In this document: positions 1 through 64,000 of the stretch, in pieces | How the letters are laid out: the number at the start of each line of letters is the position of its first letter | Position numbering within the stretch: the first letter of the stretch is position 1 | Origin: Naegleria gruberi | Lineage: Eukaryota | NCBI GenBank assembly: GCA_000004985.1 | Contig: GG738875.1 | DNA length: 64,000 bases | Strand: one strand, 5' to 3' | Notes under the pieces: model-generated | Told to the model about the DNA's origin: nothing | What the model saw: only the letters and a program-made list of their open reading frames with translations | The model's database searches: none | Translations under genes and position numbers: made by a program

Positions 1-739
1 CCATCCTTATTCAAGTCAAACATGTCAAACACTCCTCTCATATCCTCAGCACTTGCTTGGTCAGAAAATTGAATTGGTGTTTCATTACCTCCCTTCTTGA
101 TTGGAGGTAGCTTATCGGAATTAAGTCGTGAACCATTTGTTGGTGATTTACTTCTTGAAATTGGTAGGGGAGATGTTGGACTTGTTGGCACAAGGTTCTT
201 TTTTGAAGAAAATAGGCCTTTGAAGGATAAGGTGCTAGATTGTTGCGAAGAAGGTTTACTTGCAGCCTCTTCTGCAAGGGAATGTCTTCTTGAGGTTGAT
301 GGTGGGAATTCAGGGGCAAGGGAATTTCGTTTTGTAGACAAAGGGTAGTATGATGGTGATACCACACTCTTTCTTCTTGTAGGTAAGGTTTTCATAGTAT
401 CCATTGTTGGTGCTTTCATTATTGTACAGAATTCATCAAAAGATATTACACCCTTCTTGTGTGTTTGTATTTCAGACATGATATCATCCATATCATTCAT
501 TGTGACTTCATGACCCAGAGCGCGTAATGTATTTAATAATTCGTCTTTTCCTATGTATCCATCTCCATCCTTATCAAAAAGACGAAATGTTTGATGAAAA
601 AGAATCCTTTCTGTGTTGAGGAGTAGAAGCAGTTTATAAATAATCATGATCAAAAATGCTTACCCTCAGAGGAAATGTCAGAGGTTGTTAGTGAAGGTGT
701 AATAAATCTTATTGGCGTGTTGTTAGGAGATCTTTTCAT
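1..739 (-). CDS. EF-hand calcium-binding protein, 5' part (CDS continues beyond the window start). Model: join(complement(664..739),complement(<1..610))
   Basis: The minus-strand ATG at 739 has an in-frame stop just upstream. Exon 1 is 76 nt and ends ...TCT GAG G, followed by GTAAGC. A 53-nt intron spans 611..663 and ends at an acacAG acceptor. Exon 2 stays open to position 1 (checked codon by codon). It encodes the EF-hand loop FDKDGDGYIGKDEL with a partner loop (THKKGVISFDEF), then an S/T/P-rich linker of about 120 aa, then a new EF loop (FDMFDLNKDG) at the window edge. The ORF track omits it because it runs off the edge. Confidence 0.6.
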
Positions 740-889
740 TTTTTTTTCTTTTTATTCAGAAAGACACTATGAACCGGCGTTAAGGTAGTAATATAGGAAA
801 TTGGCTTTGAAAAAGTAAATAGGTTCGCACTTTTGATCAAATAATGAAGAGATATACTTCAATTGTTAATTTATTTACAAACAATTCAT

Positions 890-3800
890 TTACTGCGTGC
901 TGCCGAGAAGGGCAACACCTCTCAACTTCCACTTTGATTTATCTTCCAAACAATTAAGTTCAACATTGAAGATAAAGGTCAAGTCACTACGATTCTTATT
1001 TCTATACACTGGGCATGTGTAAGAGTTCTTCTTCTTTTCTTTTTCCTTATTCTTATCATTAGCAGCAGCAACATTTGAATCCTTAGCAAAGGCAGAAATG
1101 TGAATAACAGGTAATTTGCAAGTGAGGATTTTTGGTAGAGATTCAGTGAGTCTTGCTGAAGCCTTATCCCAACCAGCACCTTCCAAAGATAAACCATGGA
1201 TGTAAACACCTTCACTTGGAGGTTCAATTACATCTTTTTCTTCCATCTTGGTAACTTCAGTCTTGAGTACGACATCATCAAGAGCCCAACCTCTGGCTCT
1301 AGCTACTTCTTGTTGTACAGCTGTCAAGAAACCTTGTGGATTGTAGAATCCTGTTAATTTGAATGAGTTTGGTCTTCCTTCAGTGAGCCACTTGAATAAT
1401 TGGTCATGTCTGGTATCAAGTTCATTGAACCACAAACCAATAGTTTGGGACTCCCAAGAGAATTTCTTCCAAATATCTGGAACTCTACCATCGTAAATAT
1501 TATTCAAAATATCAGATAAACCAGCACTCATGATGATAGCACCATCAATGGCCAGCTTTAAATTGGTAAGATCGGCTCTTACCATACCAATAAGCTTTTG
1601 CAATCTATCAATTTCTTGACTAAGGAAAACGTTCAATGAATTTCTATCAAAACCACCTTGCTTCTTAATTTCAGAATCAACCATATCACGTTTGAAATCT
1701 GGTGGAAGTCCCTTCAAAAATTCATCAGCCTTCTTGAAAACGTTATCTTCTCTTGTTTCTCCGGCGCCACCAGCACTTTCCTTTGGTTGAACATCGAGGA
1801 TTGTTGACAATACTGACTTTGATTCATCAGTTCTGTAGTTAATATCAGCATTAGGGTGCAAGCCAAATACTTCAGGGTTATCAATTTGAGGAATTTGCTT
1901 TTCAATAAATTCGACAAATTGTTCCTTATCTACTTCAGTGATAACTTTTTCAGCACTAACGAAAGGAATTGTGTAACCATCATAAAATTTAAATTCAACC
2001 TTTGCAACATCAGGAGATAACCACTTTTCACCATAGGTCTTGAATAGTTGTCTGTCTCTTTCGTCAGTAATCTTACCACCATAGTGTACATCGCAAATCA
2101 TGTATCTAATAGTTGGCCAACTGATGGATCCCTTCTTGATATCATCACCTATTGAAGCAAAGTGATTTTGCATGAACATTAAGGAAGCACTCAAGTCAGC
2201 AAAGTTGAATTCATAAGGAATATTCCATCCCAAGTAACCAAACTTCTTTCTTTCAGAAACAACAGAGCTCAAGAAACACATTGTGTAAATGAGTGGTTTC
2301 CATTCTGGTCTCTTTGATGCATCTAACATATCTTGTGTGACCCATTCAAAGGCGTTCTTCATACCTGCCTTCACACCAACATCGCCTTCAAGAGTAAGCT
2401 TAATAGATGTTTGAAGTAAGCCAATTGGGAATTTTGGATGAGGTTCGCTAGTAACCCAAATTCTAAAGTCTGGATGTATATTTTCAGCATTCTTAATCAT
2501 ATCTTCAATAAGACTGATAAATTTCAAACCCAAGTGACAGTTTTGTAATAATACCCAACTACCAGTGGAGAAACCAGTTTGAATATATTCTGTAGCTCTT
2601 GGTTCCTGCCCTTGACCCATAGAAATGGCTAACACATCCTTCTTGTGGTGTCTGGCCAAGCCTTCAATTGCTGAAGTTGGATCAGAACCAGGACTCAACA
2701 AACAAACAAATGGCGTCTTGTTATCACTTTCCTTCCAGACGTTATCCAAGTTGATAGGTACAACGTCTAAGTACTTTTGGCCAAGTGCTGATCTAATATA
2801 TTGCATAGCAGCAAGGATGGTTCTGTCTTCTCTCAATGAACGAATAAGTAACAATTTTTCAAAATCTGTCAGGTTACTATATTCTGGGACCTTTGTTTCT
2901 TCAGGCTTTTCTTCGTCATAGAACTTCTTCCATAACTTGTCATTCTTGTGCATTTTTTCTGGCAATTGTTTGAATGTTTCAATAGAGAACAAGCTCATTA
3001 CATTCAACCAGTTAACATCAGGTAACCAGTCAACCTTTTGTCTAACTTTAGACAAGTCAAGCAAAGAACCTCCTCTTAATAGAGTACTGAATTGTTCAAA
3101 GTCTAATTTTCCTTCTCTTAATTGAATCTTACAAGTGAGCAATAGTAAGAATAAGAACTTGTGTCTCTTGAAAAGACCTCTGCTTGTGTATCTGTAAATA
3201 ATGAAGGTACATGATTCCTTAATATTAATAATTCTTTGAGAGGCAACAGGAGCAGGAGCTGCAGTCTTAATACCTCTATCAAAGAGAATCAAGAATTGAT
3301 TCAATGAAGTTTGGTACATAGGATTGACCAATGACATTTCAACAATCAAGAAATAGAGAACAGAACCTCTGATAGCAACATCTTCATATTCCATTCTAGC
3401 CTTATTGATTCTTTCCTCAGTATCTTTTGCATTTACAAGCTTTTCCTTAATTTCAGCTGCTTGCTTCTTTGTTTGGGCTAATACAGCAATCAATACTTCA
3501 TCTTCAATAAGAGACTTGTCTGATTCTTCAGAAAGTTTTGACAACAATTGGGCTTCAAGATCAGCCATGACTTGTTGGTTACCGTTAATATCTTCCAAAA
3601 TCTTTTCTCTTTGTTCTTCCAGTTCAGCCTTTTCTTGTTGGATAACATAACCCAAAAGCTGTTGTTCCAACCCTTTCATGGTAACTGTAAAGTCAATAAT
3701 GTTGCACTTAGCAAACAACTCAGGAGTAAAGTTAGGATTGGCAATCTTTGTTGTCAAGAACAACTTGAATCCATCATCGTAATCAATAGCCTTATCTTGA

Positions 3801-6800
3801 ATGATGATTTGCTTTTGTTTACCAGTCATAACGAATGACTTTTCCAATAGAGGATCAAGCATAGGATCAATTTCTTCTTCCACATTTTCAATGATAAGTG
3901 GACGACCATTTGAAATGGCATCTTCAAGTTGATTACGGAAGTACTTGTCAGTCAATCTAACAATTAAGAGACCTTGTTTTTCAAACTTCTTCTTCAACCA
4001 GGCTAAACCTTGTCCTTGAGGATCAACCAACAAAGCCCACTTAGAGGACTTTGTCAACATGATAGCATTTTGAATTGAGTGGGAGTCAGTTGGTAAGCCT
4101 TCAAGATTCCATGCACCTATTTGAGCTTCAGTAGTCAACAAATCTACAATCTTATCCTTCTTTTCATTTTTATCTTCTTCTGTTACAGGAATATCTTTTT
4201 CTTTACAATCAGCATAGAAACATTTGGAGAGCAAAATCTTACGGAATTCACTGTTAAAAGGTCCACAGTAAGAAATAAAAGCACAAGCGAGTGCAACATC
4301 ACCAGTTAACTTTCTCAATCTATCAGAGAATTGTTTGGATTGAATACCCCATCTTTCACTTTCTCCGCCAAGAGATGAAATAAGACTGGTTGCTTGTTCC
4401 ATGAACTTTCTTGTCTTTTCAGCATCTTCTTCGAGAAGTTCCTTTTTTCTTGTTTCTTCTTCGAAAACTCTTTGCTTTTCTTCAAATTCAGCGATGACCT
4501 TATTCAATTCTTCCATCTTCTTATTCAGTTGTGCAGTAGCGATAGCAAGAGTTTCTTCAGCTTCTCTAAGTCTTTCTCTCTTTGGTCTAACTTCCTTTTC
4601 TACGTTGTGATATTCAGCCATAGCACGAACCCAAGTACACAAATTTGAAGCAGCTGAACTTGATGATTTGATGATATCATATGTAAAGAATGAGTAATTA
4701 ATATAAGGCATCAACAATTCTACAGTTTCATCTGTAATTTCATCTTGCTTAAATTGTTGGATACCTTTCAAGAAACCAGCGTCAGCAGTCATCTTTTGAG
4801 CGTTAGAATATGAGTCTTCAATTATGGCACCCAATTTTTCGTCATTAATAATTTTAACATCATTGATTGGGAATTGTCTCAAGATGAGAACACCATCAAA
4901 TACGGTTTTAATGGCTTGAGCAGGAACTGTATAGGCCTTGACAGTTTGAATGTCTTTTGGTTGAATTGAAGCAACAGCCTTTTCAGCTCTTTCCAGGGCT
5001 GGTTTAGCTTTTTCTAAATCTGCTAAAGCTTCCTTCTTTTGAATTTCAACCAAGTTATGCTCCTTTTCAATAATATCCTTTTCTTTTTCTACTTCAGTCT
5101 TCTTAGCCAATGTCTTGGTCTTGCTTTCGGAAACTTCTTTCATGATCTCTTCAGCTTTGAGTTTGGCTTCATCCAATTTCTTTTCCTTAATCTTCAACTC
5201 AATTTGAAGCTTTTCAACATCTTCCTTTGCTTCATGAAGTTTAGAGAGACCCATAGCAACGTTCTTAGCTTCTTTATCAATTTCAGCATACTTAGCTCTG
5301 TATACGTCCTTATACAACTGTATAAATGATAGGTAAGACTTTGGAGTTGTGTGGACTGCTCTTCTGAATCTTTGGAAGTATTCAGAGGCGACTTCATTAA
5401 TCTTATTGTGTACTGCAGCCATGTGTTTAATCAAACTCTTCTTGACTTCAGGTGTACAATGAATTTCATAATCATCCAAGAATTTCTTGGCAACACTTGT
5501 CAAAGCTTCCTCTGGCCATGGGAAGAACCAATTTACAGAACATCCACTGATAAGAGCAGGGAACTTCAAAGCTCTGCTTCTGAACTTCTCACTAACTGGT
5601 GAGAAGCACAATACAATATGCAAATTATCTCTAACTCTGTTGATAAAGAATCTGTACAAATTATCATAAGTATCATTTCTTCCAATAGTAGTTGGGTATA
5701 AACGTTTAGCAACCATTCTCAAATCGTTAATGATAGAATCAATTTCTTCTTTCATGAATAGACCAGAGACTTCTCCTGAAGATAAGATACTATTAATATA
5801 TTCAAGGAAAGTTTCATCTTTGATTTCGTTATCTGTGAAAATGAAACTGACTGGTTTTCCTTGCAAACCAGCAAGCTTGAACATTTCTCTTAAATCTTCG
5901 AAGAAGTTGTTAGCGTTATAAGTCTTGTGAAGAACAATTTGCTTGATTTCATAGCCTGCAATAAATGAAGAAAGTCTTGTTAATGATTGTTTTCCTGAAC
6001 CACCAACACCGACTAATAAAGCATTACCTCTTGGCATACTCAGAATTCTTGAAATACGAACCAAGTGTTTGAGAGCCATGTCGAAGAGAACCAAGTCCAA
6101 TTTTTTAATATGCTTTCTTTCACCATTGTAATTCTTCATGAATCCTTCAACTCTTTGTCTGAGAGATTCAATTGACTCAATAGGTTCATAAATCTTTGGA
6201 GCTTCTTCAACTACTTCATCAGTGTCCTCATCAACAATAGGATCTCTCAAGAAATTGACAAAGTAATAATTATCAACCTTAGCTAATTCTCTGCCAAAGT
6301 ACTTTTCAGCTGTCTTAACAATGGAATCATCAAACCAAATCTTGTCTTTGACATCATTCAATCTGTCTGAGAAAACTCTACCACATTCGTGTTTCCACAA
6401 TCCCATCAAAATTTGTGGAGTTTTAACAACATCTGAAGGACAGTTCATTAAACCTTGATAGACTCTTGATAAATCTCTCAAGTTGAAAATGTAGTGGAAC
6501 TTCTTTGGAGTTGGAAGCATCTTATCTTGAGTCATTCTCCAGAATTCAATAGTAGCTGGAGTAATGCTTGATGCAAGCTTTACCATTTCATCAGAGAATC
6601 TTGTAGTATTATATCTACCTCTGATGACAGAACCGAAGATTTGGTCAATAGATGCTACAGTAGGAAGTGTAATATTCAAAATAGAGAAGTGTCTCTTCAA
6701 TCTTTCAGGAATATCATTCTTACCACCACCTGGATGGGACATGGCAGCAATAAATTGCAAATCTTCAATATGAATAAATTCACCAATCTTAGTTAAACTG

Positions 6801-9800
6801 TAGAATCCCTTTTCTTCTACAAGTTGTCTTACAATTTCGTTTGTAACTTGATCTCCCCAAGCATTGATTTCTGGCATGTTAATATCGTCAACAAAGACTA
6901 CCATCTTCTTGTTTTGAGGTGGTCCGTAAACTCTGAATCTCTTTTCAATATTGTCTTGAATAGTGAATTGGAAGATGTTGTGTGTTGTTGCAGAAGAAAA
7001 GTTAATCTTCTTATACATCATTGTTTCAGGGTCCAAATTGTACAAGTAGTTTTCAATTGTAACAGTCTTTGCTGTACCAGAACCACCTGTGAACAAGATA
7101 TCCCTCTTTTGTTTAGCCAAGAGTTCAATGATATAGGTTGTTCTTACAGAATCTGAAGTAGGAACGTACAAGGTACTGAATTCAAGAACATCATTTTCAG
7201 GATAATTCCAAGCAGGAATAACAGCCTTCCAATTCTTCCACTTCTTAGATGCAGGATCAACGAAAAAGTCATAAATATTTTCATCTTCACCCATATCAGT
7301 TGGGAAAATGGTTGCCTTGGATTTGATATAATCACTGAATTGTTTTCTCGCCTTTGATTCCAACAAACCACCAATAGACCAAGCAAAGGAATACCAGAAA
7401 AGCATTTCAATATGTTGCTTGTCTAATTTGATTTCTCCCTTATTAGAGTGTTCTTGAATCAACTGTGTAATAATACTGAAACAGGTCATAACTTGATTGA
7501 CTCTAACAACATTCATCACAGACTTAAGCTCTTTCTTAATATAATCAACACCATTGTCAATATGAGTTGTAAATAATGTTCTGACAATAGTTGTTTCTTC
7601 TTCCTTGAACGGAGCGACTGGTACAGAGTCACCAGTTGAAATAGTTTCATTAACTCTTCCTGCGTATCCTTTCAATCTTGATTCTAAAACAGGAGCCCAA
7701 CCAAGAACGGATTCAGAAATATAAATTTGACCAGCTCTAGAAACAGTAGCAGGAGAGGCATTATTCAAGTTTTCGACTTCGAAACACATCTTAACATCTG
7801 GGGACATTGCTAATCTATCACCGTTAGCAAGAGTCAATAACTTGTTATCATCCAAAACAGTGTTCAAATTTTCAATCCAAATAGCATCAACAGGACCATC
7901 ACAATTGATCCAAATGTGTTGCTTTCTTTGTTTGTTTGCTTGTTTCCACAAGTCAGAGAAAATACCGTCAGTCCATTCGTTTGCTACTACATCAAGTTTA
8001 CCAAACATTTGATTAGCTGTAATGGCCTTTGGATTCATTCTAAGTTGTTTATATGTTTTCTCTGGATTGAGAACACTGAGTGTCTTCAATAATATAGAAT
8101 AACAAGCACTTTTACCTGAACTGGCAGCACCGACCACCATGATACCGTGACGAACCAAACAAGTTTCATATAATTGGATCACTTTTTCCACCCAAGGTCC
8201 ATGATTTTCAAAACCATTTTGTTTGATTTGTTGTTCAAGTTGCTTTTCAAGTTCTGGAAAACGTCTCTTTTCTGCAACAATTGAAGGGAACAAGTCTTCT
8301 ACAAGAGAATTGAACAAGCTAACGTCTTCAGCGACCAATTTAGAAGTGTTCATGTCTCTGAGAGTTCTCATGAGCAAGAAGTGTTCTGATTTACCAATGT
8401 TAGCTCTCATTGTTTCACCAGCAGTTCTCAAAACTGACAAAATATTTCTGAGACCAAAATCGTAGTGAGCTTGTTTTGAAAGCTGTTGTTCACAAAGTCT
8501 GTACAAGACATCGAACTTCTTTGATAATGGTTCGTTCTTCTTGTAACCAGCAGCAGCTAACTTGACTCTAATAATAATTCTTCTGTCAGGAACCATCATA
8601 GTGACACCTCTAAACAAAACCTTCAAGTTTTCTGGAAGTTCTTGACGTCCTTGATAACCAGGATTCATAGTAATAAACATGGCTGTCTTGTCATTCAATT
8701 TACATGGTTTACCATCTGTAAAAACGAATTTCTTTTTACCATCTCTCAAGGTTGACAGAATGGATTGGACTTGTTGAGCAACGACAGACAACACTTCAAG
8801 TTCAATACGATTGAATTCGTCGAAACAACCCCAAGAACCACTTTGAGCCAAACCTCTAAAGATTTTACCCATAGCTCTATAATCCATTTGATCTGAACAG
8901 TTAAAGACAACTACATATTTACCAAGAGTTCTACCCAAATCTTTAACAGTTTCTGTTTTACCTGTACCGGCTGGACCAGCTGGAGCACCACCTAACTTCA
9001 AACCGATGGCTTGAGAGAGGGTAAGATAACATCTGTCGGTCAAAGGTGTAATGACCAGTCTTTCCTTACAACCCAAATATTCATAACAATATTCTTGATC
9101 GATATCTGCAATAGAAACAATACAAGTATCTTGATCTGGTTTCCAATAGAATCTGGCTTGTTTTTGCCAATCAAAATTAATAGTGTCCTTAACTCTATCT
9201 CTTAAAAGTTCACCGAAAACGTCACGTTGGTGAACTTGAATTGTAATAAGAGTTTCAACCTTTGTTCTTTCCAAAGGAGTCAATTCTCTTGTTGTTAAGG
9301 TTGTAAGTTCATCAAGAATAGTTGAAATTTTAGCATGGGTATTAGACATTGCTCTCTTATCAGACTTGGCTGAATTCAAAGCATTTTCACATTGTACTGT
9401 CCACACGAATTGAATACCAAGAATAGTAACTTGAGCAGGATACTTTTCAATGAAACTAGTGAGTGACATTGTGTTACATTCTTCAGCAGCATCTCTGACA
9501 ATGAAACGAAGAGTTCTTTGCATTTCTTCTTCGAGTTTTTGTAACCAATCTTCAACGTTACCTGCAGCTACAACAGCATCATTAAGAGGAACAATTTCTC
9601 CTTCAGGGGATTGCATACTCAAAATCTTGTTGTCTTGTCTAGCATCGAAAGTAACCTTTGAAATAGAGTCGAAAATTGTAATCAAAGCAGGTTGAATAGC
9701 ATGAGGATCAGATGATTGAGACAAGATTTCCAACAAAGCAGTGTCAGAGTTGAAATAGAATCTTGGGAAAATATCTCTCTTTTGTTCCAAATAACCAGCC

Positions 9801-12800
9801 AAAGCCTTTTGACATTCTTCCAAACTGATTTTAAGAGCTGGCAACATCTTCAACATTTCATTATCAAAGCAGAAACGAATAACGTTTGGAGTAGCAACAG
9901 CCTTTTGTAAAATCTTGACCCAGTTCTTATCAATGTGACTGAATTTCTTGTCTTCATGTGGCAATTGTCTCTTAATATCACCACTTGCAAATACAGGCTC
10001 AAGATAAAGCCATTGAGCTTGAACTTGTCTCCAAGCTTGAATATTTTCAGTTACAGATGTAAGCTTTTGCATCCATCCAGAGGCTAATTCTCTGAATGGT
10101 TCCAAATACTTTGAACCCATGATACCACCCAAGTTCATTTGGGCTTCTTCAAGTTGTTCCATCAATTCTTGAGTTTCAGCACCCTTCAAGATAATAGGAC
10201 CACGGTGTTTGTATTCAGCGAAAGACAATTCTCTATCCTTCCATTCTTCAGTAAGCTTTTTCAACTTGTCTTCAATTTCTAATTCCTTACGAGCTGAGTT
10301 ACAAACATCTTCGACTTCTTCCTTACATGCAAGTAAATTAGCTTCCAAAATGTCTTTAAGTTTAAACACATCGTCTTCCTTCTTAAATTGCTTCTTTGTG
10401 AGGGCTTCCAAACGTTCCCAATGTCTTTCTCTCATAGATGGATTCTTAAGTTGATCCAACAATGGTTGTAATTCTAAGAAATCTTCAATAGTTTGTCTCA
10501 AATTTTCATAAGCCTCAATGCCTTTTGCAGCTTTCTTTAAAGAATTACATTTAGTAGCAAACTTGTTGACTTCATCAGTAATGGCTTGGAAATCAAGTTC
10601 AGACCACAATAACTCTCCATAACTACCAACTTGTTTCTTAACCTTAATGTATAAATCGTACAAGGTGTCGTATAACTTTAACATCTTTTTCATCTTTGCA
10701 AGATCTGGGTATTCTTGCATTGGCAATCCGAATAATTTTTCACCTTCTCTGTACACTTCATATTTTCTTTCTCTTTCAGCATACAGTCTTTGGAATTTGT
10801 TCAGTCTTTCTCTAGCTTCTTCAGGTGCAATATCAGGTACTGCAGGCCCATTAAGTGTAAAATCTTTACAGAATTGCTCGACATCGGTTTTAAAGAGCTT
10901 TACCTCAGAAATTAATCTTGTCTTGAACCCACTTTGAACCTTAGAAATAGTTTCGTTAACTTTACTGGCCAATCTAGTCAATTTCTCCCACTTGAAAGCC
11001 AGATCGTAAACTTCATCAATTTCTTCCTTAGGAACATTTACAGAGTACTTTTTCAAAATAGAATATCTGTCAGCAATTTTAGAGAAATCATATTCAATCA
11101 TTGCTTCCCTAGATCTAATATCCATAACAGTACCCATGACAAATCTCAAGTCTTCAAGGTTTGCAATTTCTTGAGATAATCTCTTTGTAGATTCATCCAT
11201 CATTGTCAAATAGTTGTTCAATTCTTCCTTTGCACTTTCGTGAAGGTTATTGGCATATTGAACTTTCCATTGAATAACTAGCTGGAGTATGGAATTCTTC
11301 AATCCTTCTGCATCCAAAAAGAATGGACCCACAATACTTGATGTCTCCATTTGGCCAATCTCATTTTCAAGAACTGTGTATTTGTTCAACTCCTTTTCAA
11401 AATCATCAAGAGTTGGCTTCTTATCAACACATTTATCAACAAACTTTTTGTAGGCTGTTTGTTTGTCTTCCTTCCAGAGATAGCTGTACTTTTCGTATTT
11501 AGCCATAAATTGCTTAATTTCTTTTTGTAATAAAGCACAAGCTCCACTAGATGTCATTACCAGTCTAATAACATCACAGTCTCTGGATACTTCTCTGTTG
11601 AAGTGAATCTCTGGTTTGCACCTCCATGGTTGGATTGCCTTTGGAGATCCTAAAACAGATTGAACAACTCTGTCAATAGACTCTTGAATTTCTTCAAGGT
11701 TAGGTTTGAGAATTACATCAGGAGCTGCAAGTTCAAAACCAATTTTGAAAATTGGATCACCATGTGTGTCCTTTCTTGTTCTGCTTCTAAAGTAATGCAA
11801 AGACTTTACGACAGAATTCAGTAAGTTTTCTAAAATTGTTCTATGGTAAAATTCTTTAAGTCGAGTCAACAAATCTGGAGTAATTGTTAGTTTTGTTTCC
11901 TCGAATGGAAAACCAGAAATTACTTCTAAAATATCCTCTACGGCTCTTTCTATTTCAATACTCTTATTGTTGAGCTGTTCAGATAATTCTTTTGAGTATT
12001 TGTCTTGTGTATCTACAATTTGTTCAAGAGTGGAATCTTCTCTTTCAGGGAGCAAGAAAAATCCAGTATTTGATATATCCTTCAAATTTTTGTCGATTCT
12101 TCCATCGATAATATCATTAACCTTAAGTAATACATCTTCTAACTTTTCCAGTGTCTTGTGAATTCTCTTTAAATAAACTGAAATATTCATAGAAGTCCAT
12201 GAAAGAGTTGTAACACCAGGATCAATTTTCTTCTCAAGCTCGTCAATATGTGGTTCAAGTAATGGCTTTACATCATCTTTAACCATAGAAAGAATTCTTG
12301 CTCTTTCCTTCAAAACAAAGGATAACTCGTTGTAATATCCTTTGTATTTTTGTTCTTGAAGGAGAACAGTTTTACCCACATCTGGGATTTCAACTCCAAG
12401 TCTCATTAACCATTTGGCTTCTCTAATGAGTTGAATTATTTCAATATCAAAGTTAACAAAGAGTCTATCTTCAACCTTAATAATCAAAGTTGCCAATAAA
12501 CCGTCCTTTGCCTTTTCAACATATTTCTTCCAAGCTTCCAACCATGAGGTTTCAAACTTGATTAAACCCATCAAAACCTTGTTGTATGTTTTGATAATCT
12601 TCTTTGATTCCTTACTTTGCATAATAGTTGGGATTTGTTGGAATTTAGTCATTGGCTCCTCTATTCTTCTCATAAGTTGTCTACACCAAATAACTTTTCC
12701 GGCAACGGGTGGGGCATTTCTTACCAATGGTGGTTTAACTTTGAATTTTTCATATAGCTTTTGAATGTTATCAAGTTGGAATCCATAGTTGTGGAAAATT

Positions 12801-14392
12801 ACTGTATACTTATTTTCCAATTCAGTTTGAAGAGATTCTCTTTTCAGAATTGATTTAAACTTTTTAAGAACTTCTAAAGCTTGTTCACTGCTTGAAATAT
12901 TTTCAAACCATGTATTGATGAAAACCTGTAAGTATTGTTCAAGGTGAACAACTTTCTTGTTAAAAGCCATATATTCCTTATCGAAAGCATTTCTTTGATA
13001 ATCAAGAAGATTGGATGATTTTCTCTTAATTTCATCAACATATCCGAAAAATTGAGAAATAAGTTCATCCATACCTTCAATGTTATTACTCTTTAGTGAA
13101 TGGAATTGATCAATTGTCAAAAACAATTCAATAAGGGTTTCTATTCTTCTACAGAATAATCTCAATTTACCAAAGATTTTCAATTCATCAAAATCAAATT
13201 CTCTTCCCTTAGTTTGTTGAAGCTTAGACTTTTCAGCAAAATAACATCTTTCATATTCTTCTTTCAAGTCAATACAAGTCTTCAAACCTGATAATAATTC
13301 AGTAGTGTCTTGATCCCAAAGACGTCCTCTGTTCTCAATGTTATATTTACAGTTTTGAATGATTTGAAGACTGATCATAACCAATAATTTCTCCATCTTT
13401 TCCTTTGAACTATAATATTTAGCTATATTATACATCATACTAATATTCTTAATTAAACTTGGTAAGATTTCAATAATATGGGATGGAAGGGAGGAATACA
13501 AAGGCTCAATATATTTTTCTAATGATGTTAAATATTTAACATTGTCCTTTGCTTCGTTAATGGCATCTGTTAATGCAATATCACAATCGGCCCATTCTTG
13601 TGGCATTGAATACAGTTTCAAAGCGGAAAGAATTGCCTTATATTCTTCTCTCTTTAATTGTTCCATTACACTGTTCAATTTTAAGTATCTATTCTTCCAG
13701 TGTTCAATTTCTGCTGTTGGACCTAGTTCGTTATCTGTTAACTTATTGTCTTCAATCACTCTTTGAATCTCTTGAACCCATATCTTTACCAAATTATCGT
13801 AATAGTTCATCAGATTAATGTTTTCTTTAGCCTCCATAATTGCTGTTGGATTGTTTGGGATAAGTCTTTCTTGTGGAGGTCTTGTGAGTGTAATTGTTGG
13901 TGATTTTGATGTAAGAGCTTCTCCTAGTTTATCCGACATTCTCTTTGTTGTTTGTAAGAACTCTTTTGCTTGTTCTGAAGATGATTTACCCCAATCCATT
14001 TCCTCTGCACTGAACAGTGGAATGTAAACTTGGCCAAAGACTGTGTGTAAATTGTCTATCACATTTCCTTCAATAACACCACAAACAAGTGAATCAACAA
14101 TTTGAGCTTCTTTTGCAGGTACTGCTGCATTATTTCTTCTAAGAATATACAATACTTTTGGTGCCTTGTAAGGAAGATCGCTTGTTGTAGTTTTTAAAGA
14201 GAGGATGAATTCCCTGTTTTTTTCCACTACCGAAATCAAAAGAACATGGCATTGTTCATCTCCGTTCATAAAAGTATCGATACTCTTTTCATTTTCCTCT
14301 AGAAATTGTTGTATTTGAAGGGCCTTAACCTGAGGGAAGGACTCTTCAACTCTATCAGAAACGTATTTAGCTCGAGTATCCCTTATGACCAT
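890..14392 (-). CDS. Axonemal dynein heavy chain of about 4,500 aa (two-headed, outer-arm or I1-like); single exon
   Basis: A continuous 13.5-kb ORF. AAA1 P-loop GPAGTGKTETVKDLGRTLG...FNCSDQMDY...WGCFDEFNRI. Further P-loops: GAASSGKS (AAA2), GGSGTAKT (AAA3), GVGGSGKQ (AAA4). Coiled-coil stalk and the C-terminal domain are present. Start chosen at the ATG 14392 (aaaacaATGgtc, MVIRDTRAKYV...). The track's 14476 start is a TTG inside an A-rich leader. Confidence 0.88.
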   Translation of the reverse strand: MVIRDTRAKYVSDRVEESFPQVKALQIQQFLEENEKSIDTFMNGDEQCHVLLISVVEKNREFILSLKTTTSDLPYKAPKVLYILRRNNAAVPAKEAQIVDSLVCGVIEGNVIDNLHTVFGQVYIPLFSAEEMDWGKSSSEQAKEFLQTTKRMSDKLGEALTSKSPTITLTRPPQERLIPNNPTAIMEAKENINLMNYYDNLVKIWVQEIQRVIEDNKLTDNELGPTAEIEHWKNRYLKLNSVMEQLKREEYKAILSALKLYSMPQEWADCDIALTDAINEAKDNVKYLTSLEKYIEPLYSSLPSHIIEILPSLIKNISMMYNIAKYYSSKEKMEKLLVMISLQIIQNCKYNIENRGRLWDQDTTELLSGLKTCIDLKEEYERCYFAEKSKLQQTKGREFDFDELKIFGKLRLFCRRIETLIELFLTIDQFHSLKSNNIEGMDELISQFFGYVDEIKRKSSNLLDYQRNAFDKEYMAFNKKVVHLEQYLQVFINTWFENISSSEQALEVLKKFKSILKRESLQTELENKYTVIFHNYGFQLDNIQKLYEKFKVKPPLVRNAPPVAGKVIWCRQLMRRIEEPMTKFQQIPTIMQSKESKKIIKTYNKVLMGLIKFETSWLEAWKKYVEKAKDGLLATLIIKVEDRLFVNFDIEIIQLIREAKWLMRLGVEIPDVGKTVLLQEQKYKGYYNELSFVLKERARILSMVKDDVKPLLEPHIDELEKKIDPGVTTLSWTSMNISVYLKRIHKTLEKLEDVLLKVNDIIDGRIDKNLKDISNTGFFLLPEREDSTLEQIVDTQDKYSKELSEQLNNKSIEIERAVEDILEVISGFPFEETKLTITPDLLTRLKEFYHRTILENLLNSVVKSLHYFRSRTRKDTHGDPIFKIGFELAAPDVILKPNLEEIQESIDRVVQSVLGSPKAIQPWRCKPEIHFNREVSRDCDVIRLVMTSSGACALLQKEIKQFMAKYEKYSYLWKEDKQTAYKKFVDKCVDKKPTLDDFEKELNKYTVLENEIGQMETSSIVGPFFLDAEGLKNSILQLVIQWKVQYANNLHESAKEELNNYLTMMDESTKRLSQEIANLEDLRFVMGTVMDIRSREAMIEYDFSKIADRYSILKKYSVNVPKEEIDEVYDLAFKWEKLTRLASKVNETISKVQSGFKTRLISEVKLFKTDVEQFCKDFTLNGPAVPDIAPEEARERLNKFQRLYAERERKYEVYREGEKLFGLPMQEYPDLAKMKKMLKLYDTLYDLYIKVKKQVGSYGELLWSELDFQAITDEVNKFATKCNSLKKAAKGIEAYENLRQTIEDFLELQPLLDQLKNPSMRERHWERLEALTKKQFKKEDDVFKLKDILEANLLACKEEVEDVCNSARKELEIEDKLKKLTEEWKDRELSFAEYKHRGPIILKGAETQELMEQLEEAQMNLGGIMGSKYLEPFRELASGWMQKLTSVTENIQAWRQVQAQWLYLEPVFASGDIKRQLPHEDKKFSHIDKNWVKILQKAVATPNVIRFCFDNEMLKMLPALKISLEECQKALAGYLEQKRDIFPRFYFNSDTALLEILSQSSDPHAIQPALITIFDSISKVTFDARQDNKILSMQSPEGEIVPLNDAVVAAGNVEDWLQKLEEEMQRTLRFIVRDAAEECNTMSLTSFIEKYPAQVTILGIQFVWTVQCENALNSAKSDKRAMSNTHAKISTILDELTTLTTRELTPLERTKVETLITIQVHQRDVFGELLRDRVKDTINFDWQKQARFYWKPDQDTCIVSIADIDQEYCYEYLGCKERLVITPLTDRCYLTLSQAIGLKLGGAPAGPAGTGKTETVKDLGRTLGKYVVVFNCSDQMDYRAMGKIFRGLAQSGSWGCFDEFNRIELEVLSVVAQQVQSILSTLRDGKKKFVFTDGKPCKLNDKTAMFITMNPGYQGRQELPENLKVLFRGVTMMVPDRRIIIRVKLAAAGYKKNEPLSKKFDVLYRLCEQQLSKQAHYDFGLRNILSVLRTAGETMRANIGKSEHFLLMRTLRDMNTSKLVAEDVSLFNSLVEDLFPSIVAEKRRFPELEKQLEQQIKQNGFENHGPWVEKVIQLYETCLVRHGIMVVGAASSGKSACYSILLKTLSVLNPEKTYKQLRMNPKAITANQMFGKLDVVANEWTDGIFSDLWKQANKQRKQHIWINCDGPVDAIWIENLNTVLDDNKLLTLANGDRLAMSPDVKMCFEVENLNNASPATVSRAGQIYISESVLGWAPVLESRLKGYAGRVNETISTGDSVPVAPFKEEETTIVRTLFTTHIDNGVDYIKKELKSVMNVVRVNQVMTCFSIITQLIQEHSNKGEIKLDKQHIEMLFWYSFAWSIGGLLESKARKQFSDYIKSKATIFPTDMGEDENIYDFFVDPASKKWKNWKAVIPAWNYPENDVLEFSTLYVPTSDSVRTTYIIELLAKQKRDILFTGGSGTAKTVTIENYLYNLDPETMMYKKINFSSATTHNIFQFTIQDNIEKRFRVYGPPQNKKMVVFVDDINMPEINAWGDQVTNEIVRQLVEEKGFYSLTKIGEFIHIEDLQFIAAMSHPGGGKNDIPERLKRHFSILNITLPTVASIDQIFGSVIRGRYNTTRFSDEMVKLASSITPATIEFWRMTQDKMLPTPKKFHYIFNLRDLSRVYQGLMNCPSDVVKTPQILMGLWKHECGRVFSDRLNDVKDKIWFDDSIVKTAEKYFGRELAKVDNYYFVNFLRDPIVDEDTDEVVEEAPKIYEPIESIESLRQRVEGFMKNYNGERKHIKKLDLVLFDMALKHLVRISRILSMPRGNALLVGVGGSGKQSLTRLSSFIAGYEIKQIVLHKTYNANNFFEDLREMFKLAGLQGKPVSFIFTDNEIKDETFLEYINSILSSGEVSGLFMKEEIDSIINDLRMVAKRLYPTTIGRNDTYDNLYRFFINRVRDNLHIVLCFSPVSEKFRSRALKFPALISGCSVNWFFPWPEEALTSVAKKFLDDYEIHCTPEVKKSLIKHMAAVHNKINEVASEYFQRFRRAVHTTPKSYLSFIQLYKDVYRAKYAEIDKEAKNVAMGLSKLHEAKEDVEKLQIELKIKEKKLDEAKLKAEEIMKEVSESKTKTLAKKTEVEKEKDIIEKEHNLVEIQKKEALADLEKAKPALERAEKAVASIQPKDIQTVKAYTVPAQAIKTVFDGVLILRQFPINDVKIINDEKLGAIIEDSYSNAQKMTADAGFLKGIQQFKQDEITDETVELLMPYINYSFFTYDIIKSSSSAASNLCTWVRAMAEYHNVEKEVRPKRERLREAEETLAIATAQLNKKMEELNKVIAEFEEKQRVFEEETRKKELLEEDAEKTRKFMEQATSLISSLGGESERWGIQSKQFSDRLRKLTGDVALACAFISYCGPFNSEFRKILLSKCFYADCKEKDIPVTEEDKNEKKDKIVDLLTTEAQIGAWNLEGLPTDSHSIQNAIMLTKSSKWALLVDPQGQGLAWLKKKFEKQGLLIVRLTDKYFRNQLEDAISNGRPLIIENVEEEIDPMLDPLLEKSFVMTGKQKQIIIQDKAIDYDDGFKLFLTTKIANPNFTPELFAKCNIIDFTVTMKGLEQQLLGYVIQQEKAELEEQREKILEDINGNQQVMADLEAQLLSKLSEESDKSLIEDEVLIAVLAQTKKQAAEIKEKLVNAKDTEERINKARMEYEDVAIRGSVLYFLIVEMSLVNPMYQTSLNQFLILFDRGIKTAAPAPVASQRIINIKESCTFIIYRYTSRGLFKRHKFLFLLLLTCKIQLREGKLDFEQFSTLLRGGSLLDLSKVRQKVDWLPDVNWLNVMSLFSIETFKQLPEKMHKNDKLWKKFYDEEKPEETKVPEYSNLTDFEKLLLIRSLREDRTILAAMQYIRSALGQKYLDVVPINLDNVWKESDNKTPFVCLLSPGSDPTSAIEGLARHHKKDVLAISMGQGQEPRATEYIQTGFSTGSWVLLQNCHLGLKFISLIEDMIKNAENIHPDFRIWVTSEPHPKFPIGLLQTSIKLTLEGDVGVKAGMKNAFEWVTQDMLDASKRPEWKPLIYTMCFLSSVVSERKKFGYLGWNIPYEFNFADLSASLMFMQNHFASIGDDIKKGSISWPTIRYMICDVHYGGKITDERDRQLFKTYGEKWLSPDVAKVEFKFYDGYTIPFVSAEKVITEVDKEQFVEFIEKQIPQIDNPEVFGLHPNADINYRTDESKSVLSTILDVQPKESAGGAGETREDNVFKKADEFLKGLPPDFKRDMVDSEIKKQGGFDRNSLNVFLSQEIDRLQKLIGMVRADLTNLKLAIDGAIIMSAGLSDILNNIYDGRVPDIWKKFSWESQTIGLWFNELDTRHDQLFKWLTEGRPNSFKLTGFYNPQGFLTAVQQEVARARGWALDDVVLKTEVTKMEEKDVIEPPSEGVYIHGLSLEGAGWDKASARLTESLPKILTCKLPVIHISAFAKDSNVAAANDKNKEKEKKKNSYTCPVYRNKNRSDLTFIFNVELNCLEDKSKWKLRGVALLGSTQ

Positions 14393-14811
14393 TGTTTTAT
14401 TTTTTTTTAAATTGTAGTTTTTTCTTGTAGGTAATACAACGAAGAATTGGCTGTTTTGGCGCGCAATTCTGCTCAAATTTCTGCTGTAGCTTTCTCACCT
14501 GAGACAACCCTTTTGAACTTTATGAGTCAAACAATAACGTGGTTTGATGTGGGTGTATTTCGAATTGTCAGCTTCATCATTTTCTATTTGATTTCAAAGA
14601 TTAAGGGTGACATCCTTGAAATAAATTATTTCATCATCCAAATATGTCAAAAAGATCCAAGTGTAAATGTTCGTTACCGAATGCATTGATCCGAAATCGT
14701 TACGTATTAAAACAAACTGGAAATCAATAATAGAACTGGACTAACCGTTTCTCAATAAAAACTCAACAAAAAAAAATCGTAAATTATTATCTGTAGCATC
14801 ATTAATGAAAA
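14393..14811. promoter_or_regulatory. Divergent intergenic region between the dynein heavy chain (minus) and the STPGR gene (plus); putative bidirectional promoter
   Basis: A 419-bp AT-rich spacer between two divergently oriented start codons. Both ATGs are preceded by A-runs. No convincing ORF lies inside (the 14447 + ORF starts at TTG). Confidence 0.3.
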
Positions 14812-16473
14812 ATGAGCATAACGAGTGATGTGATTGATGCTGAATCTCTCTTATCGGATGAAGTCTTCGAGAATGAAACAATGAAAAGGGAAATAGAAGA
14901 GGGCAGATTAATTCCTGACCCTCTTAATGCTTCTCTAATTTCTGACAATCTTATGGACCTTAATAATACTAACAGCACAATTAGAAGACAACACCGTTCA
15001 TCATCAAGACAAAAATCCTTCAATTCTTCAATTAACCGATCAAGTATATCAAGAGCAGCAACACCTTCTATACACTCATTTCCGAGTAGATTTTCTGTTG
15101 AGAGTCCTGTTATTTCGTTTTCAAAAGGAGAACGTAAATACACCTATCTAAATCAAAGAGTTGACACTCCTGGTCCAATATATGAATCCATTCCAAAATC
15201 TGTGTCATCAAGCTTCTCCTTCCCAAAAGGAAAGAGATTTGTTGAAGAAGAATTAAAAATACTCCAACAAGCTCAAAAACCTCCTCCAACTGCCTATAAT
15301 CCAAAAGATCACATCAAGTACAGAACTGATCCATCTTTCAGTTTTGGTTCGAGAACTCCGACCCAAGAATACAGATCAGATTCACCAGGACCAATTTACA
15401 ATCCAACTGATGTTCCTTCAAAGAGATTTTCAAAATCTTCAACAACATTTGGTGCTGGAGAAAGATCTCTTAAAATGAGTGATGGGCGAAGTGGGTCTCC
15501 TCCACCAGGAGCTTATAATCCTTCCTTAATGGATTCTAAAAGGAATATTTCTTTTTCAATTTCAAAGAAAGAAGGTAGGTTTTAAATGAGGTTTAAAACA
15601 AAACATTTTTTAGAAAATTATATTTACTTTGGAGATAAATTAAGTGCAAATAAGGAGGTGAGTATTAATTGGAATTTATTTATTAAAGAAAATGAATAGT
15701 CAATGAGAGTACCTGGACCAGTTTATGATCCATCCTATCGATTGTCAATTACATCATCACCTTCATTCTCTTTTGGAAGAAGAACACCACTGCCCAGTGA
15801 TCAAGTACTTCTTGAACATCCTGGGTTAACAGATTACAACAAACAATTCGTTTCTCATTCTTTTTCCCTTCAGGGCAAAGATAGAGAAGTTGACCCAAAT
15901 ATTACATATAATGCTCCAAGAGCAAGATTTTTGGGAGATCAATTTTTGAACGAGAACCTGGGAAGAGCATCTCCAGGACCAAAGTATAATATAACTCAAA
16001 GTTTTGTCATTCCATCCAAGAGACATGTTGAGGAAGATCACATCCTGACATTCAAAGCTAAAGAAAAGAAAAAGAAGGACAAACCGATTCCTACACAAGT
16101 TTATCCTGGTTATAGTATTTCCAAGGCTTCTGCTCAAATTACTGAAAGTCCTGGGTGTGTTTACACTCCAAAAACAGATTTCTCGTCACGAGTCCCAAGA
16201 GTATGCAGCCCTGTAATGAAAGTAGCAAAACCAGTGGATAACAGAAAAGCTCCTGAAATTTATCCTCAATTAAGAAATCCAAATCTTACAGCACTTTCAA
16301 ATGTCCCAACTTCAACAGTACCAAAGTTCATAAGAACTGGAAATACTGTTGGTGTTAGAACTCCTCCTCTGATTTCCCATTCTCCTGGTCCAGTTTATAA
16401 AGTTGACTGGGAATCATTGGAAAAGAATGCAAAGAAAGGTTTACCTGGAGGTAAGTTTGGAGGCCTTTCGTAA
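14812..16473 (+). CDS. Flagellar STPGR / ODF3 (SHIPPO)-like sperm-tail PG-rich repeat protein. Proposed model: join(14812..15574,15614..15657,15700..16473), about 526 aa
   Basis: Two adjacent same-strand ORFs both carry repeated SPGPxY / PGPGAY / SFSFG motifs typical of STPGR (ODF3/SHIPPO) proteins. No single intron joins them in frame. A GTAGGT donor at 15575, a 44-nt micro-exon (ENYIYFGDKLSANKE), a GTGAGT donor at 15658 and an aatAG acceptor at 15698-15699 do join them in frame. Alternative reading: two tandem genes (14812..15585 and 15703..16473). Confidence 0.55.
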
Positions 16474-16623
16474 TAAATTTCTTTTTGATTCTCACTATTA
16501 TTTTTCTAAAAACATTCCTCTTCGACGAATTAGAATATCAACAACCTAATCTAGAAGGTTATTGGAAATCATATTTAAGGTTGTTCGAAGTGCTTAATAA
16601 TTTATTGTTACAATTGATACGAA

Positions 16624-17858
16624 TTACCAGATCACACCCTTTCCAAAAATTACAATAAGGCCAACAACAAGAACAGTGAGCAATATTAAACCAAGAATGA
16701 TCCACATCATTTTTGATCCTGTTTTACGGAGCTTGTTACTCTCTGTTGATCATTCCAATAAAAAATTAAACTTGAACGCAAAAATAAACTTACCTTTGAG
16801 ACTTTCCACACCTCTTTCCACATTGTCCTTTGATGTAATGACATTGGTGTGAATAGTGTCCAACATTGGATCTTGTTCATCTACAAGACTAGAAAAAGAA
16901 TGGAACAAGTGATTCAATTCATGATATTCACTTTGATAAGTTTTCAAATCTTCATACTCTTCCAATGCAATTTTCATTTCTACATTCAAAGTGCTATCTT
17001 GCCAAGAAACAAGAGCATTTTCTTGTAATTCTTGATCAACAGTAGTTTGCTTTTGTTGAGTAGTGTGCAATAATGGTTGATCTTCAGATTGAATTTCTTC
17101 TTCCTCATCAAAGTGATCCATTGGTGTTTGGTGATGGGCAGCAAATTGTTCTTGTTTTTGTTTAGTTTGTTGAGCAATCCATTCCTTATCACGTCTAATA
17201 ACATCCTTAAGAACAGTGATAGTTTTAGTAAGATCATTCTTTACACGATTATATTTAACCATGGTTTCATGTTGAGTATTCATTGAGGATGAATTAGTTT
17301 CAGTGGAAGAACTCAATCCAGATTCCATTAATAATCTGCTTTCATTACCAATCTTTGACCCAATTCTATTGGAAATCTTTTTCAAATCATTAACTTCTGA
17401 TGTGCACCATTGACGAATTGATCTATTAAATTATTTCAATCATTAATATTCATCATTATTTCAATTAGAATATTGAAAAATTCCATATTTCCTTACCTAA
17501 TCTTTTTAGTAATATCATTTCCACCAACACGAAGAGAAACATCACCATGATTAAAAGATGAGTCCGATCCTGAATTATTGTATGAAGAAATGGCCACTTG
17601 TTGTGCTCTCTGATTCGACAATTGTTTGTATTGTTCCACTTGTTTAGACAAGTTAGTAACTCTCAGAACAAACTCCTCAACCGAGTCATTATTTGAACGT
17701 TGGAAGGAGTTGAAGTTTTCATTTTCCTTGCTATTGTTTGTTCCAAGGTTATTGCTGCCTGTTGTGGTGGCGTTTCTTTTTTGTTGATTCAAAGTTTTGG
17801 CGCGTTGATTTGTACTTGCTCCAACACTAGGAACATTTCCCCACGATAAAGAAGACAT
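16624..17858 (-). CDS. Syntaxin-like Qa-SNARE with C-terminal TM anchor. Model: join(complement(17497..17858),complement(16794..17422),complement(16624..16742)), about 369 aa
   Basis: Exon 1 runs from ATG 17858 to ...KKI AG, then GTAAGG. A 74-nt intron spans 17423..17496. Exon 2 carries a heptad SNARE motif (...LVDEQDPMLDTIHTNVITSKDNVERGVESLKG) and ends in G, then GTAAGT. A 51-nt intron spans 16743..16793. Exon 3 encodes ESNKLRKTGSK followed by the TM helix MMWIILGLILLTVLVVGLIVIFG and a stop. The track start at 17385 is a TTG. Confidence 0.55.
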
Positions 17859-18577
17859 GTTGTAGTTGTGGTTGTTCTTTTCCTATGCACGGATAATGAT
17901 GATCAAACAATTTCAAAAAGGTGAGATGATGAAGAAACTGTGTCAGTGATCCAAACCGCCAATTTTTTTTTATGAAATGTTGGTGCTGTCAAACGTCATG
18001 TCTGGTGACTGGCCTTAAAAAACAAGAATGCAAATAAGAGAAGTGGGCAAATGAAGAAATGATTTGAATGAGGAAAACTAAAGGAAAACCCTTTTATAAA
18101 ATGATATCATTGATGATAATATTTCGATTAACCCTCTTTCTTAATTAATAAACTTTCCATCCAGAATTTTCAATAATAGAACTAATAAGTTCCACAGCCT
18201 AATGGCAGAAAAGTTACTTCACAATTCCTATAAAGATTACAACAAAATCGGATCGTTGTTCACATATTTAAAACTCAAAATATCTTATCTAATTAACTGT
18301 GATTGAGTGAAATCAATTCGTATTAATTAAATAAAAATAAATAATTAAAAATGTAAAATATTTAATTAAAATTGTTATTGTTGCTAAATTAAAGTTATTA
18401 TTAATAATACGAAAGTTGTCATCAAGCTCATTAAATTTTAGAATTTAAATTGTGACTTTTTATTTCCCTTTGATAAGGCACTAATAATTAGAGTGTATCC
18501 CTTAGAGAGGTACTATTGAAAACTAAAAGGACATGGTTCAGAGTTGTTTGAAATAAATCTCTCAACTAACTATAAAT

Positions 18578-20059
18578 TTACAAACGAATGCTAGAAGTGA
18601 ACAAACGAGCCCATGAGTAATCAATGAATTCCTTAGTGTAACCAACACCAACAAGAACTGGTTCCTTATCATAGATGTATGTATTGGCAACACGCTTAAC
18701 ATCATCAACAGTGATGGAATCAATTCTAGCGAACATTTCGGCAGCAGATGGTCTTCTGTTGAACAAGAGGGTTTGTCTACCCACTTCTTCCAAAACATTC
18801 TTCAAATTTCCATCATATTGAGATAAAACAGAGAGTTTGAGCAAATTCTTAGCACGTTCCAATTCAGCATTAGTAACCTTATAACAGAGACGAGTCATTT
18901 GTCTAATAATTTCAACCATCAAATAATCAGTATCTTCACCACCATCACTGACGAATTTAACACCGAACAATGATGTATCAGAGTATCCGTGGAGGAATGG
19001 AAGAACTTGTTGAGCCCATCCTTGTTCTCCGATGTATTGAGCCATATTGGAAGCAGCATATTTACCTGGAGTACCTTGAGAAACATCGAAAGCACCCAAG
19101 AGGAATTGAATCAAGTTAATAACAACCATGTCACCAGAGGAGAGACCTGGACCTTGGAAAGCAATAGCACCATGCAAACCGTTAACATCTTCAGTGTCAA
19201 CTCTAACATCTGAACCAATATATTCTGGAGTAGTTTGGTATTCAGCGAGTGGACGTGGAGTCTTAGTAGCACTTTGTAAATGACCAAAGTTTTGTTCGGC
19301 AAGTTTAACAAGAGCTTCATGATCAACATTACCAGTACCAACCAAAACCATTCTTTCAGCTGTATAGAAATCCTTTTGATATTGAATCATTTGTTGACGA
19401 GAAAGTTTCTTAATGTTTTCAACAGGACCAAGAATGCTCAATCCAAGTCCTGAATCAGGGAAAGCGGTTCTATGTAATTCATCATAAACACATTCTTCAA
19501 CACTTTGGCTGACATCCTCAGATTCAAGCAAAATAACACCTCTTTCTTCATTAATATCCTTTTCATCCAATCTGCTATCAAGCAAAATTTCGGACAATGA
19601 ATTTACACTTCTATCAACGTTATTCTTCAAACATTGTATAGTAAAAGCAGTATATTCACGAGATGTATGAGCGTTCAAGAGAGAACCTGTTCTTTCATGT
19701 TCAGCTTCAATAGCAACTTTAGATCTCTTGTTGGTACCCTTGAAGTACATATGTTCCAAAAAGTGAGCAACACCATTGTTGAAAACATTTTCTTGTCTAG
19801 AACCAGCACCGATGAAAACACCAACAGCAGAGGTTTCACCAACTTTTGGTTCAGTTACAACTCTGAAACCATTGTTAAGAACAGTAACACGTGAAGCTGG
19901 AGCCTTTGTCAATTCATATGGTAAATTATATGATGGTTGAACTGAAGATTGGTCCAAAGCAGCAGACTCACGATTAGCTGATGTTGTAGCGAATCCACGA
20001 TGATTGAGGATATTCTTCAAAATTTTTGAGTTGTTCTTCTTTGCGAGCTTTGAGAGCAT
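18578..20059 (-). CDS. Mitochondrial processing peptidase beta subunit (M16 insulinase family), 493 aa
   Basis: Presequence-like N-terminus MLSKLAKKNNSKILKNILNHRGFATT. Inverted zinc motif HFLEH plus a downstream Glu (ERTGSLLNAHTSREYT). Two M16 domains along its length. The ATG sits after an A-run. Confidence 0.85.
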   Translation of the reverse strand: MLSKLAKKNNSKILKNILNHRGFATTSANRESAALDQSSVQPSYNLPYELTKAPASRVTVLNNGFRVVTEPKVGETSAVGVFIGAGSRQENVFNNGVAHFLEHMYFKGTNKRSKVAIEAEHERTGSLLNAHTSREYTAFTIQCLKNNVDRSVNSLSEILLDSRLDEKDINEERGVILLESEDVSQSVEECVYDELHRTAFPDSGLGLSILGPVENIKKLSRQQMIQYQKDFYTAERMVLVGTGNVDHEALVKLAEQNFGHLQSATKTPRPLAEYQTTPEYIGSDVRVDTEDVNGLHGAIAFQGPGLSSGDMVVINLIQFLLGAFDVSQGTPGKYAASNMAQYIGEQGWAQQVLPFLHGYSDTSLFGVKFVSDGGEDTDYLMVEIIRQMTRLCYKVTNAELERAKNLLKLSVLSQYDGNLKNVLEEVGRQTLLFNRRPSAAEMFARIDSITVDDVKRVANTYIYDKEPVLVGVGYTKEFIDYSWARLFTSSIRL

Positions 20060-20318
20060 TTTTTTTGCGAGTTTGACGCCTATATTATTTACAATGGCTA
20101 AATAGTTGACTCACAGACGCATTAGGTTAAAACTCCTGTTGGAAAGAAAGAAATAACATGAGAAGAAATATTAAATTCTACTTTTTTATATATTTGATTG
20201 GTTTTTAAAGATTAAGTATTATATAATAAAGAATATTAAATCTCCGTAATATGTTTTTCATCTAGAAAACATTTACTTCTTCTTCTTCTTTTTCTTAGCT
20301 TCTTCTTCGCTGCTTGAA

Positions 20319-20520
20319 TCAGAATCCGATGAAAGATGATGAGGATGAAGAACTTTCATCATCAGATGATTCTTCCTTTCTCTTTCTCTTCTTTTCTTCT
20401 TCTTCTTCAGCTTCAACCTTCTTTGGCTTCAAGTCAATCTTCTTGCTCTTTGTTTCAGCAACAGTTTCAATCTTCTTGCTTCCACTCTTTGGCTTGAGTT
20501 GATCCATAGCTTCTTGTCTT
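20319..20520. repeat. Low-complexity Lys/Glu/Ser-coding tract (Cbf5 C-terminal tail)
   Basis: Purine/pyrimidine-skewed gaa/aag/tct repeats. They generate a spurious antisense ORF (20314..20502 +). Confidence 0.5.
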
Positions 20521-21791
20521 TCACTCTTCTTTCCGAGAGCAGCGTTAATTTCTGGCTTTTGTAAGAAGAACCACTTATTAGCAGAAACATCACGATAATT
20601 GTTCAACCAGACTTCAGGTGTAGATTCAGTTGGTTGACCATACTTATCCAATTTACCTTGTTCAATGAGTTCCTTCTTGAGCTTGGAAACTGGACCCATA
20701 CCCCAACGTCTTGGATAGGTATTACGATCCATAATAACTCTCTTAGTCTTACAAACAACACCATAATCCATAGATTGAATTTGAATTGAGGTCATGACAG
20801 CATAAGCAGTAGCAATAGCTTCACCCTTTGTGGTAATCAAAACAATTTCTTCACCAGTTTCAATAGAATCATCATAACGTAAAACACCAGGAATCATCAA
20901 TTGAGCACCGAAACAAATTGAGTTAACAGCACTATCCTTAACAATAACACGCTTATAGTTGGTCAACAAAATTTCCAATGGTTTAACAATACGTCTCAAA
21001 TAAGATTCATCACCCTTGGCCTTCAATTCATGTTGAGCATCCAAAACATCATGCATAGTGTAGAGGAAATCCTTTTCACTCAAAGAACCAGATTGAACTC
21101 TTCTCAATTCAAACATAGAACCACCAGTACCCAATAATAAACCTAAATGTTCACACAAGGTTCTGACGTAGGTTCCGGCTTGACATTTAACCCAGAAAAC
21201 AGCCATTTGACTCTTAGCATCAAATTCGAAAAGTTTAACATCATAAATAGATCTAATACGCAATTGTCTCTTAACAGCAGAAATTTCTGGTGGCATTTGG
21301 AAAACAGCACCAGTCAATGTAGTCAATGCTTCTTCAACAGCCTTATATCCTCCTTGAACTTCTCCGTTTAATTTCAAGATAGAAACGTATTGTTTACCAG
21401 CACCTTGTTGGGATTTAACCAAACGAGTTGCACGATTCAAACAAACAATCAAACAACCAGTAACTTTAGGATCCAAAGTACCAGAATGGCCAGTCTTTTC
21501 AACATCGAGAATTTTCTTAACCCAAGCAACAATTTCGTGGGAAGATGGATTAGCTGGTTTGTCCAAATTGATAACACCATATTTAAGATATTCTTCTAAT
21601 TTTCTTTTTGTTGGTGTGTTACCAGCTGGAATTGGAGTGTAATGTCCAGTTCTAGCGTTCAATTTATCGAAATTTTTCAACAAGAGTGGGAATTCGCTAG
21701 AATCAGTCTTGCTAACATCCAAATTTGTTGGGAGAGTTTTAGATGATGTTTCTTCAGTTGTTGAAGATGATTTTTTATCTTTTTTGCCCAT
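20319..21791 (-). CDS. CBF5: H/ACA snoRNP pseudouridine synthase Cbf5 / dyskerin, 490 aa
   Basis: TruB catalytic motif [42 protein letters not shown] domain present. Typical C-terminal Lys/Glu/Ser-rich tail ([20 protein letters not shown]). Confidence 0.9.
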
Positions 21792-22064
21792 TGTGATACA
21801 GTTTAATGATATGTTGTTGGCAATATTTTTTTGTGCAGCAAAAATGAGAGACTTTAATTTTTCGACCAGCGACCAAGCTCATTCTCAATTATTTTGTTGA
21901 ACAATCACAGCAGCAAGTAAAAGCAACAGGAAGAGTAAATTTTATTAAAACAACTTCAATAAATGCTGTCCAGCAACAATTTTAATAAAATTAAAGGAAA
22001 TCGAATATTCTTAGTAACTCTTCAAAAGGAATGAACAAAAACAAGAAAGTGTTTATGAATAAAT

Positions 22065-22928
22065 TTAAGCATGTTCATTTAGATAATCAACAAATCCTGT
22101 TACAATCTTTTGCTTTGTTTCAGGTGGATGCATTTGACACATTTTGACGAACTGAGTTCTGAGCTTTCTCAATTGTTGCATACCAACTGAGATACCTGGC
22201 AATTTCAGTTTATGTTTGGTAATTTGTTCCTTTGAGAGAGCATAACTTGTTGGAAGTGTAATTTCTTCTCCTGGCATATGAAGTGATTTAGAGTCAACTA
22301 AAAGTTGAACAATTTCAGTTGTAATCTTATCTAATTCATACATGAGTGTATTTTCGCTCAAGTGTATTGGAAGTGTGGCAGTATTTGGTTTGATTGTCTT
22401 CTTTGGTCTCAACATTTCGTCTTCAATTTCTTCGAGTGGTGTTTTTTGGTCTGGTGTCAATCTAAATAATGGACAATCCCATCTTGATTTTTCACTTGGT
22501 ACTTCCATTCTTTGTAACATTCCAGTAAGAAAATCCTCTTGATATTTTGATGATAATTTATCCTTATTCCAAATAAATGAATGTTCATTGAGATTTACAT
22601 CACAATATACTACACAATGTGGTGTTCTCAAAGATCTAGCAATACAATAGAGTTCATATCTGAACCCTTTAATATAATTTAAAGAATCAACTATTACTAC
22701 ATCATCCTTTGTCAATGCTCTTTCAACTGCAGCTTTAACTTTTCCTCTCATTTGTTTTTCATTGAATGAATCTTTATAAGCTTGATGAATATCTGTTACA
22801 AGCTCTTCATCTCTCACAATAATTACTTGTCCTTTTAAATCTTTTGATGTTTTGAAATGATTGGCAATTTCATCAGCTCTACTACTCTTTCCACTACATG
22901 GAATTCCAACTAACATTATAAGTGGCAT
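22065..22928 (-). CDS. KTI12: KTI12-like P-loop ATPase (elongator-associated / PSTK family), 287 aa
   Basis: N-terminus MPLIMLVGIPCSGKSSRA carries a Walker A motif. ...VVIVDSLNYIKGFRYELYCIARS and ...SRWDCPLF match Kti12 closely. Confidence 0.75.
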   Translation of the reverse strand: MPLIMLVGIPCSGKSSRADEIANHFKTSKDLKGQVIIVRDEELVTDIHQAYKDSFNEKQMRGKVKAAVERALTKDDVVIVDSLNYIKGFRYELYCIARSLRTPHCVVYCDVNLNEHSFIWNKDKLSSKYQEDFLTGMLQRMEVPSEKSRWDCPLFRLTPDQKTPLEEIEDEMLRPKKTIKPNTATLPIHLSENTLMYELDKITTEIVQLLVDSKSLHMPGEEITLPTSYALSKEQITKHKLKLPGISVGMQQLRKLRTQFVKMCQMHPPETKQKIVTGFVDYLNEHA

Positions 22929-23209
22929 TTTCCGTACGTAATTATTAATATATTCTTCCTTCCGAAATTAAAAACCGAAACCAAAAAACTCTCTTCAATA
23001 AAAACACCTAGTGTTGATTGTTGAATATTTTTTAATGATGAAGAATTTATTAATATTCTTTGATTAATTTTCATAATTGCACCTTTAGTCAATCAAGATA
23101 ACTACATTGAAATATAATACAATTTATTATACTCAAAATGTAATTCTTCTATTTAATATATTAAAAAGAATAAAAGTTCGAAAGTGGTGAATAGTGAATA
23201 TTAAAAAAA

Positions 23210-24490
23210 ATGTTTATCAATCAAATTAATCACAATGAAAATAACATTCTAAAAAAACCATCATCACAATTAATGATAATTCTAGGAATTGCATTATTAT
23301 TTTGTTTAATTGCTACCAATAAATTAGTGTCGGATAAGAATGACTTGCCAAGAATATTGAGATCCTATAATAATCCACAGTATGATGCAATTATTGATGG
23401 ACCAATCGGAGGAGATGATGAACAGGTTGGAGCTTGTTCATTTCGTTTTTTAATATTTTCATCAGTGGATTCCGAATCTATTGGATTGGGTAATACATTG
23501 CAAAGCATTTGGAAATTAAAGAGTAAATTATTTGTGCCATGTGTGGCTGTTATCATGTCATCGAAAGATTCAGAAAAATCAATTGAAAAGAGATTGGATA
23601 TTATTAATTCATCAGATTTTAAAAAGCATCCAAGTATGATAACAGCTATTGGCATTGGACATAACAATAGAAAGAGAGGATCAACAATTGTTGATGAATT
23701 GGGAAATTATTTGAAATCGATACGAGACGACAAGAAATTTATGATTGTTAATGAGGGAAATACTTTTTGTGAAAGGGCAGAATATCATATTATGAATGTT
23801 TTAGATGAGGCAAGGAGAAGAAAGATGGATTCCGAATCAATGAATCATCTTGCTTATAAGGTTTCTATGGGAAAATTGAATGGTTTTATTATAACGAGAT
23901 ATATTTTATCAAAATGGGTTGAAACTTCATCAATCAAGAGTTCTGTATTGCTTGACATTTTAGAAAAGAAAAAGGTATTAACCTATCGATTCCAAATCAT
24001 GCAATCTGTTCAAGAAGACCAACCAAAATGTTTTGAAACATTAGTTGAAAGGGATTCTTCGTTTTCATTTAATTTGGATCAATGTTCAGATTCATTATTT
24101 AGTCCCTGTAACAATGAGAAGAAATCGGTAGAATTTTCACATGATGTTGTGAAGGAAACTGTATTCCCATCATCCTCCAAATATTCAATTTCTGATTTTG
24201 AAAGAGTAGAATCAATCAAATGTTTGAAAGGAGAAGATTGTAACACTTGTTGCGAAAAGAAAGCAATGAAATGCACTCAAGAATTCTTCCCTTTCATCAA
24301 TAGATGTGACGAGTTGCAATATCATGATAATTCTTGTGAGTGTGAACGTGAATCTGAGTCAACTTCAATTTCACCATTTTACAAAGGATCAAAATGTGTT
24401 ATTGCACTTAGAAAAAGCAAGTTTACCTGTGAATCAAAGCCAACAACATCTAGTTTCATTTCTAGGCTTTGTCCATGTTTAAAAGAATAA
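23210..24490 (+). CDS. Hypothetical type II membrane protein with a Cys-rich C-terminal domain, 426 aa
   Basis: ATG after ttaaaaaaaa. One N-terminal hydrophobic anchor (LMIILGIALLFCLIAT). The C-terminal 120 aa contain about 16 Cys residues (CNTCCEKK..C..C.C...C). No family was recognised from sequence. Confidence 0.45.
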   Translation: MFINQINHNENNILKKPSSQLMIILGIALLFCLIATNKLVSDKNDLPRILRSYNNPQYDAIIDGPIGGDDEQVGACSFRFLIFSSVDSESIGLGNTLQSIWKLKSKLFVPCVAVIMSSKDSEKSIEKRLDIINSSDFKKHPSMITAIGIGHNNRKRGSTIVDELGNYLKSIRDDKKFMIVNEGNTFCERAEYHIMNVLDEARRRKMDSESMNHLAYKVSMGKLNGFIITRYILSKWVETSSIKSSVLLDILEKKKVLTYRFQIMQSVQEDQPKCFETLVERDSSFSFNLDQCSDSLFSPCNNEKKSVEFSHDVVKETVFPSSSKYSISDFERVESIKCLKGEDCNTCCEKKAMKCTQEFFPFINRCDELQYHDNSCECERESESTSISPFYKGSKCVIALRKSKFTCESKPTTSSFISRLCPCLKE

Positions 24491-24617
24491 TTTTGGGCAT
24501 TACACATTAGTCAATGGCAACTAATAGATATCCGAGTTTATATGTAATATTTCCAATTAAAGTTTCAACATAACTAGAAACCGTTCACTGAAACTTTGAA
24601 TTAAGCAAAAAACAAAT

Positions 24618-25343
24618 ATGAGCACAACAACAGCAACTATTGGAGAAACCCCTCAAGTTGGATCTACCACAACTGTTGGTAGTCAACTTCCAAGAACAAG
24701 AGTTAATCAACCATTCCTCAAACTATTTCTTAATGTAACCTGGTGGGAACCATTCTTTGAGATGGCAGTTGGAGCCATTATGTTATTGCTTCCATCATCA
24801 TGGATTGTTCTTACAACATTTATGAGCCAACCCTTACTTGACTCTATTGGTTTCTCTCGTACTGACAATCCAGTAATTCTTGGAGTTATTGCATTATCAC
24901 AACTTAAGGATTTCATTACATTCATGATTAGAAGCTTTGGATTTATGGTTTTTGTGTTTGGAGTTATTCATCACTTGTTATTGAGAATCTGCTTTAAAGA
25001 ATTGGCTTTCAATGATCATAAGGTATTAATTGAGAAGGTTCCAATGTTTCAATATATTGTTACTGCATTAGCCCTTGGTGATTTGATACATATTATTTTG
25101 GTTTGGAGCCATGCAATGTATTCAACTGCATCAGCTGTAATTAGAAGTGTGGAAGGTGGTATTTCAAAGGAAGTGGAAAATATAGAAGGCTGGTATGGAG
25201 TATTATACCTCATTATTCCAACTTTCATATCCATGGCATTATTTGCAATGAGACTTACCTATTTATCATTCTATGCACCTTCTTCAAATTTGAGTGGAGT
25301 AAAGTATTCAGAGGTTCAAACAAGAAGAGTTCATGCTGAATAA
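24618..25343 (+). CDS. Hypothetical multi-pass membrane protein, 241 aa
   Basis: Single ORF with 5-6 predicted hydrophobic helices. Has a WWEPFFE motif near the first helix. No confident family assignment. Confidence 0.4.
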   Translation: MSTTTATIGETPQVGSTTTVGSQLPRTRVNQPFLKLFLNVTWWEPFFEMAVGAIMLLLPSSWIVLTTFMSQPLLDSIGFSRTDNPVILGVIALSQLKDFITFMIRSFGFMVFVFGVIHHLLLRICFKELAFNDHKVLIEKVPMFQYIVTALALGDLIHIILVWSHAMYSTASAVIRSVEGGISKEVENIEGWYGVLYLIIPTFISMALFAMRLTYLSFYAPSSNLSGVKYSEVQTRRVHAE

Positions 25344-25478
25344 TTATAGACCTTAATAAACAAATTTATCAAAAGATTATGCTCAAGTTTTTCATAATTT
25401 TTTTTGGTGAATTTTCTAAAACGAAACAATTTAGCTGACAAATCTTTAAAAGATATTTGTGATAGCATTATTTGTTTA

Positions 25479-27134
25479 TTAAAACAATTCTGTTGATGTC
25501 AACTTTGAACCGCCAGTAACACCTTCAATCAAGTGTTTAAGACGAGTCTCCGAAGAACGTGTTGTTGAAATAATTTCTTCTCTGTTAAATCTTTCTACAG
25601 GTGTATTTTCCAAGATGTCACTCAACTTTTCTGTAACTCTTTCCAAATCTTCTTGCAAATATTCGAACAAGTTCTTTTCTTGACCATCCTCCAAATAATA
25701 TCCGTATACATAAGTATATTTCAAATTACCTCTGCATTCAATAAGAGTGTTCACTGCTTTTTGAATGTATTCTACATCAACCCATGAGCTATACTTATTC
25801 ATTTGTGTCAATTCTCTCATCTTTTCTTCAGTCTTTTCACGTAATTGTCTTTCGAATTTTTGTGACTTGTCGTGGTTGGCATATCTGGTGAAGTAGTGCA
25901 TATATTTTTCAAGAGCAGTACGAGCTGATTCTCTTTCATCTTCGTGCAACTTCTTCTTCAAATCTTCTGGTTGATACTTGTTACATTTATAATAACCACC
26001 AGTTTCACTTCCGTGAGTTGACCAAACATCCATACAAACCCAACAAAATTCGTATTTGCATTGAGAACATGTCATGTGGTTACAACCACCATTCTTTTCA
26101 ATAGAACGATTACATTTTGGACAATCCTATTTGAAAAAAATATAAGTGAACTTTGTAAAGTTCCTACATACCTTTGTGTTAGCAGTCAACCAAGTTGCTG
26201 TTTCTGATTCGTCTTGTTCTTTCTTCTTCCAAGCTTTTAATTGAGCACATGATGCAGGAACGTGAGCTTCACAAGAACACTTGAAACAGAACTTTTGATG
26301 ACATCCTCCGCATTGAACTGCTTCAACAGTAGTTTCTGGACAATAAACAGCTCTACCACAATCAGCAGTAGGACACCACTTAATTCTTGGATTATCTTCA
26401 ACAAAACTTCTCACTAAATATTTAGAATATGTCTTGTAACTATCTGCTGGCACCAATTCTTTGACAAGGGCTTCAATAATCAATGTTGTACATCCTCTTT
26501 CCAAACAACTTGCTGTGAGACAAGTATTACCATTATTAATACTAGTTATTAAATGTTGACGCCAACAATCTTGACAGAAATAGTGTTTGCAAGCCATTGC
26601 TAACATATTTGAACCATCATAGGTATCATAACAAACACTGCATTCATATTCTTTTCCTGGTACTCCTTGATAAACTTTAAAGTCATTGATATTAATGTTG
26701 GCTTTCTTTATCACACGGTCCTTATTTTCAAAAAAGTCATTCCAAAGTTTTTCCTTGTTCCAATCATAGCTTCTAAGTAAAATACCACAAGCTCCTACAG
26801 GAACACCCAACACAGTAGAAACTTCACTAACAAGTTCTTGTTGTTGTGCCATTAATTGTTCAGGATCAAGAGTGATGAATTGAATTTCCTTTGCAGCCAT
26901 TGGATTATCTTCGAGAGGATCTGTTGGAGTTAGAATTTCCAAATCATCTTCATCACCATCAAATGGATCATCTTTTGTTGGCATTGGTGAAGCATCCACA
27001 AGTTGAGCATATAATTCCTCCCTTGTAACACCCATATCAGCTAATTCTTCTTCTGTAAGTAAATCAATTTCTTCTCTAGTTAGGGTGGTATCTTCACCAT
27101 CCATAATATCAATATCTTCATCCATATCGGACAT
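25479..27134 (-). CDS. Ariadne-type RBR E3 ubiquitin ligase. Model: join(complement(26172..27134),complement(25479..26126)), about 536 aa
   Basis: Acidic N-terminus, then RING1 (CSVCYDTY...CKHYFCQDCW), IBR (CPTADCGRAV...CGGCHQKFCFKC) and RING2 (DCPKCNRSIEKNGGCNHMTCSQCKYEFCWVCMDVW), then the Ariadne C-terminal helical domain. RING2 is split by a 45-nt intron (26127..26171, GTATGTAGG...AAATAG) that joins the two track ORFs in frame. Confidence 0.8.
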
Positions 27135-27602
27135 TATTTATATTTTAATAATACAAAAGTGATTGGCTTGATGTGCTAAAATAATTACTATCAACAATAA
27201 GATTGGTTTTTAAAGCCAAACAGGTGTGTGATCGCAATTTTTTTTAAAAATAAATTTTAAAAATAGTTTGATGTAATTAATTTTTTAATATTAGGGTAAA
27301 GTTCTTTTGTTTTGTAAACATATGATGTCTGGCGTTTGTTGGCTTTTCAATCCATTAAAGAACTTTGCTTTCATCTTGTTTTTATTGGTTCATTCTCGTT
27401 GTATTATGCAAGTTGAACTCTATCAAATCAAAGTAAAGCAATTTTACAAAATTAAAAGATTCATTTAACATTAGTTAAATCCCAGTTGTGCGATTTCTTT
27501 TGTTATTGATAATTATTTATTTGTAGTGTTATTATTGGATCGGAATAGAACACGTGTTTGGCGTAGAAGAAAATAAATCAAAAAATTTGCAGCGAGATCA
27601 TC
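27135..27602. promoter_or_regulatory. Divergent intergenic region between the Ariadne E3 (minus) and the SEL1L/Hrd3 gene (plus)
   Basis: A 468-bp spacer containing long T/A runs. Two divergent start codons. Confidence 0.3.
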
Positions 27603-30344
27603 ATGCCTATGAAAAAGACAAACCACAGGCTGAAGTGGAGTGTGGGAAAATATATTATATTCATAACAATATTAATAGTAGCTTTTTCTATTATAATATC
27701 ACATCAAGAACAAGTTAATCAAAAGAAAAAATCTAATAATCAAAATTCGGAAGAGGAAGAACCAAAGTTTATAATTTTGAAAGATGGTGATGAATCTGAG
27801 CTTGAAAACCTTCCTGAAGAGTTTAAACAAAAAATCAAGGAAGCTTTATTGAAAGTTAAGAGTAATATTAATTTTGAACAAGCTCCCCCAGAATCAAATC
27901 CTTTAAATAATAATATGCCTGATCAACAACAGACTAAAACTTCCCAAACAACCAAACCAACACCTCAAGTTGAAGAGACATTGGATACATCAATGTTAAG
28001 TGATATTTCTATTCCTTTGGATGAGATAACAATTCCAACAGAATATTCCTCAACATTGGATGAAGAGTTCACTAGAATTAAGAGAATGAAAGAATTAAAA
28101 CTTGTAACAAGAAGAAAATTCATGTCTAAAAAACTCAATGATTTGAGAAAACAACAAGAAAATGAAATTGATGGAAAGAAGGATTCTACAGAAAAATTAT
28201 TAGAAGCAAGAATGATTTTGGATCCCGATCTTCCAGAGTATGACAAAGAAGCTGTTGAAAAGGCAATTGGAATTTATCTTTCTGTTGTTAAAGAAGATCC
28301 AACAAACCCACTTGTATTGTATAATTTAGGAACAGTATATAAGGTAAGATTTTCTGAGAATATTAATGACTAATTGTTTAATTAGAGTGAAAAATTTGGT
28401 GTTAGAGACTTTTCCAAGAGTAAAATGTACTACATTTTGGCAGCTTATTTAGGTAGTCAAATGTCACAATTCGAGGTTGCTCTATTGTATAATAATAACT
28501 TGATTTCAAGCAAGGATTTAGAAAATGTGAAAAGTTTAATGATTGAGATATTTGGACCAGTTGAAACAATGAAAAAGCAAGTCAAACTAATTTATGAGAA
28601 GATTCCAAAATCTATTGAAAATCCTGAAACATTATCTTTGTTGAATCTTTTCTATAGCTCTTTAGGAGGAAATACTGGAGCAAATATTGCTTTGGGATAT
28701 AGACATATGTTCGGACATGGCGTACCAAAATCTTGTAAAACAGCTAGCTATTATTATTCGAAAGCAGCTTCTGATGTTATTGTCGAGTTTGAGGATAGCA
28801 GAATGCCTCTTATTGATCATGTAAGACTTAATGATGAGAGTGCTATTCAAAATAAGCAATCACAAGAGGATATTATGGAATATTACCAATATTCTGCTAG
28901 TAAGGGATCATCTTCATCGATGCTTATTTATGGTTATGCTAATTTATATGGTATAAGAGGTGTCGAGCAAAATGGAGAAGTTGCTAGAAGATTATTTGAA
29001 CAAGCTGCTGAGGCAGGAGAACACGAGGCTTTTGGCGCTCTTGGTAATATGTTCCTCAAGGGTGCTGAAGGTATTCCAAGAAATAATGAGACAGCTTTCA
29101 AGTACTTTAAGAAGGGAGCAGACAAAAAAGATCCATCCTCATTAAATGGGCTTGGAAAGATGTACCTTGAGGGATCAAATGATGAACAAGGAAATATCAT
29201 TCTTGAAAAGAATTTTGAATTGGCAGCTGGATATTTCAATAAGAGTGCATCATTGGGCAACTCTGAAGCTCATTATAATTTGGGTCTTTTATATTTGGAT
29301 GGTAAGGGTGTAAAGAAATCATTTAAACAAGCAATGCAACATTTTGCGATTTCAGCTCAACATGGTCAAGTTCTTGCCAAATATCAACTTGCCAATATGT
29401 ATCTTCATGGATTGGGAACTAATCCAAATTGTGAAATTGCTGTTAAATTCTTAAAATCTGTTGTTGAGAAGGCCTCATGGACTTCAGTAATGGAGAGTGC
29501 TTTTGAAAAGTTTGTATCAGGAGAGGATCAACATACTGCTCTTCTACTTTACCAACATGCTGCAGAAATGGGTATTGAAATAGCACAAGCTAACATTGCT
29601 TTCATGTATGACAGAGGATATGGATTTGAGGAAATTTCCAGTGGATTATCTGAAGAGGAAAGTGAATTGTTAAAATTCAAGGGAGCTATCAAATGGTATC
29701 AACAAGCAGCTGAACAAGGTAATGTTGATGCGTATGTCAAAGTTGGGGATTATTACTATTATGGTTCATCTGCTTTATCATCTTCAAACTCTTCTGTTGG
29801 AAGTTTAGAACAATCATACGAAAAGAGTATTTATTTCTATAGAAGAGCTAAGGAATTGAACAATGCTCAAGCAATGTTTAACTTGGGTTATATGCATGAA
29901 CATGGAAAGGGACTTCCACAAGATTTCCATTTGGCTAAAAGATATTACGACATGGCATCTGATGCTGATCCAGTAGCTTATGTTCCAGTTATTTTGGCCT
30001 TGGGTAAATTATATGGTCATTGGGGATTTTATTTAGTTAAAGATTATGTAACAAATATTTTCAATGAAATGCCAAGTAGTGAAATAGATGAAACCTCAAA
30101 CTCTGATATTTCAACTTGGTTGGTCAATCTCATAATTGAACATGAGGATTACTTTTTGGCTATTCTAATTGGTGGTCTAGCCCTACTTATTTTTGTCAGA
30201 CATGTAGTGAATAGTCAAGCTAATGCAAGACCAAGAAGACGTAGAGTAGTCACTACCACTGAAAACACTCAACAAGAAGATAACGTTAGAAACCAACAAC
30301 CAGAAGAGCAAGAAGAACACAATCAGCACGAACACCAAGAATAA
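27603..30344 (+). CDS. SEL1L / Hrd3-like Sel1-repeat protein (ERAD adaptor). Model: join(27603..28343,28386..30344), about 899 aa
   Basis: N-terminal signal/anchor (YIIFITILIVAFSIII). Many Sel1 repeats (AHYNLGLLYLDGKGV..., AMFNLGYMHEHGKGLPQD...). C-terminal TM helix (LAILIGGLALLIFV) followed by a basic/Gln-rich tail. A 42-nt intron (28344..28385, GTAAGA...AATTAG) joins the two track ORFs in frame. Confidence 0.75.
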
Positions 30345-30395
30345 ATATTTGGCGCCTTTTTTAAACTACAATACAACACCACAAACGCAAAAAAA

Positions 30396-33300
30396 ATGAG
30401 AGAAGATACAACTGAGAATTACAGTGAGGATGCCTTTATTGGTCATACATCGCTGTCAAATCTTCATCTTGTACTTCAAAATATATTTCTTCCATTCTTA
30501 TCAGATCAAAACGGACAAGAGGATGAAAATAATAATACAAACAATCAAAAATATGGTGAAACCTTACAAAATATACATACCCTAAATTCTGATTTCATAT
30601 CACATTTGAAAAAGTTTAGTGGACAAGTTGGATATACAGTTAAACAACTCTCTGGAGAAGTATTGATTGATTTACCGGAAGTGCATTTGGATGATCCCAA
30701 GACAGCAGCAGAGGATGAACATGTAAGTTTTTTATTTGATACTTGATGAGCTAATTATTAATACAATTAGATTGTTCAAAAATTGGAAGCATGCCTTAGT
30801 AGTTGGACTCAATCTATTAACTCCCTTTTAGAAAAGGTTGTGAATCAAGAAAGAGAAGGAGAGGTAAGCATTATTTGAAATTAAAATTCTAAAAAAATGA
30901 TTTAAAAAGGGACCTCTCTCCGAAATTGATTATTGGAGAACAAGACACGCTTCACTAGGAACAATTTGGGAATCACTAAATAGTAAAACTGTAAAGAATG
31001 CTATAGAAGTGCTCCGAATTTATGATGCACAATTATTACCTGGTTTTGATGACCAATTTCAAGAATTAACTAAATTATACATGGAAGCAAAGGAAAATGT
31101 AAAGTTTTTACAAACTCTTGAACGTCACTTTAAAAACATTTCACAAGCAAGAGGTTCATTAACACCAATTTCCGATACACTTCCTTCTATGATGAATGCC
31201 ATCAGAATGGTTTGGGTAATTAGTAGATATTATAATACAGACAAGAGAATGATACCTCTTATGGAATTAATTGCTCAAGAAATTTGCTTGAAAGTATCAC
31301 AATATATTAACCTAGAGACTAGTTTAGATGTAAATAATATTTTTAATAATCCGTACAAGTTAGCAGAAAGACTTCAAGAGGGAGCTGAAGTTTTACAAAA
31401 ATGGAAAACTGTATGTTTAAAAATTTAAATTTATTTATTAATATTGCTCTAGACCTACTTCCATGTAAGAGAAAAAATAGAAAATACAAGTAAGGATGAA
31501 CGTTGGCATTTTGAAAAGGACTCACTTTTTGAACAATCTGATTACATGTCAGAAAGATGTTACGAGTTGAAAGAATTAGCAATTTTTATTGGAAGATATA
31601 AATCATTTTTAGGTCCAGAATTGAGAAGTATGTTTTTAATTCTATCATTTTTTTAAATTTTATTTTAATCCATTAGATATTACTGGTGAAAGTGGTATTG
31701 ATGAAATTTTGGATAGATTGAAAGATCTTGTTACACCATTCCAACAAAATGCTAATTTAATTTTTAATAGAAATGCACAAATGAAGTGGATTGAAATATT
31801 TAAACAATTTAAAGAAAATTCAGAGGAAATTAAAATACAAACCAACTCATTTATTGATAAGAGTTTCAAGAAATTGAGATCAGCAGAGGGTGCCTTTAGG
31901 CTTTTACAAGATGTTAGAAAGATTCACAGCCAAGACAAAGACTCTATAAATCAAAAGATGATGCTCAAGTCGATAGATATTCTTGAAAGATATGGAGAAG
32001 AAGTTGATAATATTTATCAAATTTTCAACAATGAAAAATCTAATCCACCAAGAACAAAGAATATGCCACCAGTATCTGGAGCTATTTATTGGTCTCATTC
32101 ACTCTTTGAAAGAATTAGAAAACCAATGATTTTGTTCAAGGAGGCTCCAGATATGTTGGATACAGATGAAGGAAAGAAGATTCAAAATAAGAGTTTTACA
32201 GTAGCTAAAGAAATTCTAGAATTTGAAGAAACTAAATTTAAGGAATGGAAATCAACAGTGACGGAAGATACTATTAAATACTTGAAAGGCAATATTTTAA
32301 TGAAAGATGGTAATAAGATTGTTGTGAACTTCCATGCTAAACTTTTATTATTAATTCAAGAAACCAGATATCTTGATAAACTAGGTAAAAAAGTCCCAGA
32401 AATTGCTTTGAATGTAACTTTGCAAGAAGAAAAGTACCACAAGTACATTGAAAATCTCAGAGGAATGATAGAAAATTTCACTCAATCAAAGGATTCATTA
32501 GATAAGGCTGAAGAAAAGGTTCTTGCTCCTTTGATTAATAGATTGAAGAAAATATTAGAACCTGGATTTTCTGTTCTGAATTGGAACTCATTAGGTATTG
32601 ATGAGTTTATCAAAAGATGTAACACGGAAATCTCAGATTTTCAATCAATTGTGCAGAAAATGCAAAGAAACGCATCTGTAATCCGATCCTTAATCCAACA
32701 ACTCAAGAGTCCTTTTGCTACAAAACTGGACTTGAATGGAGAAATGATCACTTTACCAGAATTGGTTGAAACTATCGAAAGAAATGTTCAACAAAAAAGT
32801 GTCAGTCTTGCCAAGAAATACAAAACTATTGGTCAAACTTTATTGAAGATGGAAGGAGACCTCATCAATAGTAATGTTATAGAGAGTGAAAGTAAATCAG
32901 CAACAGGAAGAGAAAAGCTTTTACAGGGCTATTATGCCTATTGGGAAAAGAGAATTTTTAAAGCTCTTGTAAAGAATGTATCCTCAAGTATTGATGAATT
33001 GATGGATTTCCTGTACTTGAGTAAAAAGAAGAAGAATATCCCAATTAAGAAGAATCCTCTTCTCAAAGTTAACGTTTCATTGTATCACAAAGCTATTGCA
33101 ACATCACCAGATTTGGATGATATTTCAGATATGTTGGATAAGATTGTTAATAGCCCTATCAATGCTACTAAACATTTCGTGAGATGGTACAGTGGTACCT
33201 GCCATGAAATTACAAACATTGAAGTCAAAACAGAGAGGGATGACCAAATTGATATTCCTTCGATTATTGCTAATCACTTCTCTTTCTTCAATGAAATTCT

Positions 33301-36300
33301 TCAAATTCCTTTAATTACCAAGAAAGTTTTACTTTTAAATAATGGTATCCAGAAAACTTTAACTAATGTACAAAGATTTGTAAATACCTACACCAAATAC
33401 CAAGAGTATTGGAAGACACCAAAAGAAATGGCTATGGAAAAGTTTGGTAGTAAAGACCCTTCATGGGATGCCTATTACAGAAAATTGGAAGACTATCATA
33501 GATTGTTAGAAGATATTAATTCTCATACAAAACCAATCAAGGATTTAGAATTTATTAGAATAGATTCAACATCATTTATAAAATCCTTCACAGATGAATT
33601 GAGAAAATGGATTGAAGCAATGTCCAAATTATTAAATAGCAATATTGAACCTAAAGCCAAGGAATTAAATGCTAAAATTGATAGCTTCAAGGAGGGGTTA
33701 ACAATTGAAATCAAGGAACTTGATGATTTGAGAAAGGTACTTTCAGTAATTGATGAAGGTAGATCTAGCTCTGCTGATATAGAACGAGAATATAGAGAAG
33801 TTGAGGATGTTTACCATACTATGATTTCTTATGGTGTTAAAATTCCAACTGAAGAAATGGAACTTGTTAATGGACTGAGATCAAAATGGGAAAATTTAAT
33901 GGTAGCCTCAAAGGAAATGGAAATTGAATTGATTCCACAAAAAGAAAGATTCACTTCTGAGACACAAAAGAGAGTTTCTCAATTCCAAATTGAAGTTACT
34001 AAATTGAAGGACGAATTTGATAAAGGTCCAGGTAATCCATCAGTACAATTGGAAGAAGGTCTCGAACAAATGGAGTCACTTAAAGGTGCTATGGAAGAAA
34101 AGAAAAAGACCAGAGATTACCTTGTTCAATCAGAAAAATTATTCGACCTACCAATTACTCCTTATCCAGATTTTGTGCAACTCGAAAAGAAGATGGCCAA
34201 GTTTGGTAAGATTTTCGAAATATTTGGAGATTGGCAAAAGAAGCTTACCAAATGGTCTAGAACTCTTTGGGTTGAAGCTCCTATTGAAGAAATGACCAAA
34301 GAAACCTCACGATTCTCCCAAATGTTGATTAGTAAGAAGGAATTCCCTCAAGAGCTTCAAGAATTACCTGCTCACAAGACATTTAAGAGTAAGGTTAAAC
34401 ATTTCCAAAAGACCATTGAATTACTTTCATGTCTTAAGAGTGAAGCATTGAGAGAGAGACATTGGGAGCAATTGATGAAAGCTACAGGTAAAAACTTTGA
34501 TATCAATCCATCAACATTCACATTGAAAAATTTGATTGATATGAACTTGTATGAACACGAAAATAGTATTAATGAAATCACAGAATCTGCCAATAAGGAA
34601 CTTGATGTTGAAAATACAATTAAGAAGGTTGCTGAGGTTTGGAGAAATAGAAAATTCGATCTCAAGAAGCACATTAGAGATGGTGAAGATAGAGGTTTTG
34701 TTTTGACCGGTATTGATAGTGTAAAAGAACAATTGGAAGAAGATACTGCCAACTTGGCTGCCATTTCTGGTACTCAACATTCTGTACCTTTTGCTGCTGA
34801 ACTTAGCAAATGGGAAGGATATCTTTCTAAGATTGATGAAGTTACTACTCTTTGGGTAGATGTTCAAAGAACCTGGATGTACCTTGAAATCATTTTTATT
34901 GGTTCAGAAGATATTAAGGATCAATTACCAGAACAAGCAAAAGCCTTTAAGAAGATCGATACTGATTGGGCTAAAACTATGGCTGAAACAGCCAAGAATA
35001 GAAATGTGTTGGAGAATTGTTGCCAAGGAGGTGACAAACTTTCCCTCATGTCTAGTCTACAAATAAGACTCAACGAATGCCAAAAGGGTTTAAACAATTA
35101 TTTGCAATCAAAGAGAAACGCCTTCCCAAGATTCTTCTTCATTTCAGACAATGAGTTGCTAAGTATTCTTGGTTCTTCTGATTTGAATACTATCCAAAAG
35201 AGTATTGGTAACTTATTTGAAAACTGTGGTAGTCTTATTATCAAACCAAACACTAATTTAGTTTTAGGTATGGTTTCCAAAGAAGGAGAAGAATACACAT
35301 TCGATAAACCTGTAAGAGCTGAAGGATTTATTGAAAAATGGTTAACTGCTGTTCAAAGTGAAATGAGAAAGACACTCAAAATTATTATGAAAAAATCCGT
35401 CTACGCTTATCCATCTGTTCCTAGAATTGATTGGATCAAAGAGAATCTAGGAATGGTCACTTTGTGTGGCTCTCAAATTTGGTGGACTTGGGAAGTTGAG
35501 GATTCCTTTAGAAGAGTTAAAAATGGTGAAAAGATGGCTGTTAAAAATTTGGCTGTTTTACTCACTCAAAGATTGAACGCTTTGGTTGATGAAGTTAGAA
35601 CACCTCTTAATTCTCAAGTTAGAAAAAAGATTACCACCATGATTATTATCGATGTTCATGCCAGAGATATTGTAGACAGATTGGTAAGAGACAGTATTTT
35701 GGACGAAAGAGAATTCGATTGGGAAAGTCAATTGAGATTCTATTGGGACAAATCTGCTAACGATGTTAAAATTAGACAATGTACTGGTGAATTTGACTAT
35801 GGTTATGAATATATGGGTCTTAATGGTAGACTTGTTATTACTCCATTGACTGATAGATGTTTCATGACTTTAACTCAAGCTCTTACATTTAATTTGGGTG
35901 GTTCTCCATCTGGTCCTGCAGGTACAGGTAAAACAGAAAGTGTTAAAGATTTGGCCAAGAGTTTGGCTCTTATTTGTATTGTTTTTAACTGTGGTGAAGG
36001 TCTTGACTACAAGGCTATGTATATGAATTTTTCAGGTTTGTGTCAAACTGGTGCTTGGGGATGTTTTGATGAGTTCAACAGAATTGAATTACCTGTCCTT
36101 TCTGTCGTTTCTACTCAAATCAGAGAAATTCAAAGCGCTCTTAAGGCAGCAAAGGATGAATTTAGATTTGAAGAAGAAGATATCAAACTCGATAGAAAGC
36201 TTGGTATCTTTATTACTATGAATCCAGGTTATGCTGGAAGAGTAGAATTACCTGACAATCTCAAAGCATTGTTCAGACCATGTGTCATGGTAGTGCCTGA

Positions 36301-39300
36301 TTTGGAAATTATTTGTGAAATCATGTTGTTCTCTGAAGGTTTCAACTCTGCCAGAGTTTTGGCTAGAAAGATGACAAAACTTTATCACTTAGCCTCTGGA
36401 CAACTTTCAAAACAACACCACTACGATTGGGGTCTCAGACCACTCAAATCAGTCTTAGTTTTTGCCGGTAGATTAAAGAGAGAAAATCCAGAAAAGAGAG
36501 AGGATGAACTTTTAATGAGAGCTTTGCATGACATGAATGCTCCAAAGTTTGTTTATGAAGATACGCCACTCTTCCACGATTTATTGAATGATCTTTTCGT
36601 AAATATTTCATATGAAAGACTCACTTATCCAAAACTTTACAAGGCTGTAGAAGAATCATTACAAGAAAAAGAAATGAAGTTACTTGAAGATGGTAGTCAA
36701 GTCGATAAGGTTATTCAAGTTTATGAAACCCTTGAAACTCGTCACTCTGTCATGATTGTTGGTGAAACTCAAGGAGGAAAAACAGTTGTTTTCAATGCTC
36801 TATGCTCAGCATTGAAGAAGGCTTTCAACTTTAACGTTAAACAATTGGTAATGAATCCAAAAGCTCAAGGTTTGGCAGAATTGCATGGCGTGCTTAATAA
36901 GGATACCAGAGATTGGACTTATGGTTTACTTTCATACTACTTTAAGGAACTTAACCAACCTTGTGAAAAGGGTAATGAAAGAAGATATCTTGTTTTTGAT
37001 GGTGATGTAGATGCTGAATGGATAGAAAATATGAACTCTGTCATGGATGATAACAAGATTTTGACTTTACCAAATGGTGAAAGAATTACTCTTCTCAACC
37101 CTCTCTGTTCATTAATGTTTGAAGTTGGTAACTTGAAACAAGCTTCTCCTGCCACTGTCAGTAGATGTGGTATGGTCTATGTAGATCCTAAGAATCTTGG
37201 TTTTGAACCATTTATTTGGACTTGGTTAAATCACAAGCTCAAGAAGGATCACCCAGAGAAAGTTGAAGTAATGCAACGTTTATTCGAAAAATATGAAAAG
37301 TCTTGTGTTGACTATGTATTGAAAGGTATTGATCTTGATGGTTCATTTGTTGAGAGACTCAAATTGAACGTTGTTATGAATTCTGTCAGTTTGGTATCAC
37401 AACATTGTAATATGCTTGACGTAATATTTGCTGATCCAGAACAAAATACTGAAGATGAAAGAGAATTAGAGTGCCTCTTTGTTTTCTCTCTTATTTGGTC
37501 TGTTGGCGCTGTTGTTGTGGATAACGATAGAAAACGTTTTGATGACTTTATTAAGAAACTCACAAAGTGGAAATCTGTAGATAATGGTGAAAGCTTGACT
37601 GACCATTTTGTTGGTGTTGGTTGTTGTCCTTCAAGATTGACACTTTATGAATATTTCTTTGATATTAATAATCACCAATGGAAACCTTGGAAGGTTGCTG
37701 TCCCACTTTACACTCCTCCAGCTAATGGAAGATTCTCTAGTATTATTGTTCCAACTGTTGATACAGTTAGATATACTCATTTATTGAGTTCATTTGTATC
37801 ACTTGGTAAGCCAGTACTCTTTGTAGGCTCTTCAGGTACTGCCAAGTCAGTCATGATCAAGAACTTTGTTAAAGACTTGACAGACAAGAATGAGAAAATG
37901 ACTAATTTATCTATTAACTTTTCTAGTAGAACATCTAGTTTGGATTTGCAAAGAACCATCGAAGACAATATTGAAAAGAGAGTTGGTGATAACTACGGAC
38001 CTTTACAACAAAAGAAGATGATAGTCTTTATTGATGATATGAACATGCCAAACTTTGACAAATATGGTACCCAACAACCTATTGCTTTATTGAAATTGAT
38101 GTTAGAAAAGCAAGGTTTCTATGAACGTAAAACTACCAATCTGGCCTTTATGAGATTACTTGATATGCAATACGTTGCTGCCATGCAACCAACATTTGGC
38201 AGTAATGCTATGGATCCAAGAATTGTTTCTAAATTCAATGTGCTTAATATTTCTTTCCCATCTGATGATTCTATTGACCATATTTATAGTTCCATTTTAA
38301 GTCATCATCTTACAAACTTCTCTCAAGAAATTCAAGATGTTAGTTCAAAGATAACCAAGTCAACTATTAGATTGTACAAGTATCTTGTAAATTCACTTCC
38401 TCCAACTCCTTCCAAATTCCACTACCTCTTCAACTTGAGAGATTTGAGCAGAATTTATGAAGGTTTATGTTTATCTACTATTGATAAGCAAAACGAGGCT
38501 GCAAAGTTTATTAGATTGTGGAGAAATGAACTTTTGAGAGTTTTCCATGATAGACTTATCTCAGTAGCAGATAAAACTCTCACCATCAATGCTATTGAAG
38601 ATGAAATCAAGACTGTTTTCCATAGTCACTCAGAATATGTTCTCAGAAATCCAATTGTTTATGGCGATTTCCTTGACTTCCAAGATCCAAATAATCCAAG
38701 ATTATACGAAGATTTAACGGATTATGATAGAGTTAAGCCTGTTATTGAAGATGCCATCAATATTTACAATGAAAGACCAGGTATTAAGAAATTAGATCTT
38801 GTAATGTTCGAAGATGCATTGGAGCATTTAACTAGACTTTTGAGAATTGTTAGAATGGATAGAGGTAATGCTCTCCTTATTGGTGTTGGTGGTTCTGGTA
38901 AACAAAGTTTAACTAGACTAGCATCTTTTGTTGCTGGATATGAGTTATACGAAATCAAACTCTCAAGAGGTTATAATGAAAATCAATTCCGTGAAGATTT
39001 GAAGAATTTGTACAGAAAACTTGGTGTAGAAGATAAGAAAGTATTGTTCTTGTTTACTGATGCCCATGTTGTAGAAGAAGGATTTTTGGAATTCATCAAT
39101 AATATGCTTTCATCAGGTGTTGTTCCTGCATTATTCGAAGATAATGAAAAGGATGAACTCTACAACGCAGTATCTAAGGAAATTAAGACGACTAACATTG
39201 TTCCAAATAAGGAAAATATGTGGAACTTCTTTATTAACAAATGTAGAAATAATTTACACATTGTCCTTTCAATGACACCTACAGGTAGTACCCTCAGAGT

Positions 39301-42300
39301 TAGATGCAGAAACTTCCCAAGTTTAGTTAGTAGTACTACTATTGACTGGTTCACTTCTTGGCCTTCCCAAGCTCTCAAAGAAGTTGCTAACCAATTCTTG
39401 TCAGATGATTCAGTTCCGCAAGAATTGTTGCAATCTATCAATACTCATATGATTTTCGTACATCAAAGTGTTGAGAAATATAGTAATAGATTTGCTCTCG
39501 AATACAGACGTTATAACTATGTTACACCAAAGAATTATCTTGATTACATCAATACTTACAAGAGATTACTCAATGAAAATAGAAGTAAGATTGATGAAAT
39601 GATCAAGAGACTTGATGGTGGTTTGAAGAAACTAAGAGAAGGTAAAGATGAAGTTGAAGAAAGAAAGAAGGAATTATCTGAAGCCTCTGAAATTCTCCAA
39701 ACAAAGTCTGTTGAAAACCAACAGCTTCTTCAAGTTATTAGTGAAAGACTTACAGAAGCCTCAGAACAAAGTAAACTCCAACAAGAAAGAGAAGAAGAAA
39801 TTAAGAAGGAACTTGAAAACATTCAAAAGCAAAAGATTGAAGAAGAAGAGAAGTTAGCTGTAGCTGAACCCGCTGTTAGAGCTGCAGAAGAATCTTTGAA
39901 GAAACTTGACAGAAATGCTATTACAGAAATGAAGTCATTTGCCAGTCCTTCCCAAGTCATTCAAGATGTTGGTGCTTGTATTTATATCCTCTTAGAAGAT
40001 GATTCTCCATCACAAATTACTTGGTCTAATGTTAAGTCTATCATGACTGAAGCCTTCTTTAACAGATTGGTTACCTATGAAAAGTCAAGACTTACATCTA
40101 ATAAGATTAACAAAATTGAAACTATTTACAGAAAGAACGGTGATGCCATGAAACCTGAAGAAATTGCTAAAGTTTCAAGTACATTGGCTGAAATTATTAA
40201 GTGGGTTAACTCAATGAGAGAATACTTTAATGCTATGAGGGTCGTCAAACCAATCAGAAAGAAGAAGGAAGAAGCCGAAAGAAAGCTTGCCTCATTCACA
40301 GAACAATTAGCAACCATCAAATCAAAGCTCATTAAGTTAAAAGAGGATATTGCTGAATACAAGGTAAAATATCAAAGAGGTCAAGAAGAAGAAAAGAGTT
40401 TGATTGAAAAGAAATTAAGTATGGAAGCTAAACTTACAGCTGCCAACAAACTTATTGAAGGTTTAGGCTCGGAAAGAGAAAGATGGGCTCAACAAATTCA
40501 AGAACTTGCAGAAAAGAAGAATAGATTAATTGGTGATTGTTTAATTTGTTCAGCATTTTTGAGTTACACTGGTGCCTTCACTGTTGACTTTAGAAAGGAA
40601 ATGATTCAAGAATGGATCAATGAAATGAAGGAAACAGAAATTCCACTTACATTCCCATTCGATATTGAAGATATTCTTACTGACGATGTTCAAAAGAGTC
40701 AATGGGCATATGAAGGATTACCTTCTGATAAGATTTCTACTCAAAATGGTGTTCTCACAACCCACGCTTCAAGATTCCCTCTTTGTATTGACCCTCAACT
40801 TCAAGCTGTTAAATGGATCAAGAACAAGGAAAAGAACATTAGAGTTTGCTCTTTTAGTGATTCTGACTTTATGAGAAAGATTGAAAATGCTATGAAATAT
40901 GGAGAAACTGTACTTTTTGAAAATGTTGATGAAGTTATTGATCCAATGATAGATCCTGTTTTGGATATGGAAATTAAGGGAAAGAAGAGAATTGTTAGAA
41001 TGGGTGGTGATGAAATTGATGTTGATCCGAAATTCAAACTCTACATGTGTACCAGAATTTCCAATCCTCATTACACTCCTGAAATTGCCAGTAAGACAAT
41101 TATTATCAACTACAGTGTTACTGAAGAAGGTTTAGAAGAACAATTATTGAATATTGTAGTCAATCATGAAAGACCAGAACTTGAAGAAGCAAGAAGAGAA
41201 TTGGTTCAAACAATGTCTGAAAGCAAGACTTTACTTCAACAATTGGAAGCAAAAATTTTGAAGGAATTGAACTCTACAGGAGGTGGTTCCCTTATTGATA
41301 ATGTTGAATTGATTCATACTTTAGAAGAAACTAGAAACAAAGTACGTGAAATCAACACAAAGATCATTCAGACAAAGCAAAACGAGAAAGAAAACTTTAA
41401 GGCTAGACAAGGCTATAGACCTGCTGCAAAGAGAGGTACTATTCTCTACTTTGTCATGTCCAGTTTATCAAATATTAACTCTATGTATGAATATTCATTA
41501 TCTTCATTCTCACAAGACGTCTTTGAAACTTCATTGTCAAGAAGTCAACCTTCAAGAATGTTAGAAGGTAGATTGGATAATATTGTTGACTACTTGACCA
41601 AGTCAGCATATAGTTATACATGTGCTGGTTTGTTTGGTGTGCACAAACTTTCATTCTCTCTCCAAATTGTTCTCAAGATTATGGATAGTGAAACTAGACT
41701 TAATCAAGCTGAACTTGATTTCTTCCTCAAGGGTGATCTAACAATTGGTCTTGAAACTCCAAATCCATGTGAATGGTTATCTGAAAGCAGTTGGAAAGAT
41801 TTGTTAGCCCTTTCAAAGATTTGCGAAAACTTAAAGGGATTATCTGAAGACGTTACCAATAATTCTTTATGGAAAGAATGGTATGACCATGCTGAGCCAG
41901 AAGCTTTACCTCTTCCAAACGAAAAATATCAAAGTGTTGTTACTCCATTCCAACAAATGTGTATTCTTCGTTGTTTGAGACCTGACAGAATTGTAGTTTC
42001 TGCAACCAAGTTTATTGCAGATGAGATGAAGAATGAATATTTTGTCAAACCACCTGTTCTCACTTTTGAAAATATCTTTAGTCAAAGTTCCAAGCTTTCA
42101 CCAATTGTTTGCATGATCAGTCCTGGTTATGACCCAGCAAATGACATTATCAAACTTTCAAATGAACTTGATAAGAGAGTCAAGTATATTTCTCTTGGTG
42201 AAGGTCAAGGTGAAAAAGCCCTTGCTTTGCTTGAAAAAGGTATTTCTAAAGGCATGTGGGTTCTTCTTCAAAATTGTCATTTGTTGGTTGATTGGATGAA

Positions 42301-43921
42301 GAATGTTGAACACATTTTAGAAAAACTTGAAAAGGATAAGGTTCATGATGAATTTAGACTCTGGTTAACAACTGAAGTTACTCCAAAATTCCCTATTGGT
42401 ATTCTTCAACGTTCTCTTAAGGTTGTCACAGAGCCTCCAAACTCTTTGCAACTTAACATGAAATCAACATTTTCTAATATTTCTGATCCAGAGTTAGATG
42501 AATGTCACCACAAATCTTTCAGACCATTAGTTTATGTTCTGTCTTATTTCCATGCTGTTATCCAAGAAAGAAGAAAGTATGGTAAAATTGGTTGGAATAT
42601 TCCATATGATTTCAACAAGTCTGATTTTGATGTCAGCTTCAGTCTTATTAGAACATATTTGAATAAGGCATCAATGTATAATGATCCAATTCCATGGGAC
42701 AGTCTCAAGTACCTTGTTGGTGAAGCTATGTATGGTGGTAGAGTTACAGACAAGTTTGACAGAAGAGTTCTTACTACATATCTCAATGAATTTATGGGTG
42801 ACTTCTTGTTTGATACCTTCCAACCTTTCCGTTTCTACGAAGATGAAAGTGTTTGTTATGAGTTACCACCAATGGAAAGAGAAAAGCTTATCGGAAAACA
42901 AAATATGATTGTTCCACTTGCTGTAGAAGATTTCTCTGAATTTATTGAGAGGAACGTTAAGCTTACAAACTCTCCAAGCGTTTTTGGTTTGCATCCTAAT
43001 GCAGAAATTGGTTACTTGACCAATTCTACATCTAATTTGTGGAGTGATCTCATATCTTTACAAATTGGTGTATCTTCTCATGGTGGTAAAGGAACTGGTG
43101 ATGAATATATCAAATCAGCCCTCAGCATTATCCCAGAACCATTTGATAAGGAAGAAATTCAATCAAAGATTCTTCAAAAGTCAAGCAAGCTCACTCCAAT
43201 TAATGTAGTCTTACTTCAAGAAATTGATAGATGGAATGCTCTAGTAGCAGTTATGAAGAGATCATTAATTGATTTGCAAAAGGCTTTGGCTGGTGAAATT
43301 GGTATGAGTGAAGAACTTGAAAATTTGAGTAATTCCATTAATATTGGTATAGTTCCTCAACTCTGGAAGCAAATGGCACCACCAACAAGATTGAATTTAT
43401 CTTCATGGTTAGAACATTTCAAGGAAAGATATAGTCAATATGTTGATTGGATTAAGTATGGTGAAGATCCTGTTGTTATTTGGTTGAGTGGTTTGCATGA
43501 ACCAGTTTCCTACATCACTGCTCTTATTCAAATGACATGTAAGAAATACAAATGGCCTCTCGATCGTACAACTATTACAACTAGAGTTACAGAGTACAGA
43601 GCCTCACATCAAGTCAAAGAAAAGCCTCAAGATGGTTGTTATGTGCGAGGTTTATTCTTGGAAGGAGCTGCTTGGGACTTGAAGAATAGATGTCTTAAAA
43701 CACAAAATCCAAAACAATTGAGAGAAGAACTTCCTATTCTTGAAATTATTCCAACAGAAAACTCCAAAGTCAAATTACAAAATACTTTCAATGCACCTGT
43801 TTATTATACTCCAGATAGAAATGATGGTGGTAATAAGGGATTGGTATTTGAAGCTAATCTCCAAACTGATGAACACGAAAGTATTTGGACCTTACAAGGT
43901 GTTGCAGTAACAATGACTTAA
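30396..43921 (+). CDS. Axonemal dynein heavy chain of about 4,446 aa (inner-arm-like). Model: join(30396..30722,30771..30863,30910..31410,31453..31627,31677..43921)
   Basis: Four short 5' introns of 48, 46, 42 and 49 nt with GTAAGT, GTAAGC, GTATGT and GTATGT donors. They join the track ORFs 30396.., 31009.. and 31709.. in frame. The N-terminal DHC_N1 signature is present (SMMNAIRMVWVISRYYNTDKRM). AAA1 P-loop GPAGTGKTESVKDLAKSLA...FNCGEGLDY...WGCFDEFNRI. AAA2-4 P-loops GETQGGKT, GSSGTAKS, GVGGSGKQ. Stalk and C-terminal domain are present. The final 12.2 kb is intron-free. Confidence 0.85.
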
Positions 43922-43969
43922 ATAAACAAATAATTTCATTAATTCATACTCCTATTAAAAATCATATTA

Positions 43970-44149
43970 TTACACTCTATACCAATAGTTTTCACAAAAT
44001 TGTTTCGAATAGTGTAGATATATCCTGTGGGCAACAATCTTTTCGGCAAGTGCTGATTTCTTTCCTTTAGACTTGATTCTCAAACTTTTGCAAATTTCGA
44101 CCAATTCCTCTTTCCTCTTCTTGATCAATTCTACTGTTTCTTCTGACAT
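43970..44149 (-). CDS. Small ORF (59 aa) with a SAP-like DNA/RNA-binding motif
   Basis: ATG at 44149, stop TAA at 43970-43972 (checked by manual reverse complement). MSEETVELIKKRKEELVEICKSLRIKSKGKKSALAEKIVAH resembles the SAP helix-extended-helix consensus (L..LKV.EL..EL..RGL...G.K..L..RL). It is below the 60-aa threshold of the ORF track. It lies tail-to-tail with the dynein gene and head-to-head with the NTPase gene. Confidence 0.3.
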   Translation of the reverse strand: MSEETVELIKKRKEELVEICKSLRIKSKGKKSALAEKIVAHRIYLHYSKQFCENYWYRV

Positions 44150-44265
44150 TCGTTTTTTTTATTGTTAAAAATTTTTTTAATAGTTTTGCTTCAAATAGAA
44201 ATTGGGAACTTGTAAAGTTATTTTTAAAGAATTAAGGCATTGACAACGTAAAATTTGAAAAAAAA

Positions 44266-46437
44266 ATGTGGAAGGCCCCGACGCAAACGTTTGTTAAATC
44301 AAACTCTTACGGCCTTTTCTTTTTGCCAACAAAAGTCAGATTTAACCAAGTTAATCTTAGGGTTGTTAAACAAACAAATAACGTTAACTATCCCCAACCT
44401 CTAAGCTTTACGAACAATATGACATTTCCCAACAAACAATATTTTGAAGGCGAGGATTTGATGAATATGATGGATCAGGTTGCAAGGAAGATGAAGGATG
44501 TTACTGAAAAGCCTAAATGTAAACAAGTGTTGAATACCTATCGCACAGAGAGCCACGTACAAATATACAGATTTCTAGCCTCTGTTATGAATCAACTCCA
44601 ACACAATGAGTACAAAGATTGTAGAGGTCTAAATTCCCACACACTCATTGGACGAAGAGGAATTGGAAAAACAGCAACTCTCACCAATATATCTTTAGCC
44701 GGTCAATTATTGTTTCCAAAAATTATTCCTATTTACATTTCGTATTTGGGTATTCAGAATGATCCGTTCCTTCAACAACACACAGTCATGGAAGTTGTGG
44801 AAATGGTTCTAAATGAGCAGGGTATTCCAGTAGACACACTTGGAGGAAGATTTGTGAACATTATGGAAGCACTTTTTGAAGTAGATAAGCACGTTTTACT
44901 TATTGTGGATGAAATTGATCAATTGTATCAAGTTTGCCCAAATGGCTGGAGTGACACTTTGATTAAATCTTTGGGAGAACTTGCATCTATTGGTGATAAT
45001 GATAGTGGAAGGTTTTCAGCAATTCTTTGTGGCTCCTCTTCAAGAATTTCTTTACTTGTCAATGCCAATGGTAAGAAGGATGAAGTTACAGTGAAAGAGT
45101 TTCCTCTTGTTGCCAGCTCACCAAATTTGAATGGAAACAAGTTTAGAATAAGACGAATCCTTACGAATCCCCCAACTGACATTACAGTTGCTGCTCATAT
45201 CTTAGAATCTGGACTGGTCAATACAAAAAACAAGGCTATGTGTAAAGCTGTTACCTTTATTACTGGAGGTGTTACAAGAGAAATTCAGAGATTACAGTTT
45301 GAAAGAAGAGATGAGACATTCTTCACCTCTCTCCATGTAGAATCTAATCCTAAAGCTTTGGCTACATTATCCTCACCTGCAGGAGAAATTTGGAACAACA
45401 TTTTAGCTTTGCTATTCGAAAAAAACAAAGAATTACTTGAACAATTAGTAGATAAGGATGGGCTTACTGATATGGAAAAAGTAAAGAGTGTAAATTGGGA
45501 ATACCTGTTCAAGCCTTTAAGTTATACTGAACTCAAAGAAAAGATGGGTTCTGTAACCAATTTAGACCATTGGATTTTCCATTTGTTTGACAGAGATTAT
45601 ATTACTGTTTGTGAGATCAATAATGGAAGACCAGATGAAATTTACCCATACTCACTATATATGCTTTTGAGAAGTGGAATGACAGCAAGTACCAAAAGAG
45701 ATGATGCTAAACAAATATCTGCTTTTTTTAGAGGCATTATTTGTGAAATTTCTTCAAGCATCAAGGATCCTAAAAAGATGGGGGGTGTTGTTTTTAATTG
45801 GAGCTTTCGTGGGATAATTGGTTCGGCAGTAAATTCGTTATGAGCATTCTATTTCCAAATATTTTTAATCACCAACCCTAAAGAGAGATTCTAATTCCAA
45901 TAAGAAATCTAGCTCACAAGTTGATGAAATTTCTGCAAGACCTCCAATTAGAAGATCTAAAGTACCAATTCATTACAGTAATAAGGAAAGAACAACAAAA
46001 CATCCATCTTCACATACCTTGAAAAAGATTGAGATTGAAGATCATTGTAAGTTTTACAACATATATCGAATTTGTTGTGAACTTTATTGAAAGGTCCAAA
46101 ATGTGAAAAGAAGATTGAAAAATCTGCATTTGAGTATCATGTAAGAAGATGTAATTCCTCTAAAAATCAACCTAGAAAGTCATCTCTTGATTCAAACTGG
46201 AAATCTAAACATGGATTTTGTTTATCAAGAATAAGAAACAAAAGATTTCTAGTAAAGATAGTGAAATTCCAAAAGATGAATCCATTTAATAAACTCAAAC
46301 CTTGTTCTTATAAAGTACCTAAAATTATTAGAATAAACATGTTGGATCCACTCATCACTCATCTATTCAGCTCATTACTAAATGTATGTTGTTGGAATAA
46401 TGAAAAGGGTTCAAGAACTGTATCCTCCAACACTTAA
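44266..46437 (+). CDS. Novel P-loop NTPase (STAND / Arch_ATPase-like). Secure part 44266..45843 (525 aa). Possible extended model join(44266..45828,45884..46046,46094..46437) adds a C-terminal C2HC zinc finger (about 689 aa)
   Basis: Walker A LIGRRGIGKTATL and Walker B LLIVDEIDQL, followed by a helical domain. No close eukaryotic family recognised. The 525-aa ORF ends at TGA 45841-45843. An in-frame GCA|GTAAAT donor at 45829 and a ctaaAG acceptor at 45883 would skip the stop and read through a Ser/Lys-rich linker. A second intron (46047..46093, GTAAGT...GAAAG) leads into the ZC2HC1/FAM164-type C2HC zinc knuckle CPKCEKKIEKSAFEYHVRRC. The downstream exons have no ATG of their own. Confidence 0.5.
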
Positions 46438-46536
46438 TCAATCAAAAAAAATTACTTAATTTTACAAAATGAGTTTCCATTCGTATTACTGTACATCAAT
46501 ATTTATTTAGAAATTTAAATACAATCGAAAGAGGAA

Positions 46537-47348
46537 TTAATCCTTCTTTAATTCCAAAATTTCAGTTTTGATACCTTCCTTTGTAATAATTAAGATTTCA
46601 ACAGAGTCACCAGTGTAGATATCTCTTTCACCTGCGCTCGTAAAGGCATCCTTAACAATACTTAAACTTTGTTCAAGAGTAAGGTCAGTATTTGGAACCA
46701 AAAGGTGATTCTTGAAAGCAACTTGGTTATCAAGGAGAGGTTGAATAAGAGTTTGACCAGAACCTTGACTTCCTACTTCTACAGATTGATAGGATCCGAT
46801 AGCATCATAACTGAAAACAATTCCTTTTCCATCAGTATCCAAACCAGCAACAAGATTAAATGTATAGTATGGGAAAAATCTACGATTGTACAACATGTTA
46901 GAAAGCATTTGTCCAACAGCAACAACACTCATTGGTTTTCCATGTTGATGTTCATATTCTACAAGTCTCATCTTTAACACTTTGTGTAATGTGGCAGCAT
47001 CAGATTGCATACCAGCGGAAGCAATAACACACTTATCAGTCAATTTACATAATTTAGTTGATTTACGGGTTTGAATTGAATATCCTAAACTCATTCTTGT
47101 GTCAGCAGCTACGATTACATAGTCTGGACCAGGAATAGCAAGTGTAGTACTAAGATCAATTGTATTATCAAAAAAATATTATTGTTGTATAATCATCATC
47201 AGGAGCATTATTAATTTGTACATATTATTCAAGATTACATCAATTTAAATATTCTCAATAGATCATTGAATCAAATAATCGTACTTACCCTCCGTTGTCT
47301 TCGTATGGAGAGAATTTAGGTCTTTCAAATGTATTGGCGTGGAACATT
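46537..47348 (-). CDS. 20S proteasome beta-6 subunit (PSMB1-like, non-catalytic). Model: join(complement(47290..47348),complement(46537..47149)), 223 aa
   Basis: The exon 1 - intron (47150..47289, 140 nt, GTAAGTACG...TCTTAG) - exon 2 join gives [48 protein letters not shown]. This aligns with human PSMB1 ([38 protein letters not shown]). The C-terminus (...YTGDSVEILIITKEGIKTEILELKKD) is also PSMB1-like. Confidence 0.8.
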
Positions 47349-47667
47349 TTTTTATAAGTTTTATTTACATTCTCTCTATTAATAGATTACTTTTGCGAAG
47401 CAAGAAAATTTTTCATCACACCATCACAGAATATTTATTTTTTATTTTTAATTTTCTCCTTCCCTTCAACGAATTTCAAGTTAGCTTTTACAATCCGAAT
47501 TGAACTAGATTGCTTCGTCATCAAAAAGTTTACAAAACCCAATGTTGAACACAATGCCATTTCCTAATTGCACACCTTTCCGATAATATAAATTAGATTT
47601 TCCTGATTTTCATGAGATAATTTAAAAAAAACTAATTCAAAAACTGTTTGCACTTGTAAATTAAAAA
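47349..47667. promoter_or_regulatory. Divergent intergenic region between proteasome beta6 (minus) and deoxyhypusine synthase (plus)
   Basis: A 319-bp AT-rich spacer between two divergent start codons. The plus-strand ATG is preceded by an A-run. Confidence 0.3.
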
Positions 47668-48816
47668 ATGTCTCAAAACACAACAACTGGTGATATTGGT
47701 CAACAAGCTGTCTTTATCAAGACTGATCCATATGAATGCGGTTTATTACAAAAGGAAGTTCGTGGTTATGATTTTAACAATGATTTGAAGGATTTGAACA
47801 AACCAATTGACTATAATGCTCTTCTTGAATCATATTATACTACCGGATTCCAAGCCCACAATTTTGGTGAAGCTGTTAATATTTTGAATGCCATGTTACG
47901 TTGGAGATTGAGTGATGAACCAATGATGGAAAATGAACAAGAACCATATGATGATCCTGAAGTTAGAAAGAATACCAAATGTAAAGTTTTTCTCGGATAT
48001 ACTTCAAATATGGTTTCATGTGGTGTTAGAGAAGTGATTAGATTCTTGGTTCAACATAAATTAGTTGATGCCATTGTTACAACTTGTGGTGCTATTGAAG
48101 AAGATATTATGAAGACAATGCAACCAACTTATTTGGGTGCTTTTGATTTGGATGGTAAAATGTTGAGACTTAATGGTATCAATAGAATTGGTAATTTGTT
48201 GATTGCTAATCAAAACTATTGTAAATTTGAAGATTGGATTACCCCAGTTTTGGATGCCATGTTAGAAGAACAATATAAGGGTAAATTGTGGTCTCCTTCA
48301 CTTATGATTGATAGATTCGGAAAGGAATTGAATAACGAAGATTCTATTTTATATTGGGCTCACAAGAATGAAATTCCAATTTATTGCCCATCCCTTACTG
48401 ATGGTTCAATTGGTGATATGCTCTATTTCCACTCTTATTCTGATAAGAAGGGTGACGGTCTTGTTTGTGACATTGTTAGTGATATTAGAAGATTGAACGG
48501 TCAAGCTGTTCGTGCCAAGAAGACTGGTATGGTTATTTTAGGAGGTGGTGTTATTAAGCATCACATTTGTAATGCCAATTTAATGAGAAATGGTGCTGAT
48601 TTCACTGTTTATATTAATACTGGTCAAGAATTCGATGGTTCTGATGCTGGTGCTAGATGTGATGAAGCTGTCAGTTGGGGTAAGATTCGTCTTGGATCAA
48701 GACATACCAAGATTTATGCTGAAGCTTCTCTTATTTTCCCACTTCTTGTTGCTCAAACATTCGTCAAATATCAACGTGAACAAGAAGAAAAGAAATTGAA
48801 AGAACAACAGCAATAA
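47668..48816 (+). CDS. DHPS: Deoxyhypusine synthase, 382 aa
   Basis: The stretch [23 protein letters not shown]...[55 protein letters not shown] is near-identical to animal and fungal DHS. The catalytic Lys region is present. Confidence 0.9.
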
Positions 48817-48940
48817 AATTAAATTTTTATATTTTAAAAGGAATGAGGTTGGATTGGGTAATTAGCTATTATTTCCATTAAAAGCTATAAATTAAATCTA
48901 GAATGAAATTAAGCTGAATCTCATGCCAAAATTATATAAA

Positions 48941-49491
48941 TTAATGGCTTTCAAAATCAATGACAGCTCTAATAAAGCTATACAAATAGAATCCAAAGAG
49001 AACAACATAGTAAACAATGTGAGCAATTGCTTCCTTCTTTCTCTTTCCGATTTCACGGTACAAATCAGTTGGATCTAATTCAAAACTACGATCGAAATAA
49101 CACTTCAAGTGATAAATAATAACTGGAGCATTAAGAAGAAGGGCCACATAGGTGTTGTTGTAGAAGATGGCCAAAACAAAGCACAAAACAACATGAGTAA
49201 TGTACTCAATCTTCACCATAATATTGACATTCTTACAAAGTGACATACTACTAATTTGGTTTTGTTCATATTCCAAGAAGGTAATTAACTGTATTAATCC
49301 AAATTTTGTTCAAATTTTAAATTCAACAACATTCCGTTCCATACAACAAAAAAATCAATGTTTAGAAAGTTTTCAAACAAGCCAATTTGTATCAATCTTA
49401 TTCTCTTCTCCTCTATACTTACATAGATGCCATTCAAGAATGGGTGGACAATACTGAACAACCACACTAACAACCACAAGATGAAAATCAT
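48941..49491 (-). CDS. Cornichon / Erv14 cargo-receptor family protein. Model: join(complement(49423..49491),complement(48941..49288)), 138 aa
   Basis: Exon 1 is MIFILWLLVWLFSIVHPFLNGIY, then GTAAGTATAG. A 134-nt intron spans 49289..49422 and ends at an aatacAG acceptor. Exon 2 is LITFLEYEQNQ...ALLLNAPVIIYHLKCY...DPTDLYRE...AIAHIVYYVVLFGFYLYSFIRAVI, which matches the cornichon consensus (LNMPLLAYHIWRY...DPTEI...KLAFYLLSFFYYLYGMI). Confidence 0.7.
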
Positions 49492-50004
49492 TTTTTTTTA
49501 AAATTAAATTTCCTATTCTTTTGATGATGTAATCATGTTGGAGCCCACAACTCAATAATACATTAAAATTAGTGTCTATGATGATGATGGCATGTGGCAT
49601 CACGTTGTATTATGAACAAAACATGTAAATTTATTCATCACTCCTCACAATTAAGAAGCCATACATTTTATCTTGTTGATGACATTTGGAATTCAGCTCT
49701 CTCTTTGCCTCTGTTGAGAGATTCAACCTTGTTGAATGAAAGAATACTATTAGGAGATGAGGAGCTTGAAAGTAAACAACTACCTCACTGTAAATTGAAA
49801 TGGTTATTACAGTGGTGATTAGCAAACTAGCAACTCCTGATATTAAAATAATGAACGCTGAATTAATAGATAGATCTAACTGAAAAAAATCAAAATAACA
49901 ACAGTTTCGTTTTGGATTTGAAGCCTGCATACAAGACGAAGAAGAGAAAATGAAATTAATTGTATTATCTTTCCGAAGAGATGTTATTGCTTTGGTCATA
50001 ATTG

Positions 50005-50958
50005 ATGATCTGTTCCATCATGATGAATGGTGTTATGGCATTCAAAAACAAGGACAGCAGCTTTCCATCATTGGGAGAATTTGCTGGTAAAGTTGTCTAT
50101 GTTTCTGGAGGTTCTGCTGGTATCGGCTATCAAACTTCTCTTCAATTTGCTAGAGAGGGAGCTCGTGTTGTTTTCACTGCTAGAAATGCTCATCCAGATT
50201 GGTATACAGGAGAGGAGGCTGAGATTAAGATTAATAGAGATGATAGAGTTGTTGCGAGTGGTGGAAAGGCAACTTTTATCAAGTGTGATATTTCAAATTA
50301 TACTCAAGTGAGAGATTTGTTCTTTAACAAGATTGATCGTTTATTTGGTAAATTGGATATTGCTGTGAATAATGCTGGAATAGGAGGACCTGGAGGTAAT
50401 TTGGTTGATCTTGATCCTGAATACTTTTTGGGAACTAAGCATAATCCTATGCATAATAATGCTTATGGTGTTGTTTATCAAATGCATGTTCAACTTCAAT
50501 ATTGGGCCTCTAAGAAAGATAACTCAACTGTAAAGTCAATTGTGAACTTGTCAAGCTATAATGGATTGAGAGCTTGCCCAGGTTGTTCTCTTTATTCAGC
50601 TTCAAAGCATGCAATTATTGGATTAACTCAATCTGTTGCTATTGAGCATGCAAAGGCAACTCCAAAGATGCCAAGAGTTAGAGTAAACGCTGTAGCACCA
50701 GGTTTAATAGATACACCTCTTACAAGAAACCAAGCTAAATCTATTTTTGAAGGAATTCCAACATGGCAAGGTCCTCTCATTACTGAAACTGATCCACTTT
50801 GGTTAAAGATGAAACCAGAGGCAGAAAACTCCTTGGTTGGTGGAGTACTTGGTAAACCAGAGGAAATGGCTAATGTTATCATGTTCTTGTCCAGTGATAG
50901 AGCTAGTTACGTTTCTGGTACAGTCATTAGTGCTGACAATGCAGAGACAGCAAAATAA
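50005..50958 (+). CDS. Short-chain dehydrogenase/reductase (classical SDR), about 317 aa
   Basis: Cofactor-binding motif VSGGSAGIGYQTS and NNAG. Catalytic YSASKHAIIGL with Y-x3-K, and PGLIDTPL. The track start 50002 is a TTG. The first ATG is 50005. In-frame ATGs at 50020 and 50035 are alternatives. Confidence 0.75.
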   Translation: MICSIMMNGVMAFKNKDSSFPSLGEFAGKVVYVSGGSAGIGYQTSLQFAREGARVVFTARNAHPDWYTGEEAEIKINRDDRVVASGGKATFIKCDISNYTQVRDLFFNKIDRLFGKLDIAVNNAGIGGPGGNLVDLDPEYFLGTKHNPMHNNAYGVVYQMHVQLQYWASKKDNSTVKSIVNLSSYNGLRACPGCSLYSASKHAIIGLTQSVAIEHAKATPKMPRVRVNAVAPGLIDTPLTRNQAKSIFEGIPTWQGPLITETDPLWLKMKPEAENSLVGGVLGKPEEMANVIMFLSSDRASYVSGTVISADNAETAK

Positions 50959-51016
50959 GTGTTAATAAATTTATTCCTAGTAAATTGTTTAAATCAAAAT
51001 TGTTGGTGAAAACTGG

Positions 51017-53033
51017 TTAAACACTTTTAGTTTCTTCCTCTTCTGTTTCATATCTTCTCTTCAAAATTGATTTAGGTACAGTTAGGGAAAGAATAAAGGT
51101 GAATATACACACTCCAGCACACACCCAAAAACTAATCTTGTCGACGAGTGGAACTTTTCCAATCCAAGAGTTTGGATTTGATTCAGTGATACTTTCAGCC
51201 CAATTCAATCCAACACTAAGCAATACTCCTCCAATGAATGGACCTGAAGCCCAACCTATTGAAGCAGTAATATGTGCTAATCCAGTTGTGCTTCCAATGT
51301 GTTCCGAAGATGGGGCTGAATTGTTGACAAGTAAGAATTGAGAGGTATAGGCCATTTCTTGTGCGCATGATTTGATAAAGATACAAAAAGTGGCAAAAAT
51401 AAAAACAACCCAAGGATTCCACTCATATTGGACTAGTTCAGTACTGAATGGAAAAACTATTACGTCAATGATGTAAACTATCAAGCCAATTCTGAAGAGC
51501 CATAAGAATCCAAGCTTATCAGATAATTTTGGATAAATAATTAACATTATTAGTGAAGTAACGCCACCAATAGAAAGCATTAATCCAATTTGTGACGAAT
51601 CCAAAGCTAGACCTCTCTTTTGAATTGAATTACTGGCAAAAACTAACAAATATTAATATCATTATAACAAAAAACTTACTTGGAACCATTTCGTCCATAA
51701 TATTAGTAGCAAGACCAAGGAAGAGATACAACAAAGCAACCTTAACAACTATAGAATCTTTCAACAGATAAAAAAGACTCAAGTTTGGTTTTTCCTTATT
51801 AGCAGCTACCTTTGTCTCAATTGAAGATGTTTCCTCGACAGAATTTGAGTCCTCTTCCAATAAATTATCCTTAGTACTGTAGGCGTCTAAGTTTGTCGTG
51901 GAAGCACTTATCATTTCAATAGATGCTTCTTTTTCCTCTTCCACAATTTTCTTTTTTCTTATTCCAACCTTTACAAGAAACCAATTTACAATATCAAATC
52001 TATTCTTTAAAGATTCTTTCATGAAAAATATTGTGCAAATAATTGAAATAATATTCATAATGACTGGAATGGAGAGCGGTAGCACGTACGGATTAGTGTT
52101 AAAGAAATTATAGAGCCATGTTTCTTTACCTCCAAAAAGGAAAGGCCATTTTTCGGCAGGTTTAGACAACCAACCTCCCATTCCAGGAGAAACGATGTTA
52201 CTCACAGCCCAAATACAACTAATAAGCACAAAGGCTTTTTCCTGATTGCTCGAATTGGTAATATCAATAGTGAATGACTTGTAAATTGGAACGTTAGCAT
52301 TCAAAGCTCCGTGAATTGTTCTAACAACTAGGGCAAACCAAAAATTCTTTGAAAATGCAAATAATGACAAAAAGATTACATTCACAACTAAGCCCGATAA
52401 CAATAAGGGTTTTCTTCCTAAATGATCACTCGATCTTGAAATGAACCAATTGGAAATTAATTGAGCAACTGAATAGGCAGATGCCAAAATACCAACCAGT
52501 AATCCAACTCTTTCCTCTGGTATTTCCAATTCATCATGATTGATAATTGTACCATTTCCAATCAATGAACTATTTACACTAAATAATTTCGAATCAAATT
52601 GTTTCGAATATAAATAACTTTTTGGCAAAATTGCAAAACTATTAAATCCCAAGTTGTAACTTGTTGTAGTAGTATTATAACTCAGTGTTCCATTATTTAG
52701 ACGTGCTTCTTGTTGTTCAAACAACAGAAAATCTCTCACCATAAATGGCACAACAGGATAGAGAATTGAATAACCAACAGCCTCAGCAATGATAATTATC
52801 GATATCATTATCATGGCCATTTTAGGCAATGGTGTCACTTCTGGTTTCACTTCCTCTTGATTACTTTCCAAATTTTGTTCCTGTTGCTCTTCTACTTGTT
52901 GATTGTTATCATCAATAATTCCTTCATTATCATCATCATCTGCCAATCGGATGATATTCACCGAAGAAGATAACGAGTGAGTATTGTCATCATCCATTTC
53001 TGGTGGTGAGTCTTGTTGTGGGTGATGACTCAT
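51017..53033 (-). CDS. Major facilitator superfamily transporter. Model: join(complement(51680..53033),complement(51017..51642)), about 659 aa
   Basis: Acidic/Gln-rich N-terminus, then about 12 TM helices with MFS-like loop motifs (HLGRKPLLLSGLV). A large cytoplasmic loop is present. The two track ORFs are joined by a 37-nt intron (51643..51679, GTAAGTTTTTTG...TTGTTAG), giving ...IMDEMVPS|IFASNSIQKRG... in frame. Confidence 0.7.
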
Positions 53034-53741
53034 TTTTTTTCAGTGCGCCTAGTTTTCTAGAAGGATTGAAATATGCTGTTTGTTTCAAATATTCGTTGAA
53101 GATTATAAAGAATAATAAATGGTAATTACAATAAATGGTGAAGAGGTTGCGGCAACGTGCTACGAAAGATATTTTGTTGGTGTGTTGTTTTTTTGTTATC
53201 GGAGGATTTTTGATTTACAGTAGTAATTGGTTTGTGTTGCTTAATAAAAACGTGGGGAAAAAAAGACTGAATAATTGGCTTTCTTGCCTGTATAAGAGTA
53301 AAAGACTACAGCACCACAGGTTCCCAAGTTGTCTCCAACCTCAGTACTGATGTGGCTCTACGATGCTTAACTTCTCAAATCGGACGGGATGAGGTGCATT
53401 CATCGTGATATGGCCGTAGCCATTCATTATATGAAAATTATGATATTGAACGAGTACAGAAATTATGTTTATATTTTATTTCAGTCATCGTTGGATGAAA
53501 TATTTGAATGATACGAAAGGTGAAAGTGTTAATGAAAATCCACCTTAATCCTCATTCAAGTTTCATTCAAATCCAACATTGTAAACTGGCAAACTAGCTT
53601 CCACTTTTCCAATCACCTTCCAATAACACTCCATTTTTAATTTGAGCCACTAAATGATTTAAATTGCCTCCGGAGCTCAAGAATACTCCACACAAAAAAA
53701 CAGCAACAATATTCAACATTCTTCATACAAAAGAATACAAA

Positions 53742-54530
53742 ATGCTTTTCCAACAACCTGTACATACTGGCAGCAATTTTACCATTCCATTTGATGGAAC
53801 CATTGAAAAATTCACCTCTACCTTTCCAATATCTTTAGTGAATAGAGTACACCCCGATCAATTTCAATCTACATTAGAAAAATGTAATTTAGTGATGAAG
53901 AAGCATATGGACAAGATTAAAGAGAGTGATAAGAAAGTGTTGTGGGTTATGTTGGCATTCATTGGCTTGATGATATTGTTAATTTTATTTCCAACTCTTT
54001 TCGTTACTGTCATTATTCCTGTTGGTGATTCTGATGCTTGGATTCCTGCAGTTTTCATTCCAATATTTGCATGTATTCCAATGATTGGAATTATTATTTA
54101 TTCATCTCGTAGAATGCAACAAATCAAAGCCATGCATGTAGAATGTAAGAAGGAAGTTGAAGAGCTATTGGCACAAGAGAATTCAATGTACTTCCAATTT
54201 GGTGTTCAATGGATCTTGAGATATGACGGTATTGAAGCTATTGGCAAGGTCAGATATGGTGTCTATAGGCATTTAAATACCATGCCAAGCTTGGAGATTT
54301 TGACCAATCAAGCAATGTATATGGTGCAACAACCTAATGTTATGGTGCAAGGTAGTTCTGACATGATGCCAATGTATCAACAACAACAAGCTATTTATGT
54401 AGTGCCACCAACTAGTCAACCACAACAACCAACAGTTTATGAACAAGAACCACACAGTGTAACTTATCAACAAGTGAATCAATACCAAAAGGAAAATGAT
54501 AATCAACCACTGTTAGGTAATAGAGTGTAA
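53742..54530 (+). CDS. Hypothetical membrane protein with two predicted TM helices and a Gln-rich C-terminus, 262 aa
   Basis: The first ATG (caaaATGctt) in an ORF whose track start 53664 is a TTG. Two adjacent hydrophobic helices (VLWVMLAFIGLMILLILFPTLFVTVIIPV and IPAVFIPIFACIPMIGIIIY). Q/P/Y-rich tail. Confidence 0.4.
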   Translation: MLFQQPVHTGSNFTIPFDGTIEKFTSTFPISLVNRVHPDQFQSTLEKCNLVMKKHMDKIKESDKKVLWVMLAFIGLMILLILFPTLFVTVIIPVGDSDAWIPAVFIPIFACIPMIGIIIYSSRRMQQIKAMHVECKKEVEELLAQENSMYFQFGVQWILRYDGIEAIGKVRYGVYRHLNTMPSLEILTNQAMYMVQQPNVMVQGSSDMMPMYQQQQAIYVVPPTSQPQQPTVYEQEPHSVTYQQVNQYQKENDNQPLLGNRV

Positions 54531-54729
54531 ATTATTTTTGTAAATAAAAATTGTAAATATTAAAAATAATACAATTTTAATATTCCATAAACTCAGAAAG
54601 GGCAAGAAAGGCTCAGAAAGTTCATCATGCTAAACCTTGCTATGTTTTTAATTAAGGTGGCTGGATACAAAATTATTTAAGTGGTAATAATTGTTATTGT
54701 GGTTGTTAGGAAGAATTCCTCAACAAAAA

Positions 54730-55098
54730 ATGCAACAACTTGTGGAGGGGCAGATTTGGACATATCATCATCGTTCTAAAGATGATTCTACATCCCGATT
54801 CACAATTTATAAAATTGACCAGATGGGTGATCATGATGTAGTGCATATCAAAATTTCTGGTGTTCGATTTGCTGGAAAAAAGATGCAAATACAACACATG
54901 CCTTTTACGAGAGAATCTATAGAGCAGAGTGTTATAGAATTGGTTGGAAATATTGATGACTTGAAGGATGAACATTTTACAGATGGATATGAAAATTGGA
55001 AGAAGGAAAGTTTGGAAGGAAGAGCAGGTGCTTGGACTATGAATGTGGATAAAGCAATTGATTTATTGGAGAAGGCTACTACGGGAGCTGATGAATAA
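54730..55098 (+). CDS. Hypothetical small soluble protein, 122 aa
   Basis: First ATG (caacaaaaaATGcaa) inside the track ORF, which starts at TTG 54691. No recognisable domain. Confidence 0.35.
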   Translation: MQQLVEGQIWTYHHRSKDDSTSRFTIYKIDQMGDHDVVHIKISGVRFAGKKMQIQHMPFTRESIEQSVIELVGNIDDLKDEHFTDGYENWKKESLEGRAGAWTMNVDKAIDLLEKATTGADE

Positions 55099-55177
55099 TT
55101 AGATTAGCCTTTGTCAAGCCTCTATTGTAAATATAATTAAAAAATTAAATTATTATTAAATTTGGAAAAATTGGAAT

Positions 55178-56983
55178 TTATTTTACAACCAAGTATTTAA
55201 TCTCTTTTGGAAGAGTAAAGTTTGAAACACCAGTATTAATTGCTCGGATAGATGTGATTTTTGGACAATTTTTGGAAATGCTTAATATGCTATTATTTGT
55301 GATTGGATTTTCACTTAAATCAATCGTCTCCAATAGTGGTAGCTCTTTAGAAATTGCTTCAACAAATTTGTCATTAATATCTTGATTGATAAGTGTGAGA
55401 GTTTTCAAATTTTTGAGTTGGGATAAACGTTCAACACTGAAAATTGGAGTTCTGAAAATATTCAAATCCACCAAATCACACATGACATCTGTGGACACTT
55501 CATGAACTGCTTCATAAGTCCCAAGTTTAAGCTTTTTCAAGGAGGCTATAGTGAGAAGCTCACTAAAACTGTCACCTATTCCGCATGAGGTGATTTCTGC
55601 TGTTTTAATAGGCATTCCTGCAAGATATTTAAGCATTCCTGGCTTGATTTTTTCATGATCCAAGCTAATTGTACTCAACTTTGAACAGGAACTCAAATTT
55701 TCAAAGAATTCTCTTTGAGTATCGTCTGGAGGGCTATCGTAAAGTGTTGTATATCCATGAAGGGAGCCACCATTTTCTCCTTTAAGTATTGATTTGACAG
55801 TTCTAATATTTGGCCAATTTTTAAGAGCTTTTGAAAAGCGGAAAATTGAGGTGACACTTGTTTGAATATCTAAAGTGGTTAATAAAGAAGAATTAGCAGA
55901 AAATTCTGTAAAGTCTTCATCTTTTCCTGCACTGTGACCTCTCCATCTGAATATTCTCAACTTTGGAAATTTAAGTTTACAGAATCTGTTCATTTCACAC
56001 ATATCACTTGAAGGAACTTGAAGGATTGTAACATCTTCCAAATAAGGTGCCATCACTTCCAAGGTTGAAACCAAAACTTCTGAAGGTAATTGTCTTACAT
56101 TAAGACTTGTGATGTTTTGTACAGGTAATAGTTTAAGAGTTTTCTTTGTTTGGGTCAATGCTTGTTGGGAATCTGTGACAGTGGTATCATGTAATAATTT
56201 AACATATGGGACCTTCATTGCAATCTTTGCACCATTGGCTGCCAAGCATTGAGTCATCCTCAAAAGTTCAGATCTATGATACATTTTAGAACCATCCAAC
56301 TCCAATCTTCTAAAGAGAAACTTTGGAGAGTCTCCCTGTCCAGATCTTGTAAATTTACCAAAATACAATTGATTAAACTTTCTAACATTGGAACCACATG
56401 ATTGATCGAATAATCCTCCATAATAGTCCAAAATAATGAGCAACACTTCACTAGGAAGTTTACAAACAAGTCTGTTCAATTCATCTTCCAATTGTTGAGC
56501 TTTAGGAAGTGGTGTTTTTGGTTTCACTGGAACATTGGCAGGTTGTTGCTTACTAACAGGTGGAGCCTTTGTTGTTGATGAGGATGTGGTTGTACTACCA
56601 GTTTTGGTCCTTAATGCTGAAGATGTTTTTGATATGAATGTTGCCTTTGGTGATGAAGATAGACTTGATGGTTTGGAACTTGATGAAACCTTACTAGTAG
56701 TAGTTGTCGCCACAGGTTTGGTTGCACTTGGTAAAGATGATGATGTCTTGCCGGCATTACTTGTTATCTTTGTTACATTACAGCTTGAAGTTGTTGTTGT
56801 TGTGGTTACTGCCTTTGGAGTAGGACTGTTTGACAATGATCTATTATTACTCGTTCCCGAAGAGAATGTCTTTGTACTTGAAGTGGTTGTTGTTGTGCTG
56901 CTGCTAGAAGTTTTGCTTGTTGTTGTTTTTGAGGGAATCTTTGAGGGGGTAGTTGTTGAGGGAGTGGATTTGGTGAGGGCCAT
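55178..56983 (-). CDS. F-box / leucine-rich-repeat protein with a mucin-like Ser/Thr-rich N-terminal region of about 190 aa, 601 aa
   Basis: After the S/T-rich tract comes an F-box-like LPSEVLLIILDY, then degenerate LRRs (LxxLxL, C-terminal ...LETIDLSENPITNNSILSISKNCPKITSI). Confidence 0.5.
   Translation of the reverse strand: MALTKSTPSTTTPSKIPSKTTTSKTSSSSTTTTTSSTKTFSSGTSNNRSLSNSPTPKAVTTTTTTSSCNVTKITSNAGKTSSSLPSATKPVATTTTSKVSSSSKPSSLSSSPKATFISKTSSALRTKTGSTTTSSSTTKAPPVSKQQPANVPVKPKTPLPKAQQLEDELNRLVCKLPSEVLLIILDYYGGLFDQSCGSNVRKFNQLYFGKFTRSGQGDSPKFLFRRLELDGSKMYHRSELLRMTQCLAANGAKIAMKVPYVKLLHDTTVTDSQQALTQTKKTLKLLPVQNITSLNVRQLPSEVLVSTLEVMAPYLEDVTILQVPSSDMCEMNRFCKLKFPKLRIFRWRGHSAGKDEDFTEFSANSSLLTTLDIQTSVTSIFRFSKALKNWPNIRTVKSILKGENGGSLHGYTTLYDSPPDDTQREFFENLSSCSKLSTISLDHEKIKPGMLKYLAGMPIKTAEITSCGIGDSFSELLTIASLKKLKLGTYEAVHEVSTDVMCDLVDLNIFRTPIFSVERLSQLKNLKTLTLINQDINDKFVEAISKELPLLETIDLSENPITNNSILSISKNCPKITSIRAINTGVSNFTLPKEIKYLVVK
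56440..56983. repeat. Low-complexity Ser/Thr-coding tract (acn/tcn repeats)
   Basis: Encodes TTTSKTSSSSTTTTT... on the minus strand. Generates a spurious poly-Val ORF on the plus strand (56535..57008). Confidence 0.5.
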
Positions 56984-57113
56984 TTTTTTTAAAGTTTCAC
57001 CTCTCTGACCCCACCAAAAGAAATCTTATAGAGTTAGAAGTTGACCCGCCTTAATAATTACTATTGATGTTTCACAGTGCGAGCTTTTCTATAAAAATGG
57101 TAAAGAGTTAATT

Positions 57114-58097
57114 TCAATTATTCCATTCGAAATGTCCAAAGAGTACTCTTTCGCCATTGATTGAGTCCACGATTTGTTGCCAAACTGGTTTGGAATTGTG
57201 AGGGCTGGTCTGAGGATGAAAGTGAGTATCTAATTGGAAAATGTAATAGTAAATACAAATGAAATGAAGTAAAATTCCACCAACTGAAAACAAGTGCCAA
57301 ATGGCATGTGAGAAGGGAATTATTCCATCACCATTCAAGAAGTAAATTCCACCTGAGAAGAAAAATCCTCCACCAAATAATGCAAAATAAGCTTCCAAAG
57401 GGATATGAATAAACATTGAAGAGGGAATGGCTACTAGAGCTACCCAACCCATAATATTAAAAAGAGTACCATTCGAAACGAATGTAATCATTCTTCCTTC
57501 AGAAAATGATTTAGTAAGCCCACAAAATGCCAAACACCAAACAAAAATTGTTAAAAACTTTCCATACATATTCTCATTTCCCAATTCCAAAATCATCAAG
57601 AATGGTGTGTAAGTGGCTGCTATAAAGATATAAATTGTTGCATAATCTACAATTCTGAACCAGTATGTTTTGTGTGAAAACTTTCCAAACACCAAACACA
57701 TGACATGATACAAAGTTGACACGAAAAACAATGTAAACAGTGTCATGCAGTAGAGTATGGATGAAATTCGTTCCTCAATACTATTCACCACATGTTCATT
57801 TGTTAAGAATAAATAAACAAAAATGAATAATGGAATACCATGAGTGAGAATGTTTGCCGTTTCCTCAATTTTTGATGGTTCATAATCTTCCACATTCAAA
57901 CTATCAGGAAATTCATTCATGAATATTTTACACATCGGGCAACAAGTCACTGGTTTTTGTTTGTAAATAATTTCATCCACCAATTTGAACTGTTTCTTTT
58001 CTGATGCTGTTTCATGATTATTTTCTGTATTTTCGTCATGATGACAACCACTGTGATGATGACAAGGGGAAGGGTCACCCTTTTTTCGTTCTCTCAT
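57114..58097 (-). CDS. PAQR / hemolysin-III family seven-TM receptor, 327 aa
   Basis: Seven hydrophobic helices. Conserved HAIWHLFSV motif before the last helix. The N-terminal tail is His/Cys-rich (CHHHSGCHHDEN). Confidence 0.7.
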   Translation of the reverse strand: MRERKKGDPSPCHHHSGCHHDENTENNHETASEKKQFKLVDEIIYKQKPVTCCPMCKIFMNEFPDSLNVEDYEPSKIEETANILTHGIPLFIFVYLFLTNEHVVNSIEERISSILYCMTLFTLFFVSTLYHVMCLVFGKFSHKTYWFRIVDYATIYIFIAATYTPFLMILELGNENMYGKFLTIFVWCLAFCGLTKSFSEGRMITFVSNGTLFNIMGWVALVAIPSSMFIHIPLEAYFALFGGGFFFSGGIYFLNGDGIIPFSHAIWHLFSVGGILLHFICIYYYIFQLDTHFHPQTSPHNSKPVWQQIVDSINGERVLFGHFEWNN

Positions 58098-58184
58098 TTT
58101 TTTATTAGATTATAATTAATAAATTAAATATATTGAATTTATTTGAATATTACATAATTTTTCAAAGAATACCTAGAGTCAACC

Positions 58185-58703
58185 CTATTTTCTCTTTGGT
58201 GGTTGAGATGCTAAAATCTTTTCAACAGTAAAATCAATTTCCCATCTTTCTAACATTCTTTCAATAGCAACGAGTGGTACACCATGCTTATTTCTCTTTG
58301 CTAATTCTTGTGCATTCTTAGCCCAAGGAGTAGTTGGTTCTGTAATTTCTACCACATAAGAATTGGCCTTTGCAGCTACAACATATGGTTTAGCTTCCCA
58401 CTTTTGTGTATTGGTATTATCGATTATTATAGGAGTGGTTCCATTCTTCATGGCATCGGAAGCTCTTTTCTGATTCCATTGATGGGCCTTTCCAAGTTGT
58501 GTAGCATCAAAATTATAATTTCCAGTCTGTGGATCCACAAAATAATCATCAGTGGAAAAGATATGATCTTTATATCCTGTTGTATAATCAATTCCGTGAT
58601 TTTTCATAATTTCTGATGCAAGAGTACTCTTTCCACTTCCAGAAATTCCTCTCAACAAGATCATTGTTTTACCATTAGATGATGATGAATTAGTTGCTGA
58701 CAT
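58185..58703 (-). CDS. P-loop kinase of the AAA_33 / N4BP2L / PNK-like family, about 172 aa
   Basis: Walker A LLRGISGSGKSTLA. Aspartate-rich DxD region (FSTDDYFVD). Start chosen at caaaaaaaATGtca (58703, MSATNSSS...). The track start 58772 (MQFNKIY...) is an upstream in-frame alternative. Confidence 0.55.
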   Translation of the reverse strand: MSATNSSSSNGKTMILLRGISGSGKSTLASEIMKNHGIDYTTGYKDHIFSTDDYFVDPQTGNYNFDATQLGKAHQWNQKRASDAMKNGTTPIIIDNTNTQKWEAKPYVVAAKANSYVVEITEPTTPWAKNAQELAKRNKHGVPLVAIERMLERWEIDFTVEKILASQPPKRK

Positions 58704-59123
58704 TTTTTTTGATTTTGTTTGATGTTGAAATTTGTGTAAAAATAGATTTTTATAAATTTTGTTGAATTGCATACTTCAATATTGTAAACTGGTTCAACAA
58801 TTTATTTCAGTTTATTTTGAAGATGAAGCATTAATGATTTTGGTGGAAGTGAATCATACTGTACCCTTGATTATTGGATTGATTATGATATGGTTCAAAC
58901 GACTTGTTTGAAGAATGAAGATAAATCAAAATGTGAAAAACAAGTTAATTGGCGATTTGGTTGGTGGTATTTTCAATACCTGATCAACTCTCCGAATGAG
59001 CAGGTAGGTTCATATTAAATTTTTGTTACTTTACTTATTTTACAAAATACTAATTTTATCAATTTCACAAACATGGAAAGAGTTCATCGAACGAAATTAG
59101 CGTTAAAAATCCTTCAGAAAAAA

Positions 59124-59726
59124 ATGGCTCAATACCACCAACCGACCTTGAAGAGTTTCAATAAGAAAATTTCTTTCGAAAATATTGATAATATTAAATT
59201 ACATATTGCTAGTAGTCCATTCACAGTTTCACCTGGCGATGAGGAGAAACACAACTTGGTTCCAATCTTTCAGTCAGTAATTTCATCCTTCCTATTTTCC
59301 ATTTGTTGCTTATTTGCTCATCTTTCCCCTGGTAATTTCTTTGATGAAACTGAAACTCTAATGAATGCTCTTTGTTCAGTGTTTGTGTTGAGTTTCGGAT
59401 TCTGTATGTACGTTATGATCAATGCATCGTGTCTTCAGATGGTAAGGGATGGATTTGTTAGTCTTCCACTAGTTAGCATTCATCCAAAGGCTAATCAATT
59501 ACTCATTTGGTTATCTAGAATTTTCAAAGTGTTTTTGGGATTGATTGTTTTGTTCAATGAGATTAAGAAGGTGTTCAACATTGAGGGAATAGTGCTTGAG
59601 ATGGAGTTACTCTCCTATATCATTCTATTGAGTCACATGTTTTGTGCCTTATTATTATTGAATATATATTTTTGTTTCTCTATTCAATCAAGAGAAAGAA
59701 ACTACTCTTCCGAAAGTTGTGTTTAA
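59124..59726 (+). CDS. Hypothetical small multi-pass membrane protein, paralogue A, about 200 aa
   Basis: Start aaaaATGGCTCAATACCAC is shared with paralogue B. About 4 hydrophobic helices. Shares the C-terminal block VLFNEIKKVFNIEGIVLEMELLSYIILL with paralogue B. The track ORF begins 51 nt upstream at another ATG (59073). Confidence 0.5.
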   Translation: MAQYHQPTLKSFNKKISFENIDNIKLHIASSPFTVSPGDEEKHNLVPIFQSVISSFLFSICCLFAHLSPGNFFDETETLMNALCSVFVLSFGFCMYVMINASCLQMVRDGFVSLPLVSIHPKANQLLIWLSRIFKVFLGLIVLFNEIKKVFNIEGIVLEMELLSYIILLSHMFCALLLLNIYFCFSIQSRERNYSSESCV

Positions 59727-59839
59727 TAATAATAAAGAAAATTTGATCCTTATTATCGATAATTATTATTCATTCCTTTCATTATATGAATCAATAACAT
59801 ATTGAGAAGAGTTTCATTGAGCCTTGCAAATAGTAAAAA

Positions 59840-60409
59840 ATGGCTCAATACTACTACAAGTCTAAGGATGGTAATGATCACAACGAATTACTTGTTTCAT
59901 TAGAGGAGAAACAGAAAGTTAATCCATTCTTTGAAATCATTCGTGAGAGTTTATTATACTTTATATTCTCAGTGAGTTGCATGTTTGTTCTACTTTCCTC
60001 AAGTGAATTCTTCAGTGGCTCAAAGTATTTTTATGCTCCTTATTCTAATTTATTATTCTCTTTAATAATGATGATTATCGGGCTTGGCATATATGAAACT
60101 CTCAAATTTAGTTGTTTGTTCATCCTTTCGCAAGAGTACATCTTCTTCTCCAATAATTCAGTTGATTTTCCATCCTCCTGCTTTGCAATATTTTCCATCT
60201 CAAGCTATTTCAAAGTAATCGTTGGTTTTGCTGTTCTATTTGGAGAAATCAAGAAGGCTTTCGAAATTAATGAACTTGCATTATTCTTTAAGATTTGTGA
60301 CAATATCGTTCTGTGGAATCATGTAGCATGTACACTTGTTCTATTGGAATTATTTCTAATTTTCAAATTCAAAAAGTCAAAATTCCTCCCATCACATGAT
60401 TTAGTTTGA
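59840..60409 (+). CDS. Hypothetical small multi-pass membrane protein, paralogue B, 189 aa
   Basis: Start aaaaATGGCTCAATACTAC. Same architecture as paralogue A, with the conserved block VLFGEIKKAFEINELALFFKICDNIVL. It lies 113 bp downstream of paralogue A on the same strand. Confidence 0.5.
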   Translation: MAQYYYKSKDGNDHNELLVSLEEKQKVNPFFEIIRESLLYFIFSVSCMFVLLSSSEFFSGSKYFYAPYSNLLFSLIMMIIGLGIYETLKFSCLFILSQEYIFFSNNSVDFPSSCFAIFSISSYFKVIVGFAVLFGEIKKAFEINELALFFKICDNIVLWNHVACTLVLLELFLIFKFKKSKFLPSHDLV

Positions 60410-60479
60410 GTAAGATTCATAGTTGCTTGCATTATCAAATGGCAATAAATCCTCTATAGGTATGAAGTTAAGAACTTCT

Positions 60480-61313
60480 TTATTTTCTCAAAGTTACAAC
60501 ATTTCCAGTGCAAACGAATTGAATTTGACCATTTTGTGGTTGATATTCTGTTTCAATTCTGGCATGGATCTTACTCAACCATTCCTTCTCCAAAATGGGA
60601 TCTATTTGTGGTCCGAATTTTCTCTTCACCATTTCTGAGAATTGAGTGCTTGATTTCACTATTTCCATCATAACTTCGAGTGGACACTCAAATTCTTTGG
60701 TTACCTGTTCAATATCTATGTGAGAAAAACCAGCTTCCTTGCACAAGGTTTCGAAATGTTGTGGATCCTTGAGTGAAAACATGGCTCCTTGTGGTCCTCT
60801 TTCTAAATCAAGAGTATCATATGCAGCATTTAATGGAATTCTCAAGGGGAATGCCTCTGTCCATGAGTTTACCAAGGCAATACCTTGTTGTTGCATTACT
60901 CTGTGAATTTCCTTCAACCCTCTTAATATATCCTTGTATAACATAATTCCCATATTGGAATAGACAACGTCAAATGAATTGTCTTCATATTTCAAATCTT
61001 GTCCATCCATGATATGAAATTTCAAGGAAGAAACATTTGAAGATGTGTTAGAAATCTTGGAATTTGCTCCTTGAATGTAATCTTCTGAAATATCAATACC
61101 ATCAATACTCAACTTGAAATCCGTTCCGTTTAAAATAGTCTCATTCTCAAACTTGAAAGGCAACAATCCAGTTCCAGTTCCAATATCCAAAATCCTAACA
61201 TTTCTGTCCTTTGTTGAGTTGAAATAAAGAGTGGTGGATCGTTGAATAAGATCATCTGCAAAGAATTCTTGCACAACTCTGGTGAGTTCCATAAACTTGA
61301 TTTTTTGATTCAT
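60480..61313 (-). CDS. Class I SAM-dependent methyltransferase, 277 aa
   Basis: Motif I VRILDIGTGTG. Post-I acidic residue (IDGIDISEDY). Motif II/III region FDVVYSNMGI. Confidence 0.7.
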   Translation of the reverse strand: MNQKIKFMELTRVVQEFFADDLIQRSTTLYFNSTKDRNVRILDIGTGTGLLPFKFENETILNGTDFKLSIDGIDISEDYIQGANSKISNTSSNVSSLKFHIMDGQDLKYEDNSFDVVYSNMGIMLYKDILRGLKEIHRVMQQQGIALVNSWTEAFPLRIPLNAAYDTLDLERGPQGAMFSLKDPQHFETLCKEAGFSHIDIEQVTKEFECPLEVMMEIVKSSTQFSEMVKRKFGPQIDPILEKEWLSKIHARIETEYQPQNGQIQFVCTGNVVTLRK

Positions 61314-61863
61314 ATCTAATAGCTTGTTTTTTATGAGTGTGTGATTCAGTTAACTGGTGAATTTATTTTCTTCTCAAATGAGGACATGCTCTTAAATATT
61401 GCCCTGTCCTTTGTTGCGTGTGGACTTTTTCAAGATTATATTGAGCTTTACCGCTTTTCATAACCAACATGAATGCATGTTAAGGGTCAGTATAATAAAT
61501 ATTCATCCAAATTCATGTATTGAGAACGGGCTTATTAAATGCATTATTTTTTACAATAAATAATCTCAATAATTCAATCAAAATTAATTGTAAGTGCCAA
61601 ATTTGGTAATTATTTTAAAGCCTGTTAAATTTCAATTCCCCTCCTTGAAGCTCCACTCGAATAATTCTCCAACGACACAAAACTTACTCAAAAAACATTG
61701 CAAAAAACATCTACCCCATTCCTCTATTAATTACATCCAATATCTTTCCACTTTTTCAAACAATTATCTATTGGTTGTTGTTTTTTCTCCTTTTAAAGAC
61801 TCACTATTTCCTTGTTGTGTTCGGACGAATTAGCCCGATTGTTTTTTCTCAAACTCTAAAAAA
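61314..61863. promoter_or_regulatory. Divergent intergenic region between the methyltransferase (minus) and COX15 (plus)
   Basis: A 550-bp spacer between two divergent start codons. The plus-strand ATG is preceded by ctaaaaaa. Confidence 0.3.
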
Positions 61864-63291
61864 ATGCTCAAACAAAACCTGAGACATGTATTATCGCCAT
61901 CATCGAGGAAGACATTGATTCAAAAGATCAATTGTTCTTCTTCAAGTAGTAGACCATCGGCTATGATGGTTGTTTTCAACAGCAAGAATCAAGAAATTGT
62001 CTCTACAAGAAATTTCTCATCATCTAGTATTCAAAATTTGCTCAATGTTAGCAAGAGTAGAAAGGATGAAGTTTTTCCAGTATTGAATATGAATAGTAAT
62101 ACCATCAATGTTTATCCATCATCATTAAAGCCTAGCATAACCTCTTCATCATCATATAATTACTCGACCACAGTTTTTAATCATCCAGAAGAACAACAAA
62201 AATTTGAAGAAGAAATTCCAGGACGTAAAGCTGTTTTAATATGGCTCGGAACATTGAGTTTCCTTGTTTTTACAATTGTTATTGTTGGTGGTTTAACTAG
62301 ACTGGAAGAAGGTGGTCTTTCAATGGTTGATTGGTCATTCATGGGTTCACTTCCTCCAATCACACAAAAGGAATGGGAAGAAGAATTTGAAAAGTACAAA
62401 CAATTCCCTGAATATAAGAAGAAGAATGAAGGAATGACTGTTGAGGAATTTAAATACATCTTTTACTATGAATATTACCATCGTATGCTGGGAAGATTGA
62501 TTGGTGCTGTTTACACAATTCCAGCTATTGCATTTGCTGCTAAGGGATTTTTCTCTGGTAAGAGAAGAGTCATGTCACCTTGGACAGTTCTTGCTATAGG
62601 AAGTGTCATTGGTTTCCAAGGTCTTTTGGGTTGGTATATGGTTAAGAGTGGTCTCGATGAAAATCATGAACTCATGAAGAAGTATAATAGCATTCCTCGT
62701 GTATCTCAATATCGTTTGGCTTCTCACTTGTGTACTGCCTTTGTAATTTATGCCATGACTTTGTGGAAGAGTTTCGATTTGGCTACCAAGAATAAGACTG
62801 TTGAAACCTTTGCTGGTAGCTCAATTTTCAAGATGGTTGCCCCAATTTTCTTCTCCCTTGTTTTCTTGACTGCTGCTTCTGGTGCTTTTGTTGCTGGTAT
62901 GGATGCTGGTTTGGTTTACAATGAATTCCCACTCATGGGTGGTGCTGTTGTTCCAAGTGACATCATGGCTATTGAACCATGGTATAAGAATTTCTTTGAA
63001 AATGCCACTACTGTCCAATTCCAACACAGATGGTTGGCAACCTTTGTAGCAACAGCTATTGCTGCTTTCTGCTTCTATTTCAAGAAGGGTGACAAGGGTA
63101 AACAATTGCCTGCTACTGTTAAGAAGTCACTCAATTATTTGCTTGCTGTTGTTACTGCCCAATACACTCTTGGTATCACTACTTTATTGACCTATGTTCC
63201 AACATCAGTTGCCTCAGCTCACCAAGCTGGTTCATTGACTTTGTTCACATTTGCTTTATGGATGGCTCACGTTGCTAAGAGAATTAGATAA
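61864..63291 (+). CDS. COX15: Heme A synthase COX15 (mitochondrial inner membrane), 475 aa
   Basis: N-terminal Ser-rich presequence. The stretch GGLTRLEEGGLSMVDWSFMGSLPP...EFKYIFYYEYYHRMLGR...GLLGWYMVKSGLDE...IPRVSQYRLASHL...LTAASGAFVAGMDAGLVYNEFPLMG...VQFQHRW...THQAGSL aligns along its length with human and yeast COX15. Confidence 0.9.
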   Translation: MLKQNLRHVLSPSSRKTLIQKINCSSSSSRPSAMMVVFNSKNQEIVSTRNFSSSSIQNLLNVSKSRKDEVFPVLNMNSNTINVYPSSLKPSITSSSSYNYSTTVFNHPEEQQKFEEEIPGRKAVLIWLGTLSFLVFTIVIVGGLTRLEEGGLSMVDWSFMGSLPPITQKEWEEEFEKYKQFPEYKKKNEGMTVEEFKYIFYYEYYHRMLGRLIGAVYTIPAIAFAAKGFFSGKRRVMSPWTVLAIGSVIGFQGLLGWYMVKSGLDENHELMKKYNSIPRVSQYRLASHLCTAFVIYAMTLWKSFDLATKNKTVETFAGSSIFKMVAPIFFSLVFLTAASGAFVAGMDAGLVYNEFPLMGGAVVPSDIMAIEPWYKNFFENATTVQFQHRWLATFVATAIAAFCFYFKKGDKGKQLPATVKKSLNYLLAVVTAQYTLGITTLLTYVPTSVASAHQAGSLTLFTFALWMAHVAKRIR

Positions 63292-63582
63292 ATTTTTGAA
63301 GACACCACTAATTTTGGAATTTGAATGTTAAATATAGGGTATAGATATTAAATAAACACTAAAACAGATAAATTTTGATACGTTTATGAATGGTGTTCTA
63401 ATGACAACGATACTATATTTGCAGATATTGTTATCTTAATAAAGATGAATAATATACTAAGATTTAAAAAAACTTGGTGTTGTTTGTTTACAATATTGAT
63501 AGATTGATAACAATTTGAAATCAACTAAAAAACTCATTCCTATCCTGATTCTCAATATCTTTTGATTGCAGACAGAAAAAAA

Positions 63583-64000
63583 ATGCAAGAAAATACTTTC
63601 ACTGAATACACTTGTAGAAGAGCCGTCATTGGTGATGCACCATCAATTACCGATTTTAACATTAGAATGGCACTTGAAACGGAAGGAATTAACTTAACAC
63701 CATCAATTGTAAAACGTGGAGTGGAAACAGTTTTTGAAAGGGAAGAAAAAGGAAGATATTATGTTGCAACCATTTCGGAAGGAGATAATGAAAAAGTTAT
63801 TGGATCATGTTTGATAACTATGGAATGGAGTGACTGGAGATGTTGTGATTATTTTTATTTACAAAGTGTTTTTATTGAACCAGAACATAGAAGAAAAGGT
63901 GTCTTTAGTCTATTGTATAAATTTGTGGAAAGTGAATGCATCAAGGCAGGCACTGCTTCTCTGAGACTCTACGTTGATAAAGGAAATGAAAAGGCAAAGC
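63583..64000 (+). CDS. GNAT-family N-acetyltransferase, N-terminal part (continues past the window end)
   Basis: ATG after gaaaaaaa (coordinate +/-1). Acetyl-CoA-binding motif A region (LQSVFIEPEHRRKGVFSLLY) in an open frame that runs to the window edge. Not in the ORF track because no stop is found within the window. Confidence 0.55.
   Translation, partial: MQENTFTEYTCRRAVIGDAPSITDFNIRMALETEGINLTPSIVKRGVETVFEREEKGRYYVATISEGDNEKVIGSCLITMEWSDWRCCDYFYLQSVFIEPEHRRKGVFSLLYKFVESECIKAGTASLRLYVDKGNEKAK

Follow-up and report, generated by a model that had tools for sequence, protein, structure and literature searches.

Gene content of the window

The window analyzed here is a 64-kb stretch of DNA in which 28 protein-coding genes, distributed over both strands, are closely spaced; it also contains a single 5S rRNA gene. 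Coding sequence accounts for approximately 88% of its bases, and its GC content is 34.1%. The genes are listed from left to right, with the strand in parentheses.

1..739 (−), EF-hand protein, off the left edge; exon 1 739..664, exon 2 610..1; Pfam EF-hand_7, 1.1e-15; ATG preceded by aaagaaaaaaaa
890..14392 (−), DHC1, outer-arm gamma/DNAH5-type axonemal dynein heavy chain; single exon, 4500 aa; 17 dynein Pfam domains; best PDB match, Chlamydomonas outer-arm gamma chain 7kzm_C
14812..16473 (+), SHIPPO/PG-rich-repeat protein; 3 exons, including a 44-nt mini-exon (15614-15657); Pfam SHIPPO-rpt
16624..17858 (−), syntaxin-like SNARE; 3 exons, 369 aa
18578..20059 (−), M16 peptidase, mitochondrial-processing-peptidase-like, HFLEH motif in the translation; single exon; syntenic N. 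lovaniensis gene has Peptidase_M16
20319..21791 (−), dyskerin/Cbf5; single exon; syntenic N. lovaniensis gene has DKCLD, TruB, and PUA domains; probable single-base frameshift at the 3′ end (20326-20342, −)
22065..22928 (−), KTI12; single exon; syntenic N. lovaniensis gene has PF08433
23210..24490 (+), membrane protein, 426 aa, weakly similar to the Glyco_transf_18 C terminus
24618..25343 (+), g24618, membrane protein, 241 aa, without family assignment
25479..27134 (−), Ariadne-type RBR E3 ubiquitin ligase; 2 exons, 536 aa; 88% identity with N. lovaniensis C9374_005816 at 100% coverage; ARIH2 and ARIH1 structures match at 7e-95
27603..30344 (+), SEL1/Hrd3-like repeat protein; 2 exons, 899 aa; syntenic N. 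lovaniensis gene, 904 aa, has Sel1 repeats
30396..43921 (+), DHC2, axonemal dynein heavy chain; 5 exons, 4446 aa; N. lovaniensis orthologue, 4447 aa, has DHC_N1, DHC_N2, and AAA domains
44266..46437 (+), g44266, AAA_22-like ATPase with a C-terminal C-x2-C-x11-H-x3-C finger; predicted model, probably 3 exons
46537..47347 (−), 20S proteasome beta-1/6 (PSMB1-type); 2 exons, 223 aa; PDB match 2.5e-73
47668..48816 (+), deoxyhypusine synthase (DHS); single exon; Pfam DS, 8e-121
48941..49491 (−), cornichon/Erv14; 2 exons, 138 aa; Pfam Cornichon model positions 2-122 of 122 covered in one stretch; alignable to the Erv14 structure
50005..50958 (+), short-chain dehydrogenase (SDR); Pfam adh_short; start ATG uncertain
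51017..53033 (−), MFS transporter; 2 exons, 659 aa
53303..53421 (−), 5S rRNA with a TTTT run after it; matches Rfam RF00001 over the full length of the model at 106.5 bits
53742..54530 (+), g53742, membrane protein, 262 aa
54730..55098 (+), g54730, 122-aa protein
55178..56983 (−), 601-aa protein, Ser/Thr-rich N-terminal part; Pfam scan without match
57114..58097 (−), haemolysin-III/PAQR family; Pfam HlyIII
58185..58703 (−), AAA33, AAA_33 kinase-like; Pfam
59124..59726 (+), g59073, membrane protein, first of two tandem paralogues
59840..60409 (+), membrane protein, second tandem paralogue
60480..61313 (−), class I SAM-dependent methyltransferase; Pfam scan
61864..63291 (+), COX15 (haem A synthase); Pfam COX15-CtaA, 2.7e-100
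63583..64000 (+), GNAT acetyltransferase, off the right edge; Pfam scan

The window matches the Naegleria gruberi nuclear genome

In an exact-sequence comparison, ten encoded proteins agreed with N. gruberi RefSeq proteins at every residue. Seven of these matched without splicing, namely, dyskerin (XP_002675934.1), KTI12 (XP_002675935.1), DHS (XP_002675862.1, labelled strain NEG-M), g53742 (XP_002675864.1), g54730 (XP_002675865.1), AAA33 (XP_002675940.1), and g59073 (XP_002675866.1), while the SNARE (two introns; XP_002675932.1), PSMB1 (one intron; XP_002675936.1), and MFS (one intron; XP_002675938.1) products matched after intron removal. All ten are found on a single 396,166-bp N. gruberi contig. 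The exact sequences of the Ariadne, SEL1, g44266, cornichon, SDR (read from ATG 50005), DHC1, COX15, and HlyIII products were not found in the protein collection. For the shorter of these, it is likely that the deposited models depart from ours at some start codon or splice site. The 4500-aa DHC1 may instead reflect coverage, with very long proteins absent from the collection, because a dynein search of it gave no match longer than 726 aa.

Gene order provided a second line of comparison. The order DHC2 - SEL1 - Ariadne - ... - KTI12 - dyskerin - M16 peptidase is common to the window and the 639-kb Naegleria lovaniensis contig PYSW02000025.1 (C9374_005807 to C9374_005822). The N. lovaniensis stretch differs in having three extra genes (Arf, a 429-aa gene, and a B-box/NHL gene), one more intron in Ariadne, and a GC content of 37.6% compared with 34.1%, and its MFS orthologue is intronless and located elsewhere in the genome. 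The MFS orthologues of N. lovaniensis and Naegleria fowleri are equally distant from that of the window (49-50% identity), and therefore the source lies outside that species pair.

A GC content of 34%, very little space between genes, and a majority of genes without introns would also suit a giant virus or other mobile DNA infecting or residing in Naegleria, as such elements are likewise AT-rich and gene-dense. We consider this origin highly improbable compared with the host chromosome, since all exact matches fall on one 396-kb N. gruberi nuclear scaffold, the gene order is common to the 639-kb N. lovaniensis contig, the genes serve housekeeping and flagellar functions (dyneins, proteasome, COX15, and 5S rRNA), and Pfam scans of the window proteins returned no capsid or viral hallmark genes.

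The N. gruberi NEG-M genome paper is that of Fritz-Laylin et al. (2010, Cell 140:631). The window proteins are included in the JGI/RefSeq NEG-M reference (EFC43112-EFC43196, XP_002675856-XP_002675940, and UniProt D2VIZ6-D2VJ15), and the GC content and gene density of the window are consistent with published N. gruberi figures. Its coding fraction of approximately 88% is higher than the genome-wide 57.8% given in PMC9928731, mainly because the two 13-kb single- or few-exon dynein genes occupy 42% of the window.

Short GT-AG introns restore the reading frame in ten genes

We reconstructed 16 frame-restoring GT..AG introns in ten genes, listed here with length, terminal hexamers, and phase.

611..663 (−), EF-hand, 53 nt, GTAAGC..ACACAG, phase 1; its removal brings the ATG exon and the EF-hand ORF into one frame
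15575..15613 (+), SHIPPO, 39 nt, GTAGGT..TTTTAG, phase 1
15658..15699 (+), SHIPPO, 42 nt, GTGAGT..GAATAG, phase 0
16743..16793 (−), SNARE, 51 nt, GTAAGT..CAACAG, phase 1
17423..17496 (−), SNARE, 74 nt, GTAAGG..TAATAG, phase 2
26127..26171 (−), Ariadne, 45 nt, GTATGT..AAATAG, phase 0
28344..28385 (+), SEL1, 42 nt, GTAAGA..AATTAG, phase 0
30723..30770 (+), DHC2, 48 nt, GTAAGT..AATTAG, phase 0
30864..30909 (+), DHC2, 46 nt, GTAAGC..AAAAAG, phase 0
31411..31452 (+), DHC2, 42 nt, GTATGT..CTCTAG, phase 0
31628..31676 (+), DHC2, 49 nt, GTATGT..CATTAG, phase 1
45829..45883 (+), g44266, putative, 55 nt, GTAAAT..CTAAAG, phase 0
46047..46093 (+), g44266, putative, 47 nt, GTAAGT..TGAAAG, phase 1
47150..47288 (−), PSMB1, longest in the window, 139 nt, GTAAGT..TCTTAG, phase 2
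49289..49422 (−), cornichon, 134 nt, GTAAGT..ATACAG, phase 0
51643..51679 (−), MFS, shortest in the window, 37 nt, GTAAGT..TGTTAG, phase 1

The original prediction of 17 introns in nine genes held as to frame-restoring introns, its tally being approximate, and the measured lengths (37-139 nt) agree with the 37-140 nt it had proposed. The three donors it had named, GTAAGT (six introns), GTATGT (three), and GTGAGT (one), account for ten of the 16; the other six introns use GTAAGC (twice), GTAAGG, GTAAGA, GTAGGT, or GTAAAT. Acceptors are YAG, as had been claimed, in 13 cases (TAG in ten and CAG in three) and AAG in three. Retention would place an in-frame stop codon for 15 of the 16 introns, while the 37-nt intron instead shifts the frame. 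The GC content is 14-32% in introns versus 35% in exons. These would be U2-type GT-AG spliceosomal introns; apart from one that measures 74 nt and two of around 135 nt, they are 37-55 nt long.

Splicing at all 16 junctions is inferred from sequence. Thirteen introns have support beyond their own sequence, in the form of a gap-free homologue alignment over the junction, position conservation in N. lovaniensis, or identity to a deposited spliced protein. Six (the four of DHC2 and those of Ariadne and SEL1) occupy the same positions in N. lovaniensis, with sequences that are not conserved. DHC2 is gap-free at all four junctions in an alignment with 8 homologues, and compared with N. lovaniensis its nucleotide identity is about 75% in exons but drops to about 50% in introns, which have also changed in length. 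The tblastn alignment of SEL1 to N. lovaniensis is interrupted exactly at residue 247/248, where there is a 53-nt gap. Alignments to solved structures run without gaps over the junctions (marked by a slash) of Ariadne (..TANTK/DCPKCN.., against human ARIH2), PSMB1 (..SPYEDNGG/TTLAIPG.., against solved beta-subunit chains), and cornichon (residue 23/24, against Erv14 and also the Pfam model), and the MFS junction (..MDEMVP/IFASNS..) is gap-free against the intronless N. lovaniensis and N. fowleri orthologues. The Pfam SNARE domain runs over the second junction of the SNARE gene, and the 74-nt intron of this gene is the sole frame-restoring GT..AG pair found between the two ORFs it separates. 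The remaining three introns, in the EF-hand gene (611-663) and g44266 (45829-45883 and 46047-46093), are predicted from sequence logic: the putative 55-nt intron of g44266 links a 525-codon ORF with an ATG-less downstream open frame, and removal of the putative 47-nt intron forms the first Cys codon (T/GT) of the CPKC...H...C finger.

The SHIPPO model differs from its RefSeq counterpart, XP_002675856.1, in one splice site: the donor is the same, whereas the deposited acceptor is at ∼15634, 21 nt downstream of ours, and the two are otherwise identical. The N. lovaniensis orthologue (P0180) retains the residues of the longer mini-exon, and our predicted acceptor fits it better than the deposited one. 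The second junction, KE/SMRVPGP, is also present in XP_002675856.1, and the partial model XP_002667959.1 begins exactly at that exon boundary.

Some of the frame breaks could in principle be sequencing frameshifts or pseudogene lesions rather than introns, and the window has one probable case, the single-base frameshift at the dyskerin 3′ end. This is nevertheless a very unlikely account of the proposed introns, all of which are GT..AG, 37-139 nt long, and markedly AT-rich. For six, N. lovaniensis has an intron at the matching position whose sequence has diverged and whose length differs, alignments become gap-free after intron removal, and a sequencing error would not require the removal of 37-139 nt.

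Translation starts and the failure of bacterial ORF rules

We tabulated positions −6 to −1 of all ATGs. AAAA directly precedes 18 of the 28 starts, compared with 1.6% of all 2438 ATGs; at least four A residues occur within −6 to −1 at 22 of 28 starts versus 13% of all ATGs, and A occupies −3 at 26 of 28 versus 36% (Mann-Whitney p = 2e-13 for A-rich context, calculated from the starts before two were shifted to the annotated second ATG). This bears out the A enrichment in the original prediction, but its wording that every confident start follows an A-run was too strong, because SNARE, dyskerin, SEL1, SDR, the methyltransferase, Ariadne, g24618, and DHC1 (AAAACA) are exceptions. RefSeq picks the A-run ATG over an earlier ATG or TTG in four genes. 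AAA33 and g59073 equal their RefSeq entries only if read from their second ATGs, at 58703 after aaatcaaaaaaa and at 59124 after an A-run, respectively, and g53742 and g54730 start at ATG 53742 and ATG 54730, not at the TTG codons of the ORF track at 53664 and 54691. Sequence and deposited models together suggest that translation would most likely start at A-context ATGs, typically aaaaATG.

The bacterial ORF rule takes the first ATG, GTG, or TTG following a stop codon. It yielded 47 ORFs of at least 100 aa, 20 of which begin with TTG or GTG, in no case a real start. Ten of these 20 lie in frame within real genes, and the other ten are spurious antisense or off-frame ORFs. Four of the in-frame codons are upstream of the real ATG (DHC1, SDR, g53742, and g54730), and six are the first such codon of an open frame with an internal exon (SNARE, DHC2 [two], g44266, cornichon, and MFS). 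The true ATG of DHC1 (14392) is 28 codons downstream of the track TTG at 14476, and exon 5 of DHC2 is the track ORF “starting” at TTG 31709. Of seven track methionines said to be TTG, we verified those at 14476 (−), 17385 (−), 31709 (+), 46087 (+), 50002 (+), and 53664 (+); the seventh, at 14447, is a plus-strand TTG (GAATTGG) in an open frame of 84 codons (14435-14686) that runs antisense to the dynein gene, and it lies outside the reading frame of that gene.

If the DNA were bacterial or archaeal, with real TTG/GTG starts and neighbouring ORFs as separate operon genes, the ∼88% coding density and the same-strand ORFs that abut or overlap (e.g., 51017-51649 and 51630-53033) would be natural. 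The chance of this is vanishingly small. The encoded machinery is eukaryote-specific, including two ∼4500-aa axonemal dynein heavy chains, proteasome beta-1/6, SNARE, cornichon, the Ariadne RBR E3 ligase, DHS, and COX15, and SEL1/Hrd3 and dyskerin are further typically eukaryotic content. ORF fragments are colinear with homologues only once GT-AG segments are removed, Naegleria RefSeq proteins are matched exactly, and the deposited models do not use the TTG positions.

Short-intron, gene-dense protist and fungal genomes such as those of Schizosaccharomyces, Dictyostelium, and chytrids have introns of ∼40-140 nt with GTAAGT/GTATGT-type donors and YAG acceptors, as well as A-rich start contexts. 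In contrast, the identity and synteny results for the window are specific to Naegleria. Gene content, exact RefSeq matches, N. lovaniensis synteny, and position-conserved GT-AG introns agree in supporting the original view of the window as compact eukaryotic nuclear DNA. The window is almost certainly chromosomal DNA from the nucleus of N. gruberi (NEG-M or a near-identical strain), a heterolobosean amoeboflagellate, with 28 protein genes, a 5S rRNA gene, 16 short introns in ten genes, and A-rich ATG starts, to which the bacterial ORF rule does not apply. This ordinary stretch of the genome has been published and annotated before.

The predicted consequences of a bacterial reading, misplaced starts and split genes, do occur in the protein collection, among gene calls made on public metagenome/Logan assemblies. 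The SHIPPO gene is split between P0198 and P0200, P0202 continues from a SNARE exon into its intron, P0206 lacks exon 1 of the proteasome subunit, and P0209 covers no more of the MFS gene than its final exon. The rule fails in three ways, by moving ORF starts upstream to TTG or GTG codons without significance, by cutting spliced genes apart, and by calling antisense ORFs inside long genes. Bacterial ORF rules misread the window because it is gene-dense with very short spliceosomal introns.

Source and gene content of the window

Exact-sequence lookups matched 10 of the window's proteins residue for residue to N. gruberi RefSeq/UniProt entries, all from one 396,166-bp contig, and one of these entries carries the label strain NEG-M. 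The SHIPPO product, which was counted outside the 10 exact matches, is the same as an N. gruberi entry save for a 7-residue difference in splice choice, and, with SHIPPO as the query, a profile-free search returned N. gruberi entries at 100% identity. The GC content of the window is 34.1%, without strong skew, compared with 37.6% for the N. lovaniensis locus; the value falls within the range of ~33 to 35% that characterizes N. gruberi, below N. fowleri and N. lovaniensis, and agrees with the GC values of Naegleria genomes tabulated in PMC9928731. Because of the 10 exact protein identities and the fit in GC content, we assign the window to the published reference genome of N. gruberi.

Long open reading frames (ORFs) on both strands fill the window almost completely, and the translated products are plainly eukaryotic. 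Gene models were reconstructed by reading three-frame translations wherever ORFs on the same strand abutted or an ORF lacked an ATG. The genes in which introns were predicted, together with the first dynein gene, are as follows.

1-739 (-): EF-hand gene, one predicted intron
890-14392 (-): DHC1, axonemal dynein heavy chain
14812-16473 (+): SHIPPO gene, two predicted introns
16624-17858 (-): syntaxin-like SNARE, two predicted introns
25479-27134 (-): Ariadne RBR ubiquitin ligase, one predicted intron
27603-30344 (+): SEL1/Hrd3-like protein, one predicted intron
30396-43921 (+): DHC2, axonemal dynein heavy chain, four predicted introns
44266-46437 (+): g44266, two predicted introns
46537-47347 (-): PSMB1, 20S proteasome beta-1/6 subunit, one predicted intron
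48941-49491 (-): cornichon/Erv14 protein, one predicted intron
51017-53033 (-): MFS transporter, one predicted intron

The window also encodes dyskerin, KTI12, an M16 peptidase, deoxyhypusine synthase, COX15, a PAQR/haemolysin-III protein, a short-chain dehydrogenase, a methyltransferase, and a GNAT protein. The two dynein heavy chains are ~4500 amino acids (aa) each, and one of them contains 17 dynein Pfam domains and has the Chlamydomonas outer-arm gamma chain and DNAH5 as its best matches. Their genes are divergently oriented and separated by 16 kb; one is free of introns over 13.5 kb, and the other has its four introns within the first 1.3 kb. Elsewhere, two neighboring paralogues on the plus strand (59124-59726 and 59840-60409) encode small multipass membrane proteins that both start with MAQY and belong to no Pfam family; the pair is a local tandem duplication. 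A tRNA scan found no tRNA genes in the 64-kb window, and an Rfam scan of the window returned a single gene, for 5S rRNA, and no intronic snoRNA at threshold. The 5S rRNA gene (53303-53421, minus strand) is full length (RF00001, 106.5 bits), is followed by TTTT, and lies in the intergenic stretch that separates the MFS gene from g53742, the two being oriented divergently; it had gone unmentioned in the original prediction.

A giant virus or a mobile element would be another conceivable source of such densely coding DNA. This reading is excluded by the placement of the window on a 396-kb nuclear scaffold, by its synteny with an N. lovaniensis contig of 639 kb, and by its housekeeping content.

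Predicted short GT-AG introns in ten genes

The reconstructed models contain 16 predicted introns in 10 genes. All 16 have GT..AG ends, and 14 of the donors have G at +5 (GTAAGN, GTATGT, GTGAGT, or GTAGGT), which GTAAAT lacks; ends and donors are thus those of U2-type introns. The introns are 37 to 139 nucleotides (nt) long, with 13 of them no longer than 55 nt, and have a GC content of 14 to 32%, compared with 35% for exons. Retention would introduce an in-frame stop codon in 15 cases and a frame shift in the remaining one, while removal restores an open frame in every case. The joined frames are colinear with homologues, with three junctions lying outside the homology comparison; colinearity is free of gaps at nine junctions (the four of DHC2, those of Ariadne, MFS, PSMB1, and cornichon, and the second one of SNARE).

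The original prediction had described compact eukaryotic nuclear DNA, which is borne out by the gene content, the introns, and the exact matches to Naegleria proteins. Its tally of 17 introns in nine genes comes near to ours, but its introns were not listed and could not be paired with ours one to one. The length range that it gave, 37 to 140 nt, agrees with the one found here. Its splice-site description was slightly too narrow: the three donor hexamers that it named (GTAAGT, GTATGT, and GTGAGT) account for 10 of the 16 donors and leave 6 outside, and 13 of the 16 acceptors are YAG.

Evidence beyond the sequence itself backs 13 of the 16 introns. The four DHC2 junctions align without a gap to eight homologues; a search with the dynein N terminus, which served for junction checking, returned only fragments of up to 726 aa at ~39% identity and was uninformative about the species. 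Human ARIH2 aligns unbroken across the Ariadne junction (TANTK|DCPKCN), and the SEL1 intron is backed by the position of the break in an N. lovaniensis tblastn alignment. The PSMB1 and cornichon junctions are continuous with solved structures and Pfam models, and the MFS junction is continuous with the intronless orthologues of N. lovaniensis and N. fowleri. The spliced SNARE, PSMB1, and MFS models equal the deposited N. gruberi proteins exactly, and it is this RefSeq match that backs the first SNARE junction. Splicing of the introns in the window is predicted, with agreement with the deposited gene models as its proxy. Three introns (EF-hand 611-663 and g44266 45829-45883 and 46047-46093) are putative and follow from sequence logic. 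We also examined consensus donors at 16451 (the SHIPPO 3' end), 46384, 61687, 61804, and 20114, and none was followed by a credible acceptor or exon. At its end (GKFGGLS), the N. lovaniensis SHIPPO orthologue corresponds to the unspliced reading in the window.

In g44266, two short introns seem to link the coding sequence of an AAA_22-like ATPase to that of a C-x2-C-x11-H-x3-C finger at the C terminus, the spacing of which resembles the Rad18/UBZ4 type. Splicing of the putative intron at 46047-46093 would create the first Cys codon of this finger. The 3' end of the model is uncertain because the tail past the finger looks poorly coding.

Both SHIPPO introns are backed by an orthologous entry in the protein collection (P0180). 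A single intron of 135 nt (15575-15709) in place of two introns around a 44-nt mini-exon was rejected, since the residues of the mini-exon are conserved in N. lovaniensis (ENYIYFGDKLSANKE in the window and VDFIFFGDKLSNHKD in N. lovaniensis) and in two more distant homologues, and since the RefSeq model too has two introns. In that deposited model (XP_002675856.1; region 15575-15657, plus strand), the acceptor lies 21 nt downstream of 15613, so that the residues ENYIYFG are dropped. Because the N. lovaniensis orthologue retains the equivalent VDFIFFG, a slight error in the deposited model is probable, unless both acceptors are used as alternatives.

Sequencing frameshifts were considered as another cause of the frame breaks, and one probable single-base frameshift is present elsewhere in the window, at the 3' end of dyskerin. 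Such errors cannot explain the introns, however, as they leave segments of 37 to 139 nt, GT..AG ends, and conserved positions unaccounted for. At the dyskerin 3' end (20326-20342, minus strand), the +1 frame runs on past the end of the ORF, and an ENA-derived variant of 504 aa (P0211) has exactly the lysine-rich tail of this frame. One T too many in TCATCTTTCATCGG appears to be either a mistake of the assembly or an allele that truncates the protein; RefSeq models dyskerin with the truncated reading.

Comparison with other Naegleria species

All six introns that could be compared with the syntenic N. lovaniensis locus occupy the same position there. Sequence identity between the two species is ~75% in exons and ~50% in introns, and the four counterparts of the DHC2 introns show the same pattern, with GT..AG ends and other lengths. 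The Ariadne and SEL1 introns interrupt the same residue in both species, but the shared Ariadne intron is ~140 nt long in N. lovaniensis and 45 nt long in the window. N. lovaniensis Ariadne (10952-11224 of the syntenic locus, L001) has in addition a second intron, of ~61 nt after residue 345, which is absent from the window gene (25479-27134). Over its full length, the product of the spliced Ariadne model shares 88% identity with its N. lovaniensis counterpart; identity to a Willaertia magna protein is 78%. The syntenic block in N. lovaniensis also includes an Arf GTPase gene, a gene for a 429-aa protein, and a B-box/NHL gene (L001 7774-9831 and 14675-17341), all three of which are missing from the matching position of the window (22 to 28 kb).

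The MFS transporter is 49 to 50% identical to its orthologue in N. lovaniensis and to that in N. fowleri alike, and the source therefore lies outside that species pair. Its 37-nt intron (51643-51679, minus strand) is absent from both orthologues, which are single-exon genes (L002 10001-12133 and L003 10001-12229), and this points to a lineage-specific gain or loss. The genomic surroundings of the orthologues are wholly different from the window, with no synteny to its 44- to 63-kb half around either of them. The missing intron and the different neighborhood together indicate that both intron gain or loss and rearrangement occurred.

Translation probably starts at ATG codons in an A-rich context

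Start contexts were tabulated for 28 starts, using the deposited one where known and otherwise the first ATG in the model. AAAA directly precedes 18 of the 28 starts, compared with 1.6% of the window's ATGs overall; at least four A's occur within -6 to -1 in 22 starts (13% of all ATGs), and A occupies -3 in 26 (36% of all ATGs). This tabulation had been proposed in the original prediction, according to which every confident start follows an A-run. The enrichment is strong, but "every" goes too far, as eight starts lack AAA at -3 to -1 and the Kozak-like context is not universal. Among the starts without an A-run are those of SEL1 and SNARE and the putative ones of the short-chain dehydrogenase (50005) and the methyltransferase (61313). 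In the deposited annotation, two genes start at an A-run ATG (58703 and 59124) rather than at an in-frame ATG further upstream, and two others at an ATG (53742 and 54730) rather than at an upstream TTG.

With a minimum length of 100 aa, bacterial start rules yield 47 ORFs, and 20 of them begin with TTG or GTG. Ten of these 20 lie in frame within real genes, none beginning at the true start, and the other 10 are spurious. Seven ORF starts that had been flagged as TTG rather than ATG (14447, 14476, 17385, 31709, 46087, 50002, and 53664) are confirmed as TTG; that at 14447 belongs to the plus strand, in an 84-codon open frame antisense to the dynein gene. Read as bacterial or archaeal operon DNA, the window should contain uninterrupted genes with ATG, GTG, or TTG starts and prokaryotic homologues. 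This reading is excluded: gene content and homologues are eukaryotic, the genes are interrupted by introns, the in-gene TTG and GTG codons fail as starts in 10 of 10 cases, and proteins match those of Naegleria exactly.

The warning that bacterial ORF rules mislead here also holds in practice. The protein collection contains prokaryote-style gene calls from Naegleria DNA in metagenome and Logan assemblies, and these show the predicted artifacts: the SHIPPO gene called as two proteins (P0198 and P0200), a SNARE exon that reads through into its own intron (P0202), PSMB1 lacking exon 1 (P0206), and the last exon only of the MFS gene (P0209).

Implications

The N. gruberi genome was reportedly published and annotated in 2010, by Fritz-Laylin and colleagues. 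With the locus lying in that genome, the subject is known and ordinary and holds no new biology, and nothing is left for a categorically new reading of the window. Chances seem about even that the window shows small reference-genome errors or lineage-specific events, namely, a mischosen SHIPPO acceptor, a one-base frameshift or a real allele that truncates dyskerin at its 3' end, a 5S rRNA gene that may be unannotated, and a 37-nt MFS intron that either arose in N. gruberi or disappeared from the N. fowleri/N. lovaniensis lineage. The worth of the short-intron finding is that of a practical rather than a scientific caveat. Truncated or intron-read-through "proteins" from Naegleria DNA are a real contamination problem in public protein databases, and every other observation on the window needs eukaryotic gene rules, which allow for splicing, accept ATG in an A-rich context as the only start, and have no place for operons.

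Follow-up and report, generated by a model that had tools for sequence, protein, structure and literature searches.

Two axonemal dynein heavy chain genes lie in the window, the whole 64,000-nt stretch of Naegleria gruberi DNA analysed here (scaffold_31:96001-160000, with the offset derived from jgi_34546). They are ancient paralogues, an outer-arm chain and an I1/f alpha chain, both induced during differentiation, and their proximity is probably best read as inherited gene order within a collinear block plus chance. The window is gene-dense, and besides the dyneins it carries a gene for a protein with sperm-tail PG-rich (STPGR) repeats; a search for tRNA genes across it found none. Three of its proteins are identical to the N. 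gruberi entries EFC43189, EFC43190, and EFC43191.

The sequence observations in the original prediction, which described a flagellar gene neighbourhood, were correct in each detail checked. The first dynein (about 4,500 aa) is a real gene, read as a single ORF of 4,500 aa with no introns; the second (about 4,446 aa) is also real, and its five-exon model gives 4,446 aa; the spacing of about 16 kb corresponds to 16.0 kb from start codon to start codon; and the divergent ODF3/SHIPPO-type gene lies on the strand opposite to the first dynein and matches the SHIPPO repeat. Nine unrelated genes separate the two dyneins.

The N. gruberi gene set already includes both dyneins, public tables list them as outer-arm and I1 alpha chains, and their induction is already contained in RNA-seq data. 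The window is ordinary and already annotated, and the importance of the analysis beyond annotation is small. Three gene models are corrected: the outer-arm dynein starts at 14392, the I1/f alpha gene gains its first two exons, and the STPGR gene has an additional 44-nt exon (Table 1).

Table 1. Positions in the window of the dynein and STPGR genes and of associated features
Feature	Position	Strand	Basis or remark
Outer-arm dynein heavy chain gene	890..14392	minus	one exon, 4,500 aa; public model jgi_39535
Divergent intergenic region, outer-arm dynein ATG to STPGR ATG	14393..14811		419 bp; candidate bidirectional promoter
TTTGGCGC motif	14455..14462	plus	63-70 nt upstream of outer-arm dynein ATG
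STPGR exon 1	14812..15574	plus	gene model; orthologues in N. fowleri and N. lovaniensis
STPGR exon 2 (44 nt)	15614..15657	plus	encodes ENYIYFGDKLSANKE; splicing restores frame
STPGR exon 3	15700..16473	plus	gene model; complete protein 526 aa
Gap, TPR/Sel1-repeat gene stop codon to I1/f alpha dynein ATG	30345..30395		51 bp; TTTGGCGC at 30348..30355
I1/f alpha dynein exon 1	30396..30722	plus	gene model
I1/f alpha dynein exon 2	30771..30863	plus	gene model
I1/f alpha dynein exon 3	30910..31410	plus	gene model
I1/f alpha dynein exon 4	31453..31627	plus	gene model
I1/f alpha dynein exon 5 (12.2 kb)	31677..43921	plus	Pfam architecture; public model jgi_37059

Two axonemal dyneins of different classes

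Sequence comparison identifies the minus-strand gene as an outer-arm heavy chain of the Chlamydomonas gamma / human DNAH5-DNAH8 class, a family named ODA-alpha in PMC4415241. Its ORF spans 890..14476 and has its first ATG at 14392; the N-terminus read from there, MVIRDTRAKY, aligns with MVIRDIRSKY in N. lovaniensis and MVIRDARSKY in N. fowleri. Seventeen Pfam families match in canonical order (E=1e-151 to 1e-10 for the dynein-specific ones) and make up a complete heavy chain, with DHC_N1, DHC_N2, AAA1-AAA6, a coiled-coil stalk with the microtubule-binding domain, and the C-terminal domain. The catalytic AAA1 site has the Walker A motif GPAGTGKT at residue 1806 and the Walker B motif DEFNR at residue 1858.

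Among solved structures, the best matches of this protein were Chlamydomonas gamma (4060 bits) and human DNAH5 (4033 bits), about 1,600 bits ahead of the next class (2456 bits); the other Chlamydomonas outer-arm chains scored 2241 (beta) and 1848 bits (alpha). DNAH5/DNAH8 homologues also ranked first in the protein search, and animal and haptophyte gamma-class orthologues are 43-45% identical to it. The Naegleria chain resembles Chlamydomonas gamma (ODA2/DHC15) and DNAH5/DNAH8 in length (4,500 versus 4,485-4,624 aa) and in Pfam architecture, including the DYH2-5-8 coiled coil, and it aligns end to end with the Chlamydomonas gamma chain 7kzm_C (residues 112-4498 against 116-4483 of that chain); its gene differs from theirs in being intronless. 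The exact sequence was absent from the protein collection searched, and no N. gruberi entry for either dynein gene appeared among the matches of the homologue searches. The public models jgi_39535 and jgi_37059 were tied to the two genes by the scaffold coordinates in a preprint table.

The plus-strand gene, of the DNAH10 class, can likewise be identified as encoding the alpha heavy chain of I1/f, a two-headed inner-arm dynein. Its four introns (42-49 nt, all GT..AG) lie within the first 1.3 kb. Exons 1-4 encode the N-terminal 376 aa, which are collinear with the orthologues, and a Pfam scan of the large exon revealed the full dynein architecture. The JGI model begins at 126904 on the scaffold and thus lacks the first two exons. 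Residues 10-4446 of the complete model align throughout with residues 10-4447 of the N. lovaniensis protein (86% identity). The catalytic AAA1 site of the I1/f alpha chain carries GPAGTGKT at position 1778 and DEFNR at position 1830. The N. fowleri dyneins share 90% clusters with the N. lovaniensis dynein orthologues.

The best solved structure for the I1/f alpha protein was the Chlamydomonas chain 8glv_Cn (4,625 aa, 4013 bits), followed by human DNAH10 (3816 bits), trypanosome IDAf-alpha (3698 bits), and DNAH2 (2419 bits), with a gap of about 1,280 bits between the best class and the next. In the protein search, DNAH10 / dynein-1-alpha homologues ranked first, Chlamydomonas dynein-1-alpha (I1; 4,625 aa) being a named match. 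The alignments with Chlamydomonas DHC1/PF9, human DNAH10, and trypanosome IDAf-alpha span nearly the whole 4,070-aa large exon, and the Chlamydomonas and animal I1 alpha orthologues are 44-47% identical to the Naegleria protein; the Chlamydomonas and human chains are longer (4,589-4,625 versus 4,446 aa).

A neighbour-joining tree built on 3,108 alignment columns of the motor domain placed both genes with full bootstrap support. The outer-arm dynein grouped with gamma/DNAH5/DNAH8 (100%), apart from DNAH9/11/17 and the inner-arm and cytoplasmic classes, and the I1/f alpha dynein grouped with Chlamydomonas I1 alpha and DNAH10 (100%), apart from I1 beta/DNAH2 and the single-headed inner-arm, outer-arm, and cytoplasmic classes. 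The AAA1 signatures on which the original prediction had based a difference of class are both present, that of the I1/f alpha chain within KDLAKSLALICIVFNCGEGLDY, and the separate clades bear the difference out. Both dyneins are axonemal and far from the cytoplasmic dyneins, which answers the phylogenetic question that it had raised. The motor domains of the two chains are 36% identical; because of this low identity and the separate ancient clades, they are not recent duplicates, and a recent duplication of the pair is rejected.

The STPGR gene and its product

We conclude that the interval 14812..16473 encodes a real sperm-tail PG-rich repeat (STPGR/SHIPPO) protein. The product of the short second exon, ENYIYFGDKLSANKE, corresponds to DFTFFGDKLSHHKD in the orthologues. 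Single-intron models also have open frames, yet they were rejected since only the three-exon model reproduced the conserved FFGDKLS of the orthologues. The public model (jgi_68853) has 519 aa and lacks NYIYFG; we found no mention of jgi_68853 in a literature search.

The Pfam family SHIPPO-rpt (PF07004) matched the 526-aa model with 26.3 bits against a curated cut-off of 20, and it matched all five members of the family (best E=2.3e-11). Six motifs of the PGPxY type start at residues 120, 192, 274, 361, 420, and 498, one of them being PGCVY, and about five or six degenerate motifs lie between them; the spacing from tyrosine to tyrosine is mostly 33-45 aa. At the profile level, similarity was spread over several different members of the ODF3 and STPG groups (E=1e-9 to 4e-3): the family profile matched solved ODF3/CIMAP1A chains with E=1e-9 to 1e-6 and Tetrahymena STPG2 with E=1e-4, and the single sequence matched STPG2 weakly (E=0.37). 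No one-to-one orthologue was found among the named members ODF3, ODF3L, STPG1, and STPG2. Clear relatives were found solely in Naegleria, Willaertia, and one metagenome contig.

The protein thus has PF07004 and PGPxY motifs separated by about 35-45 aa in common with ODF3/CIMAP1 and STPG1/STPG2, and profile similarity links it to sea-urchin, mouse, and bovine ODF3/CIMAP1A and to Tetrahymena STPG2. It is about twice as long as the ODF3/CIMAP1 and STPG proteins (526 versus 251-293 aa), and its serine/asparagine-rich N-terminal 110 aa have no counterpart in them. The PG motif, defined as P-G-P-x-Y, is a tubulin-binding unit, with spacers of about 40 aa corresponding to 8 nm (PMC10105768). By analogy with the solved Tetrahymena STPG proteins, the Naegleria protein would most likely run along the groove between protofilaments of the doublet microtubule; each PGPxY motif would bind one tubulin, and the spacers of about 35-45 aa would set the 8-nm step.

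Expression and gene order around the dyneins

Expression was taken from the part of Data S2 of bioRxiv 10.1101/2024.01.08.573270 available to us, which covers RNA-seq of the differentiation from amoeba to flagellate. According to these entries, both dyneins are induced, with log2 fold changes of 5.6/8.6/9.4/9.0 for the outer-arm chain and 1.2/3.7/4.5/3.8 for the I1/f alpha chain. The strong induction of the former while flagella are assembled is indirect support for a putative location in the outer arm. Since both dyneins are axonemal and both are induced, neither a cytoplasmic placement nor a lack of co-expression speaks against the original prediction. The two genes belong to different expression clusters (1 and 5), and their peaks (log2 9.4 versus 4.5) are about 30-fold apart. 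In the same entries, dynein genes on six other scaffolds (1, 3, 15, 21, 33, and 41) are also induced, and the time course of the I1/f alpha dynein is closer to those of the dyneins on scaffolds 3 and 41 than to that of the outer-arm dynein. Two of the nine intervening genes have data in this part of the table: the ariadne-type ligase gene (jgi_1362) is flat and not differentially expressed, and the KTI12-like gene (jgi_34546) rises weakly, by at most 1.3 log2.

The linkage of the dyneins persists in three Naegleria species, the dynein proteins being about 14% different from those of N. gruberi. In N. lovaniensis, both lie on one contig, divergent and separated by 26.7 kb; the block retains the order of its calmodulin-like, STPGR, SNARE, peptidase, ligase, and Sel1 genes, and its unrelated genes are as collinear as the dyneins. 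A contig search with the peptidase protein yielded a 4-kb metagenome contig and nothing else. In N. fowleri, the linkage is seen from the locus tags FDP41_005431, 005430, and 005417. In Willaertia, the outer-arm dynein/STPGR pair is intact, and the I1/f alpha dynein lies 139 kb off, one dynein being inverted relative to the other. To model chance, 10-12 dynein heavy chain genes were placed at random in a set of 15,798 genes, a close pair being one within 10-14 gene ranks; at least one dynein pair this close arose in 5-11% of random placements. At the 5% level the linkage therefore shows no significant excess, and it is not clearly above chance, although the probability is low enough that weak selection on linkage is possible.

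These results divide the original prediction. A flagellar neighbourhood stands in so far as the dyneins are axonemal, both are induced in the available data, and the STPGR gene is real; the regulatory meaning given to their closeness is not supported. Evidence against reading the co-location as co-regulation comes from intervening genes that are flat or weakly induced where these data cover them, from the different clusters, and from a linkage that belongs to a generally collinear block and is loosened in Willaertia. As a co-regulated cluster the arrangement falls short, for its members are not adjacent, the intervening genes with data in these entries are off-pattern, and the linkage goes beyond neither chance nor the surrounding gene order; we detected no regulatory meaning in it. 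Under the preferred reading of inherited order plus chance, both dynein genes are switched on when amoebae build flagella, as the RNA-seq entries show. Each would be induced from its own short promoter, as dyneins on other scaffolds apparently are, and the arrangement that may matter functionally would be the head-to-head outer-arm dynein/STPGR pair alone.

The head-to-head pair, the wider neighbourhood, and the upstream motif

The outer-arm dynein/STPGR pair has been retained in N. gruberi, N. fowleri, N. lovaniensis, and Willaertia, in the last on two contigs, while neighbouring genes have been rearranged. It is the sole arrangement kept in all four species, which makes a shared bidirectional promoter plausible, and the short shared intergenic region (419 bp in N. 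gruberi, 323 bp in N. lovaniensis, and 133 bp in Willaertia) resembles that of eukaryotic bidirectional gene pairs. It is possible, though we consider it doubtful, that this pair is the only functional unit, with one promoter co-expressing the motor with a protein of the doublet surface that cooperates with the outer arms, and with the I1/f alpha dynein as a bystander. The binding of doublet microtubules by the STPGR family is in keeping with this idea. The sequence between the genes, however, is poorly conserved, and very short intergenic regions withstand rearrangement even without selection. Moreover, a contig from a more distant heterolobosean carries the dynein orthologue next to a divergent gene whose 514-aa product is unrelated and lacks PGPxY motifs. 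The STPGR protein also evolves fast: the N. gruberi and N. fowleri sequences are 49% identical, whereas the dynein orthologues of N. lovaniensis reach 86%. The pair offers a modest lead for work on promoter architecture or doublet-surface proteins in Naegleria, in which the synchronous de novo assembly of flagella makes tests practical.

We regard it as unlikely that selection has shaped the three genes, possibly together with the calmodulin-like gene, into a flagellar neighbourhood whose proximity aids coordinated induction, for example through shared chromatin opening or enhancers. The calmodulin-like gene (jgi_34466), directly downstream of the outer-arm dynein, is induced in differentiation according to the entries available, as both dyneins are, so that the local density of induced genes is somewhat high; several induced genes within 45 kb are also found in co-expressed eukaryotic gene neighbourhoods. 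Retention of the dynein linkage in N. lovaniensis and N. fowleri, a chance probability of just 5-11%, and an upstream motif common to both dyneins point the same way. Yet the region differs from such neighbourhoods in its nine interspersed unrelated genes, flat or weakly induced in the two cases with data, and in that co-expressed dynein paralogues are unlinked elsewhere in the genome, those on the six other scaffolds being induced equally well in the entries consulted. The roughly 30-fold difference in peak induction between clusters, the equally well kept order of the unrelated block genes, and the distance and relative inversion in Willaertia also argue against it.

Least probable of all is that the pair conserved in Naegleria and Willaertia marks a functional partnership. 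In that case the long STPG protein, with about 11-12 tubulin-binding motifs, enough for about 90-96 nm, would serve the outer arms as a lineage-specific ruler or docking strip on the doublet surface, and a single bidirectional promoter would drive both its gene and that of the motor.

The motif TTTGGCGC lies 41-70 nt upstream of both dynein starts and occurs four times in the window, where 0.40 matches would be expected, and it could be a shared regulatory element. We did not adopt it as an E2F-like flagellar promoter element: its GGCG core is also promoter-proximal at unrelated genes, and a search upstream of the N. lovaniensis and Willaertia outer-arm dynein genes did not find the core. Upstream of the I1/f alpha dynein, a related GGCG motif occurs about 45 nt before the ATG in N. 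lovaniensis and Willaertia, and in both of these the Sel1 gene is again the direct upstream neighbour.

Gene structures and dynein classes

The genes of the original prediction are confirmed. The spans and lengths claimed for the two dynein heavy chains (approximately 4,500 aa on the minus strand and 4,446 aa on the plus strand) match the models below, both quoted AAA1 signatures are present, and the STPGR gene between the dyneins is real, with a three-exon model and a Pfam SHIPPO-rpt match. The first dynein protein and its N. lovaniensis and N. fowleri orthologues share the N-terminus MVIRD..., indicating that the start at 14392 is right and that the gene lacks introns. The second is collinear with proteins of N. 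lovaniensis (4,447 aa) and Willaertia magna (4,451 aa).

Features of the window and their coordinates
Feature	Position	Strand	Details
Calmodulin-like gene	1-~740	minus	runs off window start
Outer-arm dynein, ORF	890..14476	minus	first ATG 14392; 4,500 aa
Outer-arm dynein, gene	890..14392	minus	14197-14392 precedes start of public model jgi_39535
STPGR gene, original ORFs	14812..15585, 15703..16473		one gene
STPGR gene, exons	14812..15574, 15614..15657, 15700..16473		526 aa; splicing restores the frame
KTI12-like gene (jgi_34546)	22065-22928		scaffold_31:118065-118928 in the expression table
TPR/Sel1-repeat gene, ORFs	27603..28373, 28425..30344		single gene
I1 alpha dynein, gene	30396..43921	plus	five exons, four GT..AG introns of 42-49 nt, all in first 1.3 kb; 4,446 aa; 30396-30904 precedes start of public model jgi_37059
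TTTGGCGC sites	14455-14462, 17796-17803, 29031-29038, 30348-30355		four copies

The public models of all three genes look imperfect: jgi_39535 misses the first 65 codons that follow the conserved start, jgi_37059 begins inside exon 3, and the STPGR model NAEGRDRAFT_68853 (519 aa) omits part of the 44-nt exon kept in the orthologues. It lacks ENYIYFGDKLSANKE, a segment contained in the three-exon model and retained by the orthologues from N. fowleri and N. lovaniensis. Protein searches surfaced no N. gruberi entry for either dynein. EFC43189, EFC43190 and EFC43191, from a 396,166-bp scaffold of N. gruberi NEG-M, are identical to three window proteins, and the position of jgi_34546 in the published expression table places the window at scaffold_31:96001-160000. 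The G+C content is 30-37% throughout.

Both dyneins have the full heavy chain architecture and a canonical AAA1 site. Among solved structures, the first matched best Chlamydomonas outer-arm gamma (4060 bits), the trypanosome chain 9e5c_7a, deposited as "dynein heavy chain, putative" (4040 bits), and human DNAH5 (4033 bits), the next class being DNAH10 (2456 bits). The second matched 8glv_Cn, a 4,625-aa Chlamydomonas chain (4013 bits), DNAH10 (3816 bits) and trypanosome IDAf-alpha (3698 bits), followed by DNAH2 (2419 bits). Large protein searches returned named DNAH5/DNAH8 homologues for the first, and DNAH10 and Chlamydomonas dynein-1-alpha of the I1 complex for the second. In a neighbour-joining tree of 30 sequences (3,108 motor-domain columns, rooted on cytoplasmic dyneins), they fell into the DNAH5/DNAH8 and DNAH10/I1 alpha clades, respectively, each with 100% bootstrap; neither is cytoplasmic. 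These separate clades and an identity of 36% indicate ancient paralogues, in agreement with the proposal of different classes rather than recent duplicates. Judged by sequence comparison, the class assignments are right, and they can be narrowed to outer-arm gamma/DNAH5 and I1/f alpha/DNAH10.

Expression and linkage of the dynein genes

Both dyneins are induced during flagellar differentiation (Data S2, bioRxiv 10.1101/2024.01.08.573270), and a lack of co-expression therefore cannot be held against the original prediction.

Log2 fold changes during differentiation
Gene	Scaffold	20/40/60/80 min	Cluster
jgi_39535 (outer-arm dynein)	scaffold_31	5.6/8.6/9.4/9.0	1
jgi_37059 (I1 alpha dynein)	scaffold_31	1.2/3.7/4.5/3.8	5
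jgi_30143 (dynein)	scaffold_3	0.9/3.3/4.1/3.4	5
AKG0042 (dynein)	scaffold_41	1.5/3.8/5.2/4.7	5
jgi_1362 (ariadne ligase, between dyneins)	scaffold_31	not differentially expressed	none
jgi_34546 (KTI12-like, between dyneins)	scaffold_31	at most 1.3	11

In the same study, 6,389 of 15,798 genes changed more than two-fold, and dynein genes on scaffolds 1, 3, 15, 21, 33 and 41 were likewise induced. Since unlinked dyneins are induced and the time course of the I1 alpha gene resembles those of jgi_30143 and AKG0042 more than that of its outer-arm neighbour, co-expression is independent of co-location. Nor is the block induced as a domain, since jgi_1362 and jgi_34546 are flat or weak.

Nine genes besides the STPGR gene lie between the dyneins, among them genes for a SNARE protein, a mitochondrial-processing-type M16 peptidase, dyskerin (TruB/PUA domains in the identical protein), a KTI12-like protein (a label read from sequence, no family scan), an ariadne-type RBR ubiquitin ligase, two proteins without clear domains (one with a weak glycosyltransferase-18 match) and, upstream of the I1 alpha gene, a TPR/Sel1-repeat protein. 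No flagellar genes were found downstream of the I1 alpha gene in the window, where an AAA_22-like protein, deoxyhypusine synthase, a short-chain dehydrogenase, an MFS transporter, an HlyIII-family protein, a methyltransferase and COX15 are encoded. N. gruberi has 12 dynein heavy chain models, 10 of them axonemal (bioRxiv 10.1101/2024.01.08.573270); when 10-12 genes were placed randomly among 15,798, 5-11% of trials produced at least one pair no more than 10-14 gene ranks apart.

The N. lovaniensis orthologues, C9374_005806 and C9374_005820, are divergent on one contig, 26.7 kb apart, with the calmodulin-like, STPGR, SNARE, peptidase, 241-aa ORF, ligase and TPR/Sel1 genes in the same order; collinearity stops right after the I1 alpha gene. 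In N. fowleri the outer-arm gene is tagged FDP41_005431, the STPGR gene 005430 and the I1 alpha gene 005417, and a single contig size is given for them. The Willaertia magna dyneins are 139 kb apart, one inverted relative to the other, and the Sel1 gene is directly upstream of I1 alpha as in N. gruberi and N. lovaniensis. The collinear N. lovaniensis block and the Willaertia distance suggest that dynein-dynein linkage is ordinary gene order. With unlinked dyneins induced, the intervening jgi_1362 flat and jgi_34546 weak, and gene order generally kept, the suggestion that co-location reflects co-regulation is not supported. Public annotation and data already contain the genes, the classes they belong to and their induction, and the finding as a whole is ordinary.

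In N. lovaniensis PYSW02000025.1, a gene call approximately 9 kb downstream of the I1 alpha gene (L002 32945-33548) matches HTH_OrfB_IS605, a bacterial-type transposon-associated domain.

Upstream regions of the dynein genes

The gap between the TPR/Sel1 stop and the I1 alpha start is only 51-73 bp in N. gruberi, N. lovaniensis and Willaertia, so the dynein promoter must either be very small or extend into the upstream gene, whose orthologues have 904 aa in N. lovaniensis (L002 7160-10000) and 877 aa in Willaertia (L003 7304-10000). TTTGGCGC, which fits the E2F-type consensus TTTSGCGC, occurs four times in the window against 0.40 expected; two of these copies precede the two dynein start codons by 41-70 nt. 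In N. lovaniensis (L002 9955) and Willaertia (L003 9957), a related motif precedes the I1 alpha start codon by approximately 45 nt. The GGCG core is promoter-proximal in general: at 5 of 13 sites an ATG follows within 150 nt, unrelated genes included.

The STPGR gene and its head-to-head dynein partner

The outer-arm dynein/STPGR pair is the only arrangement that stands out, and its conservation is a minor lead. In Willaertia magna the two genes are head-to-head, with a gap of 133 bp, on two contigs; on a more distant heterolobosean contig (dynein 62% identical) the divergent neighbour encodes an unrelated protein.

The full STPGR model and its four relatives match Pfam SHIPPO-rpt above the curated cut-off. 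Against solved structures, the single sequence matched Tetrahymena STPG2 only at E=0.37, while a profile built from the five sequences matched sea-urchin, mouse and bovine ODF3/CIMAP1A (E=1e-9 to 1e-6) and STPG2 (1e-4). The protein contains six PGPxY-type motifs (one PGCVY) along with roughly five or six degenerate copies, mostly spaced 33-45 aa apart. Within the doublets of Tetrahymena, the PG motif serves as a tubulin-binding unit, spacers of ~40 aa correspond to 8 nm, and PG-motif proteins sit in outer wedges between protofilaments (PMC10105768). By analogy, Naegleria STPGR most likely binds doublets as a filamentous protein approximately 11-12 tubulin steps long. It evolves fast, sharing 49% identity with its N. 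fowleri relative and 32% with the one in Willaertia.

The Willaertia contigs, JBEGDK010000072.1 and JBEGDK010000116.1, both carry the pair and the next gene, with identical STPGR proteins and the dynein called as fragments on one; they may represent two haplotypes, a duplication or an assembly error. Within the window, the calmodulin-like gene directly downstream of the outer-arm dynein encodes an EF-hand lobe, a serine/proline-rich stretch of ~120 aa and the first part of another EF-hand. The public model located there, jgi_34466, rises during differentiation, reaching a log2 fold change of 4.5, and N. lovaniensis has a 281-aa counterpart in the same position (L001 23607-24501).

What the first reader, a model, noticed from the sequence alone, without database searches (positions are those of the whole stretch)
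15575..15699. Predicted 44-nt micro-exon needed to join the two STPGR ORFs
No single GT..AG intron can join the ORFs 14812..15585 and 15703..16473 in frame. Using the GTAGGT donor at 15575, a 44-nt exon 15614..15657 (ENYIYFGDKLSANKE), the GTGAGT donor at 15658 and the aatAG acceptor at 15698 gives one 526-aa STPGR protein. The alternative is two tandem STPGR genes only 117 bp apart.
Basis: inference. Interest (0 to 1): 0.5.

Follow-up and report, generated by a model that had tools for sequence, protein, structure and literature searches.

The report
Small conserved exon joins two ORFs
The two open reading frames are one three-exon Naegleria gruberi gene for a sperm-tail-type (SHIPPO/STPG) repeat protein, joined through a 44-base exon that sister species also have, so this is an ordinary gene-model refinement that adds seven residues to the database protein.

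Summary
The window is Naegleria gruberi. ORFs 14812..15585 and 15703..16473 are one gene. Orthologues in N. fowleri (560 aa), N. lovaniensis (558 aa) and Willaertia magna (461 aa) span both halves.

In N. lovaniensis, whose annotation is RNA-seq-guided, the segment is a separate exon of exactly 44 nt with the same intron phases (1 and 0). In N. fowleri it is 41 nt. Willaertia keeps only intron 1. The introns are 39 and 42 nt, which is normal for this window (others are 42, 45, 51 and 74 nt).

Two corrections:
- The claim that no single GT..AG intron can join the ORFs in frame is false. Intron 15575..15709 does, but it deletes conserved residues.
- The gene is already annotated as NAEGRDRAFT_68853 (XP_002675856.1, 519 aa). 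That model uses a 23-nt micro-exon with a GAG acceptor at 15634 and lacks ENYIYFG.

No transcript data could be obtained. This is ordinary biology and of low interest.

The parts
14812..15574 (+). Exon 1 of the SHIPPO/STPG-repeat gene (ATG at 14812). It ends with the first base of a split codon (phase 1).
   Evidence: ORF. The start MSIT.. matches MSTT.. of the orthologues. An in-frame stop lies just upstream, at 14806-14808. Of six differences from a 99.2%-identical strain, five are synonymous and one is I>V.
15575..15613 (+). Intron 1, 39 nt: GTAGGT...TTTTTTAG. Its length is a multiple of 3 and it contains the in-frame TAA at 15583-15585.
   Evidence: An intron lies at the same position and phase in N. 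lovaniensis (56 nt), N. fowleri (84 nt) and Willaertia magna (44 nt). Two of the 11 strain differences fall here, and 15611 T>C keeps a YAG acceptor.
15614..15657 (+). Micro-exon, 44 nt. Together with the last base of exon 1 it encodes ENYIYFGDKLSANKE.
   Evidence: The peptide is conserved in the orthologues. It is a separate exon of 44 nt in N. lovaniensis and 41 nt in N. fowleri. Nucleotide identity to N. lovaniensis is 28/44, equal in both halves (13/21 and 15/23). Chance level is 6e-5.
15633..15634 (+). Alternative AG (context ctttggAG) used by the existing RefSeq/JGI model XP_002675856.1. It gives a 60-nt intron 1 and a 23-nt micro-exon 15635..15657.
   Evidence: The P0007 sequence reads ..SKKE|DKLSANKE|SMRVPGP... 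It has a 7-residue gap against all orthologues. The -3 base is G, which none of the other Naegleria/Willaertia acceptors read here has.
15658..15699 (+). Intron 2, 42 nt: GTGAGT...AATAG. Its length is a multiple of 3, and its last three bases are the in-frame TAG. Phase 0.
   Evidence: An intron lies at the same position and phase in N. lovaniensis (54 nt) and N. fowleri (65 nt), but not in Willaertia. The RefSeq model P0007 uses the same intron.
15700..16473 (+). Exon 3 (SMRVPGP...GKFGGLS) with the stop TAA at 16471-16473.
   Evidence: ORF. The C-terminus GKFGGLS is conserved in the orthologues. The partial model P0001 begins at exactly this residue.
14477..14811 (.). Spacer of about 335 nt between the head-to-head dynein heavy chain gene and this gene; a presumed shared promoter region (inference).
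   Evidence: The same divergent arrangement occurs in N. lovaniensis, N. fowleri, Willaertia magna and a metagenomic N. gruberi-like strain.
890..14476 (-). Neighbouring axonemal-type dynein heavy chain gene, an uninterrupted ORF of about 4,500 codons. It is context, not part of the finding.
   Evidence: all dynein motor domains plus PF25007 DYH2-5-8_CC.

Best explanation
One Naegleria gruberi gene (locus NAEGRDRAFT_68853) with three coding exons: 14812..15574, 15614..15657 and 15700..16473. Two very short GT-AG spliceosomal introns of 39 and 42 nt are removed. Each intron has a length divisible by three and carries an in-frame stop codon, so unspliced RNA would yield only the 257-aa N-terminal half. 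The spliced mRNA encodes a 526-aa protein built of SHIPPO/STPG 'PGP-x-Y ... FSFG' repeats, the family of ODF3/CIMAP1 and STPG2, which are found in ciliary doublet microtubules. It is therefore most likely a flagellar axoneme-associated protein made when the amoeba turns into a flagellate. It may be co-regulated with the divergently transcribed axonemal dynein heavy chain next to it. Shown: single-gene status, the coding nature of the 44-nt segment, and conservation of intron positions. Inferred: actual use of the 15613 acceptor in N. gruberi RNA, flagellar function, and the shared promoter.
For: The organism was identified from near-identical N. gruberi proteins. The orthologues P0010/P0002 (N. 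fowleri, 560 aa), P0003 (N. lovaniensis, 558 aa) and P0004 (Willaertia, 461 aa) cover both ORFs as one protein, with 51, 49 and 32% identity. At the junction they read KKE-DFTFFGDKLSHHKD-AYRTPGP, KKD-VDFIFFGDKLSNHKD-AYRTPGP and REE-DKLYFNNELSCKGK-YSPAP. Willaertia has intron 1 only, at 44 nt. The N. lovaniensis genes were predicted with BRAKER1 using RNA-seq (PMC6125883). The heptapeptide ENYIYFG scores 21 against VDFIFFG, which 6e-5 of windows reach. The acceptor at 15613 is TAG behind a T6 run. In the 99.2%-identical strain it is CAG. Very short introns are normal here. A 45-nt intron at 26171..26127(-) is confirmed by a gapless alignment of the joined product to ARIH2. There are also a 42-nt intron at 28344..28385 and introns of 51 and 74 nt in the syntaxin gene. 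N. fowleri workers set the minimum intron length to 30 bp (PMC8296547). Family: PF07004 scores 26.3 bits against a cutoff of 20, and all 5 aligned members match. The profile hits ODF3 from a sperm doublet-microtubule entry, 8snb, at E=1.1e-5, and weakly hits STPG2 (8g2z) and CIMAP1A (8otz, 8iyj). Synteny with the dynein heavy chain holds in four species.
Against: There is no N. gruberi transcript evidence. The exact 526-aa product is absent from the 15-billion-protein collection, and neither spliced junction was found in metagenome contigs. The only full-length N. gruberi model on record (P0007, 519 aa) uses a different intron-1 acceptor, at 15634, and I could not establish whether ESTs support it. 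A 39-nt intron is the shortest seen here. The N. lovaniensis and N. fowleri models are themselves predictions, although the N. lovaniensis one is RNA-seq-guided. The flagellar role rests on family resemblance and gene neighbourhood only.
Confidence: 0.82

Rival explanations
1. The existing RefSeq/JGI model is right. Intron 1 is 60 nt (15575..15634), the micro-exon is only 23 nt (15635..15657), and the protein is 519 aa without ENYIYFG. A weaker version is that both acceptors are used, giving 526- and 519-aa isoforms that differ by 21 nt in frame.
For: This is the model deposited as XP_002675856.1 / D2VIZ6. It is in frame. A branch-like ATTTAC lies 8-9 nt upstream of that AG. A 60-nt intron is closer than 39 nt to the published median of about 80 bp for N. 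lovaniensis.
Against: It deletes 7 residues that all three orthologues retain, with a conserved aromatic pattern. The 21 nt it treats as intron are as conserved against N. lovaniensis as the rest of the exon (13/21 vs 15/23). The acceptor is GAG, whereas every other acceptor read here is TAG, CAG or AAG. The same GGAG occurs inside the orthologous exons because it encodes F-G-D. The AG at 15613 is the first AG downstream of the TTTAAAAC branch-like site.
Confidence: 0.12
2. A single 135-nt intron (15575..15709) joins the two ORFs and skips the 44-nt segment, giving a 508-aa product.
For: It is in frame, has no stop and uses the same good GTAGGT donor. It restores a ..VPGPVYDP.. repeat start.
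Against: It removes 18 residues (ENYIYFGDKLSANKESMR) that are conserved in all orthologues. The acceptor is again GAG (atgagAG). It leaves the strong GAG|GTGAGT donor at 15658 and the conserved intron-2 position unexplained.
Confidence: 0.02
3. There are two separate tandem STPGR genes 117 bp apart, or a gene split by mutation (a pseudogene).
For: Each ORF starts with ATG and is about 256 codons. ORF-only gene callers on the metagenome contigs call them separately. ATTAAA occurs at about 15681.
Against: The orthologues are single proteins in three other species. The stops lie exactly inside segments bounded by consensus splice sites at conserved intron positions. Strain differences in both halves are almost all synonymous, so both halves are under purifying selection. 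ORF2's Met is not conserved: the orthologues have AYRTPGP where N. gruberi has SMRVPGP.
Confidence: 0.02

Closest known systems
N. lovaniensis C9374_005807 (558 aa) and N. fowleri FDP41_005430 (560 aa), the orthologous genes
   Same: The protein is collinear over 93% of the query, with 49-51% identity. The head-to-head dynein heavy chain neighbour is the same. Two introns sit at the same positions and phases, around a micro-exon of 44 nt (N. lovaniensis) or 41 nt (N. fowleri).
   Different: Their introns are longer (54-84 nt against 39 and 42 nt). They have a third intron (SPG|PIY) that N. gruberi lacks. Their N-termini are longer and His/Asn-rich.
N. gruberi RefSeq model XP_002675856.1 / NAEGRDRAFT_68853 / UniProt D2VIZ6 (519 aa)
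   Same: It is the same locus, with the same exon 1, the same intron-1 donor, the same intron 2 and the same exon 3. It already joins the two ORFs through a micro-exon.
   Different: It uses the AG at 15634 rather than the one at 15613, so its micro-exon is 23 nt instead of 44 nt and the protein lacks ENYIYFG.
SHIPPO / sperm-tail PG-rich repeat proteins (Pfam PF07004): ODF3/CIMAP1A and STPG2 of ciliary doublet microtubules
   Same: The protein has repeated PGPxxY ... FSFG units. The Pfam match is above the curated cutoff. The profile matches ODF3 in 8snb at E=1.1e-5, and matches STPG2 (8g2z) and CIMAP1A (8otz, 8iyj) weakly.
   Different: It is about twice as long as ODF3/CIMAP1 (about 250-290 aa). 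Similarity is confined to the repeat units. One-to-one orthology with any animal or ciliate member was not shown, and localisation in Naegleria is untested.
Short stop-containing 3n introns under intron-definition splicing, as described for Paramecium and other short-intron eukaryotes (own knowledge: Jaillon et al. 2008)
   Same: Both introns have lengths divisible by three and carry in-frame stops. So do the 42-nt and 45-nt introns elsewhere in the window.
   Different: Only a handful of introns were looked at here, and no genome-wide statistic was computed.

Membership tests
Internal coding micro-exon flanked by U2-type GT-AG introns | GT donor and AG acceptor at both flanking introns, with consensus-like context | tested here: met
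   The sites are aag|GTAGGT..ttttttAG| and gag|GTGAGT..aatAG|. Their contexts match the other introns in the window.
Internal coding micro-exon flanked by U2-type GT-AG introns | Splicing restores one uninterrupted reading frame | tested here: met
   The spliced CDS is 526 codons with no internal stop.
Internal coding micro-exon flanked by U2-type GT-AG introns | The encoded peptide is conserved in orthologues | tested here: met
   Shown (p about 6e-5 for the disputed 7 codons).
Internal coding micro-exon flanked by U2-type GT-AG introns | Intron positions and phases are conserved in related genomes | tested here: met
   Both introns are conserved in N. lovaniensis and N. fowleri. Only intron 1 is conserved in Willaertia.
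Internal coding micro-exon flanked by U2-type GT-AG introns | Spliced transcripts are observed in the organism itself | not testable with these tools
The exact product is not in the collection. The junction strings are absent from metagenome contigs. The Logan and ENA contigs L004 and L006 are genomic metagenome DNA.
SHIPPO / STPG repeat proteins (PF07004) | Match to the Pfam repeat model above its gathering score | tested here: met
   The joined protein scores 26.3 bits against a cutoff of 20. All 5 members of alignment A1 match, with a best E of 2.3e-8.
SHIPPO / STPG repeat proteins (PF07004) | Sequence relationship to structurally characterised axonemal members (ODF3/CIMAP1, STPG2) | tested here: inconclusive
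   The profile hits ODF3 (8snb) at E=1.1e-5, but over about 75 residues of repeat only. STPG2 scores 0.002 and CIMAP1A 0.02. The single-sequence search gave E=0.37.
SHIPPO / STPG repeat proteins (PF07004) | Localisation to the flagellar axoneme, and induction during flagellate differentiation | not testable with these tools
   The only evidence is the conserved neighbourhood with an axonemal-type dynein heavy chain. No paper mentions the locus tag.
Two independent tandem genes | Orthologues also occur as two separate proteins | tested here: not met
   All three orthologues are single polypeptides spanning both ORFs.

The most novel reading that the evidence does not exclude
N. gruberi may use both intron-1 acceptors (15613 and 15634, 21 nt apart and both in frame), giving isoforms with and without the aromatic heptapeptide ENYIYFG. 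Alternatively, it may retain the two stop-containing 3n introns in amoebae and splice them only during the switch to the flagellate form, gating production of this flagellar-type protein after transcription.
Probability: 0.08. Interest if true: 0.3.

Novelty: already known. Interest (0 to 1): 0.15.

Why it matters
The effect is mainly on annotation quality. The RefSeq/UniProt protein for NAEGRDRAFT_68853 probably lacks seven conserved residues because a weak GAG acceptor was chosen over a TAG acceptor that gives a 39-nt intron. The case also shows that Naegleria gene models must allow introns below 40 nt and exons of about 40 nt. The conserved head-to-head pairing with an axonemal dynein heavy chain makes the gene a reasonable candidate flagellar protein for the Naegleria differentiation system. 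Nothing here challenges current understanding.

Tried and rejected
- Single-intron joins were enumerated. They are in frame but delete conserved residues, so I rejected them.
- Transcript evidence was sought four ways, none of which gave anything.
  - The exact-sequence look-up found neither the 526-aa nor the 508-aa product.
  - The contig look-ups for P0001, P0002 and P0007 were not on record.
- The Logan contig L004 first looked like a possible unspliced transcript, because it starts 69 nt upstream of the ATG. It ends in Illumina adapter and belongs to the metagenome run ERR1078381 / PRJEB11402. That run also gave a 12.3-kb genomic contig, L006. L004 is therefore genomic and says nothing about splicing.
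- The C-terminal tail of the partial model P0001 was searched for in the window and not found. That model comes from a 1,095-nt scaffold and is irrelevant to the junction.
- A single-sequence PDB search gave only E=0.37. The profile search was needed.
- The literature search for the locus tag returned nothing.

Full report
**What is at the coordinates**

The window is AT-rich (34% GC) and comes from Naegleria gruberi. ORF2 is identical to N. gruberi proteins on record. ORF1 (14812..15585, 257 aa) and ORF2 (15703..16473, 256 aa) lie on the + strand in the same reading frame, 117 nt apart.
- aag|GTAGGT, with G at 15575
- ttttttAG, ending at 15613
- gag|GTGAGT, starting at 15658
- aatAG, ending at 15699

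Joining 14812..15574 + 15614..15657 + 15700..16473 gives an open 526-codon CDS that reads ..SISKKE-ENYIYFGDKLSANKE-SMRVPGPVYDP...

**What was wrong in the observation**

One search lists several that do, without internal stops. The most plausible are 15575..15709 (135 nt, same donor, product ..SKKEVPGPVYDP.., 508 aa) and 15579..15707 (129 nt). Frame arithmetic therefore does not force a micro-exon. The question has to be settled by other evidence.

**Homology settles it**

A search with the joined protein found one orthologue each in N. fowleri (560 aa), N. lovaniensis (558 aa) and Willaertia magna (461 aa). Each covers both halves of the query as one polypeptide. That rules out two tandem genes.

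At the junction the orthologues read:

| Species | Junction sequence |
|---|---|
| N. fowleri | SSKKE-DFTFFGDKLSHHKD-AYRTPGPIYDP |
| N. lovaniensis | SSKKD-VDFIFFGDKLSNHKD-AYRTPGPVYDP |
| Willaertia magna | LREE-DKLYFNNELSCKGK-YSPAPVVYTP |

**Gene structure in the relatives**

I fetched the orthologous loci and mapped the annotated proteins back to the DNA.

| Species | Intron 1 | Micro-exon | Intron 2 |
|---|---|---|---|
| N. lovaniensis | 56 nt, ..AAAGACG\|GTATGT.. | 44 nt | 54 nt |
| N. fowleri | 84 nt | 41 nt | 65 nt |
| Willaertia magna | 44 nt, same position and phase | fused to the next exon | absent |

- The N. lovaniensis micro-exon is TTGACTTTATATTTTTTGGAGACAAATTAAGCAACCACAAGGAT. Exon 3 then starts GCTTATCGA...
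- The N. lovaniensis annotation was made with BRAKER1 using RNA-seq (PMC6125883).
- In a DNA alignment of the four loci the micro-exon aligns (TTTGGAGA[TC]AAA[TC]TAAG) and the introns do not.
- N. lovaniensis and N. fowleri have a third intron that N. gruberi lacks, and Willaertia has a different second intron. Intron turnover has occurred in this gene, but intron 1 is old.

**The gene is already annotated, slightly differently**

The 90% cluster of ORF2 contains P0007 = XP_002675856.1 / EFC43112.1 / NAEGRDRAFT_68853 / UniProt D2VIZ6, 519 aa. This model uses the same exon 1 end, the same intron 2 and the same exon 3. It places the intron-1 acceptor at ctttggAG (15634), which gives a 60-nt intron, a 23-nt micro-exon and ..SKKE-DKLSANKE-SMRVPGP...

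1. All orthologues keep the heptapeptide with its aromatic pattern.
2. ENYIYFG scores 21 (BLOSUM62) against VDFIFFG. Only 8 of 127,954 seven-codon windows in this window's six frames reach that score, and 8e-5 of random 21-mers of intron composition do.
3. Nucleotide identity to N. lovaniensis is the same in the disputed 21 nt (13/21) as in the undisputed 23 nt (15/23).
4. The 15613 acceptor is TAG behind six T's, and in a 99.2%-identical strain it is CAG. The 15634 acceptor is GAG, a type not seen among the other acceptors read here, which were TAG, CAG or AAG.
5. The 15613 AG is the first AG after the branch-like TTTAAAAC.

The GGAG at 15634 is also present inside the orthologous exons, simply because it encodes Phe-Gly-Asp.

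**Are 39- and 42-nt introns credible here?**

Yes. The same window holds several comparable introns.

| Location | Length | Gene | Notes |
|---|---|---|---|
| 26171..26127 (-) | 45 nt | Ariadne-type RBR E3 ligase | Removing it gives a product that aligns without a gap across the junction to human ARIH2, E=3e-67 |
| 28344..28385 (+) | 42 nt | Sel1-repeat gene | |
| 16793..16743 (-) | 51 nt | Syntaxin | |
| 17496..17423 (-) | 74 nt | Syntaxin | |

The donors of these four introns are aag|GTAAGA, aag|GTATGT, aag|GTAAGT and tag|GTAAGG.

From the literature:
- The mean N. gruberi intron is 203 bp (PMC8296547).
- The N. lovaniensis median is 80 bp (PMC6125883).
- N. fowleri workers set the minimum intron length to 30 bp after inspecting gene models (PMC8296547).

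Both introns of the finding, and the 42- and 45-nt introns, have lengths divisible by three and carry in-frame stops.

**Population evidence**

A metagenome (ERR1078381, PRJEB11402) contains an N. gruberi-like strain 99.2% identical over 1,349 nt (L004, L006).
- Of 11 differences, 2 lie in the 39-nt intron 1 and none in the micro-exon or intron 2.
- Of the 8 differences in exons 1 and 3, all but one (I>V) are synonymous.
- Both halves are therefore under purifying selection. These contigs are genomic DNA and say nothing about splicing.

**What the protein is**

The joined protein matches Pfam PF07004 (SHIPPO / sperm-tail PG-rich repeat) above the curated cutoff, at 26.3 against 20 bits. All aligned orthologues match as well. 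A profile of the orthologue alignment hits solved chains as follows:
- ODF3 in the sperm doublet-microtubule entry 8snb, at E=1.1e-5
- STPG2 (8g2z), weakly
- CIMAP1A (8otz, 8iyj), weakly

Similarity is limited to the repeat units, so I file the protein in the repeat family, not as an orthologue of any one of these.

The gene sits head to head, about 335 nt away, with an uninterrupted axonemal-type dynein heavy chain gene. That pairing is kept in all four species. A flagellar role and a shared promoter are reasonable inferences, not results.

**What could not be done**

No N. gruberi transcript data were reachable, and no paper mentions the locus tag. The choice between the 15613 and 15634 acceptors, and any alternative use of both, needs RNA-seq or RT-PCR.

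**Verdict**

The stated reason, that no single intron works, is wrong, and the two-gene alternative is refuted. This is an ordinary small exon in a short-intron genome, already represented in the databases for this species in a shorter form and for its sister species in the same form. Interest is low.

Noticed in passing
window 890..14476 (-) and 31640..43918 (+): The window holds two dynein heavy chain genes, each a single uninterrupted ORF of about 4,500 and 4,093 codons. The first carries the axonemal DYH2-5-8 coiled-coil domain.
   Followed up: partly
window 14477..14811; L001, L005, L002/L003, L006: The head-to-head pairing of the dynein heavy chain gene and the SHIPPO-repeat gene, a few hundred nt apart, is conserved in N. 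gruberi, N. lovaniensis, N. fowleri, Willaertia magna and a metagenomic strain. This suggests a shared bidirectional promoter for flagellar genes.
   Followed up: partly
window 28344..28385 (+) and 26171..26127 (-): Two more very short introns (42 and 45 nt) have lengths divisible by three and contain in-frame stops. They lie in a Sel1-repeat gene and an Ariadne-type RBR E3 ligase gene. The second is confirmed by a gapless alignment to ARIH2.
   Followed up: partly
window 16743..16793 (-) and 17423..17496 (-): The syntaxin/SNARE-like gene downstream on the opposite strand has introns of 51 and 74 nt. Its last exon encodes only the transmembrane tail.
   Followed up: no
window 16451 (G|GTAAGT, 7 codons before the stop): A consensus-looking donor sits inside the conserved C-terminal codons (..PGGKFGGLS). 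The partial RefSeq model XP_002667959.1 (P0001, on a 1,095-nt scaffold) splices there to a 50-residue tail that is not found anywhere in this window. It is probably an artefact of a small duplicate scaffold.
   Followed up: partly
L001 about 11476..11527; L005 about 7521..7575; L002 about 7086..7131: There is intron turnover in the orthologues. N. lovaniensis and N. fowleri share a third intron at SPG|PIY that N. gruberi lacks. Willaertia lacks intron 2 and has another intron elsewhere.
   Followed up: partly
L002 and L003 (Willaertia magna, two contigs): The identical 461-aa protein is encoded on two different Willaertia contigs. In one of them the neighbouring dynein gene is called in fragments. 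These are probably haplotigs or a duplication.
   Followed up: no
L004, L006 (ERR1078381 / PRJEB11402 metagenome): A public metagenome contains an N. gruberi-like organism 99.2% identical to this window. One Logan contig ends in untrimmed Illumina adapter that was translated into the called protein P0009.
   Followed up: yes

What the first reader, a model, noticed from the sequence alone, without database searches (positions are those of the whole stretch)
30396..31676. Strong 5' intron bias in the dynein gene: four introns in the first 1.3 kb, none in the next 12.2 kb
Introns 30723..30770, 30864..30909, 31411..31452 and 31628..31676 all lie within the first 1.3 kb. The first three are phase 0 and the fourth is phase 1. 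The remaining 12,245 nt form one exon, and the sister dynein gene on the other strand has no introns at all. This pattern is the classic signature of intron loss through recombination with reverse-transcribed mRNA primed from the 3' end.
Basis: partly seen in the sequence, partly recalled or inferred. Interest (0 to 1): 0.5.

Follow-up and report, generated by a model that had tools for sequence, protein, structure and literature searches.

The report
Old 5' introns in Naegleria dynein
A giant flagellar dynein gene of the amoeba Naegleria gruberi does keep four tiny, evolutionarily old introns in its first 1.3 kb and none in the remaining 12.2 kb, but this is a clear example of a pattern already well known in intron-poor microbes.

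Summary
The window comes from Naegleria gruberi NEG-M. The + strand gene (30396..43921) is the inner-arm I1/f alpha dynein heavy chain, the orthologue of DNAH10 and Chlamydomonas DHC1. It has four canonical GT-AG introns of 48, 46, 42 and 49 nt, in phases 0, 0, 0 and 1. All four lie in the first 1,281 nt, and a 12,245-nt terminal exon follows. Composition and comparison with the orthologue show no hidden intron in that exon.

N. lovaniensis has all four introns at identical sites. Willaertia magna has sites 1 and 4. A more distant heterolobosean contig has sites 1 and 2. An unrelated protist lineage has sites 2 and 3. The introns are therefore old and retained, and the intron-free 3' body predates the Naegleria/Willaertia split.

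The minus-strand dynein (14392..890) is intronless. It is an ancient paralogue of the outer-arm gamma/DNAH5 class, not a sister gene.

The reverse-transcriptase reading is plausible but not shown. No ancestral 3' intron could be demonstrated. The only polarisable loss, in Willaertia, removed internal introns and kept the 3'-most one. The 5' intron bias and its cDNA explanation are already in the literature, so interest is low.

The parts
30396..30722 (+). Exon 1 of the I1/f alpha dynein heavy chain gene (327 nt, aa 1-109), with an A-rich leader before the ATG
   Evidence: The N-terminus and product length match the N. lovaniensis (4,447 aa) and W. magna (4,451 aa) orthologues.
30723..30770 (+). 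Intron 1 (site 1): 48 nt, GTAAGT..TAG, phase 0, after His109
   Evidence: The same site and phase occur in N. lovaniensis, W. magna and contig L002.
30771..30863 (+). Exon 2 (93 nt, aa 110-140)
   Evidence: The exon is also 93 nt in N. lovaniensis.
30864..30909 (+). Intron 2 (site 2): 46 nt, GTAAGC..AAG, phase 0, just before the conserved GPLxEIxYWR motif
   Evidence: Shared with N. lovaniensis, L002 and the non-heterolobosean contig L003; absent in W. magna.
30910..31410 (+). Exon 3 (501 nt, aa 141-307)
   Evidence: The exon is also 501 nt in N. lovaniensis.
31411..31452 (+). Intron 3 (site 3): 42 nt, GTATGT..TAG, phase 0, between Thr307 and Thr308
   Evidence: Shared with N. lovaniensis and with L003, where it is a 21-nt intron, GTACATTTAAACTTACGTCAG. 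Absent in W. magna and L002.
31453..31627 (+). Exon 4 (175 nt, aa 308 to the first base of codon 366)
   Evidence: The exon is also 175 nt in N. lovaniensis.
31628..31676 (+). Intron 4 (site 4): 49 nt, GTATGT..TAG, phase 1, in codon 366
   Evidence: Shared with W. magna (38 nt) and N. lovaniensis (45 nt, in frame, at first missed by tblastn). Absent in L002-L007.
31677..43921 (+). Exon 5: one 12,245-nt terminal exon (aa 366-4446 plus stop) encoding the rest of the tail, the linker, AAA1-6, the stalk and the C-terminal domain
   Evidence: A continuous ORF. The full set of dynein Pfam domains is present. The best matches are Chlamydomonas I1 alpha, human DNAH10 and IDAf-alpha. No AT-rich island and no insertion relative to N. 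lovaniensis.
890..14392 (-). Intronless outer-arm dynein heavy chain gene (gamma/DNAH5 class): 13,503 nt, 4,500 aa plus stop
   Evidence: A single ORF with its first ATG at 14392. The best matches are Chlamydomonas ODA gamma and human DNAH5. No intron-like low-GC island.
27603..30344 (+). Upstream Sel1-repeat membrane protein gene (context). It has one 42-nt intron at 28344-28385 and its stop lies 51 nt before the dynein ATG. Its orthologues were used to fetch the syntenic dynein loci.

Best explanation
The feature is the ordinary exon-intron structure of the Naegleria gruberi inner-arm I1/f alpha dynein heavy chain gene. A relic cluster of four old, short spliceosomal introns survives in the first 8% of the coding sequence, and the remaining 12.2 kb has no introns.

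Shown: the introns are real, and their positions are inherited. All four occur in N. lovaniensis, two in Willaertia magna, two in a deeper heterolobosean contig, and two in an unrelated protist lineage. The intron-free 3' body was already present in the common ancestor of Naegleria and Willaertia.

Inferred: the ancestor of this gene had more introns. This follows from the general reconstruction of intron-rich early eukaryotes. Those introns were most likely removed precisely, by gene conversion with spliced cDNA copies of the mRNA. Such copies seldom include the extreme 5' end, so the 5'-most introns survived. The same process continues piecemeal, as in the precise joint loss of adjacent introns 2 and 3 in Willaertia.
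For: Reality of the introns. The four-intron model of the N. lovaniensis orthologue reproduces its annotated 4,447-aa product, with exon lengths 312/93/501/175/12,263 against 327/93/501/175/12,245 here.

Inheritance of the sites:
- Site 1 is in N. lovaniensis, W. magna and L002.
- Site 2 is in N. lovaniensis, L002 and L003.
- Site 3 is in N. lovaniensis and L003.
- Site 4 is in N. lovaniensis and W. magna.
Each match is at the identical codon and phase. L003 falls outside the Naegleria/Willaertia/L002 clade in a neighbour-joining tree.

Age of the large exon: it runs unbroken over aa 366-3278 in W. magna and aa 366-4446 in N. lovaniensis.

Ongoing precise loss: W. magna lacks sites 2 and 3, with no indel and no stop at those points.

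Introns elsewhere in relatives: the heterolobosean contig L002 has at least four introns at about aa 1429-1946 that Naegleria lacks.

No embedded element: intron interiors are 44-65% identical between N. gruberi and N. lovaniensis, no better than the shuffled expectation of 61%, while the exons are 82% identical.

Background: the 5' bias in intron-poor unicellular eukaryotes and its cDNA explanation are reviewed in PMC3488318 and PMC3652778. Between 30 and 50% of N. gruberi intron positions are shared with other supergroups, which is compatible with descent from an intron-rich ancestor (PMC3174169).
Against: - No 3' intron could be shown to be ancestral. Motor-region introns in L002, L003, L004, L035, L045, L057, L061, L082 and L090 are all at different positions. 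Most of the roughly 80 metagenomic orthologues have none, although many of those contigs may be transcripts.
- The only loss with a known direction, in W. magna, removed internal introns and kept the 3'-most one. It therefore shows no 3' bias.
- One poly(A)-primed cDNA would need to be at least 12.2 kb long to clear the region, so several events or internal priming have to be assumed.
- Other genes in the window keep introns 116-650 nt from their 3' ends, at relative positions 0.60, 0.68 and 0.82. A 1,847-aa N. lovaniensis gene has introns along its whole length. A simple gradient measured from the 3' end therefore does not describe the genome.
- No reverse transcriptase source or processed pseudogene was examined.
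Confidence: 0.6

Rival explanations
1. Selective retention. Introns were lost throughout the gene by whatever mechanism, but 5'-proximal introns are kept because splicing close to the promoter benefits expression (intron-mediated enhancement, or help with export or transcription). This might matter for a gene whose upstream spacer is only 51 nt and which must be strongly induced during the switch from amoeba to flagellate.
For: All four sites and exon lengths 2-4 are conserved exactly between N. gruberi and N. lovaniensis even though the intron sequences have fully diverged. Site 1 is kept in all four heterolobosean orthologues. The upstream spacer is very short in all three species, at 51, 73 and 63 nt. 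The literature lists a selectionist explanation as an unrefuted alternative.
Against: The neighbouring outer-arm dynein gene has no intron at all. W. magna has dispensed with two of the four introns. Most protist orthologues sampled have no intron over the region covered, about aa 70 to 3,340. The introns contain no conserved sequence. Nothing here measures expression.
Confidence: 0.2
2. 5'-biased gain. The gene was largely intronless in the heterolobosean ancestor, as it is in most protists sampled, and some of the four introns (sites 1 and 4 especially) were inserted later near the 5' end. On this view the pattern says nothing about loss.
For: Sites 1 and 4 were found only within Heterolobosea. 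Most orthologues from other lineages have no intron over about aa 70-3,340. Intron positions in the motor region are lineage-specific, which is what independent gains would produce.
Against: Sites 2 and 3 are shared exactly with L003, which lies outside the heterolobosean clade. Two exact coincidences are very unlikely by chance. All four sites predate the N. gruberi/N. lovaniensis split, and at least three (sites 1, 2 and 4) predate the Naegleria/Willaertia split. General reconstructions favour loss over gain in intron-poor protists.
Confidence: 0.12
3. Artefact. The four segments are not introns but assembly errors, frameshifts or mis-set coordinates, and the true gene starts at the large ORF.
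For: Homopolymer frameshifts do mimic introns in some metagenomic orthologue contigs (L006 and L007). No RNA data were available.
Against: The segments have canonical GT-AG ends, strong GTAAGT/GTATGT donors, a GC of 0.14-0.21 and stops in all frames. The DHC_N1 alignment is unbroken only after splicing. Introns with diverged sequences sit at the same sites in two independently assembled genomes, and the product lengths agree. The same splice rules reproduce two annotated N. gruberi proteins exactly, EFC43194 and EFC43192.
Confidence: 0.01

Closest known systems
5' positional bias of introns in intron-poor unicellular eukaryotes, with the mRNA-mediated (reverse transcriptase) model of intron loss (Fink 1987; Mourier and Jeffares 2003; reviewed in PMC3488318 and PMC3652778)
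   Same: The surviving introns are crowded at the 5' end of the coding sequence. The donor sites are strong (GTAAGT/GTATGT), as is typical of intron-poor genomes. Introns are lost precisely, and adjacent introns are lost together in a relative (W. magna).
   Different: The gene is extremely long (13.3-kb CDS), so the intron-free tract is 12.2 kb. The one loss with a known direction is internal, not at the 3' end. Other genes at the same locus keep introns near their 3' ends.
'Extraordinarily large exons' as evidence for mRNA-mediated intron loss (Niu, Hou and Li 2005, Mol Biol Evol 22:1475; cited in PMC3652778)
   Same: A giant exon on the 3' side of a gene that keeps short 5' exons.
   Different: I did not read that paper's data. 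The resemblance rests on its title and on how PMC3652778 cites it.
Inner-arm dynein I1/f alpha heavy chain (Chlamydomonas DHC1, PDB 8glv chain Cn; human DNAH10, PDB 8j07 chain k8; IDAf-alpha, PDB 9e5c chain 5h)
   Same: These are the best matches over the whole of exon 5, at 3,700-4,020 bits against about 2,400 for the next class. The domain order is identical.
   Different: The N-terminal extension before DHC_N1 is about 190 residues shorter than in the Chlamydomonas and human proteins. This shortness is shared by N. lovaniensis and W. magna.
Outer-arm dynein gamma heavy chain / DNAH5 class (PDB 7kzm chain C; PDB 8j07 chain n0), for the minus-strand gene
   Same: The best matches score about 4,030-4,060 bits, against about 2,450 bits for the I1 alpha class.
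   Different: The gene has no introns at all here. It is an ancient paralogue of the + strand gene, not a recent duplicate.

Membership tests
Spliceosomal (U2-type GT-AG) introns | GT at the 5' end and AG at the 3' end, with a consensus donor | tested here: met
   All four start GTAAGT, GTAAGC or GTATGT and end TAG or AAG.
Spliceosomal (U2-type GT-AG) introns | Removal restores one open reading frame that the segment otherwise interrupts | tested here: met
   The spliced CDS is 13,341 nt with one terminal stop. Unspliced, all frames are blocked. DHC_N1 aligns without a break only after splicing.
Spliceosomal (U2-type GT-AG) introns | Orthologous introns at the same codon and phase in related genomes, with diverged intron sequence | tested here: met
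   N. lovaniensis has all four, W. magna has sites 1 and 4, L002 has sites 1 and 2, and L003 has sites 2 and 3. Intron interiors are no more alike than shuffled sequence.
Spliceosomal (U2-type GT-AG) introns | Spliced junctions observed in RNA | not testable with these tools
   No transcript data for N. gruberi could be reached. Only indirect support exists: the annotated product length of the N. lovaniensis orthologue equals the four-intron model.
Signature of reverse-transcriptase (mRNA-mediated) intron loss | Extant introns biased to the 5' end of the gene | tested here: met
   All four lie within the first 1,096 of 13,341 coding nt. P = 4.5e-5 under uniform placement (and my calculation).
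Signature of reverse-transcriptase (mRNA-mediated) intron loss | Losses are precise, with no indel at the former junction | tested here: met
   W. magna aligns without a gap or stop across sites 2 and 3, and L002 does so across sites 3 and 4.
Signature of reverse-transcriptase (mRNA-mediated) intron loss | Adjacent introns are lost together | tested here: inconclusive
   W. magna lacks the adjacent pair, sites 2 and 3. This is a single case, and two separate losses cannot be excluded.
Signature of reverse-transcriptase (mRNA-mediated) intron loss | Observed loss events are biased to the 3' side | tested here: not met
   In the only loss with a known direction, W. magna kept the 3'-most intron (site 4) and lost the internal sites 2 and 3.
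Signature of reverse-transcriptase (mRNA-mediated) intron loss | Demonstrable ancestral introns in the region that is now intron-free | tested here: inconclusive
   The sister-lineage contig L002 has introns at about aa 1429, 1751, 1798 and 1946. No motor-region intron position is shared between any two lineages among about 90 orthologue loci, so their ancestry cannot be shown.
Signature of reverse-transcriptase (mRNA-mediated) intron loss | A reverse transcriptase source in the genome, or processed pseudogenes of the gene | not tested
   Only this 64-kb window of N. gruberi was available, and no search for retroelements was made.
Inner-arm dynein I1/f alpha heavy chain (DNAH10/DHC1) | Closer to known I1 alpha chains than to any other dynein class, over the full length | tested here: met
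   The matches score 3,612-4,022 bits to 8glv_Cn, 8j07_k8, 9e5c_5h and 9y6s_7G, against 2,419 bits or fewer for DNAH2 and outer-arm chains.
Inner-arm dynein I1/f alpha heavy chain (DNAH10/DHC1) | Complete dynein heavy chain architecture (DHC_N1, DHC_N2, AAA1-6, stalk, C-terminal domain) | tested here: met
   The Pfam hits lie in the canonical order.

The most novel reading that the evidence does not exclude
The 5' intron cluster might be actively maintained and not just left over. On this reading, promoter-proximal splicing is needed for the strong induction of this 13-kb transcript, whose upstream spacer is only 51-73 nt in three species. The gene would then be a natural test case that separates 5'-anchored selective retention from 3'-anchored reverse transcriptase processivity, since a single cDNA tract would have to exceed 12 kb.
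Probability: 0.12. Interest if true: 0.4.

Novelty: already known. Interest (0 to 1): 0.15.

Why it matters
The finding adds a clean, well-documented example to an established picture of intron evolution. An intron-poor free-living protist keeps a few old introns at the 5' end of a giant gene. Comparison with close relatives shows precise, piecemeal intron loss still under way.

Its modest value lies in how extreme the case is, with a 12.2-kb exon. The comparative data also caution against treating a 5' bias on its own as proof of 3'-primed reverse transcription. The one loss with a known direction is internal, and introns near the 3' end survive in neighbouring genes. The finding does not open a new question.

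Tried and rejected
- Exact look-up of the two dynein proteins in the protein collection failed. No hit exceeded 1,315 aa, so very long proteins may be missing from what that search returns. The N. gruberi assembly itself seems not to be indexed for contig retrieval. I could therefore not compare my model with the official N. gruberi gene model. I used the annotated product lengths of the N. lovaniensis and W. magna orthologues instead.
- tblastn HSP boundaries used as intron detectors misled me twice. They read straight through the in-frame 45-nt intron 4 of N. lovaniensis, so I first scored it as lost and corrected this by gap and stop analysis. Apparent 'introns' in L006 and L007 turned out to be poly-A homopolymer frameshifts.
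- Many 300-400-nt 'junctions' around aa 571-590 in metagenomic contigs are insertions in a variable region, not introns, and were ignored.
- I tried to show that 3' introns are ancestral by scanning metagenome contigs with the AAA1 region. No intron position was shared between lineages, so the attempt was inconclusive.
- I considered a general rule that Naegleria introns are confined to the first ~1.4 kb of a CDS, which holds for every intron in this window. I rejected it because a 1,847-aa N. lovaniensis gene has breaks along its whole length.
- I looked for a conserved element inside the introns and found none.
- Literature searches for the two sample accessions (PRJEB11402, SRR32315874) found nothing. 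The N. gruberi genome paper is not held.
- L050 has an intron 4 nt upstream of site 3, in phase 2. I did not count it as shared.
Full report
**Source and genes**

Five intronless ORFs in the window are identical to annotated proteins of Naegleria gruberi NEG-M (EFC43189, EFC43190, EFC43195, EFC43113, EFC43118; scaffold of 396,166 bp). The window is compact, with about 34% GC, the standard genetic code and short intergenic spacers.

Exon 5 of the + strand gene scores 3,600-4,020 bits against Chlamydomonas I1 alpha (8glv_Cn), human DNAH10 (8j07_k8) and IDAf-alpha chains. The next dynein class scores about 2,400 bits. The gene is therefore the inner-arm I1/f alpha heavy chain.

The minus-strand gene matches Chlamydomonas outer-arm gamma and human DNAH5 best, at about 4,030-4,060 bits against about 2,450 bits for the I1 alpha class. 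The two genes are ancient paralogues of different classes, not sisters.

**Checking the observation**

From the ATG at 30396, the four proposed introns are:
- 30723-30770 (48 nt)
- 30864-30909 (46 nt)
- 31411-31452 (42 nt)
- 31628-31676 (49 nt)

All have GT-AG ends and strong donors (GTAAGT, GTAAGC, GTATGT). Their GC is 0.14-0.21 and their phases are 0, 0, 0 and 1. Splicing gives a 13,341-nt CDS (4,446 aa) with one terminal stop and a last exon of 12,245 nt. Unspliced, each intron closes all frames. After splicing, Pfam DHC_N1 aligns without a break, residues 111-676 to profile positions 1-562, across junctions 2-4. Junction 1 lies two residues before the domain.

The same splice rules applied elsewhere in the window reproduce two annotated N. 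gruberi proteins exactly. These are the MFS transporter EFC43194 and the proteasome beta subunit EFC43192.

**No hidden introns**

Within the + strand gene, the only 40-nt windows with GC <= 0.15 are introns 2-4 and three short coding stretches before 33584. Aligned with the N. lovaniensis protein (86% identity), N. gruberi has no insertion longer than one residue after aa 51. No 14-residue island of low identity occurs in the large exon.

An intron of this size and composition would escape ORF analysis only if its length were a multiple of three and it had no in-frame stop. By my estimate that is about 7% of cases.

The minus-strand gene is a single ORF from ATG 14392 to the stop at 890 (4,500 aa). 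Its N-terminus aligns with homologues from about residue 94 of the extended ORF, which is residue 66 of the protein. It contains no intron-like island.

**More than chance**

With introns placed uniformly on the CDS, the probability that all four fall within the first 1,096 of 13,341 nt is 4.5e-5. The other genes of the window carry at least eight well-supported introns in about 26 kb of ORF, or about 0.3 per kb. At that density about eight introns would be expected in the 25.7 kb of intron-free dynein sequence (Poisson P about 4e-4). These figures are rough.

The other introns lie at relative positions 0.09, 0.17, 0.27, 0.60, 0.68 and 0.82. A 1,847-aa gene of N. lovaniensis has breaks along its whole length. 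The extreme 5' clustering is therefore a property of this gene and not a rule of the genome.

**Comparison with orthologues**

The upstream Sel1-repeat gene has orthologues in N. lovaniensis and Willaertia magna. In both species the dynein follows it directly, with annotated products of 4,447 and 4,451 aa.

In N. lovaniensis all four introns are present at the same codons and phases, with lengths of 50, 59, 50 and 45 nt. The four-intron model gives exactly 4,447 aa. Its exon lengths are 312/93/501/175/12,263, against 327/93/501/175/12,245 here. I first scored intron 4 as absent because tblastn read through this in-frame intron. Gap and stop analysis corrected that.

W. magna has introns only at sites 1 and 4. 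It aligns without a gap or stop across sites 2 and 3 and is open from aa 366 to the end of the locus at aa 3278.

A Logan contig (L002, 49-52% identity) groups as sister to Naegleria plus Willaertia in a neighbour-joining tree. It has sites 1 and 2 and lacks sites 3 and 4. It also has further introns at about aa 1429, 1751, 1798 and 1946.

A metagenomic contig from a different clade (L003), with 19-22-nt introns, has exactly site 2 (..KGN|GTATACAAAACTTATTCAG|GPVAEIDYW) and site 3 (EAWSN|GTACATTTAAACTTACGTCAG|TYFQ).

Its relative L004, Schistosoma curassoni (L005), L006 and L007 have none of the four sites within the stretches of the gene they cover. L050 has an intron 4 nt away from site 3, which I do not count as shared.

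**What follows from the comparison**

Each of the four introns is shared with at least one other lineage, so they are inherited. At least sites 1, 2 and 4 predate the Naegleria/Willaertia split. Sites 2 and 3 are probably much older. The giant intron-free exon also predates that split.

Loss continues in small steps. W. magna lost the adjacent sites 2 and 3 precisely. Between N. gruberi and N. lovaniensis the intron interiors are no more alike than shuffled sequence (44-65% against 61%), while the exons are 82% identical. The introns therefore carry no conserved element.

**Mechanism**

The 5' bias of introns in intron-poor unicellular eukaryotes is established. So is its usual explanation, recombination with cDNA that under-represents the 5' end. 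A selectionist alternative stands alongside it (PMC3488318; PMC3652778). N. gruberi shares 30-50% of its intron positions with other supergroups, which is compatible with descent from an intron-rich ancestor (PMC3174169). This gene fits that picture, and I take ancient cDNA-mediated loss as the most likely cause.

Three points limit the claim:

1. No 3' intron could be shown to be ancestral. A scan of metagenome contigs gave 80 more orthologue loci. Most have no intron over about aa 70 to 3,340, though many may be transcripts. The few introns in the motor region are all at lineage-specific positions.
2. The only loss with a known direction, in W. magna, spared the 3'-most intron.
3. Neighbouring genes keep introns within 116-650 nt of their 3' ends, and a single 3'-primed cDNA would need to exceed 12 kb.

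The retention rival gains some support from the exact conservation of all four sites and from the very short upstream spacer (51, 73 and 63 nt in the three species). It is weakened by the intronless outer-arm gene next door, by the two losses in W. magna and by the many intronless orthologues.

**Verdict**

The phenomenon is already known. Interest is low.

Noticed in passing
window 30345-30395; L009 12769-12841; L010 12635-12697: The stop codon of the upstream Sel1-repeat gene lies only 51 nt before the dynein ATG. The spacing is 73 nt in N. lovaniensis and 63 nt in W. magna, on the same strand. The dynein promoter must therefore overlap the 3' end of the upstream gene, or the two genes share a transcript. 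Both dynein genes have an A-rich run just before the ATG.
   Followed up: partly
window 890-14392 (-) and 30396-43921 (+): Two axonemal dynein heavy chain genes of different classes (outer-arm gamma and inner-arm I1 alpha) lie 16 kb apart in divergent orientation. I did not test whether flagellar genes cluster in this genome.
   Followed up: no
L001 (= window 18368-22605) and L008 (= window 47314-49506): Contigs from an ENA metagenome assembly (ERZ929261, PRJEB11402) are 99.3-99.7% identical to the window. A near-identical N. gruberi strain, or laboratory DNA, is therefore present in that sample.
   Followed up: partly
L011 6599-7756 (N. lovaniensis, between the deoxyhypusine synthase and proteasome beta genes): A 385-aa gene with a PF12323 HTH_OrfB_IS605 domain (TnpB/Fanzor-like) and a neighbouring 507-aa gene are present in N. 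lovaniensis. In N. gruberi only about 320 nt separate the same two flanking genes (47347-47668). This is a lineage-specific insertion or deletion of a mobile-element-type gene.
   Followed up: no
L003 (JGI 3300081899) and L004 (ENA ERZ28573510), whole loci: These come from an unidentified protist lineage that uses the standard code and has 19-22-nt introns (GTA...CTTA/CTAA...AG). One intron splits the AAA1 P-loop region (GAPA|GPAGTGK). Two of the L003 introns coincide exactly with Naegleria sites 2 and 3.
   Followed up: partly
L006 about 2420-2435; L007 about 1555-1565: Apparent ORF breaks in these metagenomic orthologues are single-base errors in A7 homopolymer runs, not introns. They could easily be mistaken for introns when intron positions are inferred from prokaryote-style gene calls.
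   Followed up: yes
window 30396-30722 (protein aa 1-110): The N-terminal extension before the DHC_N1 domain is about 190 residues shorter than in the Chlamydomonas and human I1 alpha chains. The shortness is shared by N. lovaniensis and W. magna, so it is a feature of the lineage and not a missing exon.
   Followed up: partly
window 16743-16793, 17423-17496, 26127-26171, 28344-28385, 46047-46093, 47150-47288, 49289-49422, 51643-51679: These are other short introns (37-139 nt) in neighbouring genes, at relative CDS positions from 0.09 to 0.82. Two of the resulting models match annotated proteins exactly. Four others (Sel1, Ariadne-type RBR ligase, a syntaxin-like protein, cornichon) did not match exactly. 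For the syntaxin-like gene a further upstream intron (17423-17496) explains the mismatch; for the other three the start codon or additional introns probably differ from my models.
   Followed up: partly
L050 about 335-480: A marine metagenome orthologue has a ~147-nt intron 4 nt upstream of Naegleria site 3, in phase 2 instead of phase 0. This may be intron sliding or an independent insertion near the same spot.
   Followed up: partly

Follow-up and report, generated by a model that had tools for sequence, protein, structure and literature searches.

NAEGRDRAFT_68862 of Naegleria gruberi encodes a P-loop NTPase of an unnamed microbial-eukaryote family and is probably spliced to a linker and a zinc knuckle

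The window is the whole 64-kb stretch of DNA that was analysed, and its source is Naegleria gruberi, of which strain NEG-M carries the intact 525-codon frame described here. This frame is exon 1 (ORF1) of NAEGRDRAFT_68862, which is located at 44266..45843 on the plus strand and consists of an ATG start, 525 codons, and a TGA stop. The coordinates of the 525-aa ORF and the two motifs that had been assigned to it in the initial annotation, GRRGIGKT and LLIVDEID, were recovered. The locus is already held in GenBank as XP_002675861.1, a "predicted protein" of 597 aa that is identical to ORF1 over aa 1-508, and this GenBank/JGI model already fuses ORF1 to downstream exons. NAEGRDRAFT_68862 is a real gene that is annotated yet uncharacterised, so its earlier description as a previously undescribed component has to be given up. 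A stop-free frame of 525 codons in DNA of 35% GC, taken together with the 778 homologous clusters reported below, is far beyond chance. The codon score of ORF1 is 0.146 versus 0.48 for the other genes of the window, which denotes atypical usage, and the GC content of the gene is that of its surroundings. The neighbouring genes in the window encode dynein, proteasome beta, and deoxyhypusine synthase, and transposon context is absent.

Exon 1 encodes a whole folded module that consists of the NTPase core, the lid, and the winged helix (AF2 pLDDT 87.6). The AF2 model built from 64 sequences was adopted, and the six-sequence AF2 model was poor (pLDDT 58.6). Strands beta1 to beta5 are predicted with pLDDT >90 and make up a five-stranded P-loop core. 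Three predicted helices (167-171, 174-184, and 195-205) lie between beta2 and beta3, an arrangement that would be compatible with the initiator-specific helical insertion (ISM) of ORC/Cdc6. The folded part stops near aa 499.

All motifs of the module lie on the plus strand. Walker A (GRRGIGKT, aa 129-136; 44650..44673) contains G132, G134, and K135, none of which varies across 64 family members. Walker B (LLIVDEID, aa 211-218; 44896..44919) contains D215 and E216, which are nearly invariant (at least 90% conserved). The motif LCGSS (aa 254-258; 45025..45039) is located at the end of beta4 in the sensor-1 position, and the conservation of C255, G256, S257, and S258 is at least 90%. The motif NLNGNKFRIRR (aa 287-297; 45124..45156), with conserved N289, K292, R294, and R297, runs into beta5 and is a candidate box VII or arginine-finger region. 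The lid motif GGVTR (aa 334-338; 45265..45279) contains conserved G334 and R338 of the lid helix (337-346 in the AF2 model), and it appears to resemble the AAA+ sensor-2 motif 'GDAR' of Cdc6/ORC. The catalytic residues G132, G134, K135, D215, E216, and R338 are reported as invariant or nearly so in the family alignment. The winged-helix domain (aa 371-461; 45376..45648) exhibits conserved N387, W411, P417, D442, and P461. With its Walker A and B motifs and this core, the protein is a P-loop NTPase of the AAA+/STAND assemblage (the Pfam clan of AAA_22).

A profile search of 1.84 billion representatives returned 778 clusters at 50% identity with E<=1e-3, of which 251 were found at E<=1e-30. The family members come from MMETSP, EukProt, and eukaryote-like metagenome contigs, and all of them are unnamed. 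Judged by sequence, ORF1 belongs to an unnamed family that is spread among microbial eukaryotes, which overturns the earlier statement that it has no obvious eukaryotic family. Single-sequence searches identified only six homologue clusters and no PDB relative, and using the 64-sequence profile in a word-indexed search brought no further members. Identity to other heterolobosean-like homologues is 41-55%, and the motif residues are invariant among them. One MMETSP organism carries multiple paralogues, and distant members show ubiquitin-like-looking N-terminal modules. Pfam accessory domains were absent from ten longer relatives. A Crinkler-type header, a candidate feature of some distant members, was undetected with Pfam at E<=1e-3.

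The window protein was compared with known ATPase families. AAA_22 (PF13401) matched it at 23.3 bits (E=8.6e-5), under the gathering threshold of 27 bits, and matched 63 of the 64 relatives at E<0.01. PF01637 (ATPase_2 / Arch_ATPase; gathering threshold 33.2 bits) did not match the window protein at E<=1; it matched 32 of the 64 relatives at E<0.01, and all relatives with listed scores are under its cutoff. The archaeal PF01637 proteins 2qen (PABY2304) and 2fna (Sso1545) are the best available structural match and have the closest fold, yet their identity is 12-14%. The Naegleria family differs from them in that it is eukaryotic, is often N-terminally extended, and has its own motifs LCGSS and NLNGxKFRxRR. 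We know of no function for the PF01637 proteins themselves. The NTPase, helical, and winged-helix module of STAND proteins (NACHT, NB-ARC, Avs, and nSTAND1) is present, whereas their sensor repeat array (LRR, WD40, or TPR) and effector domain are absent, the protein has only about 500 aa, and its lid has an AAA+-like GxxxR rather than a clear GxP motif. Pfam identified no repeat or effector domains in the window protein or in the longer relatives, and the winged helix is followed only by one helix, the disordered linker, and the zinc knuckle. The TniB-TnsC-MuB transposition ATPases differ in that the window protein falls short of the AAA_22 cutoff and lacks transposon context.

ORC/Cdc6 shares the AAA+ core, the sensor-2 arginine in the lid, and the C-terminal winged helix with the window protein, and it is as close to this protein as STAND is. 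The layout of core, lid, and winged helix is common to ORC/Cdc6, PF01637, and STAND, and is therefore not discriminating. A divergent paralogue of the ORC/Cdc6-type replication initiators, a common eukaryotic family, is an improbable reading of these likenesses; the match does not extend beyond the region of Walker A-B, and a sibling strain carries a disrupted copy of the gene. Assignment to ORC/Cdc6, which the initial annotation had named as evidence against its own view, was checked, and the curated models are far under cutoff (TIGR02928 at 13.1 bits versus 181.3; PF24389 at 11 bits, E=0.17, versus 27), so ORC/Cdc6 orthology was rejected. A horizontal origin had also been raised. Recent acquisition of a prokaryotic Arch_ATPase/STAND gene would fit the archaeal PF01637 protein as closest fold, the atypical codon usage of ORF1, and the fact that named model-organism homologues were not found. 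However, pattern scans identified no relative among prokaryotes (one genome each for 185,579 species) or among viruses (IMG/VR), both weak negatives restricted to Walker-motif patterns, and PADLOC gave zero matches for the window protein. The homologues reside in eukaryotic contexts, with Mito_carr, Adaptin, and histone genes as neighbours, and their contigs and transcriptomes span 30-68% GC, while the GC content of NAEGRDRAFT_68862 itself does not stand out. On these Walker-motif scans and contexts, recent horizontal acquisition is very improbable and was rejected.

The N-terminal extension (aa 1-60; 44266..44445, plus strand) contains zero acidic residues, and aa 1-31 are predicted to be disordered (pLDDT <50). 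Of 93 full-length family members, 65% carry no more than one D/E within their first 30 aa, and a start with 'MLR..' is common among them. A crude composition count put the mean number of D/E in family members at 1.5 for this 30-aa stretch versus 3.9 internally. The extension looks like an organellar presequence, and this resemblance may reflect targeting. The MMETSP family members are without such a presequence.

Downstream of ORF1, the splice sites that had been proposed were all found in the sequence. The donor GCA|GTAAAT at 45828|45829 and the acceptor ctaaAG|AGA at 45883|45884 delimit candidate intron 1 (45829..45883, plus strand; 55 nt, GTAAAT..AAG). The JGI version of this intron starts at 45790 with donor GTTTTT, has 94 nt, and uses the same acceptor. 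Both the TGA that ends ORF1 (45841-45843) and a TAA stop in frame A (45866-45868) lie within candidate intron 1. Candidate exon 2 (45884..46046, plus strand) encodes in frame A a basic Ser/Lys-rich linker, RDSNSNKKSSSQ...IEIEDH. Frame A of this exon first opens at 45869 and contains zero ATG. The open frame at 46087..46437 has only a TTG 'start', which agrees with the earlier remark that the downstream frame is without its own ATG. Candidate intron 2 (46047..46093, plus strand; 47 nt, phase 1) has the consensus donor GTAAGT and an AAG acceptor, and its boundaries T|GTAAGT..gaaAG|GT at 46046|46094 are as had been proposed. Its removal builds the first Cys codon of the knuckle (T + GT). The joined exons encode an uninterrupted 689-aa product that contains CPKCEKKIEKSAFEYHVRRC. 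The JGI model has the same intron 1 acceptor and the same intron 2.

The zinc knuckle (46094..46152, plus strand, with the first Cys codon beginning at 46046) reads C-PKC-EKKIEKSAFEY-H-VRR-C and has the spacing C-x2-C-x11-H-x3-C. It shares this spacing and the CPxC start with single C2HC knuckles, and it may resemble the UBZ4/Rad18-type C2HC. Its best matches are zf-Vps39_C, Zn_ribbon_6, and Sgf11 (E about 0.006-0.007), all under cutoffs, and the match to the Sgf11-type C2HC knuckle (E=0.007) is weak and below the curated cutoff. PF13913 (ZC2HC1) did not match even at E<=10, so the ZC2HC1 type that had been given to the knuckle was rejected. The knuckle occurs neither in any of the 150 family proteins listed nor at the loci of the closest homologues.

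The JGI model places a third intron at 46141..46229 (plus strand; 89 nt, GTAAGA..AAG) that would delete VRRC and with it the last Cys. In the sibling strain this stretch has 96 nt, is in frame, and is stop-free, and it forms one ORF that reads ...HVRRCNSS...LILFIKNKKQKISSKDREIPKDESI up to a stop. The third intron was rejected on this comparison; the stretch is probably coding sequence that has a 7-nt deletion after 46214 in NEG-M. The putative ancestral C-terminal tail, NKKQKISSKDSEIPKDESI plus TAA (46230..46289, plus strand), is coding-like with a codon score of 0.64 and can be reached in NEG-M only through the JGI splice. The read-through tail of the 689-aa model, …CLSRIRNKRF...SSNT plus a stop (46231..46437, plus strand), has a codon score of -0.21, which denotes no coding signal, and is frameshifted or 3'UTR-like; the last 74 aa of that model are downstream of the strain-specific 7-nt frameshift. 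One intron of the public 597-aa model, the one that removes a zinc ligand, is thus probably spurious, and the first donor of that model is doubtful.

Splice-mediated fusion of the NTPase to the knuckle is probable from the sequence comparisons. The part of the earlier fusion model that stands is the linker and the knuckle, given that exon 2 is coding-like, its frame is kept across strains, and the JGI acceptor and intron 2 agree; the last 74 aa, which look non-coding, do not stand. The codon score of exon 2 is 0.43, which is above 4850/4850 simulated stop-free intergenic frames (99th percentile 0.18) and also tops all real stop-free intergenic frames. If the gene consisted of ORF1 only, its tail-to-tail gap would be 693 nt, compared with the 49 nt that separate the adjacent pair of genes. 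The alternative, for which we hold an appreciable but clearly smaller expectation, is that the TGA at 45843 closes the NTPase gene, the linker and knuckle frames are 3'UTR or a dead relic, and both fused models are prediction artefacts. This would account for the splice sites of intron 1, whose donors GTAAAT and GTTTTT are both without +5 G, and for the AAG form of all three acceptors at the locus; six other introns in the window, identified by eye from gap sequences, have GTA[AT]G donors (+5 G) and TAG acceptors. It would also account for the absence of the knuckle from every homologue and for a fold that finishes near the end of ORF1. The C2HC pattern exists only via the splice, and chance patterns are expected roughly 0.3-1 times per 64 kb (an estimate). 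No transcript-derived protein record came up when the 525-aa ORF was looked up as an exact match, and the spliced C-terminus was unmatched by any protein in a 5.8-billion set. Besides the codon score of exon 2, the strain comparison argues against an end at the TGA. Intron 1 of the sibling strain has lost 1 nt and gained 5 nt, which produces a better TAG acceptor and restores the same frame A, whereas exon 2 has one synonymous change and 0 indels. Four inter-strain indels fall in intron 1 and the tail, including a 5-nt indel near 46425, and none fall in exon 2 or the knuckle. Intron 2 is identical in the sibling strain, and its perfect GTAAGT donor stands at exactly the phase that builds the CxxC.

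The fused gene that we prefer may itself be dispensable or decaying, as suggested by an NG86 dN/dS of 0.96 between the two strains (5 synonymous and 18 non-synonymous changes) and by a premature TAA at codon 389 of the sibling copy (E389*, in two assemblies from the same run), a codon that lies at 45430 in the window. An incipient pseudogene, which would make the intact ORF of NEG-M a recent survivor, is somewhat doubtful. The 7-nt frameshift in the NEG-M C-terminal tail and the low codon adaptation of ORF1 speak for it, as does the failure to find the gene identifiers in the accessible parts of the literature and of the supplement text of N. gruberi omics studies, including the organelle proteome (PMC8134430). 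However, the NEG-M frame is intact over its 525 codons with all catalytic motifs preserved, and the identity to heterolobosean-like homologues with invariant motif residues indicates strong long-term conservation. A dN/dS near 1 could also arise wholly on the disrupted sibling lineage, or reflect diversifying selection.

We rather favour NAEGRDRAFT_68862 as a three-domain nucleotide switch of the unnamed microbial-eukaryote family, probably spliced to a linker and knuckle in the N. gruberi lineage only. The exon 1 product consists of a P-loop ATPase core, a lid of helices that carries a sensor-2-like arginine, and the winged helix. The most likely mechanism is modelled on its fold neighbours at 12-16% identity. 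By analogy with ORC/Cdc6, archaeal PF01637 ATPases, and STAND, ATP binding and hydrolysis may control both the passage from a closed to an open form and self-association, and the winged helix may bind to nucleic acid or keep the ADP state locked. The probable fusion, confined to the N. gruberi lineage, would use two short introns to append a basic, disordered linker and one C2HC knuckle to the NTPase module, which could add a second handle that binds nucleic acid or ubiquitin.

No new kind of system is revealed by NAEGRDRAFT_68862. A broader and rather unlikely reading is that the family, widespread in microbial eukaryotes with at least 778 clusters, is an undescribed ORC/Cdc6-STAND-like ATPase-winged-helix switch family, many members of which are mitochondrially imported and act on organellar nucleic acids, or a minimal eukaryotic class of conflict or immune NTPases. 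The conflict or immune version would explain the dN/dS near 1, the strain-specific disruption, the MMETSP paralogues, and lineage-specific add-ons, such as the knuckle in Naegleria and the ubiquitin-like-looking modules at the N terminus of distant members. A sizeable 'dark' protist protein family that is uncaptured by curated models gains a name-level description and a confident fold. The family stands at the boundary of AAA+ initiators and STAND immune-type NTPases and bears on their relation in eukaryotes.

The 525-residue open reading frame (ORF1) at 44266-45843 on the plus strand matches XP_002675861.1/EFC43117.1 (NAEGRDRAFT_68862, "predicted protein", Naegleria gruberi, 597 aa) with full identity over residues 1-508. 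NAEGRDRAFT_68862 is a real gene that is already annotated and uncharacterised. ORF1 and every motif are intact in strain NEG-M, and the Walker A (GRRGIGKT, 44650-44673, +) and Walker B (LLIVDEID, 44896-44919, +) motifs lie where the initial annotation had placed them.

The protein belongs to a eukaryotic family, so far unnamed, of AAA+/STAND-like ATPase-winged-helix switches; this is not a new kind of system. Curated domain libraries gave clan-level matches to the NTPase, all sub-threshold: AAA_22 (23.3 bits, cutoff 27), NACHT (E=0.038), ORC-CDC6-like (E=0.17), and TIGR02928 (13 bits, cutoff 181). The domain scan of the NTPase and its longer relatives revealed neither the sensor repeat array nor the effector domain of STAND proteins. 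For the Arch_ATPase, STAND, and ORC/Cdc6 families alike, the protein falls short of the curated membership thresholds. The earlier description as Arch_ATPase/STAND-like is fair as a resemblance (ORC/Cdc6 is equally fair) but not as family membership.

Homologues formed six clusters in the word-indexed search, and the exhaustive profile search of 1.84 billion representatives raised this to 778 hits at E<=1e-3, of which 251 reached E<=1e-30; their length is typically 450-560 aa. The members checked individually come from metagenomes, Logan assemblies, MMETSP transcriptomes, and EukProt, and all are unnamed. On the homologue contigs examined, which span 30-68% GC, the flanking genes are eukaryotic and include those for mitochondrial carrier, adaptin, RING, and histone proteins. 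Neither a pattern-limited scan covering one genome from each of 185,579 prokaryotic species nor a similarly limited scan of IMG/VR detected a prokaryotic or viral relative, and PADLOC gave no hit. The family is therefore eukaryotic, sizeable, and unannotated. These results contradict the initial view that the NTPase has no eukaryotic family and lend no support to a horizontal origin. One marine protist transcriptome (MMETSP) holds several close paralogues or isoforms (P0028, P0169-P0171). P0170, which may be a chimeric transcript, carries an N-terminal transmembrane segment and a further stretch that we take to resemble an FAD-binding reductase.

The AlphaFold model, built from a 64-sequence alignment (pLDDT 87.6, pTM 0.87), predicts a disordered N-terminus (residues 1-31), a five-stranded P-loop core (strands 124-129, 153-159, 209-215, 250-256, and 294-298), then a helical lid (about 307-368) in which G334 and R338 are conserved, a winged helix (371-461), and a long helix (474-499) followed by disorder. 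By analogy with fold neighbours, the protein would undergo nucleotide-gated conformational switching and oligomerisation, and the winged helix and the zinc knuckle discussed below may act as binding handles. In 65% of the 93 full-length members, the first 30 residues contain no more than one acidic residue (mean per 30 residues 1.5 N-terminal versus 3.9 internal), and many have 'MLR...'-type starts. In the Naegleria protein, D and E are absent from the first 60 residues; the MMETSP members do not have N-termini of this kind. This composition may hint at localisation and is a lead, not a result. Nine distant members (P0103, P0107, P0113, P0114, P0122, P0126, P0127, P0128, and P0154) share an additional module near the N-terminus, which is preceded by a presequence-like start and follows the pattern '..HVFAR/FFVKR..(Y)AxVEV....SVAALKKA..'. 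The module resembles a small beta-grasp or ubiquitin-like header, and no Pfam domain was found in it in the four scanned (P0107, P0113, P0114, and P0127).

The initial annotation had proposed that two introns fuse the NTPase to a linker (exon 2, 45884-46046) and a C2HC zinc knuckle (46094-46152). All its GT/AG sites (45829, 45883, 46047, and 46093) are present, and joining them gives an open 689-residue product that includes CPKCEKKIEKSAFEYHVRRC. The JGI model already joins the NTPase ORF to downstream exons and agrees on the intron-1 acceptor (45883|45884) and on intron 2 (46046|46094); its first donor differs (GTT|GTTTTT at 45790). Either donor may be the true one: by consensus the GTAAAT donor at 45829 is at least as good as GTTTTT; the 17 codons between the two score as non-coding (-0.62), which favours the JGI donor.

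We consider the fusion reasonably probable. In its reading frame (frame A), exon 2 scores a log-likelihood of 0.43 per codon under the codon model, typical of real genes in the window (0.48 +/- 0.21, 54-codon windows). None of 4850 stop-free frames simulated at intergenic composition reaches this score (99th percentile 0.18), nor does any real stop-free frame from the intergenic parts of the window. The training data of the codon model included two very long, almost intronless frames: 4528 aa at 890-14476 (-), assumed to be a dynein heavy chain from size alone, and 4070 aa at 31709-43921 (+), an axonemal dynein heavy chain by sequence motifs. With a closing TAA at 45866 and no ATG of its own, frame A is translatable only via splicing to ORF1. 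In a sibling strain about 98% identical to NEG-M (metagenome run ERR1078381, PRJEB11402; loci L007 1-1495 and L001 1-1226), intron 1 is altered by a 1-nt deletion and a 5-nt insertion, the latter supplying a TAG acceptor with which frame A is regained. Across exon 2, intron 2, and the knuckle, the sibling shows no indels and a single synonymous change. The intron-2 donor is the consensus GTAAGT, and its phase forms the first Cys codon.

Three points speak against the fusion. Neither intron-1 donor has the +5 G, and every acceptor at this locus is AAG, compared with the GTA[AT]G donors and TAG acceptors of six in-window introns picked by eye from gap sequences. The knuckle occurs in no homologue, the closest heterolobosean-like loci included. 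The ORF look-up, the search with the spliced C-terminus, and the N. gruberi omics supplements yielded no transcript or peptide support. The linker and knuckle are probably an addition carried in the Naegleria gruberi lineage. The closest non-gruberi homologue (L003 1-2440, 55% identity, JGI metagenome 3300002220) is split among three called genes and diverges just past the HLFDRDYIT motif; this points to introns or decay at that locus as well.

The third JGI intron (46141-46229, +) removes 'VRRC' and hence the fourth zinc ligand. Its sibling counterpart is 96 nt, in frame, and stop-free, within one continuous ORF ending in EYHVRRCNSSKNQPRKSSLDSNWKSKHGSLILFIKNKKQKISSKDREIPKDESI and a stop codon; by our estimate, only some 2% of true introns would both have a length divisible by three and lack stops. 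Relative to the sibling, NEG-M has lost 7 nt after 46214. The third JGI intron therefore looks like the predictor's detour round a frameshift, and the gene most likely encodes a complete C2HC knuckle. The score of the ancestral tail frame is 0.64, and the last 74 residues of the 689-residue product, downstream of the deletion in NEG-M, have no coding signal (-0.21). The knuckle spacing is C-x2-C-x11-H-x3-C. No curated model matched it (Sgf11, zf-Vps39_C, and Zn_ribbon_6 at E ~0.006-0.007), and PF13913 (ZC2HC1) gave no hit; it may resemble UBZ4/Rad18 fingers.

ORF1 of NEG-M differs from that of the sibling by 5 synonymous and 18 non-synonymous changes (Nei-Gojobori dN/dS 0.96, dS 0.015), including GAA->TAA at codon 389, seen in two assemblies from the same reads, and several indels follow this stop. 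Two readings fit: the relaxation stems from a sibling copy that has become a pseudogene, or the gene itself is dispensable or diversifying. The codon score of ORF1 (44266-45840) is low (0.146 per codon versus 0.48 +/- 0.21 for other window genes), which could reflect low expression, relaxed selection, or a different history.

The identity of ORF1 places the window in the nuclear genome of N. gruberi, in keeping with its GC of 30-37% and with the neighbouring genes: the two dynein heavy chains mentioned above, a proteasome beta subunit, and a 382-residue ORF at 47668-48816 that we take to be deoxyhypusine synthase. Short introns (~42-80 nt) with GTATGT, GTAAGT, GTAAGA, or GTAAGG donors and TAG acceptors occur in the genes at 25479-27134 (-), 27603-30344 (+), 31009-31800 (+), 51017-53033 (-), and 16750-17858 (-), and served as the reference for local splice sites. 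The gene at 25479-27134 encodes two Cys/His-rich motifs, presumably RBR/IBR-type zinc fingers. A 59-residue ORF at 43970-44149 (-) lies head-to-head with the NTPase gene across a 116-nt gap, 49 nt from the dynein stop codon, and matches the SAP DNA-binding motif (SAP_new25, E=2.4e-7, above cutoff; SAP, E=6e-4).
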